NCBI GenBank assembly: GCA_964530195.1
Contig: CAZGXQ010000030.1
Coordinates: forward strand, 1 to 31,567
Source: an uncultured Candidatus Saccharibacteria bacterium
Lineage (GTDB): Bacteria; Patescibacteriota; Minisyncoccia; Minisyncoccales; GBS-2
Direction: 5' to 3'
Length of the DNA: 31,567 nt
Shown: one piece after another, positions 1 through 31,567 of the stretch
How the letters are laid out: every line of letters starts with the position of its first letter
Numbering within the stretch: the first letter of the stretch is position 1
Notes under the pieces: model-generated
Told to the model about the DNA's origin: nothing
Databases searched by the model: none
What the model saw: only the letters and a program-made list of their open reading frames with translations
Made by a program: the position numbers and the translations under genes

Positions 1-1
1 A

Positions 2-739
2 AATCTTTTTTGATTTTAACCTTTTTCTCTCAAGCATGTTAAGAAAATCAGTATTACCTCCAAAATTCAATTGATAAGATCTATCAATAATTACACCCCT
101 TTGGGTAAAAAGGTGGCACAATGTCCTATGGACAATCGTTGCTCCAACTTGGGATTTAATATCATCTCCAATACAAGGTAAATTTTTCTTTTCGAATTTT
201 TCAGCCCATTTTTTATCTGAAACTATAAAAACAGGCATGCAATTAATAAAAGCGCACCCTGCTTTTAGGGCACACTGTGCGTAATATTCTGTAGCCTTTT
301 GAGAACCAACTGGCAGATAATTGATTAAAATTTCAGCTCCTGATTTTTTCAATTCTTCAGCAACATTTACTGGTTTTTCTTTTGCTACAACAAAAGTTTT
401 ATCTTCTGGATACTCTTTCATGTGAGAGGCTATTCCATCCAAAACAGGTCCCATTTTTACTTTCACTCCAATTTTGGGAATATCTTTGCAAAAAATCTTT
501 GTACAATTTGGCGAAGCAAAAATTGCTTCAGAAATATCCTTCCCTACTTTTCTTTTGTCTACATCAAATGCTGCTACAACTTTAATATCTGAAATTTTGT
601 ATCCCCCTAAAACATTGTGCATCAATCCTGGAATTAATTCTTTTTCATCCTTTACATTTTTGTAATAAAAGAGACCTTGAATTAAAGCGGAAGCACAATT
701 TCCAACACCTACAATTGCAATTTTTATTTCTTTTGACAT
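2..739 (-). CDS. ino1: myo-inositol-1-phosphate (inositol-3-phosphate) synthase, 3' end runs off the window (absent from ORF track)
   Basis: Manual translation from ATG 739: MSKEIKIAIVGVGNCASALIQG (NAD Rossmann) ... VVAAFDVD..KVGKDISEAI ... INYLPVGS ... GDDIKSQVGATIVHR ... YQLNFGGNTDFLNM. Frame is open to the edge. Confidence 0.95.
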   Translation of the reverse strand, partial: MSKEIKIAIVGVGNCASALIQGLFYYKNVKDEKELIPGLMHNVLGGYKISDIKVVAAFDVDKRKVGKDISEAIFASPNCTKIFCKDIPKIGVKVKMGPVLDGIASHMKEYPEDKTFVVAKEKPVNVAEELKKSGAEILINYLPVGSQKATEYYAQCALKAGCAFINCMPVFIVSDKKWAEKFEKKNLPCIGDDIKSQVGATIVHRTLCHLFTQRGVIIDRSYQLNFGGNTDFLNMLERKRLKSKKI

Positions 740-786
740 AATTTTTAAAATTTTAATAACCTGACCTTGTTTTCCCTATATAAAAT

Positions 787-814
787 ATTTTACTCTGGTA
801 AAATTATTTGTCAA
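787..814 (-). promoter_or_regulatory. sigma70-type promoter for ino1, overlapped by a 7-4-7 inverted repeat
   Basis: Minus strand: TTGACA (814-809), 16 nt, TAAAAT (792-787). Perfect inverted repeat ATTTTAC-TCTG-GTAAAAT at 787-804. Confidence 0.65.
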
Positions 815-817
815 GAG

Positions 818-840
818 AAAAGCCGGGCGAAAAACCCGGC
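818..840 (-). terminator. intrinsic terminator of the 857-1039 orphan gene
   Basis: GCCGGG-7nt-CCCGGC stem (822-840) followed by TTTT on the minus strand. Confidence 0.75.
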
Positions 841-856
841 CAAAACTTGAAAGGAG

Positions 857-1039
857 CTATTTTGATATCAAGTTTTCAATTGCTCTAAGAATGTCTGCCT
901 GTGCAGGACTAGTTTGTGTGATGCGAAAGCAAGCAACAATTTCTTCTCCTCTCTTTAGATAAACAAAGTCAGGATCTTCCCAAAGAGAAAAACCTTCGGA
1001 GAGTTGAAAGTTCAACATTGCATTGGGTATTTCCCACAT
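857..1039 (-). CDS. small orphan protein, 60 aa (start moved from 1048 to ATG 1039)
   Basis: SD AGGAGGTG (1053-1046) lies 6 nt before ATG 1039. Own promoter TTGAAT-17-TTTAAT with TG extension (1092-1064). Own terminator. No family recognised. Confidence 0.7.
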   Translation of the reverse strand: MWEIPNAMLNFQLSEGFSLWEDPDFVYLKRGEEIVACFRITQTSPAQADILRAIENLISK

Positions 1040-1095
1040 ATTTCTCACCTCCTGTTTAATTTAATTAAATCAGAAAACAATTAGAAATTCAAATT

Positions 1096-1124
1096 TTGAC
1101 AGTAAAGAAAAAAGCATATAAATT
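1096..1124 (+). promoter_or_regulatory. promoter for the PadR-HhH-efp operon
   Basis: TTGACA (1096-1101), 17 nt, TAAATT (1119-1124), 12 nt before ATG 1137. Back-to-back with the orphan promoter. Confidence 0.55.
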
Positions 1125-1136
1125 AAAATTAATAAT

Positions 1137-1454
1137 ATGCTGCCTTTTGAAAGATTAAGGAAATTAAACACAATAGACAATCTTTGGCTGTACATTCTCT
1201 TTCTTTTAAAAGAAAAAGAGCTTTATGGTTGGGAAATTCCAAAATTGATTGAAGAAAAATTTAATTTTCGACCAGGAAAAATTACCCCCTATCGCGTCCT
1301 TTATAGATTGGAAAAAGATGGATTTGTCAAAAGCAAAATGAAAGAAAGAAGAAGAGTTTATCAGATTACTAAGAAAGGTGAAGAAGAACTAAACAAGGCA
1401 AAGGATTTTTTCAAAAAATTGTTAGAGTTTTTTAAAGAAAATGACAAAAAATAA
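1137..1454 (+). CDS. PadR-family winged-helix transcriptional regulator
   Basis: LYILFLLKEKELYGWEI ... YRVLYRLEKDGFV ... RRVYQITKKGEEEL, the PadR signature. Confidence 0.88.
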   Translation: MLPFERLRKLNTIDNLWLYILFLLKEKELYGWEIPKLIEEKFNFRPGKITPYRVLYRLEKDGFVKSKMKERRRVYQITKKGEEELNKAKDFFKKLLEFFKENDKK

Positions 1455-2136
1455 AAAAATTAAAGAAATAAAAAACAAAGAAATTGCCAAAACTTTAAAA
1501 GAAATTGCAAAACTTTTAGAAATTGAGGGAATAGCGTTCAAGCCAAAAGCTTACCAGAGAGCAGCTGAAACTATAGAAAAATTAGAAACAGAATTAAAAG
1601 AAATTTATGAGAAAGAAGGAATCAAAGGACTTGAAAAAATTAAAGGTATTGGGAAAAGCATTGCCCAAAAAATTGAAGAAATTTTAAAAACTGGGAAAAG
1701 TAAGTATTTGGAAGAATTGAAAGAAAAAAACAGAATTAGAATTATTGTGACTCATTATTTTGAGACAAAAGGAGTGAGTTTGGATCAATTAAAAAGAGAT
1801 GCAAGAAAAAGAAAGATAATTTATTCAAGATTTACAAAACCTGCAAAACAGCTTTTGGAATTAGCAGGATCTTTAGAAAAAGCAATAGAAGCTATTGATA
1901 AAGTGGCTGCTTGGGCAAAGTCAAGAAATTTAGATTATGCTATTGAAACTGTCTTTAAAAAATGGTTAGAATTAGATAGATTAAAGCCAAAAGAGGTCGT
2001 AAAAAAACCTTACTTTCAAGGAAATCCTATGGTTTGGTCAGAAACAAAGAAAAAGTGGTATGTTATTACACCTGAGGGTGAATGGTTAGAATTTGCAGGA
2101 AAAGAATCGGATATTGAATGGCGAATTGAAAAATAA
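1441..2136 (+). CDS. DNA polymerase X/beta N-terminal (8-kDa lyase/HhH) domain fused to an unknown C-terminal domain; no polymerase domain
   Basis: NKEIA..LKEIA.LLEIEG..FKPKAYQRAA.TI ... IKGIGKSIAQKIEEILKTGK matches the PolX N-terminus. Residues after about 85 are unrelated to the PolX catalytic core. Confidence 0.8.
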   Translation: MTKNKKIKEIKNKEIAKTLKEIAKLLEIEGIAFKPKAYQRAAETIEKLETELKEIYEKEGIKGLEKIKGIGKSIAQKIEEILKTGKSKYLEELKEKNRIRIIVTHYFETKGVSLDQLKRDARKRKIIYSRFTKPAKQLLELAGSLEKAIEAIDKVAAWAKSRNLDYAIETVFKKWLELDRLKPKEVVKKPYFQGNPMVWSETKKKWYVITPEGEWLEFAGKESDIEWRIEK

Positions 2137-2137
2137 C

Positions 2138-2704
2138 ATGCTTTCATATTTTGATTTAAGAAAAGGAACAAAATTTATCTTAAATGGACAACCCTATGAG
2201 GTTTTAGATTTCAAACAGGTAGGCAAAGCTCAAGATGTGGTAGTAGCTAGAACAAAAATTAGAAACTTAATTACAGGGGAAATTTTAGAAAAAACTTTTC
2301 ACCAAAGCGACACTTTTGAAGAAGCAGAATTAGAAAAAGTTGAGGTCAAATTTTTATATTCCCACAGAGGAAAATTTGGCTTTTGCGAGGTAAACAATCC
2401 CAAAAATAGATTTGAATTAACAGAAAAACAAATTGGAGAATCTGCAAAATTTTTAAAACCCCAACAAATTCTCACTGGTATTAAGTTTGAAGGAAAATTT
2501 ATTAATGTAATTTTACCGATTAAAGTTCAATTGAAGGTAATAGAAACCCCACCCGGGGTCAGAGGCGATAGAGCTCAAGCTGGAACAAAAATTGCTGTTT
2601 TAGAGACTGGAGCAAAAGTAAATGTTCCTCTTTTTGTTGAAGTTGGGGATATTATTGAAGTGAATACTGAAACCGGAGAGTATGTAAGGAGAATTCAAGA
2701 ATAA
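2138..2704 (+). CDS. efp: translation elongation factor P (start moved to ATG 2138)
   Basis: DLRKGTKFILNGQPYEV ... RTKIRNLITG ... TPPGVRGD ... LETGAKVNVPLFVEVGDIIEVNTETGEYV. ATG is 1 nt after the upstream stop. Confidence 0.95.
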   Translation: MLSYFDLRKGTKFILNGQPYEVLDFKQVGKAQDVVVARTKIRNLITGEILEKTFHQSDTFEEAELEKVEVKFLYSHRGKFGFCEVNNPKNRFELTEKQIGESAKFLKPQQILTGIKFEGKFINVILPIKVQLKVIETPPGVRGDRAQAGTKIAVLETGAKVNVPLFVEVGDIIEVNTETGEYVRRIQE

Positions 2705-2731
2705 AAAAGGCCAGAGTAAATTACCCTGGCC
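2703..2731 (-). terminator. intrinsic terminator of the 2732-3538 orphan, convergent with efp
   Basis: Minus strand GGCCAGGGTA-ATT-TACTCTGGCC followed by TTTTTT. Confidence 0.75.
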
Positions 2732-3538
2732 CTACTCCAAAGTCCACATTGAACGATGAAATCTTGGATGCTGAATTAAACGGGGTTGCCAATTTTCTCC
2801 AAAAAATGAAACAAAGACATCACTAAGAATTTTTTCCATTATAATAGGTACCTTATCTTTTCTTTCTGAAATCGTAGGGACTTTTTTCAAAATTTCAACC
2901 ATTCTTTCATATTCAACCTCCTTACCTCTTAAAAAAGAAAGAATTTCTTTTATGTCCCAAATTTCAACATTAAATCTTTGTTGAATAACTGGAACTGTAG
3001 CTAATTCCCACATTAACTGTTTGAAGTCCAAAGAGGCTCTAATAATAGGAATTTTTGGAGTATTCATCCAAAGGAACATTTCTTCTTCGCTCAGTGCATC
3101 TAAAATTTCAGAAAAGTTGATTTTTGAAGACATTAGAAAGATCTTAATAACTTCTTCTCCCAAAAAGGATGCAACCACTTCGCACAAAAGAATATAAACT
3201 GGATAAATACTAAATCTCAAAAAAAGCTGAACCCTTCTTTCTCCTTCCTCCTTTGGTATGTGTTTTAAATTAACTTCTACTCTTAAATCTTCAAATGCTT
3301 CCCCGAACTCTTCGCCCATTTTACACATCGTTATTACTCTTAAGAAGCGAATTAAACTTTTTTCAGAAAAATTATGCAATAAATCAGGTGAAGCGTGTAT
3401 TAAGTGGATTTTTCTTCCATCAAGTGTGAGCATAGCTTCTGTCCAACACTTCATCTCCCCTTCTACAACCTTTAAATATACTGGTCGATTTAAATCCATT
3501 TTCCTGGCAAGCGCTGCCAACATTTCCACACTCTTCAT
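2732..3538 (-). CDS. orphan hypothetical protein, 268 aa
   Basis: Long ORF with SD AAAGGAGGTGG upstream, TTGACA at 3595-3590 and its own terminator. No family recognised. Confidence 0.8.
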   Translation of the reverse strand: MKSVEMLAALARKMDLNRPVYLKVVEGEMKCWTEAMLTLDGRKIHLIHASPDLLHNFSEKSLIRFLRVITMCKMGEEFGEAFEDLRVEVNLKHIPKEEGERRVQLFLRFSIYPVYILLCEVVASFLGEEVIKIFLMSSKINFSEILDALSEEEMFLWMNTPKIPIIRASLDFKQLMWELATVPVIQQRFNVEIWDIKEILSFLRGKEVEYERMVEILKKVPTISERKDKVPIIMEKILSDVFVSFFGENWQPRLIQHPRFHRSMWTLE

Positions 3539-3643
3539 TACACCACCTCCTTTAAAGAGCTTTTTATTTTTAACAAAAATTTAAAAAATTGTCAATAAGA
3601 ACATTTGAGAAAAGAATGTCTTAAATAAAGTTATAAAAATTTG

Positions 3644-3714
3644 TTGCGGGGGTAGGATTCGAACCTACACACTCAGCTCCAAAGGCTGATGTCCTACCAT
3701 TAGACGACCCCGCA
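3644..3714 (-). tRNA. tRNA-Gln (anticodon TTG), CCA not encoded
   Basis: Acceptor TGCGGGG/CCCCGCA (U1-A72), anticodon arm TCAGC-CTTTGGA-GCTGA, T-arm GTAGG-TTCGAAT-CCTAC. Confidence 0.95.
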
Positions 3715-3735
3715 ATTGATGCTACAAAAAGTTTA

Positions 3736-4830
3736 TCAAAATTTTGAACAAATTTCAACGATTGCTAATTCTAAAGGTAATTGTAAAATTGGAGAAAATT
3801 TCATTTTGTTTTGAGCATCCAAAAACACAACAATCATTCTTCTTAAATTTTCTTCAGTAATTTTTTTTGATATCCTCTCAATTTTGTTTATTTCATCCTC
3901 TCCCCTACTTTCTGAAATCAAATCCTTACCCCCAAGTTTAAAAACTAAAATGTCTCTTAATAAAGAAATCAAATCCTTAGCAAATTCTTGAAGGTCTATT
4001 CCTCTTTCATAGATTGAATTTAAAAATTCAATAGCTTCTTTTAATTTTTTTTCAATTATTAAATCAAAAAAATTAAAAAGAATTTCACTTTCTACCAAAC
4101 CTAACAAATTTTTAACATCTTGAGCGCTAATTTCTCTTTCCCCAAAAAGAGCGAAAATTTGATCCAACAAGCTTTCGGCATCCCTTAAGGAACCTTCTGC
4201 TTTTTGAGCTAAAATTTCTAGAGCCTCTTTTTCTATTTTTATTCTTTCTTTTTCAACAATAAACTGGAGCTTTTTTAAAATTTCCCCCTTTGTTAATCTC
4301 CTAAAATCAAATCTTTGGCAACGAGAAAGAATTGTTGGAATCATCTTATGAACTTCAGTTGTTGCTAAAATGAAAATGGTATGAGCTGGAGGTTCTTCTA
4401 AAGTTTTTAATAAAGCATTTGCTGCCTCTTTTGTTAATTGATGAGCTTCGTCAATAATGTAAACTTTGTATTTTGATTTTGAGGGTACAAACCTTATTCC
4501 ATCTCTTAATTCTCTAACTTCATCAATTCCTCGATGAGAAGCAGCATCAATTTCAATCAAATCCATTGACCTTCCTTCTTGAATTTCAATACAAGATGTA
4601 CATTCACAACAAGGCTCAAACTCTCCCTCTTTTCTTTTTTGGCAATTTAGTGCCTTTGCAAAAAGACGAGCCAAGGTTGTTTTCCCAGAACCTTTAGGTC
4701 CATAAAATAAATAAGCGTGAGAAATTATTCCAGAAGCTATTGCATTAGAAAGAGTTCTGGCAATGTGTTCTTGCCCAATAAATTCTGAAAATTTTTGAGG
4801 TCTATATTTTCGATAAAATGCTTTGGTCAT
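3736..4830 (-). CDS. dnaX: DNA polymerase III subunit gamma/tau (short, 364 aa)
   Basis: YRKYRPQKFSE, Walker A GPKGSGKTT, Zn motif CQ...CCECTSC, EIDAASHRGIDEVR, IIDEAH, TILSRCQRF. Confidence 0.97.
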   Translation of the reverse strand: MTKAFYRKYRPQKFSEFIGQEHIARTLSNAIASGIISHAYLFYGPKGSGKTTLARLFAKALNCQKRKEGEFEPCCECTSCIEIQEGRSMDLIEIDAASHRGIDEVRELRDGIRFVPSKSKYKVYIIDEAHQLTKEAANALLKTLEEPPAHTIFILATTEVHKMIPTILSRCQRFDFRRLTKGEILKKLQFIVEKERIKIEKEALEILAQKAEGSLRDAESLLDQIFALFGEREISAQDVKNLLGLVESEILFNFFDLIIEKKLKEAIEFLNSIYERGIDLQEFAKDLISLLRDILVFKLGGKDLISESRGEDEINKIERISKKITEENLRRMIVVFLDAQNKMKFSPILQLPLELAIVEICSKF

Positions 4831-5447
4831 TTCCTGAACACAAAAATTTTATAACCAAAGAAATTCCAAAACATTACCACTAAAGTAGCAAAAATTTTGA
4901 TCAAATTCATTAGGGCTCCAGCTGAAATTTTAAAATAAGAAAGAAAAGTGGTTCCCAAAAAGACAATTGTTGAATTCAAAAAAAGACCAATTAAACTTAC
5001 AATTAAAAATACAATAAACTCTTTTTGGACCATTTTTGTTTCAATTTCAAATGTCCAAGCTTTGTTCAGAAAATAAGAATTTGTAGCAGCTAATAAAAAG
5101 GAAATAGCATTTAAAGGAATAATTTTCAAGCCCTTCACGATTCCAGTTACTGCCGATAAGAAATTTAAAGTTCCAATGTCAATTAAGGTATTTAAAACTC
5201 CAACTTCAGCAAATTTTGCAAATTGAAAAATTAAAGGGAAAAAAGAACGAAAAACTGAAGCAATTTTTATTCCAAGTAGAAAAATTAAAGGGAAAATAAA
5301 AAGAGAAAGAAAGCTAAATTTTTTTAAAATCAAAAATTTTTCGAATTCCCTAATTTTGGGGTTCAAAATAATAAAAAGAAAAAAAATAGCAGATAAGAAT
5401 CCACACAGTAAGGGAAAATAAACATCTTTTTTATTTTCAATTTTCAT
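4827..5447 (-). CDS. GtrA-like membrane protein (lipid-linked sugar flippase family) with N-terminal TM extension
   Basis: QFAKFAEVGVLNTLIDIG ... NSYFLNKAWTF ... WNFFGYKIFVF. Overlaps the dnaX start by ATGA. Confidence 0.85.
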   Translation of the reverse strand: MKIENKKDVYFPLLCGFLSAIFFLFIILNPKIREFEKFLILKKFSFLSLFIFPLIFLLGIKIASVFRSFFPLIFQFAKFAEVGVLNTLIDIGTLNFLSAVTGIVKGLKIIPLNAISFLLAATNSYFLNKAWTFEIETKMVQKEFIVFLIVSLIGLFLNSTIVFLGTTFLSYFKISAGALMNLIKIFATLVVMFWNFFGYKIFVFRK

Positions 5448-5976
5448 TTTTCTTTTTTGAAAACAACAAAAACAAACTTATTAAAATTAAGAAAACAAAA
5501 ATTCCTGCAATTCCAAAGTTTTTTTCTAATATAATTCCTGTTTTTGTGGCAAAGAAAACCAAAATTGAACTTAAAATTACTCCAGCGCTTATTGCAAAAA
5601 ATGCAACCTTAAAAGGGAGTCCTAATAAAAAGCTAATAATTGATCCGGCCCAAGCTCCAGTAAAGGGAAGAGGAATTCCTACAAATAAAGCTAACCCCAA
5701 AAGATTTTTAAAGCTTTTCGAGCCATATTTTTTTTGGAGCCTTGAGAAAAAGAAATCTGAGAAAGATTTCAAAAAAGAAACCCTTTGAAAAAGGGATGAT
5801 TTTAGAAAATTCAAAAAAATAAAAATTAAAGGCACAACTAAAACATTTCCTAAACTTGACCAAAAGAAAGCTTCAGAATCCTTTAATTTGAAAAAGACTA
5901 AAGAAAAAGGCAGAGCGCCTCTTACTTCTGCAATTGGCAACATTGCCATCAAAAAAGTTGAGATCCTAGGATCCAT
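5437..5976 (-). CDS. COG2426-type small multidrug export-like membrane protein
   Basis: [13 protein letters not shown] ... [18 protein letters not shown] motifs; several TM segments. Confidence 0.8.
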
Positions 5977-5984
5977 ATTTTGCT

Positions 5985-6030
5985 ATTTTACCAAGTTAAA
6001 ATGGACAAGTAAAGCCAAAGTTTATAAAAT
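5985..6030. promoter_or_regulatory. divergent leaderless-type promoters (COG2426 operon and cysS)
   Basis: Minus: TGG-TAAAAT (5993-5985), 8 nt before ATG 5976. Plus: TGGACA-17-TAAAAT (6002-6030), 7 nt before ATG 6038. Confidence 0.65.
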
Positions 6031-6037
6031 TAAATTG

Positions 6038-7420
6038 ATGATTAAATTTTTTAATACCCTATCTAGAAAAATTGAGGTTTTTAATCCATTAAAAAATAAA
6101 AAAGTTGGGCTTTATACTTGCGGTCCTACAGTATATTGGTTTGCACATATTGGAAATTTAAGAACTTATATTTTTGAGGATGTATTAAAAAGAGTCTTGC
6201 TCTATAATGGCTACAAAGTAAAGCATGTGATGAATATCACTGATGTTGGACATTTAGTTTCTGATGAAGATGTAGGAGAAGATAAAATTTTATTGGCGGC
6301 AGAAAGAGAAAAAAAATCGGCAAAAGAAATTGCTAAATTTTATGAGAAAGCTTTCAAGAAAGATTTGAGAAGATTGAACATTTTAGAGCCCGATGTTTGG
6401 GTAAGAGCTACCGAAACCATTAAAGATCAGATTGAGTTTATAAAAATTTTAGAAAAAAAAGGTTTTACTTATTTAACCGAAGACGGAGTTTACTTTGATA
6501 CCTCAAAATTGAAAAAATACGGAAGACTTTGGCCAAAGGGAATGAAAATTTTACCAGGAGCTAGAGTTGAAATTATTCCTGGAAAGAGAAATCCAACAGA
6601 TTTTGCTCTTTGGAAGTTTGCAAAAAAAAGAAAAGAAATGGTTTGGAATTCTCCCTGGGGAAGAGGTTTCCCTGGTTGGCATACAGAGTGCGTTGTTATG
6701 GCAAAAAATTTTTTGGGAGTGCCATTTGACATTCATTGTGGAGGAATAGATCACATTTTGATTCATCATACTAATGAAATTGCCCAAGCAGAAGCTGCTT
6801 TTTCAAAAATTTTGGCAAACTATTGGTTACATGGTGAGTTTTTATTAGTTGAAGGAAAAAAGATGGCAAAATCTTTAGGAAATGTTTTTACTTTAAATGA
6901 TTTGATACAAAAAGGATTCAATCCTCTCTCTTTCCGCTACTTTTGTCTTCAAGCTCATTATAGATCAAAACTAAATTTTACCTTCGAAGCTTTAAAAGCA
7001 AGCGAAAGCGCCCTAAAAAATCTTTATAGTTTAGTTTCTTTTTTAGCTTCACAAAAAAATAAAAAAATCAACCTCAAAAAAATACAAAAAGAAAAAGAAA
7101 GATTTTTAAAAATCGTTAACGAAGATTTGAATACTCCCCAGGCTTTAGCCTTAATGTGGGAAGTTTTGTTAAATAAATCTTTGAATGAAAATGAAAAATA
7201 TTTAATTTTAACTGATTTTGATAGAATTTTTGGATTGAATTTAGATAAAATTCCAGCCTTGAAGATTCCGAAAAAGATTGAAAAAATGGTTTCAAAAAGG
7301 GAAAAGTTGAGAAAAGAAAAAAAATGGGAAGAAGCAGATAAGATTAGAGAGAAAATAAAAGAAGCAGGATTTATAATAGAAGATACAGAAAGTGGACCAA
7401 AAATTAGAAAAATTTTTTAG
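6038..7420 (+). CDS. cysS: cysteine--tRNA ligase (start moved from 5888 to ATG 6038)
   Basis: [56 protein letters not shown]. The upstream 50 codons overlap the opposite-strand gene. Confidence 0.97.
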
Positions 7421-8558
7421 CCTTTTCTTTCAAACAAAAGTCATAAAATTCAAGAACTTTTTGCGCAATTTTTTCAAAAGAATATTCCTTGGCTTCTTTT
7501 AAAGCTATTTTTCCCATTTTTTTTCTCAACTTTTCGTTTTTAATTAATATTTCTAAAGCCTTTGCCAATTCAAAATAGTTTTTGTTTTTGACCAAAATAC
7601 CTCCTTTTTTGTTTTTTAAAAATTCCTTGTAACCTTCGTTTGCAAAAGCTACAACCGGTTTTTGGCAAGCCATAGCTTCCAATAAAACAATTCCAAAGCT
7701 TTCACCAAAAGTTGAAGGCGCACAAAAGACATCAGCAGAGTTATAAAAACTTGCTAAATTTTCTTTTTTCTCTCCAAGAAAAATAACATTTTTTAATTTC
7801 CTTTTTCCCACAAATGATAAACACTTTTCTTTTTCTGGCCCATCCCCTACTATCAAGAGCCTTATTTTTTCAGGATATTTTTTTTCCAAAATTGCAAAGG
7901 CTTTTAACAAATACAAAAGCCCCTTTCTTTTTTCAATCCTTCCAACAAATAAAATTGTTACCTTTTTGTCTTTAAAAGAAAGGGCTGGTGGAATTTTAGG
8001 ATTGAATTTTGAAATATCTATTCCATTTGGAATTACAATTTTTGGTTTTTTATATTCTTTGAAAAAATCTAAAGTTAATTTTGAAACACCAATAATTCCA
8101 TCTATCCTTAATTGACAGATTTTGTTTAGAAAAGAAATAAAAATTGGAAAACTTCTCAAAAATTGACTTCCCTTGAGATTTGAGTGGAAAGTTAAAATAT
8201 TTAAGGTTTTAAAAGAATAAGGAGAAAATAAAATTTGAGTTGTTCCAGGAAAGCTAAAATTATGAAAATGCAAAACATCAAACTTTTCTTTTTTTAGTAC
8301 ACTTTCAATTGAAAGAGGGTTAAAAGAAATATTTAAATCTGCTATTCCGCCACAAAATTCAATGGGAAAAGAGGTGCCCAATAAAATTATGTTTTTTTCA
8401 TATTTTTCGCTTTGTTTTCTTCGAGGGACTATAATTTTTGTTTCGATATTCCGTTTTTGATATTCTTTTTCTAATCCTAAAATATGATTTTTAACACCAC
8501 CTGGTCTTAAAAAAGAATGGGCAGAAATTAAAGCTACTTTCATAATTTTTGACACCAT
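7404..8558 (-). CDS. GT4-family glycosyltransferase, PimA (phosphatidylinositol alpha-mannosyltransferase)-like
   Basis: [55 protein letters not shown]4 is secure; PimA likeness is by recalled motif similarity only. Confidence 0.88.
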
Positions 8559-8568
8559 TTTTTTCCCT

Positions 8569-8581
8569 TGGTATTATTATA
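8569..8581. promoter_or_regulatory. overlapping divergent -10 elements for dnaB (leaderless) and the GT4 gene
   Basis: Plus TGG-TATTAT (8569-8577), 8 nt before ATG 8586. Minus TATAAT (8581-8576), 17 nt before ATG 8558 with AAGGGA between. Intergenic gap is 27 bp. Confidence 0.55.
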
Positions 8582-8585
8582 AACG

Positions 8586-11222
8586 ATGACAGATAATTCT
8601 CAAATTGAAAAGCTACCTCCTCAGTCAATTGAAGCAGAGAAATCTCTTTTGGGATGTTTGATGCTCGATAAAGACGCAATTTTAAAGGTAATTGATTTTC
8701 TCTCCCCTCAAGATTTTTATAAAAGCGCACACCAAGAAATATATTTAGCTTGTCAAGAACTTTTTGCTAAAGGAGAACCAATTGATATTCTCTCCCTTTC
8801 AAATAGATTAAAAGAAAAAGGAAAATTAGAAGAAGTTGGTGGAATAAGTTATTTAACTGAATTAGTAAACAGTGTTCCTACTGCAAGCCACGTTTTCCAT
8901 TATGCAAAAATTGTTCAAAAGAAGAGGATTTTGAGAGATTTAATTTCAGCTAGTCAAGAGATCGCACTTTTGGCTTATGATGAAAGTCAAGATCCTGAGA
9001 AAATTTTAGATGAGGCCGAAAAAAGAATTTTTAGTATAGCTCAAAAAGGAATTACTCAAAACTTTATTTCAGTAAAAGATACCTTAGAAGAAGCCTTTAA
9101 TAGAATTGACCAACTCTCAAAACATGGAGGGGGTTTAAGGGGTATTCCAACAGGATTTTCAGATTTAGATAACATTTTAGCCGGTCTTCAAAAATCAGAT
9201 ATGATTATTTTAGCAGCCAGACCTACATTAGGAAAAAGTGCCTTTGCTACTTGCATTGCGGCAAACGCTGCAATCAAATACAAGGTACCTGTTGGCATTT
9301 TCTCTTTAGAAATGTCAAGAGATCAGATTGTAGATAGATTAATTTCTATGGTTTCTGGCGTGGATTTGTGGAGAATAAGAACAGGAAGATTGTCAGCTGA
9401 AGGAGAAGATAATGATTTTACTAGAATTAGAAATGCATTAAGTGTGCTCGCTGAGGCCCCAATTTATATTGATGATGGAGCTGCAACTAATATTTTACAA
9501 ATGAAAGCAATGGCAAGAAGACTTCAGGCAGAAAAAGGTTTGGGGTTATTAATTATTGATTATCTTCAATTAATTCAACCCTTAAATCCCAAAGCCTCAC
9601 CAGTGGAACAGGTTTCTGAGAATTCAAGAGCATTAAAAGCTTTGGCAAAAGAACTTAACATTCCAGTATTAGTTATTTCTCAACTTTCAAGAGCAGTAGA
9701 ACAAAGATCACCTCAAATTCCAAGACTTGCAGATTTGAGACAGTCAGGATGTTTAGCAGGAGATACTCTTTTAACTAGAGCAGATACCGGAGAGAGAGTG
9801 AAAATAAAAGACTTAGTGGGAAAAAAAGATATTTTAATTTATACCCTTGATAAAGATTGGAAGTTGAGAGTTGGGAAAATTTCTAAAGTTTTTTGGAGCG
9901 GAAAAAAGAAGGTGTATTTATTAAAAACTCGAAGTGGATTTGAGATCAAAGCTTCAGCCAATCATCCTTTTAGAAAATTTGATGGTTGGTATCCCTTAGA
10001 AAAACTAAAAATTGGTGACAAAATTGCTACAGCTAAAAAACTCATTCCCTTTGCCCCTAAAAACGAACTTTCTGAAGATGAAATCATTCTCTTGGCCCAT
10101 CTTTTAGGTGATGGTTGTGTAGTTGAGCATCAACCTATTCATTATACGAGTAGCAGTTTAAGAAATATTCAAATAGTTGCAAAAGCTGCAAAGAAATTGT
10201 TTAAAATAGAACCTCGACTCGTCCGCCAGGAAAACTGGTATCATCTTTATCTTCCATCCCCATACCATTTAGCACCAGGAAAACATCACCCGATTATAAA
10301 TTGGTATGAAAAATTAGGATTGAAACCCGCTCATACATGGGAAAAGGTTATACCCGAAGCTGTTTTTACTCTCGATAAAAAGAAATTGGCTCTTTTTCTT
10401 TCTCATCTTTGGGCGACAGATGGAAATGTTAGCGAAAGAAAAATGAAAAAAAGAAAAGCATCTACCGCTTTATTTTACTCTACAACTAGTTTAAGAATGG
10501 CTCAAGATCTAAAAGAGCTTTTGTTAAGATTTGAAATTAGAAGTAGAATTTCTGAAAAGAAAAAAGTAGGTTATAAACCATGGTATATGGTTGAAATTCA
10601 GGGAAAAGAACATCAAATGAAATTTCTTAAAGAAATTGGAGTTTTTGGTCAAGAAAAGATTGTAACTAAATTGATAAAAAATCTTGAAAAAATTGTTCCA
10701 AATACCAATTTAGATGTAGTACCAAAAGAAGTTTGGTATTTAATCGATGAAATAAGAAGGAAAAAAGAATTAAGCTGGAAACAACTTTGCCAGAGTTTAG
10801 GAGTTGCTTTTGGAGGGAGGAATTCTTTATTCAAAAGAAATATCAGTTTCCAAAGATTAAAAATAATAGCTAATCATCTCTCTTCTCCAGAACTTTCAAA
10901 TTTAGCTGAAGGGGATGTTTTTTGGGACGAAATTGTTTCAATCAAACCTTTAAAAGTTGAGGATGTTTATGATCTTACTATTCCAGGAACTCATAACTTT
11001 TTGGCTAATAATATTATTGTTCACAATTCGATTGAACAAGATGCGGATGTGGTTTTGTTTATTTATCGTGAAGATTATTATCGTCCAGAAACTTCAAGGA
11101 AAGGAATTGCCGATATTATCGTGGCTAAACACCGAAATGGTCCTGTGGGAAGAGTTGAATTATACTTTGATGAAAGAACTGTAAGTTTTAGAGATTTAGA
11201 AAAAGGTTTTTTTGAAGAATAA
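8586..11222 (+). CDS. dnaB: replicative DNA helicase DnaB containing an intein
   Basis: LPPQSIEAEKSLLG, GIPTGF, ARPTLGKS, IIDYLQL, LSQ-type VISQLSRAVEQR, DLRQSG|intein|SIEQDAD, IIVAKHRNGPVG. The spliced product would be 452 aa. Confidence 0.98.
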   Translation: MTDNSQIEKLPPQSIEAEKSLLGCLMLDKDAILKVIDFLSPQDFYKSAHQEIYLACQELFAKGEPIDILSLSNRLKEKGKLEEVGGISYLTELVNSVPTASHVFHYAKIVQKKRILRDLISASQEIALLAYDESQDPEKILDEAEKRIFSIAQKGITQNFISVKDTLEEAFNRIDQLSKHGGGLRGIPTGFSDLDNILAGLQKSDMIILAARPTLGKSAFATCIAANAAIKYKVPVGIFSLEMSRDQIVDRLISMVSGVDLWRIRTGRLSAEGEDNDFTRIRNALSVLAEAPIYIDDGAATNILQMKAMARRLQAEKGLGLLIIDYLQLIQPLNPKASPVEQVSENSRALKALAKELNIPVLVISQLSRAVEQRSPQIPRLADLRQSGCLAGDTLLTRADTGERVKIKDLVGKKDILIYTLDKDWKLRVGKISKVFWSGKKKVYLLKTRSGFEIKASANHPFRKFDGWYPLEKLKIGDKIATAKKLIPFAPKNELSEDEIILLAHLLGDGCVVEHQPIHYTSSSLRNIQIVAKAAKKLFKIEPRLVRQENWYHLYLPSPYHLAPGKHHPIINWYEKLGLKPAHTWEKVIPEAVFTLDKKKLALFLSHLWATDGNVSERKMKKRKASTALFYSTTSLRMAQDLKELLLRFEIRSRISEKKKVGYKPWYMVEIQGKEHQMKFLKEIGVFGQEKIVTKLIKNLEKIVPNTNLDVVPKEVWYLIDEIRRKKELSWKQLCQSLGVAFGGRNSLFKRNISFQRLKIIANHLSSPELSNLAEGDVFWDEIVSIKPLKVEDVYDLTIPGTHNFLANNIIVHNSIEQDADVVLFIYREDYYRPETSRKGIADIIVAKHRNGPVGRVELYFDERTVSFRDLEKGFFEE
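9750..11027 (+). mobile_element. intein (426 aa) with LAGLIDADG homing endonuclease at the RESG/SIEQ DnaB site
   Basis: Begins CLAGDT, block B ASANHPF, blocks C and E LLAHLLGDG and FLSHLWATDG, ends HNFLANNIIVHN followed by Ser+1. Confidence 0.96.
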
Positions 11223-11224
11223 AA

Positions 11225-11833
11225 ATGTACCCTCCTTCGATTCAAAAATTAATTAATTTTTTTTCTGAATTTCCTGGAGTAGGTCCAAGAACCGCTACTC
11301 GCTTTGTTTTTCATTTGTTAAAAAAGGAAAAATCAAAAATAAAAGAATTAGCTTTAGCTATTTTAGATCTAAAGAAAAAAATAAAATTTTGCGAATTTTG
11401 TTTCAAACCCTTTGAGCCGAAAGAAAGCCCAAATCAAATGCTTTGTGAAATTTGTTCAAATCCTCTTCGCGAGAAAAGTTTATTATGTGTTGTTGCAAAT
11501 GAAATTGATTTAGAAGCGATAGAAAAAACAAAAAAATACAAAGGAAGGTATTTTATATTAGGAGGAACAATTCCAGCTTTAAAAAAAGCTGATTTTGAGA
11601 AATTAAGAATTAAGGAATTAGAAAAAAGGCTCAAACATAATCCAGAAATTGAAGAAATAATTTTAGCCTTTAATCCAAATACGGAAGGAGAAGCCACAAC
11701 TTTATATTTGGAAAGAATTTTAAAACCTTATAATAAAAAAATTACAAAACTTGCTAAAGGATTGCCTATTGGAGGAGAAATTGAATACGCTGACGAAGAA
11801 ACCCTTTCTTTCGCTATTTTGAAAAGAAGTTAA
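11225..11833 (+). CDS. recR: recombination mediator RecR
   Basis: FPGVGPRTATRF, C4 zinc finger CEFC...CEIC, Toprim IILAFNPNTEGEAT, LAKGLPIGGEIEYAD. Confidence 0.96.
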   Translation: MYPPSIQKLINFFSEFPGVGPRTATRFVFHLLKKEKSKIKELALAILDLKKKIKFCEFCFKPFEPKESPNQMLCEICSNPLREKSLLCVVANEIDLEAIEKTKKYKGRYFILGGTIPALKKADFEKLRIKELEKRLKHNPEIEEIILAFNPNTEGEATTLYLERILKPYNKKITKLAKGLPIGGEIEYADEETLSFAILKRS

Positions 11834-11872
11834 ACGCTCTTTTTGTATTTTTGAGTTAAAGCAGTGCACTCC

Positions 11873-11901
11873 TTGACAAATTTTAAAAGATTTTTTATAA
11901 T
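11873..11901 (+). promoter_or_regulatory. perfect-consensus sigma70 promoter of the 11992 orphan
   Basis: TTGACA (11873-78), 17 nt, TATAAT (11896-901). Confidence 0.85.
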
Positions 11902-11925
11902 TAATATAGCTCTTTTACAAGAAAA

Positions 11926-11978
11926 CCCCTTAAGTCCTACCCAAAAAAGTAGGCGCCTGACCGAAAGGCAGGCAGGGG
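11926..11978 (+). ncRNA. candidate structured 5' leader (three-way junction); no known family assigned
   Basis: P1 CCCCT/AGGGG, P2 CCTAC/GTAGG, P3 GCCTG(A)CC-GAAA-GGCAGGC, immediately before SD AGGAGGT. A GC-rich island in very AT-rich DNA. Confidence 0.5.
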
Positions 11979-11991
11979 GAAGGAGGTAAAA

Positions 11992-12294
11992 ATGAGCAAC
12001 TTGAAAGAAGAGTTTGAGAGGTATCTTAAGAAAAACGGATTTCAAATTAGCTCGTTTCTTCTTATACTTGAGGACACGGATTCTGGCTCTGGAATTTCGG
12101 TATTTAGTTTCATTAAGGCGTTATTATCCCAATATTCGATGGGGAAAATTATGGAACTAATTGGAGCTTTAGTAGTCTATCATTTTGCAGAGATCAGGCT
12201 AGAAAACAAGGACTTGAAAATTTTGTTGACGCAAGAAGGAAAAAATGCAGTAGCTAAACTCAAAAGCTTAATGGGCCACAAACCTGTAAAGTAA
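11992..12294 (+). CDS. orphan protein, 100 aa, possible degenerate winged-helix C-terminus
   Basis: SD AGGAGGT 4 nt before ATG; own promoter and terminator. Tail ELIGALVVYHFAEIRLENKDLKILLTQEGKNAVAKL resembles the MarR/PadR wing ('LT..G'). Confidence 0.75.
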   Translation: MSNLKEEFERYLKKNGFQISSFLLILEDTDSGSGISVFSFIKALLSQYSMGKIMELIGALVVYHFAEIRLENKDLKILLTQEGKNAVAKLKSLMGHKPVK

Positions 12295-12308
12295 GAAAAG
12301 TTTTTGAG

Positions 12309-12338
12309 GACCTGAGCGGAGCTTGCTCAGGTCTTTTT
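12309..12338 (+). terminator. intrinsic terminator
   Basis: GACCTGAGC-7nt-GCTCAGGTC (9-bp perfect stem) plus TTTTT. Confidence 0.85.
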
Positions 12339-12357
12339 ATTAATAAAAAATTTTAGT

Positions 12358-12666
12358 TTATTCTATTTTTAAAATTTCCACTCTAGTAAATGGTTGGCGA
12401 TGCCCTTTTTTTACTTTGTAGCGAGTTTTTCTTCTATATTTCAAAATAGTAATCTTTTTTTTCTTTCCTTGCTTTATTACTTTTCCTATTACTTTTACTC
12501 CTTCAACAAAAGGAGTTCCAATTTTTAACTCTCCCTCTTTCTCAACTAATAAAACTCGAGAAAACTCTACTTCTTCTCCTTCTTTTTTTTCAATTCTTTC
12601 AATATTTATTCTTTTTCCAGGCTCTACTAAATATTGTTTTCCTCCCGTTTCGATTACTGCTAACAT
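12358..12666 (-). CDS. rplU: 50S ribosomal protein L21
   Basis: MLAVIETGGKQYLV ... KYRRKTRYKVKKGHRQPFT. Confidence 0.97.
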   Translation of the reverse strand: MLAVIETGGKQYLVEPGKRINIERIEKKEGEEVEFSRVLLVEKEGELKIGTPFVEGVKVIGKVIKQGKKKKITILKYRRKTRYKVKKGHRQPFTRVEILKIE

Positions 12667-12667
12667 C

Positions 12668-13603
12668 TTATTTTAATTTTGGTTTTTCTTCACCTTTTAA
12701 TTTGATAATAGACGACCTAATTTGTGAAAGATATTGTTTGTATTCAGAATAAGCATTTGAAATCATTGTTGCCCCTCGATAAATCTTATTTTCTAAAATA
12801 TTTTCCATTTCGTCAAGATTTTTTGAAATTGCTAACAAGTGATTTTGCAGATTTTCAATATCAATCGAAATTGCATATTGTAAATGGAGCCTATACATGT
12901 AGAGCAAAAGAGGCAGAACCATTGAATAAGGGATTAAAATAATATTATTTTCTCTAGCTTTCAAATGAGCTCTTTTACAAACACTAAATACTGAGTCAGG
13001 TAATGCAGCAATTGCTTGTGACCAAGTTAAATTTGGATCAATGTATTGTTTTACTTCTTTTATTCTTTCAATTACCTTTTCCTCAATTTCTTCAATGATT
13101 TCCTTTCTTTTTTCTTGGTCTTGTTCTTTTTCTAATTTTAGCAAAAGATGACCAGCTGGCCATTTTGAATCAATTGGCAATCTTTTGCCATTTGGCAAAA
13201 TTAAAGCAAATTCCACTACTTTCCCCCCAACTTTAAAATTTGTTTCAATCATTTCAGGAGGTAATTTTTTAAAAGTTTCAGTTAAAATTTCTTCTCCCGA
13301 AAGACCCTTGGTAGAGGTTCCAGCGATTATATCATCTATTCTTTTTATTCTTTCTAAAAACTCTTTTTCTCTTTCTTTTCTAATCTCATCTCTTTTTCTT
13401 AATTCTTCTAATAGATCTCGAGTTAAAGATTTTAACTCTTCTCTTGTTTTTTCTAGTCCATTTTTCAAGTTATCCTGAAACTGGCTTCCAAGGGAAATTT
13501 TTTCCTTGATTTCTTGCAATCTTTCAGTGATTTTTGTGAAAAGATAAAAGAAAACCCCAGAAACAAAAAAAGTGAAAAGGAGAATTAAAGTTTCATTCAT
13601 CAC
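12668..13603 (-). CDS. rmuC: RmuC-family DNA recombination protein (N-terminal TM, coiled coil, PD-(D/E)xK-like domain)
   Basis: KGLSGEEIL, LILPNGKRLPIDSKWP, KQYIDP..T...AIAALP. Confidence 0.8.
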   Translation of the reverse strand: MMNETLILLFTFFVSGVFFYLFTKITERLQEIKEKISLGSQFQDNLKNGLEKTREELKSLTRDLLEELRKRDEIRKEREKEFLERIKRIDDIIAGTSTKGLSGEEILTETFKKLPPEMIETNFKVGGKVVEFALILPNGKRLPIDSKWPAGHLLLKLEKEQDQEKRKEIIEEIEEKVIERIKEVKQYIDPNLTWSQAIAALPDSVFSVCKRAHLKARENNIILIPYSMVLPLLLYMYRLHLQYAISIDIENLQNHLLAISKNLDEMENILENKIYRGATMISNAYSEYKQYLSQIRSSIIKLKGEEKPKLK

Positions 13604-13604
13604 C

Positions 13605-14573
13605 TTATTTTAACCAAATTTGAGTTAAAATTTCAAATGTCAAAAAAATAAAATAAATCAAAACTAGAAAATAACCTTCCCTGGCAGTGATTTTTTTTCC
13701 TGTTTTAATAAAAACAAGAAAGAATAAAGCTGAAATTAAAAGAAAAATCCTTGCTATAAAAAATGGAGAGAGCTCAAGATTTTCAATTGGAGAAATTAAC
13801 ACAACAGACCCCAAAACTAAAGTTGCAGTTAAAATTACAGACCCCATTACATCTCCAACGATAAACCAGTCTTGAGATTTTCTGGCTGCTTGTAAAGTAA
13901 ATGACAATTCAGGCAAGGCGTTTCCAAATCCAACTATTAATATTCCAATTATTCCTAAATCTAAATAAAAATATTTTGAAAAGAAAATTGCAGAGTTTAC
14001 GATTTGTCTTCCAGCTAAATAAAGCAAAACCGCAGAAAAGATAAAAAATAACACATGTTTCAAAAAAGATTTTATGTTTTGAGAACCCACGTCTTTATCG
14101 TAAACTTTTTCGAATCTTTCTCTTTTTTGAAATAACCAACTAAGATAGAACAAAAAGGCGCTCAAAAGCAAAATTCCGTCAATTCTGTTTAAATTTCCAT
14201 CTAAAGCAAGTAAAAGTGGTAAAACTGCGACTAAAATCGTAAAAATAGCGCTTCCTTGGACAGTTCTACTTGGCACAGAGAGACCAGCCTTAGAAATTAT
14301 AGCTGAGAGACCAATAATTAATGTTAAAGAACAAATATTAGTTCCAACCACATCACCAAAAGCTAAAATTGAAACTTTATTTAAAGCAGAAATTACATCT
14401 ACAACAAGATTTGGAATGGTTGTTGCTATGGCAATGGTGAAAAAGGAGACGACAAACTCTTTCCATTTTAAAAACCTTGAAATTTTCTTTAAACTTTCAA
14501 TTAAAAAACTACTTGAAAAAAATAAAATTAAAAACGAAAAGATAAAAAGTAAAATATGTGCGATTAAATCCAT
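13605..14573 (-). CDS. CaCA-superfamily (YrbG/NCX-like) cation exchanger
   Basis: Two alpha-repeats (IATTIPNL...GDVVGTNI and GNALPEL...GDVMGS), RIDGILLL and AREGYFL, about 10 TM segments. Confidence 0.82.
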   Translation of the reverse strand: MDLIAHILLFIFSFLILFFSSSFLIESLKKISRFLKWKEFVVSFFTIAIATTIPNLVVDVISALNKVSILAFGDVVGTNICSLTLIIGLSAIISKAGLSVPSRTVQGSAIFTILVAVLPLLLALDGNLNRIDGILLLSAFLFYLSWLFQKRERFEKVYDKDVGSQNIKSFLKHVLFFIFSAVLLYLAGRQIVNSAIFFSKYFYLDLGIIGILIVGFGNALPELSFTLQAARKSQDWFIVGDVMGSVILTATLVLGSVVLISPIENLELSPFFIARIFLLISALFFLVFIKTGKKITAREGYFLVLIYFIFLTFEILTQIWLK

Positions 14574-15676
14574 TTTAAAAAATGAAGAATTTCAAGAATT
14601 ACCCCAAAGACCAAAATTAAAAATAAAGGATAAATTAAAATTGATTTTGGTTTTATTTTTTTGTACATTGCCAAAATTAAAATTCCGTCAATTCCCAAAA
14701 GAATTGCTCCAACAAAAGAAATGACCAAAATAAATTCTTTAATACCAAGAAGATAAAAAAACAAAGGAACAAAACAAGTGAGGAAAAAAGAAAGATTTTT
14801 ATTAAACCCTAGATCGTACCAAAAAACTTTTTTTAAAGTAAGACCTAAACTAATAAATGAAGTAAAAGTAGTTAAAACCCCAAAAAAAAGAGTTAATGAA
14901 ACTATTCCATCTCCCAAAAAATATTTTAATCCAGAAAGCGCAGATTCTGTCGTATTTTTTCCACAGATTCCCAAGATTAAAAAAATAAAAAATAGATAAG
15001 CAAAAATTGGAATTAAAATGGCAACAGGAATTATTTTTAAAAGTGATTGTTTTTTATCCTTTAGCATTTCTTCTACTTCTGGAATTAATGCAGCTCCCCA
15101 AAGAGAAAAAAGAATGGGTCCATAAGGCAAAATAAAAGTTTTAAGAGTCGGAGCTTTTGTAATTAATAAATTTTCAATTTTAATTAAATGCCAACCCTTA
15201 AAGAAAATTAAAAAAAGAGAGAAAAAGAAAAGCAAAAGACCCCAAAATTCAATTTTAGCTACGACCTTTATTCCAAAAAAGATTAAGATGGCACCAACTA
15301 AAAAGTAAAAAAGAGTATAAATTAATTCATTTCCTCCAAAAATTGGAGAAAGTAAAGAGTTTAAAAATTCTCCCCCAACTATTAAATAAGCTAAAATTGC
15401 TCCTAATAATCCAAAAACAGTTGAAAAAATAGCAACTCTTTCTCCATTTTTTCCCAGATAAATTTTTGCAAAACCTGGAAATCTTTTATAATCTTCTGTT
15501 TTTAAAGCAATTTCTCCAAGCAATGAATGAATTAAAATTGCAACCATTCCTAACAAAAGAAAATATCCCAAAACAGTCCAAAACCCGCTTACCAATGTAA
15601 TATAGGGTAGGGCAAAAATTCCCACCCCAATTATAGTTCCAGAAAGAGTTGCAATAGCTAAAATTGTTTCTTTCAT
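14564..15676 (-). CDS. amino-acid permease (aromatic/HAAAP-like family)
   Basis: AIATLSGTIIGVGIFALPY, PYGPILFSLWG...IPE, TTFTSFISLG; about 11 TM segments. Confidence 0.82.
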   Translation of the reverse strand: MKETILAIATLSGTIIGVGIFALPYITLVSGFWTVLGYFLLLGMVAILIHSLLGEIALKTEDYKRFPGFAKIYLGKNGERVAIFSTVFGLLGAILAYLIVGGEFLNSLLSPIFGGNELIYTLFYFLVGAILIFFGIKVVAKIEFWGLLLFFFSLFLIFFKGWHLIKIENLLITKAPTLKTFILPYGPILFSLWGAALIPEVEEMLKDKKQSLLKIIPVAILIPIFAYLFFIFLILGICGKNTTESALSGLKYFLGDGIVSLTLFFGVLTTFTSFISLGLTLKKVFWYDLGFNKNLSFFLTCFVPLFFYLLGIKEFILVISFVGAILLGIDGILILAMYKKIKPKSILIYPLFLILVFGVILEILHFLKWI

Positions 15677-15680
15677 TTTG

Positions 15681-15753
15681 TGCCGCCAACCGGATTTGAA
15701 CCGGTGTTTTCAGCTTGAGAAGCTGATGTCCTAGGCCACTAGACGATGGCGGC
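15681..15753 (-). tRNA. tRNA-Glu (anticodon CTC), CCA not encoded
   Basis: Acceptor GCCGCCA/TGGCGGC, D-arm CGTCTAGTGGCCTAGGAC, anticodon arm TCAGC-TTCTCAA-GCTGA, T-arm CCGG-TTCAAAT-CCGG. Confidence 0.95.
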
Positions 15754-15767
15754 GAAACACTCAAATT

Positions 15768-16832
15768 TTACAAAATTTTTTTAATTTCATCAACTATTTC
15801 TTTCATTTTCATTTCTCTTGAACCATCAACTAAAATCAAATCTCCTTCTTGAATTTTCTCTTTTAAAGTTGAGATTCCCTCTTTTATTGTATTAAAATGA
15901 AAAATCTTTTCTGAATCCATTCCCCTTTCAAACGCTTTTTGCGAAATAAATTTTGTTCTTTGGCCAAAAGTAAATAACAAATCTACATTTTTGACTATTC
16001 TTTCTCCAATTGCTTCATGAGCTTCAATTGTATATTTGCCAATTCCAATTATATCTCCCAAAACTGCTATTTTTCTTTTTGCCCAATTAATTTTTCCAAG
16101 AATCTCTATCGCTTCTATCATTGAAAAAATAGTTGCAGAATCTGTGTCATCAATAATCCAAGAATTTTTTATTCCCTCAATTAATTTCATTTTTCCTGGA
16201 ATTGATGAGTAATTTTTTAAACTTTGGCAAATTTCAACCAAATTTAAACCCAAAATTGTTCCCACAGCTATAGCTGAAAGTCCTGAATAAATTTGCTCTT
16301 TACCAAATGTTCCCTCTATCCAAAAAGGAACAATGTTTCCTTTGTAGCTCACTTTAAAGTTTACTCCCCGATTCAATTTTACTTCCTCTGCTCTAAAATC
16401 ACTTCCCTTTTGAAACCCAAAAGTAATTTCATTTAAGTTTGTTTCGTCTTTTATTTCTCTTACAGTTTCATCATCAAAATTCAAAACCAAATATCCAAAG
16501 TAAGGAATAGTCTTTGCTAACTTTTTAATTTCGTAAGTTTTTTCAATTTCACCAGCAAAAAAATCTTTATCAAATGGAATATCCCCAACATGAGTTATAA
16601 CTAAAATTGGGAGCTGAGAATTTTTTATTAAAAAATTTAATCTCTTTATTTCCCTTTCTTTTTTTAGTTCGGAATCTAAAATTAGAACATCTTTACCAAT
16701 TCTAAAGTGAGGGCTTAAAACACATTTTATTGCCTCTTTAGCGCAAACCCTTCCTTCTCCAGTAATAATTACTACTTTTGGTTTTTTAAATACTATTTGA
16801 AAATCTTTAAAAAAATTAAAAATTTCACTCAT
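15768..16832 (-). CDS. MurF-like Mur ligase with degenerate active-site motifs
   Basis: Fold motifs LVLNFDD, IIDD, KIAVLGD and LILV.GSR place it in MurF, but the P-loop reads ITGEGRVCAKE (no GKT). Confidence 0.75.
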   Translation of the reverse strand: MSEIFNFFKDFQIVFKKPKVVIITGEGRVCAKEAIKCVLSPHFRIGKDVLILDSELKKEREIKRLNFLIKNSQLPILVITHVGDIPFDKDFFAGEIEKTYEIKKLAKTIPYFGYLVLNFDDETVREIKDETNLNEITFGFQKGSDFRAEEVKLNRGVNFKVSYKGNIVPFWIEGTFGKEQIYSGLSAIAVGTILGLNLVEICQSLKNYSSIPGKMKLIEGIKNSWIIDDTDSATIFSMIEAIEILGKINWAKRKIAVLGDIIGIGKYTIEAHEAIGERIVKNVDLLFTFGQRTKFISQKAFERGMDSEKIFHFNTIKEGISTLKEKIQEGDLILVDGSREMKMKEIVDEIKKIL

Positions 16833-18393
16833 AGTCAGGTGGAATTTGATAGTAACTGATTAAATATTCAATTAGTTCTTTGGCGATTAGAGTTGTAGAA
16901 ACTCCTGCAGCTTGGGCCCTGGGATTGTCTAATTTTACTAAAAAAATAAATTTTGGTTGAAAAGCAGGAATCCATCCAACAAAACTTTGCCAAGTTTTTT
17001 CTGAATAACCTTTCTTTTTAATTCCCAAACTTGAAAAAGGAATTTGAGAAGTTCCAGTTTTTCCTGCAATGAAATAACCTTGAATTTTAGCTCTTCTTCC
17101 ATATCCTTCTTCTACTACCCTTTGACACATTTGACTTAGCACAAAAGAGGTATCCTTTGAAATTACTCTCTTTTCTTCAAAAGCTTTTCCCTCTTCTAAC
17201 AACAAATGAGGTTTAACTAACATTCCTCCATTTGCAACAGCTGAAAGAGCTTTCATTACTTGAATTGGAGTTACCTCAATTCCTTGTCCAAAAGAAGCAG
17301 TTGCAAAATTGATTTCATAACCTTTTTTGAATTCCTTGTTTTCTGAGCAAATTTCAGGTAAATCAATTCCAGTTTTTTCAAAAATTCCAAAATTGGTTAA
17401 ATATTTAAGAAAAAGTTCATGTCCAAGCTGTTTTTCTGCAAAAACAGCACCGGTATTAATTGACCACATTAAAACCTCTGTCATGTTTTTTTTACCCCAA
17501 ACTCTATTTTCAAAATTTCTTATTGTCCATCCTCCAATTTTTACAAATCCCTCATCAATATAGGTTGTTTCAGGAGTAATTCTTTTCTCTTCCAAAGCTG
17601 CAGCCATTGTAATTATTTTAAAAATTGATCCAGGCTCAAAAGTTTTTTGAGTTGCTCCGTTTTTAAAGATTTCTAAATTTTCTTCTTCCCAGTATTTGTT
17701 TGGATCAAAGGTTGGAAAATTTGCTAAAGCCAATATTTCTCCATTTTTTGGATTCATTACAATTATTTGCCCCCCTTCAATTGCCAGCTTTTCTTTAGCT
17801 TCTTCCAAAAGTTTTTCTGCTTTAAATTGTAATCTGTAATCTAAAGTAAGGGTAATATCCTTTCCTTCTTTTAAAATATCATTGTAATATTGTTCTATTC
17901 CATACTGCCCCTCCCCTTCTTCATTTACAAACCCAACGACTTGAGCTGCTAATTTTTCATGAGGATAATATCTTATCTTTTCCTCTCCAATAAAAACTCC
18001 CTTAATGGGTAAGCTTCTTAGTTTAGTTACTTCTTCTTCGTTCAATTTCTTTTTTAGAACAAAGAAAGAACTATTTTTTTCTAGATTTTCTAAAATATAA
18101 TTTTTTTCTAAATTTAAAATTTCGCTTAATTTTTCAACCGCTTCTTTGTTTTCTTTAACCTGTTTTGGATTTACCAAAACAAAAAATGAGGTAATGTTTG
18201 TTGCTAATTCTTCACCACCTCTAAAAAAAATTTTTCCTCTTTCTATAAATTTATCAGCAAAATTGGCACGAAGTCCTTCTGAAAGAGCTTGATACATTTC
18301 TCCATTTATAATCTGAAGATTAAACAATCTCCAAATAATGAAAATCAATAAAACTAAAAAAAGAAAATTGACAAAGATTACTCTTTCTTTCAT
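16825..18393 (-). CDS. ftsI: class B penicillin-binding protein (FtsI/PBP2-type transpeptidase)
   Basis: N-terminal TM, RYYPHEKLAAQVVGFV, SxxK (EPGSIFK), SxN (WSINT), KTG (AGKTGT). Sits in the mraZ cluster. Confidence 0.9.
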   Translation of the reverse strand: MKERVIFVNFLFLVLLIFIIWRLFNLQIINGEMYQALSEGLRANFADKFIERGKIFFRGGEELATNITSFFVLVNPKQVKENKEAVEKLSEILNLEKNYILENLEKNSSFFVLKKKLNEEEVTKLRSLPIKGVFIGEEKIRYYPHEKLAAQVVGFVNEEGEGQYGIEQYYNDILKEGKDITLTLDYRLQFKAEKLLEEAKEKLAIEGGQIIVMNPKNGEILALANFPTFDPNKYWEEENLEIFKNGATQKTFEPGSIFKIITMAAALEEKRITPETTYIDEGFVKIGGWTIRNFENRVWGKKNMTEVLMWSINTGAVFAEKQLGHELFLKYLTNFGIFEKTGIDLPEICSENKEFKKGYEINFATASFGQGIEVTPIQVMKALSAVANGGMLVKPHLLLEEGKAFEEKRVISKDTSFVLSQMCQRVVEEGYGRRAKIQGYFIAGKTGTSQIPFSSLGIKKKGYSEKTWQSFVGWIPAFQPKFIFLVKLDNPRAQAAGVSTTLIAKELIEYLISYYQIPPDYE

Positions 18394-18734
18394 TTCTCCG
18401 TAACCAAAACTTCGCTTGAAAGCTCTAAGTATTTTATTTTATTTGGACTAATTTTTACAAATCCCTCTTTCGAAAAATAATTCTCTAATTGAGAAAAAGA
18501 ACTTATTTTACTAAAAGTTATTTCTAAAGTTTCAATTTCTTTCGAAAGTTTTTCAATTTCTACTTGATACTTTTGCTTGAAAGCACTTTCTTTCAATATC
18601 AAATAAACATTAATCAAGAGGAGAAAAAAGAGAGTTATAAAAAGTATAACTTGAAAAGCAAAGAACCTCTTAAGTGAAATTTTTGGAAATTTTGGTAAAG
18701 AAATTATTTTGAAAGAGAGTGATTGTACCTTCAT
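18390..18734 (-). CDS. FtsL-like cell division protein
   Basis: Short cytoplasmic N-terminus, one TM, then a coiled coil. Occupies the ftsL position between rsmH and ftsI with 4-nt overlaps. Confidence 0.65.
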   Translation of the reverse strand: MKVQSLSFKIISLPKFPKISLKRFFAFQVILFITLFFLLLINVYLILKESAFKQKYQVEIEKLSKEIETLEITFSKISSFSQLENYFSKEGFVKISPNKIKYLELSSEVLVTEK

Positions 18735-19606
18735 ATTTTTTCTCCAGCTCTTAATTTTGCTGATCTTGCGCTTGGGTTAAGTTTTATTTCAAGTTGAGAG
18801 GGAAAAATTGGCTTTTTTGTTAAAATTTTCATTTGTTTTCTCTTTTCACTTTCTTTAAAAAAATTTTTTACAATTTTATCCTCTAAAGAATGGAACGAAA
18901 TTACCACCAATCTTCCTCCTTTTTCTAAAATTTCTAACGCTTGGGGTAGGGCTTTTTGAAGATTTTCTAACTCGGCATTCACAGCAATTCTTAGGGCTTG
19001 AAATGTCTTGGTAGCAAAATGAATTTTTCTTCTTTGATACCAAATGGGTGTTGCTTTCTTTATGATTTCAACTAACTGAAATGTTGTTTCAATAGGTTTC
19101 CTTTTTCTCTCTTTTACAATCTCTTTTGCAATTTTTTTTGCAAATCTTTCTTCTCCATATTTTCTTAAAATTTCGCAAATTTCTTTTTCTGAAAGCTCAT
19201 TAACTAAATCTTTGGCAGTCTTCCCTTTTTGAGAGTAACTCATAATTAATGGTTCGTTCTTCAAAAAAGTAAAACCTCTTTTTGATTCTTTTAGATGCCA
19301 GCTTGAAAGTCCCAAGTCAAACAAAATTCCAGAAACTTTTTCGAATTTTTCTTTTTCAACAATTTCTTTCAAATTCGAATAAGAGTCGCAAACTAAGATT
19401 AATCTCTTCAATTCTTTAAATCTTTCCTTACAAATTTCAAACAATTTTTTATCTATTTCAATCCCCAAAACTTTCCCCTTTGGTCCATTTCTTTTTAAAA
19501 TCTCTATTGTGTGTCCCCCCTCTCCAAAGGTACAGTCTATAAAATTTTCATTTGATTTTGGATCTAAATATTCAATTACTTCATTTTTTAAAACTGAAAG
19601 GTGCAT
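18731..19606 (-). CDS. rsmH: 16S rRNA m4C1402 methyltransferase
   Basis: MHLSVL.NE, DCTFGEGGHT, FDLGLSS, FQALRIAVNAEL, VISFHSLED, NPSARSAKLR. Confidence 0.97.
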   Translation of the reverse strand: MHLSVLKNEVIEYLDPKSNENFIDCTFGEGGHTIEILKRNGPKGKVLGIEIDKKLFEICKERFKELKRLILVCDSYSNLKEIVEKEKFEKVSGILFDLGLSSWHLKESKRGFTFLKNEPLIMSYSQKGKTAKDLVNELSEKEICEILRKYGEERFAKKIAKEIVKERKRKPIETTFQLVEIIKKATPIWYQRRKIHFATKTFQALRIAVNAELENLQKALPQALEILEKGGRLVVISFHSLEDKIVKNFFKESEKRKQMKILTKKPIFPSQLEIKLNPSARSAKLRAGEKI

Positions 19607-19609
19607 TTT

Positions 19610-20041
19610 TTAAATTCCTAATTCTTTTAATTTTTCTGCGATATCTTTTGTAATTTCTTCGGTTTTCTTTTTATATTCCTTCCATCTTTCTTCGTCCCAA
19701 ATTTCAATTCGATTTGAAAGACCTAAAATTGCCACATTTTTTTTCAAAAAAGCATATGATTTAAGATAATCTGGAATCAAAATTCTTCCCAACTTATCGA
19801 AAGTGACATCCACCGCTCCAGAAAGAACAATTCTTACAAAACTTCTTGCTTCACTTGTGGAGGTTGGAAGATTTTCTAATTTTTTTGCCAACTTTTTCCA
19901 CTCATTTAATGGATACAACACCAAACAATTATCTATTCCTCTTGTTAAAACAGCCTTTTTTCCCAAAGCTTTTCTAAATTTTGCTGGAATTGCGAGTCGT
20001 TTTTTTTCGTCTATTGAATAAACATATTCTCCTATAAACAT
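19610..20041 (-). CDS. mraZ: division/cell wall cluster repressor MraZ (start moved to ATG 20041)
   Basis: MFIGEY..SIDEKKRLAIPAKFR ... DKLGRILIP ... GLSNRIEIWD. Confidence 0.96.
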   Translation of the reverse strand: MFIGEYVYSIDEKKRLAIPAKFRKALGKKAVLTRGIDNCLVLYPLNEWKKLAKKLENLPTSTSEARSFVRIVLSGAVDVTFDKLGRILIPDYLKSYAFLKKNVAILGLSNRIEIWDEERWKEYKKKTEEITKDIAEKLKELGI

Positions 20042-20066
20042 GATTTTCCACAAAAGATGATTATTA

Positions 20067-20129
20067 TCCCAAAGTTTTCCACAATTTCCCACTCAATTCC
20101 AAGATATCTTTTTTAAATTTAAAAGTCAA
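20067..20129 (-). promoter_or_regulatory. mraZ promoter and three MraZ-type direct repeats
   Basis: TTGACT (20129-24), 17 nt, TATCTT (20106-01). Downstream GTGGGA / GTGGAA / TTGGGA at exact 10-bp period (20092, 20082, 20072). Confidence 0.75.
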
Positions 20130-20198
20130 TAGAAAAAAATGATCCTCAAAATTTAATAGAAAAAAGCGATTTTTTCCACAAATAATCCACAGTCAAAT

Positions 20199-20221
20199 AA
20201 AAAAAAGCCACAAAAAGTGGC
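20199..20221 (-). terminator. intrinsic terminator after the Clp-like ATPase
   Basis: GCCAC-TTTTT-GTGGC followed by a long T run on the minus strand. Confidence 0.65.
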
Positions 20222-20242
20222 AAGTTTTTTAAAAGATATTTT

Positions 20243-22816
20243 TTATTTCTTAATTATTGAAAAAGTAGTTGGATCAATTTCAATTCTTTCTCCTCTTTTA
20301 ATCTCTTTTCTTAATATTGCCTCAGCTAAAAGATTGCTAATTTTGTTTTCAATTACTCTTTCCATTTGCCTTGCTCCAAATTCAGGGGTATAAGAAAGTT
20401 CAACTATCTTTTCTTTTAACTTCTGAGTGATGATGAATTCAATTTCTTTTGCTTTTAATTGTTTTTGAATTTTCTTTAATAAAAGTTCGGCAATATCTAA
20501 AAGATTTTCTTTTGTTAAGGGTTTGTATAAAACAACTGCATCAAATCTATTTAATAACTCTGGTCTGAAAATTCCTTCTTCGACAAAATAATTAATTAAC
20601 TCTTCTTTTACTTTTGCCCAATCTCTTTTTTCTTTCGCCGCCTTAAAAATAGTTTGATAACCGGCATTAGAAGTACAAATTATGATTGTGTTTTTAAAAT
20701 CTACTTTTCTTCCCAACCCATCTGTTAAATGCCCTTCATCAAATACTTGCAAGAACAAATTTAGAATTTGGGGATGAGCTTTTTCAAATTCATCCAATAA
20801 AACTAAAGAAAATGGTCTTTCCCTTACTGGTGTTGTTAAAATCCCTTCTTCTCCAGCAGAGCCTAATAATCGAGGTATATCTTGAACATTTTGGAATTCT
20901 GACATATCCAATCTAATCATTCTTTTTTCAGAACCAAAATAGATTTCAGCTAAAGCTTTAGCAGTTTCAGTTTTTCCCACCCCTGTTGGTCCCAAAAAAA
21001 GGAAAGCTCCAATTGGCCCCTTCCTTACTCTAATTTCTGTCCTAGCTCTTCTTAGAGCTGCGGAAATTTCTTTTATTGCATCCTCTTGATCAACAACTCT
21101 TTCATGTAAAAGTTTTTCTAAATTTAAAAGTTTTTCTCTTTCTCCTGCTTCAATTTCTCCTACTGGAATTTCGGTTCTTTCTGAAACAACTTTGGCAACA
21201 TGTCTTGGCAAAATTAGCTTTTCTCTTTTTTGGAGAGAATGGACAACAACCTCTTCTAACAAATCTAGTGCCTTTTCTGGAAAGGGAATAGCTGGAAGGT
21301 ATTTTTCGCAATAATAAAAGACATCTCTTAAAGCTGGATAGGAAATTAGAATTTTGTATTTTGTTTCAAGTTTTAAAGCAAATTTTTGTAAAAGTTTCAT
21401 TGTTTCTTCTCTTGTAATTTCAGAAACTTCAATTTTTTCAAAAAATGACAAAATTGACGGGTGCTGTTCTATATTTTTGTGAAGTCCTTCATAGGTTGTA
21501 ATTGCAATCAATCTAAAATCGGGGCGAGAAATGAAAGGAGCTAAAATTCCAGTAATGTCGATTGCTCCAGGTCTTACAATTTTTCCCTCCACATAATTGT
21601 GGAATTCATCAATTACCAAAATTACATTTTTTGCCAAAATTACTTCTCTGAAAATCGTATCCAAAGTTGATTCTACAGTTTCAATGCTTTCTAATTGCGA
21701 AAGTAAAGCTTGCATATTCAATTGAACTATTCGATGATAATTTACCTCCGGCAAGCTTTGCCCAAAAAAGCTTTTTTCTGCTAAAGCATAAATCATACTT
21801 TTTCTTCCAGTCCCAGCTTCCCCCACTATTAAAGGATCATTACAAGCTTCTCTTCTAGCTAAAATTCTTTCCATTTGTTCAATTTCCTTTTCATGCCCAA
21901 TAATTGTTGGATAGCCCATTTTTTGAACCTCTTTTGTTATGTCTATTGAAAATTTATCTAAAGTAATAGTGTATCCTGCGCTAAATTCTTTACCAATTGA
22001 CCCAAATTTTACTAAGTTCTTCCATTCCCACCACTCTCTTTTTTCTCTATCTTCTCTTTCTAATTCCTCAAGCCACCAAACTAAATTTCCAACATCCTCC
22101 AATTTTAAGTTGCTTTCGATTAAGATTTGTTTGAAAACTGGATCGTTTTCAGCCACTGATAAAAGCAAATCTCCAATTTCTATTTTTTGATGTTTTTTTT
22201 CGATTGCAATTTTTAAAGCATCTGAAATTGTTTTTTGAAAATTTGGAGGCAATATTTCAGTTTTGAAATAATTCTCCAAAATCTTTTTAATTTGTTTTTT
22301 GTCAAGAAGGAGTCTTAAAAATACAAAATTTAATTTTTGAGGAAAATCCAAAAGACAATAAAACAAAGTTGAAGAATTGAAAGGTATATTTTTTCGTCTT
22401 GAAAAATTTGAAGCCAAAATTATTACTTTCGCAGCCTCAAAGGATAAAAATTCAGCTAAGTTGTGTTGTCCAGAAACTTGTAAAATATCTTTAACTTCAA
22501 TTTTTGGAGGTAAATTTTTTAAATAATTAAAAAAATTGTCTAAGATCAAAAACAAAAACCAGATTGAAATGAAAATCAAAGAAAGTCCGAGAGTTTTGAT
22601 TTCTAACCCCTTTGGCAAAAATTGAATTTTTGATTTTAATTCAGGAGGAGAAAAAGAAAGAAAATAAATGAAAAACGAGATTACCAGAAAGAGAAAAAAA
22701 AGATTAAAAAGAATTTTTTTTAAAGTAGGGGTAAGCTTGAAAATTGGCAATTTTTCTAATTGAACAACTTCAAAAGTTGTTGTTTCTTTTATGTTAAAAT
22801 AAAAGTTTGAAGCCAT
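20243..22816 (-). CDS. membrane-anchored ClpA/B-like double AAA+ ATPase
   Basis: Two N-terminal hydrophobic helices; NBD1 GEAGTGRKS / LVIDEFH; NBD2 FLGPTGVGKTE / LLDEFEKAH, DGLGRKVDFKNTIII, FRPELLNRFD, FGARQM. Confidence 0.9.
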   Translation of the reverse strand: MASNFYFNIKETTTFEVVQLEKLPIFKLTPTLKKILFNLFFLFLVISFFIYFLSFSPPELKSKIQFLPKGLEIKTLGLSLIFISIWFLFLILDNFFNYLKNLPPKIEVKDILQVSGQHNLAEFLSFEAAKVIILASNFSRRKNIPFNSSTLFYCLLDFPQKLNFVFLRLLLDKKQIKKILENYFKTEILPPNFQKTISDALKIAIEKKHQKIEIGDLLLSVAENDPVFKQILIESNLKLEDVGNLVWWLEELEREDREKREWWEWKNLVKFGSIGKEFSAGYTITLDKFSIDITKEVQKMGYPTIIGHEKEIEQMERILARREACNDPLIVGEAGTGRKSMIYALAEKSFFGQSLPEVNYHRIVQLNMQALLSQLESIETVESTLDTIFREVILAKNVILVIDEFHNYVEGKIVRPGAIDITGILAPFISRPDFRLIAITTYEGLHKNIEQHPSILSFFEKIEVSEITREETMKLLQKFALKLETKYKILISYPALRDVFYYCEKYLPAIPFPEKALDLLEEVVVHSLQKREKLILPRHVAKVVSERTEIPVGEIEAGEREKLLNLEKLLHERVVDQEDAIKEISAALRRARTEIRVRKGPIGAFLFLGPTGVGKTETAKALAEIYFGSEKRMIRLDMSEFQNVQDIPRLLGSAGEEGILTTPVRERPFSLVLLDEFEKAHPQILNLFLQVFDEGHLTDGLGRKVDFKNTIIICTSNAGYQTIFKAAKEKRDWAKVKEELINYFVEEGIFRPELLNRFDAVVLYKPLTKENLLDIAELLLKKIQKQLKAKEIEFIITQKLKEKIVELSYTPEFGARQMERVIENKISNLLAEAILRKEIKRGERIEIDPTTFSIIKK

Positions 22817-23201
22817 AAAAAAAAGTTATAATGGAAATTAATGGCAAAAACAACCAAAAGATTAAAACCGTTGGTGCTAAAATTAAAACGAAAATTTCAA
22901 ACAGAAGACCAAATAAAATTACAAAAGTTCTTATAAAAGCACCAAGAGTTCTTGAAATTAAATTTGAAAAGCGAACCTCAAAAAACTGCCAAATGTCTAT
23001 TCCTCTTGAAGTATAAACCCAGCGGTAACCATGCCAATGGGAAAAATAGGTTTTTAAAAGTAAAGTGATAGAAAAAAAATAATTTCCAAATTTTAGAAGA
23101 TTTTTGAAAATCAAAAGAATTTTCTTTGGAATTTTAATAAAATACCAATCGTAAAACAAAAGCAAAAGGGATTTTCTTTTTACAGTTTCTAAAAATTCCA
23201 T
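22794..23201 (-). CDS. hypothetical membrane protein, 135 aa, coupled to the Clp-like ATPase
   Basis: Hydrophobic ORF with a C-terminal TM hairpin; overlaps the ATPase start by 23 nt. TGG-TATAAT (23216-23208) lies 6 nt before its ATG. Confidence 0.75.
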   Translation of the reverse strand: MEFLETVKRKSLLLLFYDWYFIKIPKKILLIFKNLLKFGNYFFSITLLLKTYFSHWHGYRWVYTSRGIDIWQFFEVRFSNLISRTLGAFIRTFVILFGLLFEIFVLILAPTVLIFWLFLPLISIITFFYGFKLLF

Positions 23202-23216
23202 ACTTTAATTATACCA

Positions 23217-23897
23217 TTATCTTTCCACCATTAAAAATCTGAATTTTTTAAATTGGTCGCGAAAAAATCTAAATTTTTTGAATTTTAATTTACTTAAAAT
23301 TTTTTCAATCTCCTCTTTTTGTAATGGATCAAATTCCATAAAGAGAAGCCCCTCCTTTTTTATATGATCTCTTGCTTCAGTTAAAAATCTCCTAATCCAA
23401 AAAAGCCCATCTTTGCCACCAAAAATTGCTCTTTTTGGTTCATAAAGCAAAACCGATTTTTGGACTTCATTTATTCTTTCTTTTGCTACATATGGAGGAT
23501 TAGCAAAAATAAAATCATATTTTTTGTTTTTGATTTTTTCAAATAAATTTGAAAGAAAAATCTTGTACCTTTTTTTTGGAATTTTATTTAACTTTAAGTT
23601 TATTTTAATTTGCTCTATTGCTTTTTTGTCTATATCAACAAAGTCAACAACACTATTTTCAATATTTTTTAAAATGGCAATTCCAATACACCCAGAACCC
23701 GAAAAGATATCTAAAAATTTTGGCTTTTTCAATTTACAACTTGCAATCTTCAATCTGCAATCTTTTATAGCTTTTTTTACCCAGAATTTCGTCTCCTCTC
23801 TTGGAATAAAGACTCTCTTTCTTAAATCAATTTTGCAACCTAAAAATTTAACTTCTCCCCTTTTGTATTCTTTTGGGAGCTTCTCTTTTAAAATCAT
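23217..23897 (-). CDS. prmC: HemK/PrmC release-factor glutamine methyltransferase lacking most of the N-terminal domain
   Basis: VFIPREET, FLDIFSGSGCIGI, FANPPY, LYEPKRAIFGGKDGL. Confidence 0.82.
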   Translation of the reverse strand: MILKEKLPKEYKRGEVKFLGCKIDLRKRVFIPREETKFWVKKAIKDCRLKIASCKLKKPKFLDIFSGSGCIGIAILKNIENSVVDFVDIDKKAIEQIKINLKLNKIPKKRYKIFLSNLFEKIKNKKYDFIFANPPYVAKERINEVQKSVLLYEPKRAIFGGKDGLFWIRRFLTEARDHIKKEGLLFMEFDPLQKEEIEKILSKLKFKKFRFFRDQFKKFRFLMVER

Positions 23898-24229
23898 TTT
23901 TTAATTAACTTTATTCCTATTTGAGAAATTTGACTTCCACCAAAAATGAAAATTCCAGCTAAAATCGATTGAGAAATTAAATTTAAAAGCTTAAAGAAAG
24001 TATCGATTGGCAATATTTCTTTTAACTCTTCTTCAATCATTTTTCTAACTTCATCTTTGCTTGTGGGGAATTTAGCTTTTGTTGAGGGTTCTGTTTTTTT
24101 AGCTTCAACTTTAAAAATTTCAGGAATTTTTTCTTTTCCAGTGAAGATGTTATAGGAAAAATATAGGGTCGAAAATATCATTATTAATCCAATAATTAGC
24201 AATATCCAACCAAAAATTTTTGTAGCCAT
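23894..24229 (-). CDS. hypothetical two-TM membrane protein
   Basis: Two hydrophobic segments flank a charged loop; ATGA overlap with prmC. Confidence 0.7.
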   Translation of the reverse strand: MATKIFGWILLIIGLIMIFSTLYFSYNIFTGKEKIPEIFKVEAKKTEPSTKAKFPTSKDEVRKMIEEELKEILPIDTFFKLLNLISQSILAGIFIFGGSQISQIGIKLIKK

Positions 24230-24244
24230 AAGGTTTTAAATTTT

Positions 24245-24562
24245 TTAGCGACCTTTTAGTTCGTTCAAAATGTATTCAGGGATTGGAGTTTTTCCTATAG
24301 GACTTTTTCCAGGATATTTCCAGACACTAATTATTTTTAATTTTTGATTTTCAATTTCATACATTACCCAAATCTCTTTTGGAGATTTTTTTGTTCCAGC
24401 AGTTTGCATTACAGCGATTGTTCCAGGAGCTATTCCCTCCTCTTTTCTTTCAGGTTTTTTTAAAACTCGCAAAACTCTTTTTTCTGAAAGCTGATATTGC
24501 TGTAATTTTTCTTTTGAATGTTTTGTCCACAAAATTTGATTCTGAGAAATTATAAGCTCCAT
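24245..24562 (-). CDS. DUF4258-like (RelE/BrnT-fold-like) small protein
   Basis: WTKHSKEKLQQYQLSEKRVLRVLKKP ... LKIISVW pattern. ATG 24562 is 1 nt after the upstream stop. Family call is tentative. Confidence 0.5.
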   Translation of the reverse strand: MELIISQNQILWTKHSKEKLQQYQLSEKRVLRVLKKPERKEEGIAPGTIAVMQTAGTKKSPKEIWVMYEIENQKLKIISVWKYPGKSPIGKTPIPEYILNELKGR

Positions 24563-24563
24563 T

Positions 24564-25226
24564 TTAGTCAAAAAGGTTAGAAATTAAATATCGATATTTT
24601 AGTCTATCCTTTCCCTTCCACACTTTATGAATTTTTTTGATCCACTCTTTTTTCCAAAAAGAAGGTTCAGGCAAAAATAAAAAACCATCTTTATATCCCA
24701 AGTATCGTGTTTTAAATTTTGAATGTAAAAACGCTAAAATTGCACAATAAAATGCCATTTTTTCATCTTCATTTTTAAAGCTAATCTTTTTTTCTTTTAA
24801 AATTTCTTCAATCTTTTTGAGGTTTAAAATTTTTTCTAAAAAAGTGGGGAAAACCTCAATTAAATTTGTGTCTAAAACAAAACCTCTTTTTTCTAATTTT
24901 CTTTTTAATTCAAAAGCAAAATCACAAAGTTGAGGCATTAAAGCAGGAGGAATAGGATTAATTTTATTTTGCCGAAATATTTTTTGTGACAAAAATTTTT
25001 CAAAAAGTCTCATTTTTCCCTTACCCCTTCCTTTAGTTAAGGGTGCATCAATTGCAATTACTTTTATTGATTTTAAGTAAGGGGAGATTTTTTTAAGCAA
25101 CTCTTTCCCAAAAATTTTATCTTTAAAATAGATTTTTATCCCATCATCTTCTTTTAGAATACAAATTCCGGTTGTTTTGTTTTCTCTACCCCCCAGATCA
25201 ATTCCCAAAAATAAATTCTCTTTCAT
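24564..25226 (-). CDS. DUF429-family RNase H-like putative nuclease
   Basis: FLGIDLGG, VIAIDAPL, IEVFPT motifs. Confidence 0.72.
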   Translation of the reverse strand: MKENLFLGIDLGGRENKTTGICILKEDDGIKIYFKDKIFGKELLKKISPYLKSIKVIAIDAPLTKGRGKGKMRLFEKFLSQKIFRQNKINPIPPALMPQLCDFAFELKRKLEKRGFVLDTNLIEVFPTFLEKILNLKKIEEILKEKKISFKNEDEKMAFYCAILAFLHSKFKTRYLGYKDGFLFLPEPSFWKKEWIKKIHKVWKGKDRLKYRYLISNLFD

Positions 25227-25462
25227 TTTACTCCAGGAGAGGAAACAATTAGATAGTAACTCTCTTTAATAGGATCTTCCTTGTCTAAAATTGGTTCTAT
25301 TGCTCTCGATACTTTTGCACAATCTTCAACGCTTACCCCTCCCTTTTTATCAATTGTAATCACCAATTCTGTTTTCTTTCCTTTTTTTTGAATTTCAAAA
25401 GATACAAGCGAATATCCCATTTTTTCTATCTTTTTTTTGATTAATTTTTCAACTTTTTCCAT
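25223..25462 (-). CDS. rimP: ribosome maturation factor RimP, N-terminal domain only (79 aa)
   Basis: LVITIDKKGGVSVEDCAKVSRAI..ILD.EDPI...Y.LIVSSPG, then stop. TGG-TATAAT lies 7 nt before ATG 25462. Confidence 0.85.
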   Translation of the reverse strand: MEKVEKLIKKKIEKMGYSLVSFEIQKKGKKTELVITIDKKGGVSVEDCAKVSRAIEPILDKEDPIKESYYLIVSSPGVK

Positions 25463-25478
25463 CAAACAAATTATACCA

Positions 25479-26624
25479 TTAAATTTTACCTTTTTCTATA
25501 TCTTTTCTAAGCTTTTCAACAAAAGTGTTGAAATGAAAAAGATTATGAAAAGTTAAAAGCTTTTTTGCGGTCATTTCTTCCGCTCTAACCAAATGCGCTA
25601 GATAATTTCTTCTATAATTTTGGCAAACAAAACAAGCACATTTTTTATCAATTGGATTTTTATCTCTTAAAAATTCACTCTTTTTTAAATTTAATTTTTG
25701 GTTTTCAGAAAAAGCTATTCCATGACGCGCATAATGAGTGGGAACTGTACAGTCAAAAAGATCAATTCCATACTTTACAATCTCTTTTATATCTTCCAAA
25801 TAGCCAATCCCTAAAAGATGGCGAGGTTTTTTTTCGTTCAAATTTGGTATTACCCAACCTAAAATTTCAAATAATTGCTTTTTACTTTTTCCTAAATCAC
25901 CCCCAATCCCGAACCCATCAAAATCTAAAGAATTTATAAACCTTGCACTCTCTATTCTTAATCTTTTAAAATGAGATCCTTGGACGATTCCAAAAAGAGC
26001 CTGATTTTTACTTCTTTCTTTCAAACAAATTTTTGCCCAATAGTGGGTTCTTTCTAAAGCTTCTTTAGCATAATCAAAAGTAGCCAAAGGGGGCGTACAT
26101 TCGTCAAAGGAAAAAATAATATCTGCGCCCAAATTTTTTTGAATTTCCATTGACTCTTTTGGTCCCAAAAATAATTCTCTTCCATCTAAAGGGGATTTGA
26201 AAAAGACACCATCTTTTGTAATTTTCAAAAACCTTGGACTATCCCCTACCCTTATTTTTTCACTCTTTTCTTCTGGAAAGGTTTTTAAAACTTTTCCTAT
26301 TTTAAAATCAAATCCAAATCCCAAAGAAAAAACTTGATATCCTCCAGAATCTGTCATTAAAGGTTTTTTCCAATTCATAAATTTGTGCAATCCTCCAGCT
26401 TCTTTGATAATTTTTTCTCCAGGTTTCAAATGCAAATGAAAAGTATTGCAAATTAAAATTTGGGTTTTCGTTTCTTCCACCTCTCTGCTTTCTAAAGTTT
26501 TAACTACTGCCTGAGTAGCTACTGGCACTAAACAAGGCGTTATTACTTCTCCGTGTTTTGTTTTAATTAAGCCTATTCTTGCAAGACTTTTCTTTGATTT
26601 TTTTAAAATTTTAAACTCAAACAT
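25479..26624 (-). CDS. tgt: tRNA-guanine transglycosylase
   Basis: NTFHL, LMTDSGGYQVFSL, FDEC, IVQGS, PRHLLGIG, GIDLFDC, Zn site CACFVC...H. Confidence 0.96.
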   Translation of the reverse strand: MFEFKILKKSKKSLARIGLIKTKHGEVITPCLVPVATQAVVKTLESREVEETKTQILICNTFHLHLKPGEKIIKEAGGLHKFMNWKKPLMTDSGGYQVFSLGFGFDFKIGKVLKTFPEEKSEKIRVGDSPRFLKITKDGVFFKSPLDGRELFLGPKESMEIQKNLGADIIFSFDECTPPLATFDYAKEALERTHYWAKICLKERSKNQALFGIVQGSHFKRLRIESARFINSLDFDGFGIGGDLGKSKKQLFEILGWVIPNLNEKKPRHLLGIGYLEDIKEIVKYGIDLFDCTVPTHYARHGIAFSENQKLNLKKSEFLRDKNPIDKKCACFVCQNYRRNYLAHLVRAEEMTAKKLLTFHNLFHFNTFVEKLRKDIEKGKI

Positions 26625-26631
26625 TAATTAA

Positions 26632-26653
26632 AATATACCAGATTTGATATAAT
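26632..26653. promoter_or_regulatory. back-to-back extended -10 promoters for leaderless tgt and GTPase transcripts
   Basis: Minus TGG-TATATT (26640-32), 7 nt before ATG 26624. Plus TGA-TATAAT (26645-53), 7 nt before ATG 26661. Gap is 36 bp. Confidence 0.72.
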
Positions 26654-26660
26654 TTAAAAT

Positions 26661-27584
26661 ATGCCGGCAAATTTGCCCCCTCAATTTTTTGAAATTCAAA
26701 AGAAATTGAATGAAGCTTCTTCGATTGAAGAAAAAATTCAAATTTATGAAGAGTTATTAAGAATTGTACCAAAACACAAAGGAACAGAAAGAATTCAGGA
26801 GGATTTAAAAAGAAAAATAGCTAGATTAAGGAAAGCAGAAAAGAAAAAGCCAAAGCACACCCAATTATTTTCGATTAAAAAAGAAGGAGCGGGACAAATT
26901 GTAATCGTTGGTCCTCCAAATTCTGGAAAGTCAAGTTTACTAAATGTCTTGACCCAAGCTAATGTAAAGGTTGCTCCTTACCCCTTTACTACTCAAGTTC
27001 CTCAACCTGGAATGGTACCTTATGAAAATTTGCTTTTTCAGTTAATAGATATGCCCCCAATAACGAAAGATTTTCTTTTGGGATGGCAAAAAGAATTAAT
27101 GAAGAATGCAGATTTATTGTTAATTTTGCTGGACCTTTCAAGTGAAAATTTTTTTGAAGACTTAAATTTCTTTCAAAATAAAATTTTAGAATTGAATTTA
27201 ACAAACAAAAAAATTATTTGGGTTGGAAACAAAATTGATTTGGAAGAGGGAAAGAAAAATTTTGAAAAAATAAAAGAGAAATTTAAAATTTCACCAATTT
27301 CTGTACTAAAGAAAATCGGTTTGGAAGATTTAAAGAAAGAGATTTTTGAAAAAATGGAGATAGTAAGAGTTTATCCCAAACCTAAAAATAAAGAGCCAAA
27401 TTTTACCCAACCTCTTGTTGTAAAAAAAGGAACTAAATTAATTGATTTGGCAAAAGAAATTCATCAAAATCTTTTTGAGAATTTTAAATTTGCAAAGTTA
27501 TTCAAAAAAGATTCAAAAAAGCCAAAAATTGTGGGAAAAGAATATGTTTTGGAAGACGAAGATATTGTTGAAATTCACACTTAA
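26661..27584 (+). CDS. OBG-superfamily DRG/Rbg1-like GTPase with C-terminal TGS domain
   Basis: MPANLPP, VPKHKGT, G1 GPPNSGKS, G2 YPFTT, G3 DMPP, G4 NKID, TGS VGKEYVLEDEDIVEIH. Confidence 0.87.
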   Translation: MPANLPPQFFEIQKKLNEASSIEEKIQIYEELLRIVPKHKGTERIQEDLKRKIARLRKAEKKKPKHTQLFSIKKEGAGQIVIVGPPNSGKSSLLNVLTQANVKVAPYPFTTQVPQPGMVPYENLLFQLIDMPPITKDFLLGWQKELMKNADLLLILLDLSSENFFEDLNFFQNKILELNLTNKKIIWVGNKIDLEEGKKNFEKIKEKFKISPISVLKKIGLEDLKKEIFEKMEIVRVYPKPKNKEPNFTQPLVVKKGTKLIDLAKEIHQNLFENFKFAKLFKKDSKKPKIVGKEYVLEDEDIVEIHT

Positions 27585-27585
27585 A

Positions 27586-27614
27586 TTGACAAAATGTTTA
27601 AAAATTTATAAAGT
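27586..27614 (+). promoter_or_regulatory. promoter of the 27633 orphan
   Basis: TTGACA (27586-91), 17 nt, TAAAGT (27609-14), starting 1 nt after the GTPase stop. SD AAAGGAGG follows. Confidence 0.6.
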
Positions 27615-27632
27615 AAAAAGAAAGGAGGGGAA

Positions 27633-27947
27633 ATGAGGGAAATAAGAATTTTTAGAGAATGGAATGAGTCTAAGGAGTCTAGAGAGGGAAAACTTGAAAT
27701 TCATGTGACCGATAGATCCGACTCCCCGTCTCTAAGGGTAGTATACTTTGAAGGCTTGGTTTTGTCATTCAAAAAGGGAGAAAATGGTTATTCTTTGGTA
27801 GGCAAGGGTTATGCAGAGAAACAACAATTGGTGGATTCGAAAATAAAAATTGAAAAAAGTGAAGAAAGTTTCATTAAAGAAATTTTGGAAATAGTTGACA
27901 GATACTTTCCCTACAATCCCCCACAACTCCAACTTTCGCTCTTTTGA
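27633..27947 (+). CDS. orphan protein, 104 aa, ending in the beta-clamp-binding consensus QLSLF
   Basis: Strong SD, own promoter and terminator. C-terminus ...YNPPQLQLSLF-stop. Confidence 0.78.
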   Translation: MREIRIFREWNESKESREGKLEIHVTDRSDSPSLRVVYFEGLVLSFKKGENGYSLVGKGYAEKQQLVDSKIKIEKSEESFIKEILEIVDRYFPYNPPQLQLSLF

Positions 27948-27980
27948 AGGCGGTCTTTTTGGGCCGCCTTATTCTTTTTT
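27947..27980 (+). terminator. intrinsic terminator between convergent genes
   Basis: AAGGCGGTCT-TTTT-GGGCCGCCTT stem, then ATTCTTTTTT. Confidence 0.72.
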
Positions 27981-30900
27981 GAGAGAATTTTTTAATTTCA
28001 ATTGGAGAATTTTTGCCTGAAGTATTTTTTGAGCTTTATATTCTTGAAAGCTTCTTTTTCTTTCATCTACCCACTTTTCAAACTGGATTATTTTTGATTT
28101 AAATAACCAAACTACTGTCAAAGCCAAAATCAAGGGCAAGATAAAGGAATCAAAGAGAATGTTGTTTGTTAATCCAGTGGGAATTCCAGTTACAGCTCCA
28201 GCCACTGCCGTTTTAGAGACAATAATTTCAGCTTCATCTGAAAGAGAAGTTTGAGAAGTTGAGACTATCGCTTTATTTTTTAATTTGGTTTGACCAAAAG
28301 GAAAATTTTCTCTTGAAGCTACATCCGCTTTAAAAGTAATAAGTTTTGTTTCATTGGGCGCCAAATTTTCAATATTTAGACCTGTTAAAATGTCTCCTGC
28401 AACTGAAACATTGTTTATTTTCAAGTCTCCCCTATAAATTATTTTTTCTGGCAAAATATCTTTGACTAAAAGATTTGAAATAGAATTTTCCCCAGCTTTA
28501 ACTGAGATTGCAAAAACTAAAACCTCTCCAGGTTCAGCAATAATTGATTTTTCAAATCCAGTTCCTTTTGAAAGATTTCGAACAGTTTTGCTAATTGTAA
28601 AAACTCCGACAACAGAAACATTAACAGTAACAGAATCTGAAGCACTACCTCCTGGTCCATAGCAAGTAAGAGTAAAGACCTTAGTAGAAGTGACATTTGA
28701 AATTGTTTCAGTTCCAGAAATTGATTTTGTACCTGACCAATTTCCAGATGCTGTACAATAATTTGCATTAGTTGAAGTCCAACTCAAAGTGATTGAGGAC
28801 TCAGAAGGTACTGTAATTAAGTCGTCTTTTCCATTCACTTTTAAATCAACAGAGGGTGGTAAATAAGTTGGAGGTTGATAGCAGCTGTAAACATTGATTG
28901 GAACAGAGGTTTCTCTAACCATTCCTCCACCTTCTACTCTTACTTTGGCAAAGAAAGTTCCGGTATTTGAATAAGAACAAAGATTTGAAGCTGTAAATGA
29001 ATTTTGAGAAGTAGTTTGAATTAATTCAAATGAACCATCTGAAGTGCAGTCAAAATAATAAGTTAAATTGCCAGAAAAATCTCTTGAAACATTAGCAGTT
29101 AAAGAAACATAATTTAATGGCACACACCCTGAAGAAGGATTAGCAGAAAGAGAAACTGAGAAAGAAGGAGAAGAAACATAAACTACAACATTATCTGAAA
29201 CAGTTCCTCCAGGACCAGAACAAGTAATGGTATAAGTCTTTTGAGACAAAATTCCAGAAATTGTTTCTGTTCCTGAAGTTGGTTTTGAGCCTGACCAATC
29301 ACCAGAAGCCTGGCAAGAAGTTACATTGTTTGAAGTCCAAGTTAAAGTAACAGAGCCATTATAAGGAATTGTTATTGGACCATCTGATCCATTGGCTTTC
29401 AAGTCAACTACAGGATAAGGTGAAGAAACTAAAATTGTAGCTTGAGCCCAAGTAGGAGGCGCAGCTCCTCTTTCAACATAAACCTTTGCATTATAAGTTC
29501 CTCCACTTGGATAATTGCAAGCGTCAACAACGGTTAATGGATTTGTTGTAGTGGTTAAAAATTCGTATTCAAAAGTTCCATCTGAGGTGCAATCAAATTT
29601 GTAATTTATTGGACCAATAGCTGTTCCAGAAACTGTGGCTTTCAAATCTACTCCAGTTAGTGGTGCAGTTCCTGTAGCAGGAATGGCTTCTAAAGTTACA
29701 AAGAGAGTTTGGGCTTTAACTAAAATTTGCATTGAATCTGAAGCTTGAGCTCCTTTTGAATCTGTAACAGTTAAGACGCAAAGAATTTGAGTATCGCTAT
29801 CTACAGCTGGTGCTGTAAATGTTGGCTGGGCAATGTTTGGATTAGAGAGGGTTCCGCCAGAACAATTCCAAGAAAAAGTAATTGGATCTGAATCAGGATC
29901 AAAACCTGACCCTTCCAAAACTATACTTTGAGTTTCCAAAACTTCTTTGTCAGGACCTGCATTAGCTATTGGTGGTCGGTTGCAATCTCGCCAAGTAACA
30001 GAAATTGAAGGCGGGGTTGTAGAAACTATTTCTTGTGAACCATCTGGCTTTTTGCCATAAACTTTTCCTGAAAAAGTATAGGTTCCAGGAGCATCTTTTT
30101 TAATTTGCCAAGTTTTACTACAAGAGGTTTGAAATCCGCAAGATTGACATTCGTCATTTAAACAAACTTTTTCTACTCCCTGGAGATCTTGAGCTGAAAT
30201 TGTAAAGGTAACATATTGACCAATACAAGGTTCGGTTGAAGAAGCAACAGTTAATGTACCTCTTGCTGGATCGTTTGGCTCACATCTTGAATCTTGAACA
30301 CATCTTGTCTCAGATTCTCTATCACAACCTGAGGGAGTACAAGATCTTGTTCTTTCTTGCCACATTTGATTTTGAGCACATCCTCCTTGACCACAACCTC
30401 TGTCTTGCCATTCTGACCAATTTGTGCATTGACAAGTTATACATCTTGGATCGTTTGAGTAAGTTTTGAATTTGCAAGATCCACAATCACAATAGTAATC
30501 ATAATAAGTTGTTCCTTGGCATCCATCTTTTGAATCGCAATTTTCTATGTTAATCCAATTTGATCTTTGATAACAGGCATTATTTGAGCACCCTCTTTCA
30601 ATTTTTTCTCTCTGAACCCAATTTCCAGAACATCTATAATTATCTGTCCAAGAATCAGTTCCACAATCTTCAACAGTTCTCCATTCTGGATTTGCATAAC
30701 ACTGGGCATTTGAACAACCTCTTTCTATCCATTTTCTTTGAAGATATCTTGAACTTGAGCACTGATATTCATTTGTCCATCCTGAAGTTCCACAATCTTG
30801 AATTGTTGTCCAAGAAGACCATTCTAAACAAGAATCGGAATCGTAATTTCCACAAGTTCTTTGCTGGACATAGTTTCCAGAGCATATTTTTTCTATTTGA

Positions 30901-31567
30901 CCTGAATATAAACATTCATCTTGACAAGAAACAACACATTGTCCATTTTGACAAATTTTTCCCTCTAGAGAACAATCTTTAATATTTTCCCATTGACGAT
31001 ATTGATAACAAGCATTATTTGAGCACCCTCTCTTTATTTTTTCTCTCTGAACCCAATTTCCAGAACATCTGTAATTATCGGTCCAAGTATCAGTTCCACA
31101 ATCTTGAACTTGTCTCCATTCAGCGTGAGTATAGCATTGGGCATTAGAGCAACCTCTCTCTACATACTCTCTTTCCAAATACCTAGAGCTTGAACATCTA
31201 TAATTTGAAGTCCAGCCACTTTCTCCACAATAAGTTTCATTTTGCCAACTTGACCATTCCAAGCAAGGATCAGAATCGTAGTTGCCGCAGGTTCTCTTTT
31301 GAACATAATTTCCAAAGCATCTTCTTTCTGTTTGGCTTAAATATGAGCATTCATTTTGACAAGAAATAACACATTGACCTGATTGGCAAATTTTACCTTG
31401 AGCTGAACAATTTTCCCAATTTCTCCATTCTTCATTTGCAAAACACTGATTATTGGAGCATCCTCTATTGATATATTTTCTCTGAACCCAATTTCCATAA
31501 CATCTATATTCATTTGTCCAAGTATCAGTTCCACAATCTTGAATTGTTGTCCAAGATGACCACTCTA
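27969..31567 (-). CDS. large cell-surface protein (5' end outside window, >1198 aa): Cys-rich repeats, TSP1-like motif, PKD/Ig-like modules, DUF11-like domain, C-terminal TM anchor
   Basis: Manual translation shows the frame is open from 31565 to the track start at 31262. NRPPIANAGPD (PKD); two VDLK.NG...TL.WTS.N...C.ASG.WSG modules; FTISKTVRN...PGE...KDILP (DUF11-like); IPTG, TM helix and basic tail. Confidence 0.9.
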   Translation of the reverse strand, partial: EWSSWTTIQDCGTDTWTNEYRCYGNWVQRKYINRGCSNNQCFANEEWRNWENCSAQGKICQSGQCVISCQNECSYLSQTERRCFGNYVQKRTCGNYDSDPCLEWSSWQNETYCGESGWTSNYRCSSSRYLEREYVERGCSNAQCYTHAEWRQVQDCGTDTWTDNYRCSGNWVQREKIKRGCSNNACYQYRQWENIKDCSLEGKICQNGQCVVSCQDECLYSGQIEKICSGNYVQQRTCGNYDSDSCLEWSSWTTIQDCGTSGWTNEYQCSSSRYLQRKWIERGCSNAQCYANPEWRTVEDCGTDSWTDNYRCSGNWVQREKIERGCSNNACYQRSNWINIENCDSKDGCQGTTYYDYYCDCGSCKFKTYSNDPRCITCQCTNWSEWQDRGCGQGGCAQNQMWQERTRSCTPSGCDRESETRCVQDSRCEPNDPARGTLTVASSTEPCIGQYVTFTISAQDLQGVEKVCLNDECQSCGFQTSCSKTWQIKKDAPGTYTFSGKVYGKKPDGSQEIVSTTPPSISVTWRDCNRPPIANAGPDKEVLETQSIVLEGSGFDPDSDPITFSWNCSGGTLSNPNIAQPTFTAPAVDSDTQILCVLTVTDSKGAQASDSMQILVKAQTLFVTLEAIPATGTAPLTGVDLKATVSGTAIGPINYKFDCTSDGTFEYEFLTTTTNPLTVVDACNYPSGGTYNAKVYVERGAAPPTWAQATILVSSPYPVVDLKANGSDGPITIPYNGSVTLTWTSNNVTSCQASGDWSGSKPTSGTETISGILSQKTYTITCSGPGGTVSDNVVVYVSSPSFSVSLSANPSSGCVPLNYVSLTANVSRDFSGNLTYYFDCTSDGSFELIQTTSQNSFTASNLCSYSNTGTFFAKVRVEGGGMVRETSVPINVYSCYQPPTYLPPSVDLKVNGKDDLITVPSESSITLSWTSTNANYCTASGNWSGTKSISGTETISNVTSTKVFTLTCYGPGGSASDSVTVNVSVVGVFTISKTVRNLSKGTGFEKSIIAEPGEVLVFAISVKAGENSISNLLVKDILPEKIIYRGDLKINNVSVAGDILTGLNIENLAPNETKLITFKADVASRENFPFGQTKLKNKAIVSTSQTSLSDEAEIIVSKTAVAGAVTGIPTGLTNNILFDSFILPLILALTVVWLFKSKIIQFEKWVDERKRSFQEYKAQKILQAKILQLKLKNSLKKE
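28610..29700 (-). repeat. diverged duplication of a two-module Ig/PKD-like unit (about 550 bp); boundaries approximate
   Basis: Y.FDCTSDG.FE occurs twice (offset about 543) and WSG.K..SGTETIS...TC.GPGG twice (offset about 558). Confidence 0.75.
30571..31440 (-). repeat. intragenic tandem repeat of about 435 bp (145 aa), plus a partial third copy to the edge
   Basis: 30571-30673 matches 31006-31108 nearly base for base (offset 435). A 30-nt segment at 30786-30815 is identical to 31527-31556. Confidence 0.9.

Follow-up and report, generated by a model that had tools for sequence, protein, structure and literature searches.

Are four short genes with complete expression signals of their own part of the native complement of the genome that carries them, or accessory units placed between its operons? 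The question is raised by a stretch of 31,567 nucleotides (the window), which probably comes from an uncultured Parcubacteria/Paceibacteria (CPR) genome holding two gene-expression grammars side by side. An earlier note had singled out four orphan genes (ORPH1 to ORPH4) as autonomous cassettes, and their reading frames, Shine–Dalgarno (SD) sequences, and terminators could all be confirmed in place (Table 1). The cassettes occupy gaps between native operons and are flanked by efp, dnaX, recR, rplU, the GTPase gene, padR, and similar housekeeping genes. Four is not the whole set: three further SD-led genes, i.e., o156, o157, and a PKD lipoprotein gene (PKD333), lie on the same contig immediately beyond the right edge of the window, so that four SD-led lineage-specific genes in the window become seven over the whole 42-kb contig. 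GC is raised in these three genes, two of which also come with a TTGACA promoter and a terminator of their own. We consider it probable that all these genes are accessory SD-led cassettes beside a predicted leaderless native core, with fast turnover and an origin in a foreign accessory pool.

Table 1. Coordinates of the features discussed, counted from the first nucleotide of the window.
Feature	Position	Strand	Remark
ORPH1 candidate promoter TTGAAT-17-TTTAAT	1064..1092	-	weak, uncertain; failed consensus scan
ORPH1 SD AGGAGGTG, 6 nt before ATG	1046..1053	-	-14.6 kcal/mol
ORPH1 CDS, 60 aa, acidic (pI 4.4)	857..1039	-	without family match
ORPH1 intrinsic terminator GGCCGGG...CCCGGC + T-run	821..841	-	among the window's four best hairpins
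ORPH2 promoter TTGACA-18-AAAAAT	3566..3595	-	TTGACA-like -35 box retained in four homologous loci
ORPH2 SD AGGAGGTG, 5 nt before ATG	3544..3551	-	-16.5 kcal/mol; invariant in 5/5 family members
ORPH2 CDS, 268 aa	2732..3538	-	five-cluster family; fast-evolving (dN/dS 0.27)
ORPH2 intrinsic terminator, tail-to-tail with efp (ends 2704)	2707..2733	-	equivalent hairpin in L004, L092, L094
ORPH3 promoter TTGACA-17-TATAAT	11873..11901	+	12/12 consensus matches
ORPH3 structured 5' leader, SD AGGAGGT at 11981-11987, 4 nt before ATG	11908..11991	+	-15.3 kcal/mol
ORPH3 CDS, 100 aa	11992..12294	+	no homologue
ORPH3 intrinsic terminator, 14-bp stem, tail-to-tail with rplU	12306..12336	+	among the window's four best hairpins
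tgt/GTPase divergent spacer, 36 bp	26625..26660		two extended -10 boxes, each 7 nt from its ATG (predicted leaderless)
ORPH4 cassette = indel unit, 384 bp	27585..27968	+	absent from three relatives
ORPH4 promoter TTGACA-17-TAAAGT	27586-27614	+	confirmed
ORPH4 SD AGGAGG, 4 nt before ATG	27623-27628	+	-15.1 kcal/mol
ORPH4 CDS, 104 aa	27633-27947	+	no homologue
ORPH4 terminator	27947-27970	+	among the window's four best hairpins

Expression signals of orphan and native genes

Expressed as duplex energy against CACCUCCUUUC, from which the host's own 16S anti-SD may differ, SD strength lies between -14.6 and -16.5 kcal/mol for the four orphans and between +3.0 and -6.9 kcal/mol for the other 29 genes of the window, a clean split of 4 versus 29. 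The lack of strong SDs on housekeeping genes was thus borne out for the window; partial GGAG motifs occur in a few native internal genes, including ftsI and ftsL (about -6.5 kcal/mol). With at least six G-C pairs and a T-run as the criterion for terminator hairpins, the orphans account for precisely the four best hairpins of the window, and they also rank first to fourth in GC3 among its 33 genes; by chance, each of these outcomes taken singly would have a probability of 1/40,920. SD-led genes use more NNC and more NNG codons, and rplU and efp are core-like. As to the sigma70-like promoters ascribed to all four, TTGACA was confirmed for ORPH2, ORPH3, and ORPH4, but the ORPH1 candidate is weak and, like an alternative (TTTACT-17-TAATTG), failed the consensus scan. 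Since TTGACA promoters also drive the inositol-1-phosphate synthase gene and the native genes padR and dnaB, the two classes cannot be told apart by the -35 box, but they can by SD, leader, and terminator. The promoter of the synthase gene (814..787) begins 6 nt past the ORPH1 terminator, and composites of the form terminator-TTTTTC-TTGACA were found three times, after ORPH1, o156, and PKD333. With the reservation about the ORPH1 promoter, each orphan is indeed an autonomous promoter-SD-ORF-terminator unit whose grammar differs from that of the native genes.

The native genes follow another pattern. A -10 box, often extended, lies 6-9 nt before the ATG of cysS, dnaB, tgt, the GTPase gene, a 135-aa membrane-protein gene, an 80-aa ORF, and a small multidrug-export gene, and from this placement native operon-leading genes are predicted to be leaderless. 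Internal native genes either overlap the gene before them or start no more than 3 nt from it, an arrangement compatible with translational coupling, and intrinsic terminators are absent where convergent native operons meet. Across related loci, a -10-like hexamer stands 5-9 nt upstream of 28% of first-in-operon genes versus a background of ~9%. In SD-poor Bacteroidia, strong SDs survive on a handful of genes, rpsU among them, where they serve regulation. The window resembles them in its low SD usage and its small set of SD-bearing exceptions; however, in the window it is orphan accessory genes that form the exceptions, and not core genes for ribosomal proteins or regulation. A further comparison is offered by 'group C' of GeneMarkS-2, in which first genes are leaderless with a Pribnow box 6-8 nt upstream and the remaining genes carry SD sites (PMC6028130). 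The -10 boxes of native operon-leading genes, 6-9 nt before the start codon, match this group, whereas internal native genes are without SD (-6.9 kcal/mol at best) and strong SDs are confined to accessory genes.

The leader of ORPH3 folds with a minimum free energy of -34.1 kcal/mol (z -3.6; 0/200 shuffles fold as well). That SD-led genes form a translational regulon, with SD-guided 30S initiation beside a 70S leaderless core and a global switch such as growth state or host contact, seems highly improbable. It would account for the clean separation of two initiation grammars, for the conservation of the SD in the ORPH2 family, and for the occlusion of the AUG in the folded ORPH3 leader, but it is pure inference, and the products share neither function nor localisation when the four orphan proteins are compared with each other. 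Such a regulon would be compatible with, and not exclusive of, accessory cassettes beside a leaderless core. As the proteins of ORPH1 to ORPH4 are mutually unrelated, they do not make up a hidden protein 'class' of the kind that had been suspected.

Presence, absence, and inheritance of the cassettes

The whole ORPH4 unit is missing at the GTPase/surface-gene junction of three close relatives (L087, L088, and L089) whose flanking genes share 86-91% nucleotide identity; its place is taken by 5 nt in L087 and L089, and by 27 nt in L088. Given the topology ((window, L088), (L087, L089)), these absences are explained most parsimoniously by a gain on, or close to, the branch leading to the window. 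Because the 27-nt spacer of L088 faintly resembles the cassette ends, a loss in L088 is conceivable. No target-site duplication was found at the ORPH4 boundaries. At the recR/rplU junction, ORPH3 is lacking in L007, L012, and L010 (gap of about 47-119 bp vs 524 bp in the window), and at the MIPS/padR junction of L012, ORPH1 is lacking (142 bp vs 398 bp), in relatives of 62-77% protein identity where rearrangement is frequent. Other SD-led cassettes stand at recR/rplU in L011. In the comparison of synteny that had been suggested, absence was thus shown in close relatives for ORPH4 and only against more distant ones for ORPH1 and ORPH3, and the ORPH2 family stays beside the same neighbours.

This family comprises five clusters among 1.84e9 representatives, all of which have a TTGACA-like -35 box and AGGAGGTG, and a terminator wherever the contig reaches the 3' end. 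Even at 22% protein identity these signals are still present, which means that selection maintains the grammar. Homologues of ORPH2 are ~22-25% identical where the neighbouring PMT_2 glycosyltransferase is 66% identical, and its dN/dS is 0.27 vs 0.02 for the adjacent efp; the gene is under purifying selection. ORPH2 adjoins tRNA-Gln, and the L004 homologue is not beside a tRNA. Instead of a recent one-off acquisition, ORPH2 belongs to a small family that is inherited vertically beside efp and the PMT_2 glycosyltransferase and evolves very fast. The proposal that the cassettes were acquired one at a time is thus supported in part, by ORPH4 with its clean 384-bp presence/absence among close relatives, and not by ORPH2. 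Furthermore, raised GC3 is kept in every ORPH2 lineage. The codon-usage comparison placed the four orphans on top in GC3, but since this old family retains its raised GC3 after long vertical descent, such values are no clean mark of recent arrival and composition is no proof of foreign origin.

These observations bear on whether the cassettes are simply native, i.e., clade-specific genes that evolve beyond homologue detection and are selected for strong independent expression, with the junction differences due to loss or rearrangement. The ORPH2 family, with its constant neighbours, its 22% against the neighbour's 66% identity, its conserved signals, and its GC3 excess in all lineages, speaks for this, as does the recurrence of AGGAGGTGAGAAA-type grammar in distant relatives. 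We nevertheless regard a native origin as unlikely, because ORPH4 is physically missing in close relatives, the GC/GC3 of ORPH3, ORPH4, o156, and PKD333 (0.31-0.45 vs 0.21) deviates far more than that of ORPH2, and an SD-led gene in L007 encodes an archaeal-type TFIIB repeat.

Among 5.8e9 protein clusters, ORPH3 and ORPH4 each matched only themselves, and an identical ORPH1 protein was found in the same context in seven metagenome contigs. None of the four is a conserved core gene; had they been so, this would have told against the earlier note. In a survey of 62 independent related loci, made with a crude gene caller, the suggested scan for SD-bearing genes showed strong SDs to be rare (3.5% of ORFs); SD-led ORFs had raised GC3 (p = 6e-5) and homologues in other loci less often (31% vs 53%, p = 0.008), and the SD-terminator association outside the window's lineage was not significant. 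The missing homologues of ORPH1, ORPH3, and ORPH4, and the mere 60 aa of ORPH1, could also mean that some small ORFs are not genes and that the motifs arose by chance or from non-coding RNAs. This is scarcely credible: four times, a 7-8 nt SD stands optimally spaced before an ATG and an ORF exactly fills the interval between promoter and terminator; moreover, GC1 exceeds GC2, as is usual in coding sequence, purifying selection acts on ORPH2, and Rfam gave no matches to the cassettes.

Relation to morons and other mobile genes

In lambdoid phages, morons are one-gene insertions among conserved genes, each equipped with a promoter and a terminator of its own. The pattern found here is a variant of such known orphan-gene or 'moron' behaviour. 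The likeness lies in the one-gene autonomous transcription unit with a composition unlike its flanks (the ORPH1 promoter being weak), and in presence or absence among collinear relatives with undisrupted neighbours, which applies to ORPH4 and, against distant relatives only, to ORPH1 and ORPH3. However, the insertions lie in a bacterial chromosome, among housekeeping genes instead of in a prophage, searches for viral relatives found none, and the cassettes differ from their surroundings in the mode of translation initiation (SD vs predicted leaderless).

The AF2 model of ORPH3 (pLDDT 53) has the order H-H-beta-beta-H, and its top Foldseek matches are all winged-helix proteins, including viral and plasmid ones, with a best E-value of only 7e-3. 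Pfam yielded nothing and PHROG a weak match to a 'transcriptional regulator' (E = 0.022); very tentatively, ORPH3 may be a small winged-helix DNA-binding protein. PADLOC gave a weak partial match to LmuC (E = 7e-4), and a known anti-phage defence system was rejected since the partner genes LmuA and LmuB are not nearby. Searches of PADLOC, PHROG, Pfam, IMG/VR, and INPHARED phage genomes returned no meaningful phage, defence, or family match for the orphans, and the phage/virus and related databases revealed no donor or vector of any cassette. The suggested role as highly expressed effectors in defence or host interaction gained no direct support. In agreement with the earlier report that no integrase, transposase, or target-site duplication is visible, no integrase, capsid, or terminase genes and no flanking repeats were found around the cassettes. 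That the cassettes are morons or remnants of phages, plasmids, or defence islands, i.e., (anti-)defence or immunity genes from mobile elements since lost, would suit their moron-like anatomy with own promoter and terminator, their atypical composition and presence/absence, the position of ORPH2 beside a tRNA, and the structural analogues and weak LmuC and PHROG matches of ORPH3. It is improbable given that all flanking genes are housekeeping genes, that the insertions are single genes, and that the mobile-element genes, repeats, and database matches just named are missing.

The PeSL cassettes of T4-type phages are repeats of conserved sequence between which recombination takes place (PMC2839356). 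They share with our cassettes the promoter and stem-loop modules around ORFans, seen here in the terminator-promoter composites, but the hairpin sequences in our set all differ, with only TTGACA and the T-run in common, and there is no sign of mini-circles. Atypical genes and ORFans have been ascribed to integrative elements (PMC2718499) and are treated as 'atypical genes' in GeneMarkS-2 (PMC6028130). The cassettes are similarly short, lineage-restricted, atypical in composition, and without homologues; unlike those ORFans, they lack an integrase, repeat, or island, are single-gene insertions GC-richer than the host, and include one old, vertically inherited family. Further candidates were rejected: an integrative genomic island (no such Pfam domains in the called genes, no ORPH4 boundary duplication, and only ORPH2 tRNA-adjacent), an integron gene cassette, i.e., a promoterless ORF with attC arrayed by intI (own promoters, dispersed, and no intI nearby), and a toxin-antitoxin pair, which would consist of two small genes side by side in one transcript (every cassette has just one gene between promoter and terminator).

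Proposed origin and significance

For accessory cassettes beside a leaderless core, we envisage the following. Native first genes would be transcribed from close -10 boxes into leaderless mRNAs that do not need an SD. Accessory genes would be monocistronic, with a sigma-70 promoter, short leader, near-perfect SD (AGGAGGTG), ORF, and GC-rich intrinsic terminator; they would need the SD because their mRNAs have a leader, and their own promoter and terminator because they are placed between foreign or convergent transcription units. The cassettes would also be strongly expressed. They would turn over quickly, ORPH4 presumably having arrived complete, as 384 bp, after the split from a relative at 91% nucleotide identity, and those that persist, like the ORPH2 family, would evolve very fast with expression signals preserved by selection. 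An unsampled accessory gene pool, such as other Parcubacteria or their mobile elements, may be the source, and recombinase-independent illegitimate recombination the likely means of insertion. A bolder version, which we hold to be doubtful, is that Paceibacteria keep a pool of 'micro-cassettes' without recombinase, each made up of a consensus promoter, a maximal SD, a single ORF, and a terminator. These would drop into operon boundaries, with recurrent sites such as recR/rplU taking different ones per lineage. They could form a selection-maintained second, translationally distinct class beside the leaderless core, with fast-evolving roles in conflict or host interaction and a control separable from that of housekeeping translation.

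Genomes of CPR/Patescibacteria are full of unannotatable genes, and their gene expression is little understood. Should the same split run through the whole genome, a strong SD would offer an inexpensive marker, readable from sequence alone, of the accessory, fast-turnover fraction, where symbiosis and conflict genes are expected, and gene-start prediction would improve, because a single RBS model does not fit both gene classes. ORPH4 is a clear natural case of an entire expression unit apparently gained without any recombinase, and the ORPH2 family indicates that expression signals can outlast the protein they serve, being far better conserved.

Expression signals of the orphan genes and their neighbours

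Four orphan genes, ORPH1 to ORPH4, had been described in the earlier note as cassettes, i.e., single ORFs with their own promoter, a strong SD and an intrinsic terminator. All four ORFs were recovered (see table), each starting with ATG 4–6 nt after AGGAGG(T)(G). Hybridization energies to a generic 16S 3' end, not the host's own, ranged from −14.6 to −16.5 kcal/mol for the orphans and from +3.0 to −6.9 kcal/mol for the 29 other window genes, none of which has a strong SD. The four best terminator-like hairpins of the window were exactly those 3' of the four orphans. The TTGACA promoters of ORPH2, ORPH3 (12/12 consensus) and ORPH4 were confirmed; the claim of a promoter on every orphan did not extend to ORPH1, which has a weak candidate only. 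Regarding layout, efp|ORPH2, ORPH3|rplU and ORPH4|surface gene are indeed tail-to-tail, and ORPH1 lies between the divergent padR and myo-inositol-1-phosphate synthase (MIPS) genes. Furthermore, the orphans rank first to fourth by GC3 among 33 genes (0.29–0.41 vs. 0.209 ± 0.025 for the core). As these checks of ORFs, SDs, terminators, promoters, GC3, codons and layout agree, the shared expression grammar is confirmed, far beyond chance. High-expression codon selection was rejected as the source of the raised GC3, because both G-ending and C-ending codons are increased in the orphans and rplU and efp resemble the rest of the core.

The window (~30% GC) is tightly packed with genes, comprising padR, efp, dnaX, cysS, dnaB, recR, rplU, rmuC, an mraZ-rsmH-ftsL-ftsI-murF cluster, prmC, tgt, and genes for a Clp ATPase, a TGS-domain GTPase and a giant Cys-rich surface protein. 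Pfam domains of the called gene show an intein, carrying a LAGLIDADG homing-endonuclease domain, within DnaB. The PKD-containing surface protein differs in length between metagenomes (1349 vs. 1247 aa) and shares 79% identity with its counterpart in a relative for which GTPase identity is 89%. The nearest reference genome is 'Parcubacteria bacterium GBS-2' (CysS identity 74%), and other relatives are Paceibacteria/Patescibacteria MAGs. Contigs of the organism occur in several metagenomes, the longest being 42,347 bp, and the genome portion covered is 42 kb. In Rfam searches, only two tRNAs were matched in the window and nothing elsewhere, the ORPH3 leader included. An ORF-free stretch with promoter and terminator at the left edge resembled a non-coding RNA and was rejected as such; it is the 5' part of the MIPS gene. 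The MIPS promoter is followed by a leader of ~48 nt without an SD, so this native gene appears neither leaderless nor SD-led.

Operon-leading native genes carry a −10 box, often TGnTAnAAT, that ends 6–9 nt 5' of the start codon, which applies to cysS, dnaB, tgt, the GTPase gene, a small multidrug-export gene, a 135-aa membrane-protein gene and an 80-aa ORF. Within the 36-bp divergent tgt|GTPase spacer, two extended −10 boxes face each other, both at 7 nt from their ATG, and the spacer is nearly identical in relatives at 86–91% nucleotide identity; it is, as read from sequence, a putative compact bidirectional leaderless promoter. The operon-leading genes thus placed match the leaderless signature of the 'group C' genomes defined with GeneMarkS-2 (PMC6028130), and we infer leaderless transcription of core genes. 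In related loci, a −10-like hexamer was found 5–9 nt upstream of 28% of first-in-operon conserved genes vs. ~9% expected on a flat background. Internal native genes overlap the preceding gene by 4–23 nt or start within 3 nt after it, consistent with SD-independent translational coupling. Where ORPH4 is absent, the GTPase and surface-protein genes converge with 5 nt between them and no hairpin, which argues that intrinsic terminators are part of the cassette grammar and not of the native one. In the literature searched, we found no earlier account of SD-led or leaderless initiation for Parcubacteria.

Features discussed in the text (positions refer to the window unless a related locus is named; L097 is the window's contig extended rightward)
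Feature	Position	Strand	Description
MIPS gene	1–738	−	runs past left window edge
Rejected RNA candidate	1–800	−	ORF-free, promoter and terminator
MIPS promoter	814..787		TTGACA-16-TAAAAT
Composite element	809–841	−	GC hairpin-TTTTTC-TTGACA
ORPH1	857–1039	−	orphan
ORPH2	2732–3538	−	orphan
efp-to-dnaX interval	2732–3714		rearrangement hot spot
dnaB	8586–11222	+	contains intein
ORPH3 leader	11908–11991	+	~85 nt
ORPH3	11992–12294	+	orphan
tgt|GTPase spacer	26625–26660		divergent
ORPH4	27633–27947	+	orphan
Surface-protein gene	27969–31567	−	continues past window edge
recR|rplU units	L011 7490–8241		two small units
GBS-2 SD-led gene	L007 11397–12395	−	332-aa product
o156	L097 14481–14951	−	156-aa lipoprotein, 45% GC, GC3 0.45, own TTGACA promoter and terminator
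o157	L097 14999–15472	−	157-aa membrane protein, start context AGGAGGTGAGAAA-ATG
PKD333	L097 17166–18167	−	333-aa PKD-domain lipoprotein, 42% GC, TTGACA-17-TATTGT, AAGGAGGTG, terminator

Presence, absence and age of the cassettes

ORPH4 matched only itself among 5.8 billion protein clusters. We compared its junction in three related contigs, whose relationship to the window, judged from the GTPase and tgt genes, is ((window, L088: 91% nt), (L087, L089: 98% nt)) with 86% between pairs. The entire 384-bp ORPH4 unit is missing from all three, which have 5 nt (L087 and L089) or 27 nt (L088) instead. Parsimony favours acquisition of the unit on or near the window branch; because the L088 spacer faintly resembles the cassette ends, a gain that L088 later lost is kept as an alternative. 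Target-site duplications or shared repeats were not found at the ORPH4 boundaries.

ORPH3 likewise had no homologue other than itself in the protein cluster search, and the recR|rplU gap spans 524 bp in the window vs. ~47–119 bp in L010, L012 and L007. In the distant relative L011, this junction holds two different small promoter-ORF-terminator units, one of them on the other strand with a 12/12 TTGACA-17-TATAAT promoter and AGGAGGTGAGAAAGC-ATG before an unrelated 62-aa ORF. Given these different cassettes, recR|rplU appears to be a recurrent landing site. The L011 unit with the perfect consensus promoter also carries AGGAGGTGAGAAA. At the MIPS|padR junction, L012 lacks ORPH1 and has a gap of 142 bp vs. 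398 bp in the window. The relatives found are too distant to date when ORPH1 and ORPH3 were gained.

ORPH2 has homologues. A relative with 96% identical efp encodes an ORPH2 homologue (66% identity) that is likewise tail-to-tail with efp, and keeps the promoter (as TTGACT), AGGAGGTG and the terminator; with dS near 0.8–1.0, dN/dS was 0.27 for ORPH2 and 0.02 for efp. When 1.84 billion representatives were searched exhaustively with HMMER, only three more members (22–28% identity) emerged. All members share a TTGACA-like −35 box, an invariant AGGAGGTG, and invariant acidic and histidine residues (the full set of invariant positions being H45, E59, G75-E76, E83-D84, E98, R188, E211, E235, R262 and W265), and every member whose contig extends far enough has the GC-rich terminator. 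One distant member adjoins a PMT_2 glycosyltransferase gene, with which the PMT_2 neighbour of the close relative's homologue shares 66% identity. Signals and neighbours conserved despite 22–28% identity argue that ORPH2 is old, vertically inherited and very fast-evolving, with expression signals that are more conserved than the protein. In every lineage, the GC3 of ORPH2 is above that of the adjacent genes, which indicates that raised GC3 is not simply a sign of recent arrival.

The efp-to-dnaX interval was seen to be a rearrangement hot spot (window, L004, L093, L094, L007 and L012): it contains ORPH2 and tRNA-Gln in the window, PMT_2 and ORPH2 in L004, and 4.6–5.6 kb of unrelated ordinary genes (deacetylase, radical SAM, NagZ, rsmE, DUF488, RadC and others) in L007 and L012.

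SD-led genes beyond the window

Three additional SD-led genes with raised GC (o156, o157 and PKD333) were identified ~4–8 kb past the right window edge, in a sortase/CAP/giant-surface-protein cluster. Their cluster neighbours, encoding the sortase, the CAP-domain protein, the giant surface protein and a 637-aa protein, have no SD. The set of four put forward in the earlier note is thus present but part of a bigger one, with seven SD-led genes on the contig, whose products show no similarity among themselves.

With a simple ORF caller, we further surveyed 62 related, independent loci that have low SD usage and lie outside the window's own lineage. A GGAGG SD was found at the true 5' end of 39 of 1116 ORFs (3.5%). 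The GC3 of SD-led ORFs was raised (median z +0.99 vs. +0.06, p = 6e-5; p = 5e-4 for ORFs of 200 aa or less). They had a homologue in another locus less often (31% vs. 53%, p = 0.008), a difference that was not significant when length-matched, and terminator enrichment was not significant (15% vs. 8%). Examples include pilin and Hsp20. In GBS-2, an SD-led gene with raised GC3 lies tail-to-tail with cysS; its product combines a TFIIB/cyclin repeat (PF00382, Pfam E = 2.5e-13) with a duplicated N-terminal HTH-like module. The repeat is a transcription-factor domain of archaeal type, here encoded by a CPR bacterium.

Orphan proteins and origin of the cassettes

None of the four orphan proteins matched a curated family; Pfam, NCBIfam, PHROGs and PADLOC yielded sub-threshold noise only, and the LmuC and PHROG hints for ORPH3 were not accepted as membership. 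Neither signal peptides nor transmembrane segments were read from their sequences. A profile built from the five members of the ORPH2 family had no hits among PDB sequences or in Pfam, and the AF2 model of ORPH2, based on an alignment of two sequences, was uninformative (pLDDT 35). The low-confidence ORPH3 model (pLDDT 53) has a helix-helix-hairpin-helix order, and its Foldseek matches were almost all winged-helix DNA-binding proteins (best E-value only 7e-3), a lead only towards such a function. The ORPH3 5' leader is predicted to form a stable multi-helix fold (−34.1 kcal/mol, z −3.6) that pairs the transcript 5' end with the spacer and AUG region, and may act as a translational switch or RNA thermometer.

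IMG/VR scans and tblastn of phage genomes were empty and gave no sign of a viral origin, and we see no evidence that the cassettes derive from a phage, an integrative element or a defence system. Among described systems, those closest to the cassettes are phage morons and, in T4-type phages, the PeSL promoter/stem-loop cassettes (PMC2839356). The cassettes seem to work like both; however, they belong to neither class, because they do not lie in a phage and, unlike in PeSLs, their modules are not conserved repeats. Composite GC hairpin-TTTTTC-TTGACA elements occur three times 3' of SD-led genes (one in the window, one after o156 and one after PKD333), the terminator running straight into the next gene's −35 box. 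They recall PeSL modules, but no hairpin sequence is common to the three.

The proposal of moron-like units acquired one at a time holds for ORPH4, is plausible for ORPH1 and ORPH3, and needs to be changed for the old vertical family of ORPH2, whose signal conservation points to a cassette grammar that is selected and not merely imported. That the orphans are highly expressed effectors is a hypothesis. The best-supported reading is one of two expression grammars, in which a native, leaderless or coupled core would coexist with a fast-turnover accessory fraction of self-contained promoter-SD-ORF-terminator units placed between operons.

Follow-up and report, generated by a model that had tools for sequence, protein, structure and literature searches.

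Leaderless genes of the GeneMarkS-2 group C type, or TA-led genes in the terms of Zheng et al. [quoted passage not shown] In M. tuberculosis the distance from the Pribnow box to the start of leaderless genes is likewise 6-8 nt (PMC6028130), and across 49 bacteria the -10 box is conserved 7 bp upstream of the transcription start site (PMC12641261). Group C genomes hold leaderless and SD-led genes side by side, with a reported leaderless share of 25-50%, and neither Patescibacteria nor Parcubacteria appear in the text of the papers describing them (PMC6028130, PMC3160421). About half of the Parcubacteria are reported to be without an anti-SD motif, yet no alternative mode of initiation was proposed, leaderless initiation being outside the scope of that study (Tsurumaki et al. 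2022, PMC9297842). The leaderless design is thus known in bacteria, but we could not find a description of it for Patescibacteria, and no publication connecting leaderless mRNAs to the CPR turned up in our literature search. Promoters of Patescibacteria are essentially uncharacterised.

The stretch of DNA analysed here (31,567 nt, hereafter the window) shares with the group C models the -10 box 6-8 nt before first-gene starts, the missing SD and the coexistence with SD-led genes, and its share of leaderless-type genes, five of about 13 unit-leading genes, falls within the range reported for group C. It differs in that extended -10 boxes (TGn) are prominent and in being AT-rich, whereas the model groups are GC-rich. 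Mycobacteria furthermore also use GUG at leaderless starts, whereas the signal in Patescibacteria relatives of the window is confined to ATG.

Sequences and analyses

The source organism is one of the uncultivated Patescibacteria (CPR, Parcubacteria-type) of hot springs, and a DNA search found its sequence in hot-spring and sediment metagenomes. The window has a GC content of 30%, and the starts of its 33 protein genes were compared with 5000 shuffles of the upstream regions. An annotation-free test was carried out on 135 related Patescibacteria loci (1.72 Mb), with 12 non-CPR loci as controls, in which TGnTAnnnT was counted by spacer length upstream of start codons opening an ORF of at least 100 aa. 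From a two-hexamer promoter scan of the window only the top-scoring and position-specific matches were used. An Rfam scan of the window returned two tRNAs and no other family, and no public RNA runs containing tgt, window positions 5400-12700 or the relative L089 were found.

Putative promoters at the start codon

All seven -10 hexamers that a first-pass annotation had placed 6-8 nt upstream of an ATG read as it claimed, and it was likewise correct in seeing a TGn extension at six of them and no SD-like sequence in any of the seven spacers (AGCAAAAT, TAAATTG, TATAAACG, TAAAGT, TTGTTTG, TTAATTA and TTAAAAT). The start codon is ATG in every case. The gene for an Sm_multidrug_ex membrane protein (5437-5976, minus strand; Pfam PF06695, E=2e-28) is preceded by TGGTAAAAT (5985-5993)-N8-ATG (5974-5976; site 5974..5993), and the divergent cysS gene (6038-7420, plus strand) by a -35 TGGACA (6002-6007), 17 bp, the -10 TAAAAT (6025-6030) and N7 (site 6002..6040). 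The dnaB gene (8586-11222, plus strand), which contains an intein, has the -35 TTGACA (8549-8554), 17 bp, TGGTATTAT (8569-8577; TGG followed by TATTAT) and N8 before its ATG (site 8549..8588). Another divergent pair is formed by tgt, with TGGTATATT (26632-26640)-N7-ATG (26622-26624; site 26622..26640, minus strand), and a gene for a DRG/Obg-like GTPase that carries a TGS domain, with TGATATAAT (26645-26653)-N7-ATG (26661-26663; site 26645..26663, plus strand). The divergent gaps had been given as 27-61 bp, and indeed they measure 61, 27 and 36 bp.

The operon-leading position that had been assigned to all seven genes holds for these five. The remaining two sites appear to be internal promoters, since each -10 element lies directly behind the TAA stop codon of a gene on the same strand. 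In the case of a 135-aa membrane protein the prmC stop (23217-23219) is followed by TGGTATAAT (23208-23216)-N6-ATG (23199-23201; site 23199..23219, minus strand), and in the case of a RimP_N gene (Pfam RimP_N, E=5e-26) the tgt stop (25479-25481) is followed by TGGTATAAT (25470-25478)-N7-ATG (25460-25462; site 25460..25481, minus strand), the gaps to the preceding gene being 15 nt and 16 nt, respectively.

Five of the six TGn sites have at most four of six consensus matches in the -35 region, dnaB with its TTGACA being the exception, and cysS, the sole site without TGn, has a 5/6 match at 17 bp. This is the pattern of the extended -10 promoters (TGnTATAAT) of E. coli and Gram-positive bacteria, in which a TG one base upstream of the hexamer goes with a weak or absent -35 and a good -35 is found where the TG is missing, and the -10 boxes are for this reason taken to be promoter-type elements. 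What is unusual compared with these systems is the packaging, a putative promoter lying flush with a stop codon in two cases (TAA-TGGTATAAT). It should also be mentioned that an RmuC-like gene has a candidate eighth site consisting of TTGAAA, 18 bp, TAAAAT (13607-13612), N6 and ATG 13600 (site 13598..13636, minus strand); this site and the stop codon of the antiporter gene upstream of it overlap, and the RmuC-like gene may alternatively start at GTG 13603.

Motif presence alone is uninformative in this DNA, since the promoter scan gave 66 matches against 52.7±9.9 and 56 against 50.4±7.4 in shuffles, a total not above shuffle level at 30% GC, and the case therefore rests on position. Enrichment at the claimed distance, a check proposed with the original claim, is found in the window, where TGnTAnnnT occurs at a spacer of 6-8 nt before six of the 33 starts against 0.25 expected, while the other three-nucleotide offset windows have a mean of 0.17.

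Recurrence in related Patescibacteria

Among the 135 related loci, TGnTAnnnT precedes the ATG of a long ORF 59, 34 and 36 times at spacers of 6, 7 and 8 nt, respectively, over a background of about 10 per spacer, so that the motif is not equally frequent at other distances; equal frequency would have spoken against the first-pass annotation. The peak (6 > 7 ~ 8 >> 5, 9) is seen in all GC classes and is absent from the 12 non-CPR control loci. It is likewise absent for GTG, TTG, CTG and ATT starts in the related loci, and this ATG-only peak, together with the ATG at all seven window sites, fits the leaderless class, in which ribosome binding needs a 5'-terminal AUG. We considered that TGn might be an artefact of TGA stop codons but rejected this, as n is evenly A, C, G or T in the relatives. 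TG is found in 18.7% of the spacer 6-8 class against 7.2%, the TTG of the -35 box is enriched at 17-bp spacing, and -35 matches of 5/6 or better amount to 8.3% against 3.2%. Given this enrichment for TG and for TTG at 17 bp, the sites behave as promoters. The motif precedes 84 of 1013 leading genes and 6 of 462 tightly coupled internal genes, and the SD peak in these Parcubacteria relatives is weak.

At the level of orthologues, TAnnnT is found at spacer 6-8 in 34 of 66 upstream regions of CysS and in 21 of 58 of Tgt, including Kaiserbacteria of 54-57% GC (for example GGGTATCCT-N7-ATG before a Kaiserbacteria Tgt). Furthermore, DnaB orthologues make up 13-14 of 129 leaderless-type ORFs of the relatives, among which Obg is also recurrent. 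The relatives L085, L087 and L089 retain the architecture in changed intergenic sequence; in L085, which is 84% identical, the dnaB promoter elements are identical to those of the window and the Sm_multidrug_ex site reads TGCTAAAAT-N8-ATG before a differing N-terminus. That the window promoters are strictly conserved in the relative L004 was considered and rejected, since the window-type promoter was found neither for tgt, which is SD-led and internal there, nor at the counterpart of the 23201 site, where the internal promoter is not conserved and the gene is a coupled one with a gap of 4 nt; the L004 DRG gene has TGGTATAAT at 12 nt from its ATG. The architecture thus recurs, while individual promoter positions turn over quickly.

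The Tgt N-terminus MFEFKILKKS and the CysS N-terminus M-x-K-[LF]-[YF]-N-T-L align from residue 1-4 in dozens of orthologues, and since conservation begins at residue 1 the ATGs of these two genes are taken to be the true starts. Pfam domains begin 7-17 residues from the proposed start codons. Public gene calls for this contig miss the Sm_multidrug_ex gene (5437-5976) and place the CysS start 50 codons too early, and the same kind of error probably affects many CPR genes annotated by SD-centred gene finders.

Shine-Dalgarno genes and coupled genes

A strong AGGAGG-type SD is found 4-5 nt before four genes of the window, starting at 1039 (minus strand), 3538 (minus strand), 11992 (plus strand) and 27633 (plus strand). 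None of the four has any Pfam family, and in three cases a leader behind a consensus promoter was identified as well. The hypothetical gene 2732-3538 has TTGACA-17/18-TAAAAA, a leader some 20 nt long and the SD AAAGGAGGTG (3544-3553; site 3539..3595, minus strand), an arrangement conserved in L085, and the hypothetical gene 27633-27947 has TTGACA-17-TAAAGT (27586-27614), a short leader and the SD AAGGAGGGG (27622-27630; site 27586..27635, plus strand). In front of the hypothetical gene 11992-12294, a perfect TTGACA-17-TATAAT (11873-11901) is followed by a structured leader, some 84 nt long, and by the SD AAGGAGGT (11980-11987; site 11873..11994, plus strand); the leader has a fold z-score of -3.4 with the SD paired, and an Rfam search of 11902-11991 gave no credible family. 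Since its four AGGAGG sites are correctly spaced, the window organism evidently continues to use SD sequences. The SD-led genes are absent from the first-pass annotation.

In the other unit-leading genes, mraZ, a GT4 glycosyltransferase gene, padR and ino1, the -10 box lies 12-47 nt upstream and the leaders are short. To call operon-leading genes "systematically" leaderless is accordingly too strong, given the share of leaderless-type starts among the unit-leading genes and the two internal sites. The broader contention that leaderless starts and coupling together constitute the main mode fares better, since the seven starts and 16 tight junctions account for 23 of the 33 protein genes. The tight joining of internal genes, for which overlaps or 1-2 nt gaps had been claimed, is borne out by 16 of 23 same-strand protein-protein junctions that overlap or have gaps of at most 4 nt. 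Such junctions resemble those of termination-reinitiation (ATGA/TAATG overlaps) and the coupling is predicted on that basis. In contrast to an SD-free version of this mechanism, GGAG lies inside the upstream gene at several coupled junctions, so coupling need not be SD-free and restart may be SD-assisted.

No 16S rRNA gene is located inside the window. A 16S 3' end was found in just one of 160 loci, belonging to the distant relative L113; it reads GGAUCAC-ACAUUUU and lacks CCUCC, which says nothing direct about the window organism. This relative is in line with the anti-SD loss described for the same broad group (PMC9297842), whereas the window organism has its four AGGAGG sites.

Initiation at the window genes and alternative explanations

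The arrangement is most probably explained by sigma-70-type promoters whose transcription start lies at, or at most 2 nt from, the AUG, followed by tightly coupled downstream genes and mixed with SD-led genes. Transcription by bacterial RNA polymerase begins 7-9 nt downstream of a -10 box, with a preference for purines, and the first transcribed base would for this reason be the A of the ATG or a base 1-2 nt earlier. At spacers of 7-8 nt the transcription start could fall 1-2 nt before the A. With the -10 box only 6-8 bases before the ATG, the mRNAs of the seven genes most likely begin at the start codon and are leaderless; we infer the transcription start sites, the mode of ribosome loading and hence the term itself from promoter geometry. 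A housekeeping polymerase of the sigma-70 type would at these seven (possibly eight) genes recognise either an extended -10 (TGnTAtaaT), for which a -35 is hardly needed if at all, or the combination of a -35 with a -10, leaving no room for an SD on the mRNA, and initiation would take place on the 5'-terminal AUG. Downstream genes, joined by overlaps or 1-4 nt gaps, would probably be reached by termination-reinitiation, at times aided by GGAG of the upstream gene, while a minority of genes uses classic promoter-leader-AGGAGG starts. Since both start types occur in one genome, it would be a mixed genome of the GeneMarkS-2 group C type.

The boxes might instead be AT-rich non-SD elements for ribosome loading or enhancement, comparable to the non-SD motifs of Bacteroidota, on leadered transcripts whose promoters lie further upstream in neighbouring genes. 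AT-rich boxes are cheap at 30% GC, the SD signal of Parcubacteria relatives is weak, half of the group reportedly has no anti-SD motif (PMC9297842), and read-through transcripts must exist at the two sites within same-strand gene runs. We nevertheless regard this explanation as improbable, since TGn, the TTGACA/TGGACA at exactly 17 bp and the TTG enrichment in relatives are features of RNA polymerase recognition, since the order of the spacer peak parallels transcription start-site selection, and since a general ribosome motif would be expected before coupled and leading genes alike.

Far less probable still is that the promoters are real but that the annotated ATGs are wrong, a downstream start codon giving ordinary leaders. 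Starts in metagenome bins are often mis-called and the public CysS start is indeed at another codon, but this notion is in poor agreement with the alignment of Tgt and CysS N-termini, with the positions of the Pfam domains and with a peak limited to ATGs at the head of ORFs of 100 aa or more. Chance TATAAT-like words in AT-rich intergenic DNA are the least credible explanation of all. The window contains 74 TGnTAnnnT words on both strands and 1472 TAnnnT words, and generic promoter matches are about as frequent as in shuffles, but the positional tests already contradict chance: none of the 5000 shuffles reaches the observed six, the background at other offsets is flat, and orthologues keep the architecture, among them those in genomes of 54-57% GC.

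If promoter-at-ATG architecture is widespread, it offers a concrete and testable answer to how anti-SD-lacking Parcubacteria initiate translation, and the TGGTATAAT-N6/7-ATG cassette is predicted to be a ready-made minimal expression signal for Patescibacteria genetics. It is a tentative and rather doubtful extension of the promoter-at-AUG explanation that leaderless initiation with reinitiation dominates lineage-wide in Parcubacteria, having co-evolved with anti-SD loss in about half of the group and with reduced ribosomes, perhaps together with tRNA-punctuated mRNAs. If true, the initiation logic of a large bacterial radiation would be nearer to that of archaea and mitochondria than to that of model bacteria. 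The candidate for tRNA punctuation is the tRNA-Glu/permease junction (15674..15793, minus strand), where a promoter-like TTGATG-17-TAAAAT precedes tRNA-Glu (15680-15753) and the permease ATG (15676) follows 4 nt after the discriminator base, a spacing of 4-5 nt that is conserved in L085 and L089.

Promoter boxes placed at start codons

Seven genes of the window have a -10 box 6-8 nt before their ATG, and the elements read exactly as the first-pass annotation gave them, namely TGGTAAAAT-N8-ATG at the Sm_multidrug_ex gene (ATG 5976, -), TGGACA-N17-TAAAAT-N7-ATG at cysS (6038, +), TTGACA-N17-TGGTATTAT-N8-ATG at dnaB (8586, +), TGGTATAAT-N6-ATG at the gene of a 135-aa membrane protein (23201, -), TGGTATAAT-N7-ATG at the RimP_N gene (25462, -), TGGTATATT-N7-ATG at tgt (26624, -) and TGATATAAT-N7-ATG at the DRG-like GTPase gene (26661, +). 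None of the seven spacers contains a Shine-Dalgarno (SD)-like sequence. That annotation is likewise right about the short divergent gaps, which measure 61, 27 and 36 bp, and about the close packing of same-strand genes: of 23 protein-protein junctions, 16 overlap or leave at most 4 nt.

This placement is far from chance. Of the 74 TGnTAnnnT words on both strands of the window, 6 fall 6-8 nt ahead of a start codon (33 starts considered), while 5000 shuffles of each upstream region give a mean of 0.25 sites and never reach six; at other offsets, 3-nt windows within these upstream regions have a mean of 0.17. Judged by their bases, the sites furthermore conform to RNA polymerase logic: cysS, the sole site without TGn, has a -35 box matching 5/6 at 17 bp, dnaB combines a perfect TTGACA at 17 bp with TGn, and at the other five TGn sites the -35 box is poor, which is what extended -10 promoters should show. 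The dnaB, cysS, Sm_multidrug_ex and RimP_N sites were also picked up independently by a generic promoter scanner, but only position carries weight, since the scanner's totals in such AT-rich DNA stay at the level of shuffled sequence. In the 27-bp gap, the dnaB box TATTAT (8572-8577, +) overlaps the box TATAAT (8576-8581, -) of the GT4 glycosyltransferase gene, and these divergent promoters (8572-8581) probably compete for RNA polymerase.

Genomic setting and relatives

The window (31.6 kb, GC 30%) is densely packed with genes, including padR, efp, dnaX, cysS, the GT4 gene, dnaB, recR, rplU, the dcw cluster mraZ-rsmH-ftsL-ftsI-murF, a clpB-like gene, prmC, the RimP_N gene, tgt, the DRG/Obg-like GTPase gene and two tRNAs; dnaB (8586-11222, +) holds an intein with a LAGLIDADG homing-endonuclease domain, according to Pfam matches. 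Hot-spring metagenomes contain near-identical DNA. Among species-representative genomes the top protein matches come from Patescibacteria, mostly labelled Candidatus Staskawiczbacteria or other Parcubacteria, with Tgt at most 73% identical. The 160 loci retrieved around homologues of Tgt and CysS include L084, from the same organism, and the syntenic relatives L085 (~84% nucleotide identity), L089 (~70%) and L004 (~70% over the right half of the window).

Generality of the spacing

For 135 non-redundant Patescibacteria loci (1.72 Mb) we recorded, independently of annotation, the spacer from each TGnTAnnnT on either strand to an ATG that begins an open reading frame of 100 codons or more. Spacers 6, 7 and 8 account for 59, 34 and 36 cases over a flat background of ~10, and the motif is hence not equally frequent at other distances, a possibility raised in the first-pass annotation. 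No peak occurs in 12 non-CPR loci from the same search, and the peak is confined to ATG, being absent for GTG, TTG, CTG and ATT. TGA stop codons were considered as its cause and rejected, since the four bases are evenly represented at the n of TGn. The peak is found in all GC classes and is sharpest at GC of at least 44% (18 at spacer 6 vs ~2). Although about two thirds of the peak class is background, its instances are enriched for TG (18.7% vs 7.2%), for T-T-G at the -35 position with 17-bp spacing, and for -35 matches of 5/6 or better (8.3% vs 3.2%).

Orthologues display the same geometry, TAnnnT at spacer 6-8 preceding CysS in 34 of 66 distinct regions and Tgt in 21 of 58, with the mode at 6, and including Kaiserbacteria at 54-57% GC (e.g. 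GGGTATCCT-N7-ATG). Families recurring among the 129 ORFs with the extended signature are DnaB (13-14), CysS (13), Obg (9) and GtrA (7), a list biased by sampling around CysS and Tgt. In L085 the promoter geometry of Sm_multidrug_ex, cysS and dnaB is kept while flanking bases and even the N-terminus differ, and cysS of L087 and L089 has kept a -10 box 6 nt before the start. Individual promoters turn over between relatives, however: the tgt of L004 is internal to its unit and has GGAG, and the homologue of the 23201 gene is coupled there across a 4-nt gap.

With a simple ORF-based gene call taking the first ATG as start, which dilutes real signals and cannot create any, 249 of 1013 unit-leading genes (25%) have TAnnnT at spacer 6-8 against 12% at other offsets, 84 (8%) have TGnTAnnnT against 1.3%, and 66 (6.5%) have a 5-mer SD against 1.2%, while 6 of 462 tightly coupled internal genes (1%) have the extended motif against about 2 genes (0.4%). 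By this crude estimate, the leaderless signature is at least as common as the SD at unit heads of these Parcubacteria relatives.

A mixed genome

The genome is mixed and not uniformly leaderless. Among 33 protein genes, 7 are leaderless-type, 16 tightly coupled, 4 SD-led and 6 other, so the proposal of leaderless initiation plus coupling as the main mode is numerically fair. The interpretation in the first-pass annotation is partly supported: the geometry and its generality hold, the transcription start sites are predicted ones, and the word "systematically" was overstated. Only 5 of ~13 unit-leading genes are leaderless-type, four genes are SD-led, and promoter elements lie further upstream at mraZ (TGGGATAAT, 21 nt), the GT4 gene (TATAAT, 17 nt, with AAGGGA as well), padR (TTGACA-17-TAAATT, 12 nt) and ino1 (a promoter, 47 nt). 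Five sites do head units, as had been supposed of all seven, but those at 23201 and 25462 are internal promoters whose TGG directly abuts the TAA stop of the preceding gene. An eighth candidate of this internal kind, TTGAAA-18-TAAAAT-N6-ATG, lies at an RmuC-like gene.

The genes at 857-1039 (-; AGGAGGTGA), 2732-3538 (-; AAAGGAGGTG), 11992-12294 (+; AAGGAGGT) and 27633-27947 (+; AAGGAGGGG) are each preceded, at a suitable distance, by a strong SD of the AGGAGG type. No Pfam family was found for any of the four, in contrast to the leaderless-type genes, which all belong to conserved families save the 135-aa membrane protein. A consensus promoter and leader are identifiable for three of the four: TTGACA-17/18-TAAAAA at 3566-3595 for the 3538 gene, conserved in L085, TTGACA-17-TATAAT at 11873-11901 for the 11992 gene and TTGACA-17-TAAAGT at 27586-27614 for the 27633 gene. 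The second of these, perfect and 90 nt before its 100-aa hypothetical gene (11873-11994, +), would yield a GC-rich leader of ~84 nt with a predicted stable fold (-30 kcal/mol, z = -3.4) in which the SD is paired; this leader matches no Rfam family and could be a regulatory leader or thermosensor.

Probable initiation at the 5' end and comparison with known systems

Across 49 mapped bacteria transcription starts 7 bp downstream of the -10 box (PMC12641261), and for leaderless genes of M. tuberculosis GeneMarkS-2 finds 6-8 nt between Pribnow box and start codon (PMC6028130). At spacers of 6-8 nt the first purine to be transcribed would be the A of ATG or lie 1-2 nt before it, hence the mRNAs would most likely be leaderless and the ribosome would have to load on a 5'-terminal AUG, which the ATG-only peak fits. 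Downstream genes, mostly overlapped or 1-4 nt apart, suggest termination-reinitiation, and GGAG is found within the upstream gene at several junctions (ftsI, ftsL, DUF429). Searches for RNA runs containing sequence of the window or of a relative listed none. We consider leaderless promoters a likely explanation of the sites.

The same architecture is seen at leaderless genes of Actinobacteria and Deinococcus-Thermus and in GeneMarkS-2 group C, in which leaderless and SD-led genes are mixed (PMC6028130, PMC3160421); it is as such an already known kind of system. Our literature search found no paper tying leaderless mRNAs to CPR, Patescibacteria, Parcubacteria or Saccharibacteria, and the only CPR start-site set found, for Nanosynbacter lyticus, was inferred from RNA-seq coverage (PMC12641261). 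Tsurumaki et al. reported the anti-SD motif in only 48% of Parcubacteria 16S genes and left open how translation starts without it (PMC9297842), a point to which the present architecture offers a testable answer. In agreement with such loss in part of the Parcubacteria, the 16S of L113, a Patescibacteria relative with 59% identical CysS, ends in GGAUCAC-ACAUUUU without the CCUCC anti-SD (1563-2050, -), while the organism of the window, judged from its four AGGAGG sites, still uses the SD.

The architecture also explains annotation errors. In the public gene calls for this contig the Sm_multidrug_ex gene (5437-5976; Pfam E=2e-28) is missing, a spurious ORF of 80 aa is called on the other strand, and CysS begins at TTG 5888 (510 aa) rather than at ATG 6038.

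Other junctions

In the region 15674-15793 (-), a tRNA-Glu(CUC) is flanked by murF and by the gene of an amino-acid permease, whose ATG is only 4 nt past the discriminator base, the spacing being 4-5 nt in L085 (19333-19405) and L089 (19287-19360), and a -10 box (TGGTAAAAT in L089) lies 10-11 nt upstream of the tRNA. Processing of the tRNA 3' end would leave a near-leaderless permease mRNA, akin to mitochondrial tRNA punctuation. Upstream of mraZ (ATG 20041), GTGG[GA]AAA repeats with a 10-nt period (20042-20100, -), conserved in L004, overlap the TGGGATAAT box and are probably a MraZ operator; a terminator-like hairpin (20207-20221) separates this region from the clpB-like gene. Finally, cysS (+) and the GT4 gene (-) converge with a 17-nt overlap (7404-7420), which leaves no room for a terminator in between.

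Follow-up and report, generated by a model that had tools for sequence, protein, structure and literature searches.

The window (the whole 31,567-nt stretch of DNA that was analyzed) is AT-rich, with 31% GC over 31.5 kb, and its top 50-nt stretch for GC content was located in the region of 11926-11978: 0.60, versus 0.56 for the two tRNA genes. The genes around this region encode DnaB with an intein, RecR, and an ORF of 100 amino acids, together with L21, RmuC, and a Na/Ca exchanger on the opposite strand. Between the stop codons of recR (11833) and rplU (12358) lies a self-contained unit consisting of a promoter, an 85-nt leader, a Shine-Dalgarno (SD) sequence, the ORF, and a terminator (Table 1). 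A preliminary description of this locus had proposed a perfect TTGACA-17-TATAAT promoter followed by a structured leader abutting the SD sequence, in which a GC-rich 53-nt segment forms three helices. The promoter was confirmed as a 12/12 match, and transcription is expected to start at approximately 11908 from its position; the leader was also genuine, with all three helices at the coordinates previously assigned and AGGAGG located 2 nt past the outer helix (P1).

Table 1. Features of the unit between recR and rplU, numbered from the first nucleotide of the window.
Feature	Position	Strand	Evidence or remark
Sigma-70-type promoter: TTGACA (11873-11878), 17-nt spacer, TATAAT (11896-11901)	11873..11901	+	12/12 match
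Predicted P0 helix, 5' strand; partner 11986-11997 across the start codon	11909..11918	+	RNAfold partition function
P1 5' strand, CCCC (U11930 is the unpaired R position of the family)	11926..11929	+	Complementary to 11975-11978; P1 of the family covaries
Internal loop UAAG (11931-34) and variable N (U11935)	11931..11935	+	In search patterns; recurs in copies found only by the model
Inserted hairpin CCUAC-CCAAAAAA-GUAGG (11936-11953) and CG (11954-55)	11936..11955	+	Window-specific; at position N of the family
Core hairpin: CCUG, bulged A11960, CC, GAAA loop, GG, CAGG	11956..11972	+	Match to model R1; compensatory changes in relatives
3' internal-loop dinucleotide CA	11973..11974	+	In search patterns; mostly CA in model-found copies
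P1 3' strand, GGGG (G11979 spare)	11975..11978	+	Pairs with 11926-11929
Shine-Dalgarno sequence AGGAGG	11981..11986	+	2 nt 3' of P1
Orphan ORF, 100 amino acids; ATG at 11992, 17 nt after CA	11992..12294	+	No homologue, no Pfam match
Intrinsic terminator, common to convergent rplU, closing the one-gene unit	12306..12336	+	14-pair stem followed by a T run

The search for homologues of the ORF retrieved only the ORF itself, both among 5.8 billion clustered proteins and, in a HMMER scan, among 1.84 billion representatives, and there was no match in Pfam. The AF2 model obtained from the single sequence was of low confidence (pLDDT of 53), and a fold search was therefore not meaningful; the modeled topology hints at a helix-helix-helix-hairpin-helix arrangement. 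The nearest relatives of RecR shared 64% identity or less, and all of them were from Patescibacteria MAGs (Paceibacterota, Nealsonbacteria, and Wildermuthbacteria). Among 66 recR loci of Patescibacteria, convergent rplU directly followed recR in most, and no copy of the RNA motif was detected in 330 kb of these neighborhoods using nhmmer and the covariance model R1 (see below). Since the relatives mostly carried recR and rplU side by side and none of them had the RNA, the promoter-leader-ORF-terminator unit appears to be a lineage-specific insertion. It looks like a gene cassette of the mobile-element type placed between recR and rplU; a search for flanking repeats marking an insertion gave nothing convincing around the unit.

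The window, which belongs to a hot-spring Patescibacteria genome, was present in hot-spring and sediment metagenome runs. Three other assemblies of the same organism showed only 7 differing positions in 4-6 kb, and strain variation was therefore useless for covariation; one strain (L002) had G at 11973, within the conserved CA. Among the RNA runs searched, none contained the window or L224, the best-scoring family copy described below, and in wastewater RNA runs a weak contig covered only a relative of L233, with no transcript ends.

RNAfold reproduced the exact three-way junction (-28.6 kcal/mol; z = -2.67), and 1 of 200 shuffled sequences was equally stable. Since the reverse strand folded about as stably as the motif strand, thermodynamics alone was weak evidence. 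As drawn, the outer helix paired CCCC(U) at 11926-11930 with (A)GGGG at 11974-11978, the second helix paired CCUAC at 11936-11940 with GUAGG at 11949-11953, and the third was the hairpin (G)CCUG-A-CC-GAAA-GG-CAGG(C) at 11955-11973. The second helix had a predicted pair probability of 0.99 at 37°C and 0.46 at 77°C. Furthermore, the first 10 nt of the transcript were predicted to form a window-specific helix (P0): the probability of the 11918-11986 pair was 0.97 at 37°C and 0.83 at 60°C in the RNAfold partition function. The inserted hairpin and P0 are both folding predictions.

Three regulatory proposals had accompanied the three-helix structure. A switch in which TCCT (11935-38) pairs alternatively with AGGA of the SD sequence was not borne out: TCCT lies within the window-specific insertion (Table 1), and the pairing reached 0.13-0.15, and only at 77°C. 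A thermosensor was likewise not supported: the SD sequence in the window was predicted to be unpaired at 37-60°C, and groundwater, sediment, fermentation, wastewater, and hot-spring sources all yielded the same core. A small independent RNA was not supported either, given the lack of a terminator between 11978 and the ORF and a distance to the start codon that was fixed across the family.

The leader had not been matched to named riboswitch, hammerhead, or SRP consensus structures, and the scan of Rfam 15 gave the same result. When the whole window was compared with the 4227 models at gathering thresholds, two tRNAs only were found, and the leader region (11780-12080) at E ≤ 10 yielded chance matches only (U7, LhrC, and mir-7). 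No riboswitch family of Rfam 15 matched either 11780-12080 or the canonical copy of the motif at E ≤ 10, and none of the ribozyme models (hammerhead, twister, twister-sister, pistol, hatchet, HDV, and hairpin) matched the motif itself.

On the other hand, the exact 17-mer CCTGACCGAAAGGCAGG was found at 18 loci in IMG/VR, 5 of which had the same wider layout in spite of unrelated flanks: a short helix, (G/A)UAAG-N, a hairpin, CA, the complementary strand, AGGAG, and a start codon. Relaxed patterns, in which the upper hairpin or the loop was freed, or 1-31 nt were permitted after TAAG, yielded approximately 22 IMG/VR contigs and at least 70 metagenome contigs. The family, for which we used the working name UAAG/CCUGACC leader, comprised at least about 100 viral and metagenomic contigs in total, with GC contents of 28-64%; no convincing match to the motif was found in 50,697 GenBank records of cultured phages. 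The consensus was P1 (3-6 bp), R, UAAG, N, CCYG, A, CC, loop, GG, CRGG, CA, and P1', with the SD sequence 0-3 nt past P1' and the start codon approximately 17 nt past CA. An asymmetric internal loop, consisting of R-UAAG-N on the 5' side and CA on the 3' side, was thus positioned between P1 and the 4-bp stem CCYG/CRGG.

Because most of the sequences were gathered with patterns fixing UAAG, CCUGACC, and GGCAGGCA, conservation at these positions was partly by construction. Evidence independent of the patterns was provided by extra copies found with a covariance model and by a dedicated scan for a variant lower stem (CCCG). The model (R1) was built from family copies of unrelated contigs, excluding the window, and detected further, more diverged copies within the same contigs; UAAG recurred in the copies found only by R1.

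R1 matched the window at 11956-11974 with 26.2 bits (E = 1.2e-5), and the alignment was only local, because 20 nt (11936-55) intervene between N and the hairpin. The hairpin of the window (11956-11972; CCUGACCGAAAGGCAGG) fits CCYG-A-CC-(loop)-GG-CRGG with the single bulged A, and P1 is in the dominant register of the family, namely, separated from UAAG by 1 nt and from CA by none. Other features of the window copy were an SD gap of 2 nt, an ATG 17 nt after A11974 (the mode of the family), and the small orphan of 100 amino acids downstream; the 12/12 promoter precedes UAAG by 29 nt. At the R position the window has U, which is in the minority among the 74 aligned copies, and the 20 extra nt part N from the hairpin. 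When 11936-11955 was removed, the window was nearly identical to L224, the best-scoring copy. A hairpin-sized insertion at N was found in the window only, among the matches listed, and all other long-gap matches to the variable-gap pattern were chance TAAGs, again among the matches listed; one relative (L235) had 3 nt at position N, corresponding to 2 extra nt at the insertion site of the window. No second copy of the motif was found in the 31.5-kb window.

Judging from these sequence comparisons, P1 and P3 of the preliminary description correspond to the conserved helices of the family, and P2 to a window-private insertion. The extra hairpin turns the two-helix fold of the family into a three-way junction. 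The junction therefore stood in part: P1 and the bulged-A hairpin were conserved, whereas CCUAC/GUAGG was confined to the window, among the matches listed. Similarly, the GAAA tetraloop is present in the window but is not essential, as many loop replacements were observed in relatives, and two of the pairs drawn, U11930-A11974 and G11955-C11973, fall on positions that are not conserved pairs (R, N, and the 3' CA). The reading "novel structured leader" was largely right, but the anatomy is a conserved core of two helices plus a private insertion.

P1 was absent from every search pattern and, thus, provided a fair test of covariation. In 74 distinct copies, the inner four pairs were 59-88% paired with 5-6 pair types each, and the covariation score was 0.228, versus 0.081 ± 0.010 in shuffles (0 of 500 as high); controls with slid partners gave 0.091 or less. 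The pairs of the hairpin varied on both sides with no one-sided changes, one non-standard cell in one alignment excepted. The lower stem was found as CCCG/CGGG (copy 2 of L224) and CCUU/AAGG (copy 2 of L164), and the upper stem of relatives as GC/GC, CU/AG, and GUA/UAC. The CCCG/CGGG form was present in at least 11 copies; 27 matches were obtained in the dedicated scan for it, and 10 of them, in 10 further contigs, were complete members with P1, an SD sequence, and a start codon. A check for covariation among homologues, which had been suggested for the leader, was therefore positive for P1, with compensatory changes in the hairpin. Apical loops beyond GAAA included GCAA, GAGA, AAAU, UAAU, and replacements of 5-29 nt; the loops of model-found copies were 3-6 nt, and copy 2 of L201 had an apical extension of 29 nt. 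Essentially no variation was seen at UAAG, the bulged A, the first two C-G pairs, or the 3' CA, the last being replaced rarely by CG, UG, or CU in model-found copies. G-U and U-G pairs occurred in P1; these fit an RNA of the motif strand because the other strand would carry A-C mismatches.

Every copy had the same orientation as the gene that follows it. The distance from CA to the start codon was 15-20 nt in approximately 80% of 92 copies, with a mode of 17, and the SD sequence began 0-3 nt past P1 in 44 of 57 copies. This placement, together with the G-U pairs, bears on the idea that the motif functions at the DNA level, as a single-stranded DNA hairpin, a site of recombination or replication, or a REP-like palindrome found upstream of genes by chance. 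Mobile elements do carry the motif, and one of the contigs concerned has a type IV coupling protein; genes of the conjugative leading-region type follow some copies, the radC and STAXI motifs of such regions are reportedly suspected of acting as DNA, and the reverse strand folds about equally well. However, the orientation was always that of the downstream gene at 15-20 nt to the start codon, the G-U and U-G pairs of P1 become A-C mismatches on the other strand, and the window had neither a second copy nor flanking insertion repeats; a DNA-level element is therefore highly improbable. A dispersed REP-like palindrome, in particular, was rejected on the basis of the single copy in the window, the absence of copies from 330 kb of related loci, and the fixed orientation and distance to the start codon.

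Of 88 copies, 18 had a promoter with a match of at least 11/12 at 8-50 nt upstream of UAAG; even the weaker promoter pair was present in only 3.7% of random windows. In at least four distinct contexts (L083/L087/L217, L166, L248, and L274), a twister-P5 ribozyme ended 2-8 nt before P1. Some contigs contained two or three copies, each preceding its own ORF, and L224 carried three, intercistronic ones included. The motif may, in principle, belong to a new class of self-cleaving ribozymes or be a hairpin that an endoribonuclease recognizes, and polycistronic transcripts of mobile elements would then be processed just upstream of each cistron. Twister ribozymes share its niche and directly adjoin it, several copies per contig are located between cistrons, its size and number of conserved nucleotides are near those of the smallest ribozymes, and its gene associations are unspecific, as with twister and hammerhead. 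Nevertheless, a second cleavage would be redundant with twister 2-8 nt upstream, and many copies are 8-50 nt from a promoter, leaving little for processing to remove. Moreover, the tight spacing to the SD sequence and start codon is not ribozyme-like, one internal loop and one bulge allow little tertiary structure, and no known ribozyme model matches the motif. We consider such a processing site to be quite unlikely.

The proteins encoded downstream of the motif were short, mostly orphans, and unrelated: 73 proteins formed 65 clusters, with a median length of 90 amino acids. Pfam matches were obtained for 7 of 61 downstream proteins: ERF, ArdC-N, RadC-like JAB, DUF932, pentapeptide repeats, phiEco32-like ligase, and DUF6429. 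These families are typical of the early or leading regions of mobile elements. Among the carriers of the motif were contigs of IMG/VR, one contig (L214) that also has a type IV coupling protein, and the chromosome of a bacterium (L195); in the last, the motif precedes an orphan of 196 amino acids between map and ruvX, and S5 is directly followed by L15. By analogy with the coat-protein operators of RNA phages or boxB/N, the motif might be the operator of an RNA-binding repressor or activator encoded by the element itself. A bulged A two bp below a tetraloop, with a stem conserved in sequence, is also the topology of the MS2/R17 operator, and several copies per element would make a regulon. However, the loop sequence is free, no protein family was common to the loci examined, and the copies in the window and L195 are single chromosomal ones without a co-occurring element gene, making an operator of this type very unlikely. 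A host-encoded protein partner falls under the explanation by cis action on translation, as described below.

These results suggested that the leader in the window is a member of a widespread, sequence-conserved mRNA-leader motif of phages and mobile elements, which probably acts in cis on translation initiation. It would do so either as a constitutive enhancer or as a switch gated by a factor or ligand. In the mechanism that we propose, the motif would be transcribed within the mRNA, with only 0-3 nt between the 3' strand of P1 and the SD sequence, and the conserved loop and bulge would offer a surface on which a conserved partner docks, be it the 30S platform, a host protein, or a small ligand. 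Folded P1 would hold its C-rich 5' strand off the SD sequence and, since P1 abuts the latter, the SD/anti-SD helix could stack on P1. We infer a specific partner for the loop-bulge surface from the approximately 17 constant nt across 28-64% GC, the free sequence of P1, and the tolerated insertions (at N and the apex). As far as can be judged from sequence, these three observations favor a translational role in cis over a mere stabilizing hairpin.

In the thermodynamic model, the accessibility of the SD sequence was 0.567, versus 0.620 for shuffled leaders (p = 0.009). A simple insulator that exposes the SD sequence was therefore rejected, its modeled accessibility being no higher than with shuffled leaders. 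When the SD sequence was predicted to be paired, its partner was the C-rich 5' strand of P1, and because of this pairing, P1 stabilized by a factor or ligand is conceivable as an ON switch. The predicted pairing of the SD sequence with the 5' strand of P1 fits a switch as well as an enhancer.

The gating partner may also be a small molecule or ion. In such a riboswitch, the loop and bulged A would form the pocket, and the ligand would stabilize P1 and free the SD sequence (ON switch), by which mobile elements would time early genes to a general host signal. The motif is located at the SD sequence, the 5' strand of P1 is its predicted competitor, and the build is aptamer-like, with a conserved core, a variable and covarying P1, and tolerated apical and loop insertions. 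On the other hand, the genes that follow are orphans, unrelated to one another and without a common metabolic theme, P1 and the SD sequence do not overlap, no riboswitch family of Rfam 15 matches, and a fold of approximately 35 nt, in which there is a single internal loop and a single bulge, leaves little room for a selective pocket. A riboswitch of this type is, thus, unlikely.

Returning to cis action on translation initiation, resemblance of the motif to rRNA or tRNA was not found in E. coli, and R1 scored 7.6 bits or less on the rrnH operon. A more far-reaching reading, which is possible but somewhat doubtful, is that the motif represents a class of functional RNA not described before, which is placed ahead of early or accessory genes by phages, conjugative elements, and some Patescibacteria. 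It could then be a tiny riboswitch, a new self-cleaving ribozyme partnering twister, or a ribosome-docking enhancer with P1 stacked on the SD/anti-SD helix, and the window copy would show that a whole extra helix is tolerated at N.

The 15-17-nt core sequence was present in no paper found, and no description of the motif was found in the literature on RAGATH, DUF3800, phage RNA motifs, and Patescibacteria. The supplement of Weinberg et al. 2015 reportedly lists the RAGATH motifs (RNAs associated with twister and hammerhead genes), and the family may already be described, for example, there. If the family is undescribed, it is a compact element of approximately 35-40 nt, with approximately 17 nt constant across mobile elements of widely differing base composition, always tied to the ribosome-binding site, and it would open a new approach to the question of how phages and conjugative elements time or drive their small orphan genes. 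It would also be a natural counterpart of engineered ribozyme-hairpin insulators and a candidate part for synthetic biology, in addition to a marker for cassettes of the mobile-element type in poorly understood genomes, such as those of Patescibacteria. For the window, the orphan ORF between recR and rplU is recast as a probable acquired cassette with an expression signal of the mobile-element type.

Among known RNAs, DUF3800-X (RF02984) gave the best Rfam alignment of the canonical copy: 12.9 bits versus a gathering threshold of 38.2 (E = 3.8). The two have in common an outer helix, a GUAAG loop on the 5' side, a second helix N-CC-U...A-GG-N, and a very short 3' loop side, and motifs associated with DUF3800 have UAA as a recurring element (Weinberg et al. 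2017, PMC5737381). However, DUF3800-X, the function of which is unknown, contains approximately 35 more nt within its second helix, and its 8-bp stem lacks the bulged A. DUF3800-X is also defined by neighboring DUF3800 genes, while DUF3800 was found in 0 of 61 proteins here (downstream genes only). The alignment with the ylbH leader (RF00516) was at chance level: 8.4 bits versus a gathering threshold of 50 (E = 9.8). Its order of P1, C-UAA-G, an internal hairpin, ..GGCA, P1', and AGGAG recalls the extra-hairpin version in the window; however, the ylbH leader lacks the CCUG-A-CC hairpin and is confined to the rsmD leaders of Bacillus.

Short hairpins with a bulged A and a four-base loop in the translation start region are also known as the operators of the MS2/R17 coat proteins and from boxB/N, from which the present motif differed in its occurrence on DNA elements, its free loop, and the additional UAAG loop and P1. 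Synthetic RiboJ insulators place a hairpin, and next the SD sequence, directly behind a self-cleaving ribozyme, and 5' stabilizer hairpins are found in Gram-positive and phage mRNAs. The order in RiboJ is mirrored by twister-P5 and the motif in L083/L087, L166, L248, and L274, and, as with stabilizer hairpins, the motif is near the 5' end of many transcripts, judging from promoter positions. Insulator and stabilizer hairpins are not known to require a specific sequence, whereas approximately 17 nt were constant in the motif and the modeled accessibility of the SD sequence was not raised. The radC and STAXI motifs, ascribed to Weinberg et al. 2010, are reportedly structured and located upstream of genes for anti-restriction, single-strand-binding, RadC, and integrase proteins of mobile elements, and the annotated genes after the UAAG/CCUGACC motif were of the same kind (ArdC-N, RadC, ERF, and DUF932). 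These motifs differed in that no model matched the window or canonical copies, and they have other structures and are not known to keep a fixed distance to the SD sequence. None of the known systems matches by model, and the nearest analogues by context are the radC and STAXI motifs and the ribozyme-plus-hairpin insulators.

The predicted transcript begins with 10 nt (GCUCUUUUAC; 11909-11918) complementary to GUAAAA..GAGC at 11986-11997, which spans the start codon of the orphan ORF. The resulting predicted helix surrounds the entire leader, with a probability of 0.97 at 37 °C, and was not seen in relatives. When the leader was compared with that of L002, another assembly of the same organism, two substitutions were found: C11973G, which alters the first base of the conserved CA, and A11980G. 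Only 7 differences were present over 5.5 kb in total; the two in the leader could reflect either true variation or an assembly error within the G run. In recR, a cluster of four positions (11481, 11494, 11500, and 11510) carried T in the window, versus C in all three of the other assemblies. The dnaB gene of the window contained an intein, with the Pfam domains Intein_splicing and LAGLIDADG_3 being placed between two DnaB_C halves.

Coordinates of features in the window and in other contigs
Sequence	Feature	Position
Window	dnaB, intein with LAGLIDADG homing-endonuclease domain	8586-11222
L083	twister-P5	2642-2694
L083	twister-P5	2937-2999
L087	twister-P5	243-295
L166	twister-P5	3440-3500
L248	twister-P5	768-825
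L274	twister-P5	359-414
L195	Bacterial chromosome segment: S5, L15, SecY, Adk, Map, motif + 196-aa orphan, RuvX	4575-9930
L224	Three paralogous repeat proteins, 497-614 aa (phrog_9049/9262), ATPase, and HNH endonuclease	2471-12054
L006	GC-rich island	about 60-330 nt past recR

Additional GC-rich patches and a GC-rich hairpin, GCCGGGCGAAAAACCCGGC, were present close to the start of the window (96-301 and 808-859); none of these had an Rfam match. In some Patescibacteria relatives (L006, L047, L054, and L055), the sequence immediately 3' of recR also contained islands of markedly high GC content in which inverted repeats could be seen. These islands, also without an Rfam match, may be unannotated structured RNAs.

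Twister-P5 ribozymes were detected in L083, L087, L166, L248, and L274 with scores of 41-66 bits, and most of them had their 3' end 2-8 nt upstream of a copy of the leader motif. A near-perfect palindrome, GCCTGCCTGACCGGCAGGCAGGC, distinct from the leader motif, occurred around the pattern match in five unrelated contigs (L167, L189, L215, L250, and L264), and lacked UAAG, P1, and SD. The three repeat proteins, ATPase, and HNH endonuclease of L224 were encoded on the same contig that bears three copies of the leader motif. In L195, where L30 was absent between S5 and L15, the location of the motif and its orphan among housekeeping genes parallels the insertion in the window.

Follow-up and report, generated by a model that had tools for sequence, protein, structure and literature searches.

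A MurF-Like Protein with Replaced Catalytic Residues Is Conserved behind ftsI in Patescibacteria

MurF is considered to catalyze an essential and universal step in the synthesis of peptidoglycan precursors, and it is an antibiotic target. The locus analyzed here raises the question of what a bacterium gains from a murF-like gene that has kept its reading frame and its place behind ftsI while its product has lost the residues of catalysis. The gene lies in a 31,567-nucleotide stretch of DNA (contig CAZGXQ010000030.1, referred to below as the window) assigned to an uncultured Candidatus Saccharibacteria bacterium, a member of the Patescibacteria with a tiny genome. The features of the locus are collected in Table 1.

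Table 1. Features of the murF-like gene and of the genes preceding it in the window
Feature	Coordinates	Strand	Evidence or remark
murF-derived gene, 354-aa putatively non-catalytic Mur-ligase-fold protein ("short form")	15768..16832	-	ORF, Pfam, TIGR01143, AF2, Foldseek, dN/dS
C-terminal Mur_ligase_C domain, residues 215-339	15816..16190	-	Pfam PF02875; PGK, DDTDSA, GDIIGIG, VDGSR
Central (middle) domain, residues 1-205	16218..16832	-	stand-alone ~200-aa protein in some relatives
LNFDDET motif (Mur-ligase NxDD), residues 117-123	16464..16484	-	invariant in 121/121 close homologs
Degenerate P-loop, residues 22-33	16734..16769	-	IITGEGRVCAKE; shortened by one residue relative to GxxGKT(S/T)
Overlap of ftsI stop and murF-like start	16825..16832	-	8 nt, ATGAGTGA
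ftsI, class B PBP transpeptidase	16825..18393	-	Pfam PBP_dimer + Transpeptidase; SIFK, SINTG, KTGTS intact
ftsL-like small membrane protein, 114 aa	18390..18734	-	no Pfam match; assigned from position between rsmH and ftsI
rsmH (mraW), 16S rRNA methyltransferase	18731..19606	-	Pfam Methyltransf_5, 344 bits
mraZ, first gene of truncated dcw cluster	19610..20092	-	Pfam MraZ

Position of the gene in a truncated dcw cluster

The murF-like open reading frame starts with ATG. As stated in the initial annotation, it is intact and overlaps ftsI. The same annotation placed the gene inside the dcw operon; membership in the cluster stands, but the gene is not internal, since it is the last of a truncated cluster, and no murE, mraY, murD, ftsW, or murG was found downstream of it. 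Its 3′ end is followed by a 91-nt gap and then by a permease gene. Up to the contig ends, the order mraZ-rsmH-ftsL-ftsI-X holds for each of the 80 metagenome loci and for the genome loci. The murF-like gene comes directly after ftsI in the window, in the genome loci, and in 70 of the 80 metagenome loci, those with sufficient flanking sequence; wherever flanks could be examined, this position did not vary. Spacing to ftsI was determined for 75 related loci by taking the first in-frame start codon as the start; the two genes overlap in 35 of these and lie within 30 nt of each other in 8. An ftsL-like gene of 113 to 114 codons is also present in three other loci (L002, L005, and L114). For mraZ, an alternative ATG giving 143 aa is possible; the gene is annotated at 143 aa on most contigs but at 160 aa on one.

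In other Patescibacteria, the slot behind ftsI is filled by MurFs with an intact P-loop, indicating that the short form is their positional ortholog. The ±10-kb surroundings of ~100 short-form loci contained neither further mur genes nor ftsW, ddl, or another Mur ligase gene, and an extension of the contig beyond the window, by ~1.6 kb on one side and ~10 kb on the other, revealed no peptidoglycan precursor gene. A sortase gene is located ~6 kb outside the window on the same contig. The FtsI motifs SxxK, SxN, and KTG are conserved in all 77 loci checked. Promoter and terminator scans gave background levels only. No RNA runs carrying the gene were found, and the DNA runs that carry it are hot-spring and sediment metagenomes. 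The short form also occurs on a 502,924-bp JGI contig (Ga0315282_10000013), in the complete genome CP179888.1 (639,534 bp), and in the assembly GCA_036803205.1.

Mur-ligase fold and replacement of catalytic residues

The protein combines the central Rossmann-like domain and the Mur_ligase_C domain that define the Mur ligase superfamily. The match to Pfam Mur_ligase_C (PF02875) scored 44.3 bits and that to Mur_ligase_M (PF08245) 24.7 bits for a cutoff of 24, the latter being partial and limited to the second half of the profile. The MurF profile TIGR01143 was matched with an E value of 1.6e-37 over profile positions 127 to 416 only, and the score of 129.5 bits did not reach the curated NCBIfam cutoff of 288.6. 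Relatives scored 117.7 (P0131), 166.9 (P0138), and 194.0 (P0141) bits, and intact CPR MurFs about 267 to 315 bits. The AF2 model of the 354-residue protein had a pLDDT of 91.3 and a pTM of 0.90. Foldseek comparison of this model to the PDB returned 160 matches at an E value of ≤1e-3, of which the best 50 were all Mur-ligase-fold proteins, headed by the MurF structures 4cvk, 4qdi, and 1gg4 (TM score up to 0.75).

The N-terminal domain of MurF serves to bind the substrate at its UDP end. The classical form of this domain (Mur_ligase, PF01225 type) is absent from the short form, whose central domain begins after only ~17 residues that form a single helix. A membrane anchor function for this helix was considered and rejected, as it corresponds to the linker helix leading into the central domain in E. 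coli MurF. Intact CPR-type MurFs themselves lack the classical N-terminal domain, which is replaced by the same short helix. These proteins (407 to 445 aa; for example, those of L011, L016, and L020) are the direct positional orthologs of the short form, with which they display up to 44% identity and share an IPxHxEFF-type loop and a GK(Q/E)Q(A/I)Y motif. Unlike the short form, they retain GSVGKTS, NYNNEIG, LEMGADRPGDI, the His and Lys residues, PGR, DDTYNA, GDMLELG, and KGS(R/Q), as well as a hydrophobic insertion that is deleted in the short form. Canonical MurF (TIGR01143; E. coli, PDB 1GG4) has ~20% identity to the short form. Both have the central and C-terminal fold, the NxDD, GD, and GS motifs, a His in the C-terminal domain, and a place immediately downstream of the ftsI region of the dcw cluster, whereas the N-terminal domain, P-loop Lys and Thr, and NxNNxIG segment of canonical MurF are missing from the short form.

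The catalytic motifs were compared in an alignment of the murF-like protein with E. coli MurF, whose residue numbers are used for the reference, and 13 intact Patescibacteria MurFs. The P-loop reads ITGE-GRVCAKE versus TGSxGKT(S/T)xKE, with a one-residue deletion, replacement of Lys111 by Arg28, and loss of the Thr/Ser residue. The NYNNEIG motif and the stretch that follows are deleted (~23 residues in comparison to E. coli MurF and ~55 to 65 in comparison to the Patescibacteria MurFs). The (A/V)H(L/V)E(G/F)F motif is changed to FDKDFF, in which Asp88 replaces the Mg2+ ligand His188, and DDSYNA, GDMxELG, and VKGSR are changed to DDTDSA, GDIIGIG, and VDGSR, respectively. The altered P-loop, the loss of the NxNNxIG segment, and the DKDFF, DDTDSA, GDIIGIG, and VDGSR substitutions had all been described in the initial annotation and are recovered here. 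Changes that it did not mention are the presence of Ile102 at the position of the carbamoylated Lys (K202 in E. coli), the replacement of PGR by PGK, the lack of the entire classical N-terminal domain, and the presence of Asp53 at the position of the Mg1 ligand Glu (E158), although 96 of 121 relatives have kept Glu there. The E. coli residues with replaced equivalents are K111, E158, H188, K202, R316, Y333, N334, and K432. Based on the roles of Mur-ligase residues in ATP, Mg2+, and acyl-phosphate chemistry (PMC3060825), almost all of the elements acting in these are missing or replaced, in support of the earlier view of the protein as a pseudo-enzyme. The murF-like protein probably no longer ligates d-Ala-d-Ala.

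Conservation, selection, and reduction across the family

More than 120 homologs with 60 to 91% identity carry the same replacement motifs. Among 121 sequences, the position of the P-loop Lys is occupied by Arg in 107 and by Lys in 8, and the replacement residues K214, E231, G263, and D336 are found in 116, 99, 113, and 115 sequences, respectively. Residues N118, D120, D121, E122, T123, K178, E179, Y182, and H272 are invariant, and 47 columns are invariant across 60 family sequences. In the close family, the P-loop itself is fairly conserved (G-x-G-R-x-C-A-K-E, involving G25, G27, R28, K32, and E33), which leaves room for binding of some phosphate or anion. The identical protein is present on 14 contigs from several metagenomes.

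The dN/dS ratio of the murF-like gene was 0.066 in comparison to an ortholog with 91% identity, versus 0.051 for ftsI and 0.12 to 0.16 for two downstream transporter genes; against orthologs with 63 to 66% identity, it was 0.12 to 0.17, the ftsI range being 0.05 to 0.15. This comparison among orthologs had been proposed as a check on the pseudo-enzyme reading, and the values of 0.066 to 0.17 indicate purifying rather than neutral evolution. Together with the shared motifs of the >120 homologs, values in the range of ftsI agree with the initial view that the gene is not a simple pseudogene.

Related lineages contain partly degenerate full-length forms, the ~350-aa form, and ~200-aa forms consisting of the central domain only. 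The last are represented by ~18 cluster representatives of 188 to 245 aa, all ending at positions equivalent to residues 202 to 213 of the query. These single-domain versions occupy the same slot behind ftsI, as illustrated by P0226 of L114, a complete 205-aa gene that follows ftsI and has no remnant of the C-terminal domain behind it. The LNFDDET motif is largely retained in the single-domain forms, and the P-loop of the more distant short forms displays no conservation (for example, SADLA, NRATA, and FREIS). In a complete genome of Ca. Nealsonbacteria (L012), the gene is truncated and followed by an out-of-frame C-terminal remnant, indicating that at least one lineage can do without it or with a reduced version of it. 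The short forms group together in a crude NJ tree only, a type of tree prone to long-branch attraction. The series from intact to partly degenerate, 350-aa, and 200-aa proteins amounts to a natural dissection of which part carries the retained function. Beyond what the initial annotation could show, the gene belongs to a large family, is positionally orthologous to Patescibacteria-type MurF, and has shrunk further to a single domain in some relatives.

Candidate functions and implications for peptidoglycan synthesis

The loss of catalytic residues combined with strong selection in many relatives probably reflects a new, non-enzymatic function. Our preferred reading, to which we assign a probability of about 0.5, is that the gene encodes an intact and selected non-catalytic descendant of Patescibacteria-type MurF acting as a binding module made with FtsI. 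Through a residual substrate cleft, in which the motifs LNFDDET and GKEQIY are invariant, the module might hold or sense UDP-MurNAc-peptide; alternatively, it might dock other cytoplasmic peptidoglycan synthesis proteins to the division apparatus. Both the sensor and the scaffold roles are conjectural. FtsI has almost no cytoplasmic part, making direct contact with the murF-like protein unlikely, and the link between the two may be one of co-expression only. Nothing in the data pointed to a host-derived ligand for this organism from hot-spring and sediment metagenomes; some related lineages have been reported in the literature as archaeal parasites.

Neutral decay of the gene following loss of peptidoglycan precursor synthesis would account for the graded series of degenerate forms and for the truncated and frameshifted copy of Ca. 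Nealsonbacteria. We consider this scarcely credible, since the frame is intact in the >120 closest homologs and in 80 loci, and since the dN/dS values, the invariant columns, and the recurrence of the identical protein are those of a gene under selection; a simple pseudogene was rejected on these grounds, with the truncated copy as the exception. It is also very improbable that the protein still functions as MurF by means of an unconventional active site, in which Arg28 would stand in for the P-loop Lys and acidic residues for the His and carbamoyl-Lys ligands. The murF slot, the apparent retention of peptidoglycan synthesis, the conservation of G25, G27, R28, K32, and E33 in the close family, and the JGI annotation of relatives of the short form as MurF would fit such an enzyme. 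However, the P-loop is one residue short and devoid of Ser/Thr, and it is unconserved in the more distant short forms; K111, H188, K202, R316, Y333, and N334 are altered together, as is E158 in the protein of the window; the TIGR01143 score falls short of half the cutoff; and the C-terminal domain, which binds the incoming dipeptide in MurF, is missing altogether from the single-domain forms. A new, ATP-independent enzyme acting on peptidoglycan precursors or another substrate, with a cleft remodeled around a cluster of conserved acidic residues (D120, D121, E122, D228, D229, E231, D260, and D336), would explain why the replacements are conserved rather than random and why acidic groups have been added to the interdomain cleft. 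It remains improbable, as half of the putative cleft is lost in the single-domain forms and as profile searches of the protein detected no motif that belongs to a different enzyme family. To our knowledge, there is no ATP-less enzyme with the Mur-ligase fold.

A further explanation, which we regard as quite possible though short of even odds, is that a second, intact murF elsewhere in the genome performs catalysis and that the dcw-linked copy is a subfunctionalized paralog, for example, a non-catalytic partner of the active MurF or MurE. This proposal overlaps with the binding module and adds a specific prediction on genome content. The intact FtsI and the sortase imply that precursors ending in d-Ala-d-Ala are still needed, and intact murF genes of Patescibacteria are known outside the dcw slot, as in L021, where murF is flanked by rny and groEL and murB is nearby. 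Against a paralog, no second Mur ligase gene was found within ±10 kb of the ~100 short-form loci, and the short and intact forms co-occurred in none of the species-representative genomes, a count obtained by an exact-peptide-pattern scan and hence weak evidence. In addition, this very slot is taken elsewhere in Patescibacteria by MurFs with an intact P-loop, and this fits the degeneration in situ of a single copy.

A non-catalytic use of the Mur-ligase fold has a precedent in the plant MurE-like protein PAP11, in which the fold is kept as a non-enzymatic structural subunit. PAP11, a component of the plastid-encoded RNA polymerase (PDB 8R5O and 8W9Z), was among the sequence and structure matches; it differs in its MurE parentage, kingdom, RNA polymerase partner, and architecture, and membership of the short form in a complex is conjectural. 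The MurT subunit of the lipid II amidotransferase MurT/GatD (PDB 6FQB), a Foldseek match with a TM score of ~0.65, is a two-domain Mur-ligase-like protein that has no N-terminal UDP-binding domain and works with a partner. MurT retains a functional ATP site, its C-terminal domain is of the DUF1727 type, and gatD lies next to its gene. No gene of the GATase family or for an amidotransferase was found in the murF-like neighborhood, and a MurT-like role was rejected because both gatD and the ATP site are missing. A literature search turned up neither a degenerate MurF from CPR/Patescibacteria nor a bacterial Mur-ligase pseudoenzyme; the retrieved papers report only that genes for peptidoglycan synthesis are core or frequent in Parcubacteria.

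The intact FtsI and the sortase indicate that peptidoglycan is probably still made. Since d-Ala-d-Ala donors are then needed, the MurF reaction would have to come from another gene or route. A bolder reading, which we consider rather unlikely, is that whole clades of Patescibacteria lack a functional MurF and make d-Ala-d-Ala-dependent peptidoglycan by an undescribed route, the relic having been repurposed beside FtsI. The pentapeptide would then be supplied by a different ligase or by scavenged muropeptides, and the MurF relic, reduced to the central domain in some lineages, would serve as a precursor-binding or scaffolding subunit made with FtsI.

A large, conserved bacterial family of dcw-linked MurF proteins deprived of the catalytic machinery, and under selection similar to that of FtsI, leaves two options. 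These ultra-small bacteria may obtain the pentapeptide precursor, by synthesis or acquisition, in a nonstandard manner, or Mur ligases may have a second, non-catalytic role that is able to outlive catalysis, as has been suspected from their complexes with MurG and MreB. Since these proteins are automatically annotated as MurF, metabolic reconstructions of Patescibacteria may overstate the completeness of the peptidoglycan pathway.

Location and origin of the MurF-derived gene

The protein encoded directly downstream from ftsI in the window (together with its homologues, the short form) belongs, at the fold level, to the Mur ligase superfamily and derives from MurF. Pfam matches were obtained with Mur_ligase_C (44.3 bits) and Mur_ligase_M (24.7 bits, second half only). 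The best NCBIfam model was TIGR01143 (murF), with a score of 129.5 bits versus a cutoff of 288.6 and a match restricted to profile positions 127 to 416. The nearest solved structures by sequence were MurF enzymes, and an AlphaFold2 model built from 60 family members (mean pLDDT, 91.3; pTM, 0.90) gave MurF structures 4CVK, 4QDI, 4ZIY, and 1GG4 as the best Foldseek matches in the PDB (query TM-score up to 0.75; ~20% identity).

The initial annotation reported an intact ORF overlapping ftsI, and we indeed found 8 nt (ATGAGTGA) common to the ftsI stop codon and the start of the gene. It also located the gene inside the dcw operon. However, murE, mraY, murD, ftsW, murG, murC, and ddl were found nowhere in the window (G+C content, ~30%), indicating that the gene instead closes a truncated dcw cluster. 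After a 91-nt gap come minus-strand genes for a Trp/Tyr-permease-family transporter, a Na/Ca exchanger, RmuC, and rplU.

Coordinates of the features discussed (L, genome or metagenome locus)
Feature	Locus	Positions	Strand	Description
dnaB	Window	8586-11222	+	878 aa, with intein
Short-form murF-like ORF	Window	15768-16832	-	354 aa, ATG start
ftsI	Window	16825-18393	-	Directly upstream of short-form ORF
ftsL-like gene	Window	18390-18734	-	114 aa
rsmH	Window	18731-19606	-	
mraZ	Window	19610-20092	-	
ClpB-like gene	Window	20243-22816	-	857 aa
PKD-domain surface protein	Window	27969-31262	-	1097-aa ORF
PKD-domain surface protein and genes following it	L119	11309-20924		
Intact murF	L011	5416-6675		
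Intact murF	L016	9965-11287		
Intact murF	L020	9941-11206		
Intact murF	L021	9698-10921		Outside dcw cluster
Short-form gene	L012	10001-10720		239-aa ORF; Ca. Nealsonbacteria ER9H13parc1, complete genome CP179888.1
Single-domain form P0226	L114	4310-4927		205 aa; complete gene directly after ftsI

The start of mraZ is ambiguous (GTG, 160 aa; internal ATG, 143 aa, called in most assemblies). The ClpB-like gene is kept upstream of mraZ in relatives; its product clearly matches only the second AAA module (AAA_2, ClpB_D2-small), the first matching faintly and the N-terminal ~300 residues having no family match. The DnaB helicase carries an intervening intein that includes a LAGLIDADG homing-endonuclease domain; its orthologues in loci L002 and L005 (457 to 459 aa) contain no intein.

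A scan of species-representative genomes revealed two kinds of locus, encoding short forms (L007, L008, and L010, plus a truncated copy in L012) or intact MurFs of 407 to 445 aa (L011 and L013 to L023, with a split copy in L024). The intact Patescibacteria enzymes display the motifs GSVGKTS, NYNNEIG, LEMGADRPGDI, IPVHVEFF, EK, PGR, DDTYNA, GDMLELG, and KGS(R/Q), and their TIGR01143 scores (~267 to 315 bits) straddle the cutoff. They begin with a single helix and are also devoid of the classical N-terminal UDP-binding domain, the absence of which is therefore not special to the short form. A hydrophobic insertion of ~20 to 40 residues between NNEIG and LEMG is deleted in the short form. When the E. 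coli dcw proteins were searched against all loci, intact and short forms alike were seen to occupy the slot X in mraZ-rsmH-(ftsL)-ftsI-X, with no further dcw genes after X. Judged by position, the short form is thus an orthologue of the Patescibacteria-type MurF, with up to 44% identity to the L011 enzyme. The same arrangement was found in 80 further metagenome loci wherever the flank suffices. At the ftsI-X junction, the genes overlap in 35 of 75 loci and are at most 30 nt apart in 8 more.

Loss of catalytic residues in a conserved family

The short form was aligned with E. coli MurF (L001), which provides the numbering of canonical residues, and 13 intact Patescibacteria MurFs. All the substitutions listed in the initial annotation were seen. 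The P-loop, TGSxGKT(S/T)xKE, is replaced by TGE-GRVCAKE, which is one residue shorter, has Arg28 in place of Lys111, and contains no Thr/Ser. The NxNNxIG segment is deleted along with the adjoining downstream stretch. The His loop, (A/V)H(L/V)E(G/F)F, reads FDKDFF (His188 to Asp88), while DDSYNA, GDMxELG, and VKGSR become DDTDSA, GDIIGIG, and VDGSR, respectively. Four changes come in addition to that list: the positions of the essential carbamoylated Lys (K202), the PGR Arg (R316), and the Mg1 Glu (E158) are occupied by Ile102, Lys214, and Asp53, respectively, and the classical N-terminal domain is wholly missing. Roles assigned to these residues include triphosphate stabilization, Mg2+ coordination, the essential carbamoyl-Lys of MurD, MurE, and MurF, and ribose and adenine contacts (PMC3060825). 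None of the residues for ATP/Mg2+ chemistry is left unchanged (the Mg1 Glu replacement is a conservative one), making a still-active MurF with an odd active site very unlikely. The short form fails every testable defining feature of MurF sequences (curated score, P-loop, metal ligands, carbamoyl-Lys, N-terminal domain, and C-terminal motifs), and D-Ala–D-Ala ligation has probably been lost.

A search of ~5.8 billion proteins retrieved more than 120 homologues (~341 to 401 aa; 59 to 91% identity), throughout from metagenomes or Patescibacteria MAGs and named, where a name is given, "Mur ligase family protein" (NCBI) or MurF (JGI). In all of them, the N-terminus K-P-K-V-I-I-V-T-G-x-G-R-x-x-A-K-E replaces the P-loop. 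Across 60 homologues, 47 columns never vary, among them L117-N118-D120-D121-E122-T123, G177-K178-E179-Y182, D228, R253, E270, and H272. The replacement residues are themselves conserved among 121 homologues: R28 (107), I/V102 (115), K214 (116), E231 (99), G263 (113), and D336 (115). Comparison with a 91%-identical orthologue (L027) gave a Nei-Gojobori dN/dS of 0.066, whereas ftsI, the permease gene, and the exchanger gene of the same genome pair gave 0.051, 0.16, and 0.12, respectively. Values of 0.12 to 0.17 were obtained with orthologues of 63 to 66% identity, at which distance dS is saturated; the range for ftsI was alike. The identical protein is encoded by 14 contigs from several metagenomes. 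The dN/dS of 0.066, the conserved replacement residues, and this recurrence exclude neutral decay for the window lineage, and family-wide conservation makes it highly improbable for the short-form gene. Conservation and dN/dS thus support the retained pseudoenzyme proposed in the initial annotation.

Reduction of MurF in Patescibacteria

In an exhaustive profile search, 1.84 billion cluster representatives yielded 20,889 matches (E ≤ 0.001), and motif states read for the best 150 defined four groups. Within these 150, the short-form group comprises, when clustered at 50%, ~16 full-length representatives in which the P-loop region is unconserved (SADLA, NRATA, FREIS, and YRETS) and LN(F/Y)DDET, LD(D/N)S, LGD(V/I)xGxGK, and (V/I)DGS are mostly retained. 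Full-length intermediates of 398 to 415 aa, such as P0138, P0141, and P0154, still contain GKT but already lack the His and have GDI(I/L)GIG. Changes in the His loop and GDMLELG appear to precede those in the P-loop. A crude neighbor-joining tree, prone to long-branch attraction, intersperses other degenerate full-length MurFs (P0193, P0201, P0211, P0255, and P0277) with intact ones, which suggests repeated and stepwise degeneration in Patescibacteria. The eight proteins named here (382 to 437 aa) display partial or complete loss of the catalytic motifs.

The same 150 matches include ~18 single-domain representatives of 188 to 245 aa (e.g., P0169, P0171, P0180, P0199, and P0203), all stopping at query residues 202 to 213, where the central domain meets the C-terminal domain. 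One of these forms, P0226, retains G-D-G-R, VNYDDET, and GKEQIY, and no C-terminal-domain remnant was found downstream of its gene in L114. In the L012 gene, the P-loop remnant contains GK instead of GR, and there are two small insertions; a remnant of the C-terminal domain (…LENIFQFDTINKAEKGG) lies out of frame in the ~150 nt downstream, making the truncation look like a recent internal deletion. Thus, the central domain is the part kept most persistently, and the C-terminal domain, which receives the incoming dipeptide in MurF, is dispensable in some lineages.

Peptidoglycan synthesis and role of the short form

The SxxK motif of FtsI is intact in 77 of 77 loci, including short-form and single-domain-form loci, with single exceptions at SxN and at KTG. 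Longer contigs from the same organism carry a sortase gene among PKD/CAP surface-protein genes, ~6 kb past the right end of the window. Both the FtsI motifs and the sortase are indicative of a peptidoglycan-containing wall with D-Ala–D-Ala-ended donor stems, for which the MurF reaction or a substitute should still be needed. The length of the large PKD-domain protein at that end is assembly dependent within this organism, with 1247, 1349, or at least 1051 aa versus the window ORF. Its gene is followed, past the window, by two small genes, the sortase gene, and genes for a CAP-domain protein and a further PKD protein, in what looks like a sortase-dependent surface-protein island.

This expected need for MurF activity would be accounted for if the short form were a subfunctionalized paralogue beside an intact murF elsewhere, which we consider a serious possibility, somewhat short of even odds, and compatible with a binding role. 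In L021, an intact murF lies between rny (RNase Y gene) and groEL, ~5 kb from murB; linkage of murF to ftsI is therefore not universal in Patescibacteria, and a second copy in short-form genomes is plausible but unproven. Against it, no second Mur ligase, other mur gene, ftsW, or ddl was found within ±10 kb in the 80 metagenome loci. Acquisition of a new, ATP-independent activity by the short form is unlikely.

We favor the view that the short form, encoded in the same cluster as FtsI and often in an overlapping frame, may act as a binding module. LNFDDET and GKEQIY, both invariant, probably belong to the part of the central domain that lines the UDP-MurNAc-peptide cleft in Mur ligases such as MurD and MurF. 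We accordingly hypothesize that the short form either still binds precursors, serving as a sensor or buffer, or docks other cytoplasmic proteins of peptidoglycan synthesis. The sensor, host-precursor, and scaffold roles put forward in the initial annotation are likewise hypotheses. Direct contact with FtsI is unlikely, since FtsI has only a few cytoplasmic residues ahead of its membrane helix.

The closest functional parallel is PAP11, a MurE-like protein of plants found among the sequence and structure matches, in which the Mur ligase fold is kept as a structural, nonenzymatic subunit of the plastid RNA polymerase. MurT shares the architecture devoid of the N-terminal domain but keeps its ATP site and needs GatD, whereas the P-loop of the short form is degenerate and no gatD was found near its gene. 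The papers retrieved say no more than that genes for peptidoglycan synthesis are core or frequent in Parcubacteria, and we found no description of a degenerate MurF in Patescibacteria or of any bacterial Mur ligase pseudoenzyme. The sequences identify the short form as a conserved, predicted catalytically dead, and progressively miniaturized MurF derivative, the significance of which would rise if complete genomes show no intact MurF alongside it.

Follow-up and report, generated by a model that had tools for sequence, protein, structure and literature searches.

The window, by which we mean the whole 31,567 nt stretch of DNA analysed here, carries a gene for a 104 aa protein that ends in what is, on the evidence of its homologues, a well-supported C-terminal docking peptide. 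The gene is real, but it belongs to an extremely narrow family found in one lineage. We tentatively read its product as a small cytoplasmic protein, restricted to that lineage, which is tethered to the sliding clamp in an accessory or regulatory capacity, either as an adaptor or as a modest-affinity competitor. Of the candidate partners, the beta sliding clamp (DnaN) comes first; we infer this from the motif and put it at a little short of an even chance, weakened as it is by the Asp that occupies the first motif position in the sister clade.

The small gene, its family and its predicted fold

The window has a GC content of 31 % and encodes a PadR regulator, EF-P, DnaX, CysRS, an intein-bearing DnaB, RecR, L21 and RmuC, as well as a dcw-type block (MraZ, RsmH, PBP, Mur ligase), ClpB, TGT and RimP. 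The gene directly upstream of the small gene encodes a 307 aa GTPase with MMR_HSR1 and TGS domains. The features of the small gene and its flanks are as follows.

27586–27614, + strand: promoter-like site, TTGACA-17 nt-TAAAGT, predicted from 10 of 12 consensus matches and a match only
27623–27628, + strand: Shine–Dalgarno sequence AGGAGG, with the ATG 4 nt further on
27633–27947, + strand: small ORF with an ATG start, 104 aa, ending PPQLQLSLF then TGA
27633–27914, + strand: codons 1–94, predicted folded domain ending in a conserved F-x-Y (AlphaFold2 models and conservation)
27915–27929, + strand: codons 95–99 (NPPQL), short Pro-rich flexible linker (alignments and pLDDT)
27930–27944, + strand: codons 100–104 (QLSLF), docking-type C-terminal pentapeptide (family pattern [QD]-L-[SP]-L-[FW]-COOH)
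27945–27947, + strand: TGA stop codon, adjoining Phe104
27947–27980, + strand: putative intrinsic terminator hairpin (GGCGGTC...GGCCGCC) and T-run, between convergent genes

All four features named in the initial annotation, namely the 104 aa ORF ending in QLSLF and a stop codon, the TTGACA promoter-like site, the AGGAGG Shine–Dalgarno sequence and the terminator, are present, and its description of a stand-alone orphan gene stands: we find a real gene that is truly an orphan and has the look of an independent transcription unit, apparently monocistronic. The promoter-like site begins no more than two bases past the stop codon that ends the preceding GTPase gene. At the other end, the terminator stem comprises 10 bp with six GC pairs (27947–27970) followed by the T-run, and folds at -19 kcal/mol (z = -4.5), a stability reached by none of 200 shuffled sequences. 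Given the convergent genes on either side and the A-rich and T-rich flanking sequence, the terminator is probably bidirectional. An RNA element was considered and rejected, the only Rfam matches in the window being two tRNAs, both elsewhere.

The protein is hydrophilic with a near-neutral pI, and no signal peptide or membrane segment is evident in the 104 aa sequence. Its C-terminus reads FPYNPPQLQLSLF before TGA (also given as DRYFPYNPPQLQLSLF), and within the terminal QLQLSLF the pentapeptide QLSLF (residues 100–104) overlaps a hexapeptide-type QLQLSL (residues 98–103). TGA ends nine of the 32 window genes, including dnaX, the PBP gene and rsmH; it is thus an ordinary stop codon in this genome, which excludes read-through under an alternative genetic code and means that the protein truly ends at Phe104.

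Among some 5.8 billion proteins, the family consisted of eight distinct sequences in five 90 % clusters. A word-indexed database of 5.8e9 proteins was queried with the single sequence, a three-sequence profile and an eight-sequence profile, and after an exhaustive phmmer search over 1.84e9 representatives the combined total was still five clusters. Scanned with the family profile, neither GTDB genomes nor JGI metagenome contigs nor IMG/VR viral contigs yielded a match; an exact 51-mer from the gene likewise had no counterpart in GTDB genomes, whose representatives do not include this species. The same contig with an identical small ORF recurs in eight metagenome assemblies, and a variant is present in two JGI samples. 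Metagenomes from which contigs of the carriers come include ERZ27289263, ERZ650669, JGI 3300005278 and JGI 3300000106, with SRR8369165 for the second clade. The sequences fall into two deep clades: the window clade (P0001 and P0002, 104 aa) and a second clade (P0003, P0004, P0005, P0006, P0007 and P0008, 112–114 aa) with 38–40 % domain identity to the window protein.

Every copy displays the same synteny, with TGT (-), GTPase (+), small ORF (+) and large surface protein (-) in that order. The homologous loci carry a promoter-like site at the equivalent place (TTGATT-17-TAAAAT with a TG extension, again a consensus match), AGGAGG in all cases, an equivalent GGCGGC/GCCGCC hairpin 3' of the gene in all cases, and a TAG stop directly after W or F. 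Within the second clade, dN/dS was 0.20–0.36 between L016 and L011, L014 and L015, also given as 0.20–0.25 for L016 against the remaining members, and closer pairs gave 0.36–0.67; from one clade to the other, synonymous sites have reached saturation (pS ~0.8). It is on the shared synteny of two deep clades, the dN/dS of 0.20–0.36 and the conserved promoter-like site, Shine–Dalgarno sequence and terminator that we accept the gene as real.

AlphaFold2 models, one per clade and each built on an alignment of only eight sequences, reached mean pLDDT values of 67.8 and 64.8. Both show the same topology, an antiparallel beta-meander of five strands with a single helix (residues 75–91), running in order through five long strands, a low-confidence loop, the 17-residue helix and a tail with pLDDT <50. 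Values below 50 cover residues 98–104 of the window protein and 101–112 of P0003, and both predictions leave the tail after the Pro-rich linker disordered and accessible. The earlier statement that the protein has no recognisable polymerase or repair domain was borne out by every collection searched: Pfam, NCBIfam, PADLOC and PHROGs returned no family that passed the threshold, the PDB gave no match by sequence or by profile, and Foldseek with the pLDDT-68 model returned nothing significant from the PDB and BFVD (best E 0.68 and 0.085, TM <0.32).

The protein evolves quickly, with a hypervariable loop at residues 61–76, the loop that is modelled with low confidence. Between two strains there are five changes in the 315 nt of the small gene, four of the five non-synonymous and all in residues 61–76, a nucleotide divergence of 1.6 % against 0.2 % in the neighbours (five changes in 2313 nt across three upstream genes). 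Likewise, identity drops to 63 % in the small protein where it stays at 91–93 % in the GTPase. Such faster evolution than the neighbours would be compatible with a conflict-type role and is no demonstration of one.

The C-terminal pentapeptide and the sliding clamp

Aligned at the stop codon, the window clade ends FPY-NPPQL-QLSLF, whilst second-clade proteins end FPY-PISPLPKKSP-DLPLW, FAY/FVY-PISPPPKKSP-DLSLW or FSY-PIFPSQNNSP-DLPLF. The linker accordingly measures five residues in the window clade and 10 (PISPxPKKSP or PIFPSQNNSP) in the second. Leu at motif positions 2 and 4 and Phe or Trp at position 5 are kept in all eight sequences, the aromatic being the last residue every time, and position 3 is either Ser (four of eight) or Pro. 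Position 1 is Gln in two of the eight sequences (the window clade) and Asp in six (the whole second clade). The check proposed in the initial annotation, whether the tail is conserved whilst the rest diverges, gives a mixed answer: conservation holds for the two leucines, the aromatic residue and the chain end, but not for QLSLF itself. Its refuting outcome, homologues that lack the motif or run beyond it, is likewise seen in part: no homologue extends past the motif, but most lack the canonical Gln. Across loci, Leu4 is encoded by CTC, CTA, TTA and CTT and the Asp by GAT and GAC, and this codon variety indicates that selection on the tail acts at the amino-acid level.

The last five residues of the window protein (QLSLF, residues 100–104) match the strict clamp-binding consensus, as had been noted. 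From the amino-acid composition of the window, the probability of a C-terminal QL[SD]LF is 2.4e-6 per protein, giving chance expectations of 7.5e-5 for a window and 2e-3 for a genome of 800 genes, and the small ORF is the sole match to either the strict or the family clamp pattern among the 32 window proteins. Nonetheless, ~14,000 such C-termini are expected by chance in 5.8e9 database proteins. By itself the motif stands out in a single window, but it is not decisive in a large scan and cannot carry the claim there; the weight rests on its conservation in the homologues. Judged on the alignment, the family pattern appears to fit the clamp tag at four of five positions and in its typical location, and to fail at Gln1 in one clade.

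Mechanistically, the pentapeptide [Q/D]-L-[S/P]-L-[F/W]-COOH would act as a short linear docking motif, with the L-[F/W] part entering subsite I of the hydrophobic cleft of DnaN and the Q/D-L part entering subsite II. The docked tail would then tether the ~94-residue domain to DNA-loaded clamps through the flexible linker. The Dalrymple consensus for clamp binding is QL[SD]LF, or Q-phi-x-L-F, with QLGLF of Escherichia coli Pol II and QLVLGL of Pol IV as examples.

The tail of the window protein is identical to the clamp-binding motif of Bacillus subtilis PolC, QLSLF, which binds B. subtilis DnaN with a KD of 3.1 uM and E. coli beta with a KD of 0.64 uM (bioRxiv 10.64898/2026.05.27.728225). Alanine scans in that study found positions 4 and 5 critical, position 2 of moderate importance and position 3 without effect, and ranked position 1 in the top three, with Q1A abolishing binding to B. 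subtilis DnaN and markedly weakening binding to E. coli beta (bioRxiv 10.64898/2026.05.27.728225). Elsewhere, Gln1 was described as raising affinity without being absolutely required, the delta subunit having Ala, and the terminal LF as critical (bioRxiv 10.1101/2025.08.20.671105). Genetic and imaging work has validated the QLPLWG motif of mycobacterial ImuB, which includes LPLW (PMC10421592). The fixed L2, L4 and aromatic position 5 and the free position 3 of our family thus mirror the measured importance of the clamp-motif positions. A literature search for DLPLW, DLSLW and DLPLF as named motifs found nothing relevant.

A DnaN-type clamp is expected in the host, since the genome carries the bacterial replisome genes dnaX, dnaB and recR, all encoded in the window (the clamp-loader gene dnaX at 3736–4830); dnaN itself is absent from the window and from the fetched loci. 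The three genes lie 16–24 kb from the small gene in a region that is collinear in carriers, and the gene neighbourhood offers no link of the small gene to replication. The domain has no detectable similarity to known clamp clients in HMM libraries, the PDB or Foldseek searches, and with only two deep clades there are effectively few independent observations of conservation.

A stronger version of the clamp reading is quite unlikely. It would make the protein a clamp-tethered factor of a new kind, belonging to a CPR-like lineage with small genomes and serving either as a lineage-specific regulator of replication or its initiation or as a clamp-occupying guard against foreign polymerases such as those of phages, combining a novel-fold domain, an Asp1-tolerant tag and a loop that tracks a fast-evolving target. 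If DnaN binding is true, the clamp interactome would gain a further client, minimal and of novel fold, from the candidate phyla radiation, which has hardly been studied; [D]-L-x-L-[W/F]-COOH would be a usable clamp tag, so that motif searches, now anchored on Gln, would widen; and there would be an easily testable way into replication control in unculturable organisms. If it does not bind DnaN, the protein joins other small proteins that are confined to one lineage and keep a hydrophobic C-terminus, and is of little general consequence. Its biological reach stops at a small lineage without cultured members, unless the relaxed tag turns out to be general.

Other partners and other roles for the tail

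The tail may instead dock on another hub, as a mimic of the FtsZ C-terminal peptide (binding FtsA or SepF), as a mimic of the SSB tail, or as a ligand of the neighbouring DRG-like GTPase; we regard this as unlikely. The FtsZ C-terminal peptide, D-[IV]-P-x-[FY]-[LI] (D-I-P-x-F-L-R/K), almost always carries Pro at position 3, varies at position 4 and continues past the aromatic with a hydrophobic residue. The D-L-P-L-[WF] of the second clade resembles its D-[IV]-P-x-F core, but half of the family has Ser at position 3, position 4 is an invariant Leu and no residue follows the aromatic, so on the alignment the FtsZ peptide appears to fit worse than the clamp motif does. The SSB tail, DDDIPF, consists of an acidic run followed by [IL]-P-F-COOH, in which the penultimate Pro is needed. 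An acidic residue ahead of a hydrophobic C-terminus recalls this arrangement; the penultimate residue is Leu rather than Pro in all eight sequences and there is no acidic run, and the SSB mimic was rejected.

The case for the GTPase comes from position. The small gene always lies 48–62 nt downstream of the GTPase gene in carriers, the best PDB matches of this GTPase are yeast Rbg1 and Rbg2 of the DRG family (E ~1e-31), and eukaryotic DRGs have dedicated partner proteins, the DFRP partners of DRG/Rbg GTPases being Tma46 and Gir2. However, carriers are collinear over at least 20 kb, and with the whole region collinear the adjacency is uninformative. Among GTDB genomes, the nearest relatives of the GTPase, at 50–66 % identity, come from CPR-type MAGs (Parcubacteria GBS-2, Pacebacteria and 'Saccharibacteria'); those of Omnitrophota and Aminicenantes come next at ~40–45 %. 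None of 36 GTPase loci from GTDB genomes of other lineages contained a homologue of the small gene, and a profile search of six-frame translations of all fetched loci recovered the family only in known carriers. In L022, where the GTPase is 66 % identical, a convergent membrane-protein gene directly follows the GTPase gene and the small gene is absent; in other lineages unrelated genes lie 3' of it, such as a SpoU-like gene or rpsF/ssb-like genes. On the evidence of these loci we reject an obligate partner of the DRG-like GTPase, and the unequal conservation of the two proteins (63 % against 91–93 % identity) also speaks against a ligand.

It is similarly improbable that the hydrophobic C-terminus serves no docking function and instead packs on the protein's own beta-sheet, mediates self-association or serves as a non-polar degron at the chain end. 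Residues 99–103 form a beta-strand in one AlphaFold model, but with a pLDDT of ~36, and the strand is absent from the second model, where the tail is coil (pLDDT 34–43). Non-polar C-terminal pentapeptides are said to be classic determinants of rapid proteolysis in bacteria, in work attributed to Parsell, Silber and Sauer in 1990, and the strict need for a free C-terminus fits both packing and degradation. Both nevertheless leave unexplained the L-x-L-aromatic spacing, the free third position and the exact match to QLSLF, and a Pro-rich linker whose length varies points to a peptide that is tethered and exposed.

A clamp-blocking toxin, replication brake or abortive-infection effector, which would saturate the DnaN cleft and arrest replication, shares its motif evidence with the clamp-tethered accessory protein that we prefer, and is very unlikely. 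SocB of Caulobacter and RipA of Streptococcus pneumoniae offer precedents: both are small toxins that target the hydrophobic DnaN pocket, are encoded beside their antitoxins and are controlled by ClpX (PMC12795458). The fast evolution and hypervariable loop (residues 61–76) would suit a conflict role. SocB and RipA adjoin antitoxin genes, however, and no conserved small partner ORF exists here: at every locus the neighbours are the 307 aa GTPase gene and a convergent surface-protein gene of >1000 aa, which leads us to reject a toxin–antitoxin pair. The promoter-like site looks constitutive, dN/dS is <1, and there is no relative in viral contigs and no mobile-element context; Pfam, NCBIfam, PADLOC and PHROGs gave no similarity to a known toxin or defence family that passed the threshold. 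The replication brake imposing dormancy that the initial annotation had envisaged is unsupported given the missing antitoxin-like partner, the absence of PADLOC and PHROG matches and the housekeeping context, and its abortive-infection effector finds no support either, with no defence or phage family match, no viral-contig relative and the same context. An accessory protein is preferred over a toxin because the gene stands alone, has no antitoxin-like partner and keeps conserved housekeeping neighbours.

Finally, it is highly improbable that the likeness to the clamp motif is a coincidence, with the tail kept by the shared ancestry of a few sequences and the function lying away from the C-terminus: the two deep clades, the chance matches expected database-wide and the unconserved canonical Gln would all allow it, but L-x-L-aromatic-stop has been kept despite a pS of ~0.8, 38–40 % domain identity, a linker indel and four different Leu4 codons.

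Comparison with known systems

The family shares with FtsZ, in the second clade only, an acidic and then an aliphatic residue, followed by Pro, a free position and an aromatic, at the end of a disordered linker; it differs in that Pro3 is not conserved, Leu4 is invariant, the chain ends at the aromatic and the carrier is not a tubulin homologue. With the DFRP proteins Tma46 and Gir2 it shares a position directly downstream of a DRG/Rbg-like GTPase gene. Unlike a DFRP, the small protein has no Pfam match to that domain, its gene is absent beside the same GTPase in every other lineage examined, and its evolutionary rate is far from that of the GTPase.

Parallels are also found among clients of the clamp. 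Like those with a C-terminal clamp motif, the window protein ends in QLSLF after a flexible Pro-rich segment, and the LPLW of the second clade corresponds to positions 2–5 of the ImuB motif QLPLWG. It differs from known clamp clients in that its docking is predicted, that a 94-residue module without a polymerase, repair, AAA+ or other recognisable fold precedes the motif, and that the second clade has Asp rather than Gln at position 1. From SocB and RipA it is set apart by the lack of a partner gene, of a family match in the profile libraries and of evidence for toxicity. It resembles them in being small and lineage-restricted, and SocB and RipA are themselves mutually unrelated proteins that converge on the clamp cleft, which shows that small clamp binders have arisen anew more than once.

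Strain-level variation in the small ORF

Comparison of the window strain with the strain represented by the fetched loci L009 and L010 showed that divergence was 1.6 % in the small ORF vs 0.2 % in three upstream genes. Four of the five differences in the small ORF were non-synonymous (A61V, E62G, V67G and S76N), and codons 61-76 are hypervariable at strain level. The AlphaFold2 models place all four of these within a predicted low-confidence loop joining strand 5 to the helix, and P0004, a member of the second clade of the family, carries an indel in the same loop.

Window 27813-27860; L009 2837-2884: hypervariable stretch, small ORF codons 61-76
Window 27768-27740, minus strand: promoter-like ATGACA-17-TATACT, 10/12 consensus matches

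The promoter-like site is internal to the small ORF, antisense and directed at its 5' end. As the region is AT-rich and such matches occur there at approximately 2.6 times the shuffle expectation, the site may be noise.

The convergent surface-protein gene and other window genes

Window 27969-31262, minus strand; L001 10337-14386; L002 10337-14080: surface-protein gene, convergent with the small ORF
Window 1441-2136, plus strand: 231-aa protein gene, sole Pfam match HHH_8
Window 5888-7420, plus strand: CysRS, longest ORF, TTG start at 5888
Window 8586-11222, plus strand: dnaB helicase gene with intein, 878-aa ORF

The surface protein has Cys-rich repeats at its N terminus, PKD and DUF11 domains and a C-terminal membrane anchor. 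Its length differed (1247 vs 1349 aa) among contigs carrying an identical small ORF, which suggests that the Cys-rich module varies in repeat number or was collapsed during assembly. Internal repeats of 83-88 % identity were also seen by BLAST. In the fetched loci L001-L003, the genes that come next encode a sortase and additional PKD- and CAP-domain proteins.

HHH_8 corresponds to the 8-kDa domain at the N terminus of Pol beta/Pol X-type enzymes, and the 231-aa product, whose gene overlaps an upstream PadR-family gene by 14 nt, may be a Pol X-like lyase domain protein, either truncated or stand-alone. The longest CysRS ORF overlaps a divergent upstream gene (5437-5976, minus strand) by 89 nt. 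Since its catalytic domain is not reached until residue 65, translation probably begins at a start codon located 3' of the TTG at 5888. The dnaB intein (approximately residues 399-814) bears a LAGLIDADG homing-endonuclease domain.

The upstream GTPase and a relative without the small ORF

Window 26661-27584, plus strand: 307-aa DRG/Rbg-like GTPase, MMR_HSR1 and TGS domains

L022 (positions 3001-4457 of the locus; GTDB MAG DAIRUS010000002.1) was the sole GTDB genome whose GTPase matched the second clade's closeness to the window GTPase (66 %). The small ORF was not found at its GTPase locus, where a gene for a 444-aa protein lies 5' of the GTPase in place of TGT. This absence indicates that the family was either lost in L022 or arose after the split, and the GTPase identities (window-L022 66 %, window-L014 of the second clade 66 %, L022-L014 59 %) favour neither.

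CPR-type MAGs and Aminicenantes carried close homologues of the GTPase, as did Omnitrophota and Ratteibacteria, where rpsF- and ssb-like genes follow the homologue. The DRG/Rbg family is commonly regarded as archaeal and eukaryotic, and the top PDB matches of the window GTPase were yeast Rbg1 and Rbg2 (E ~1e-31).
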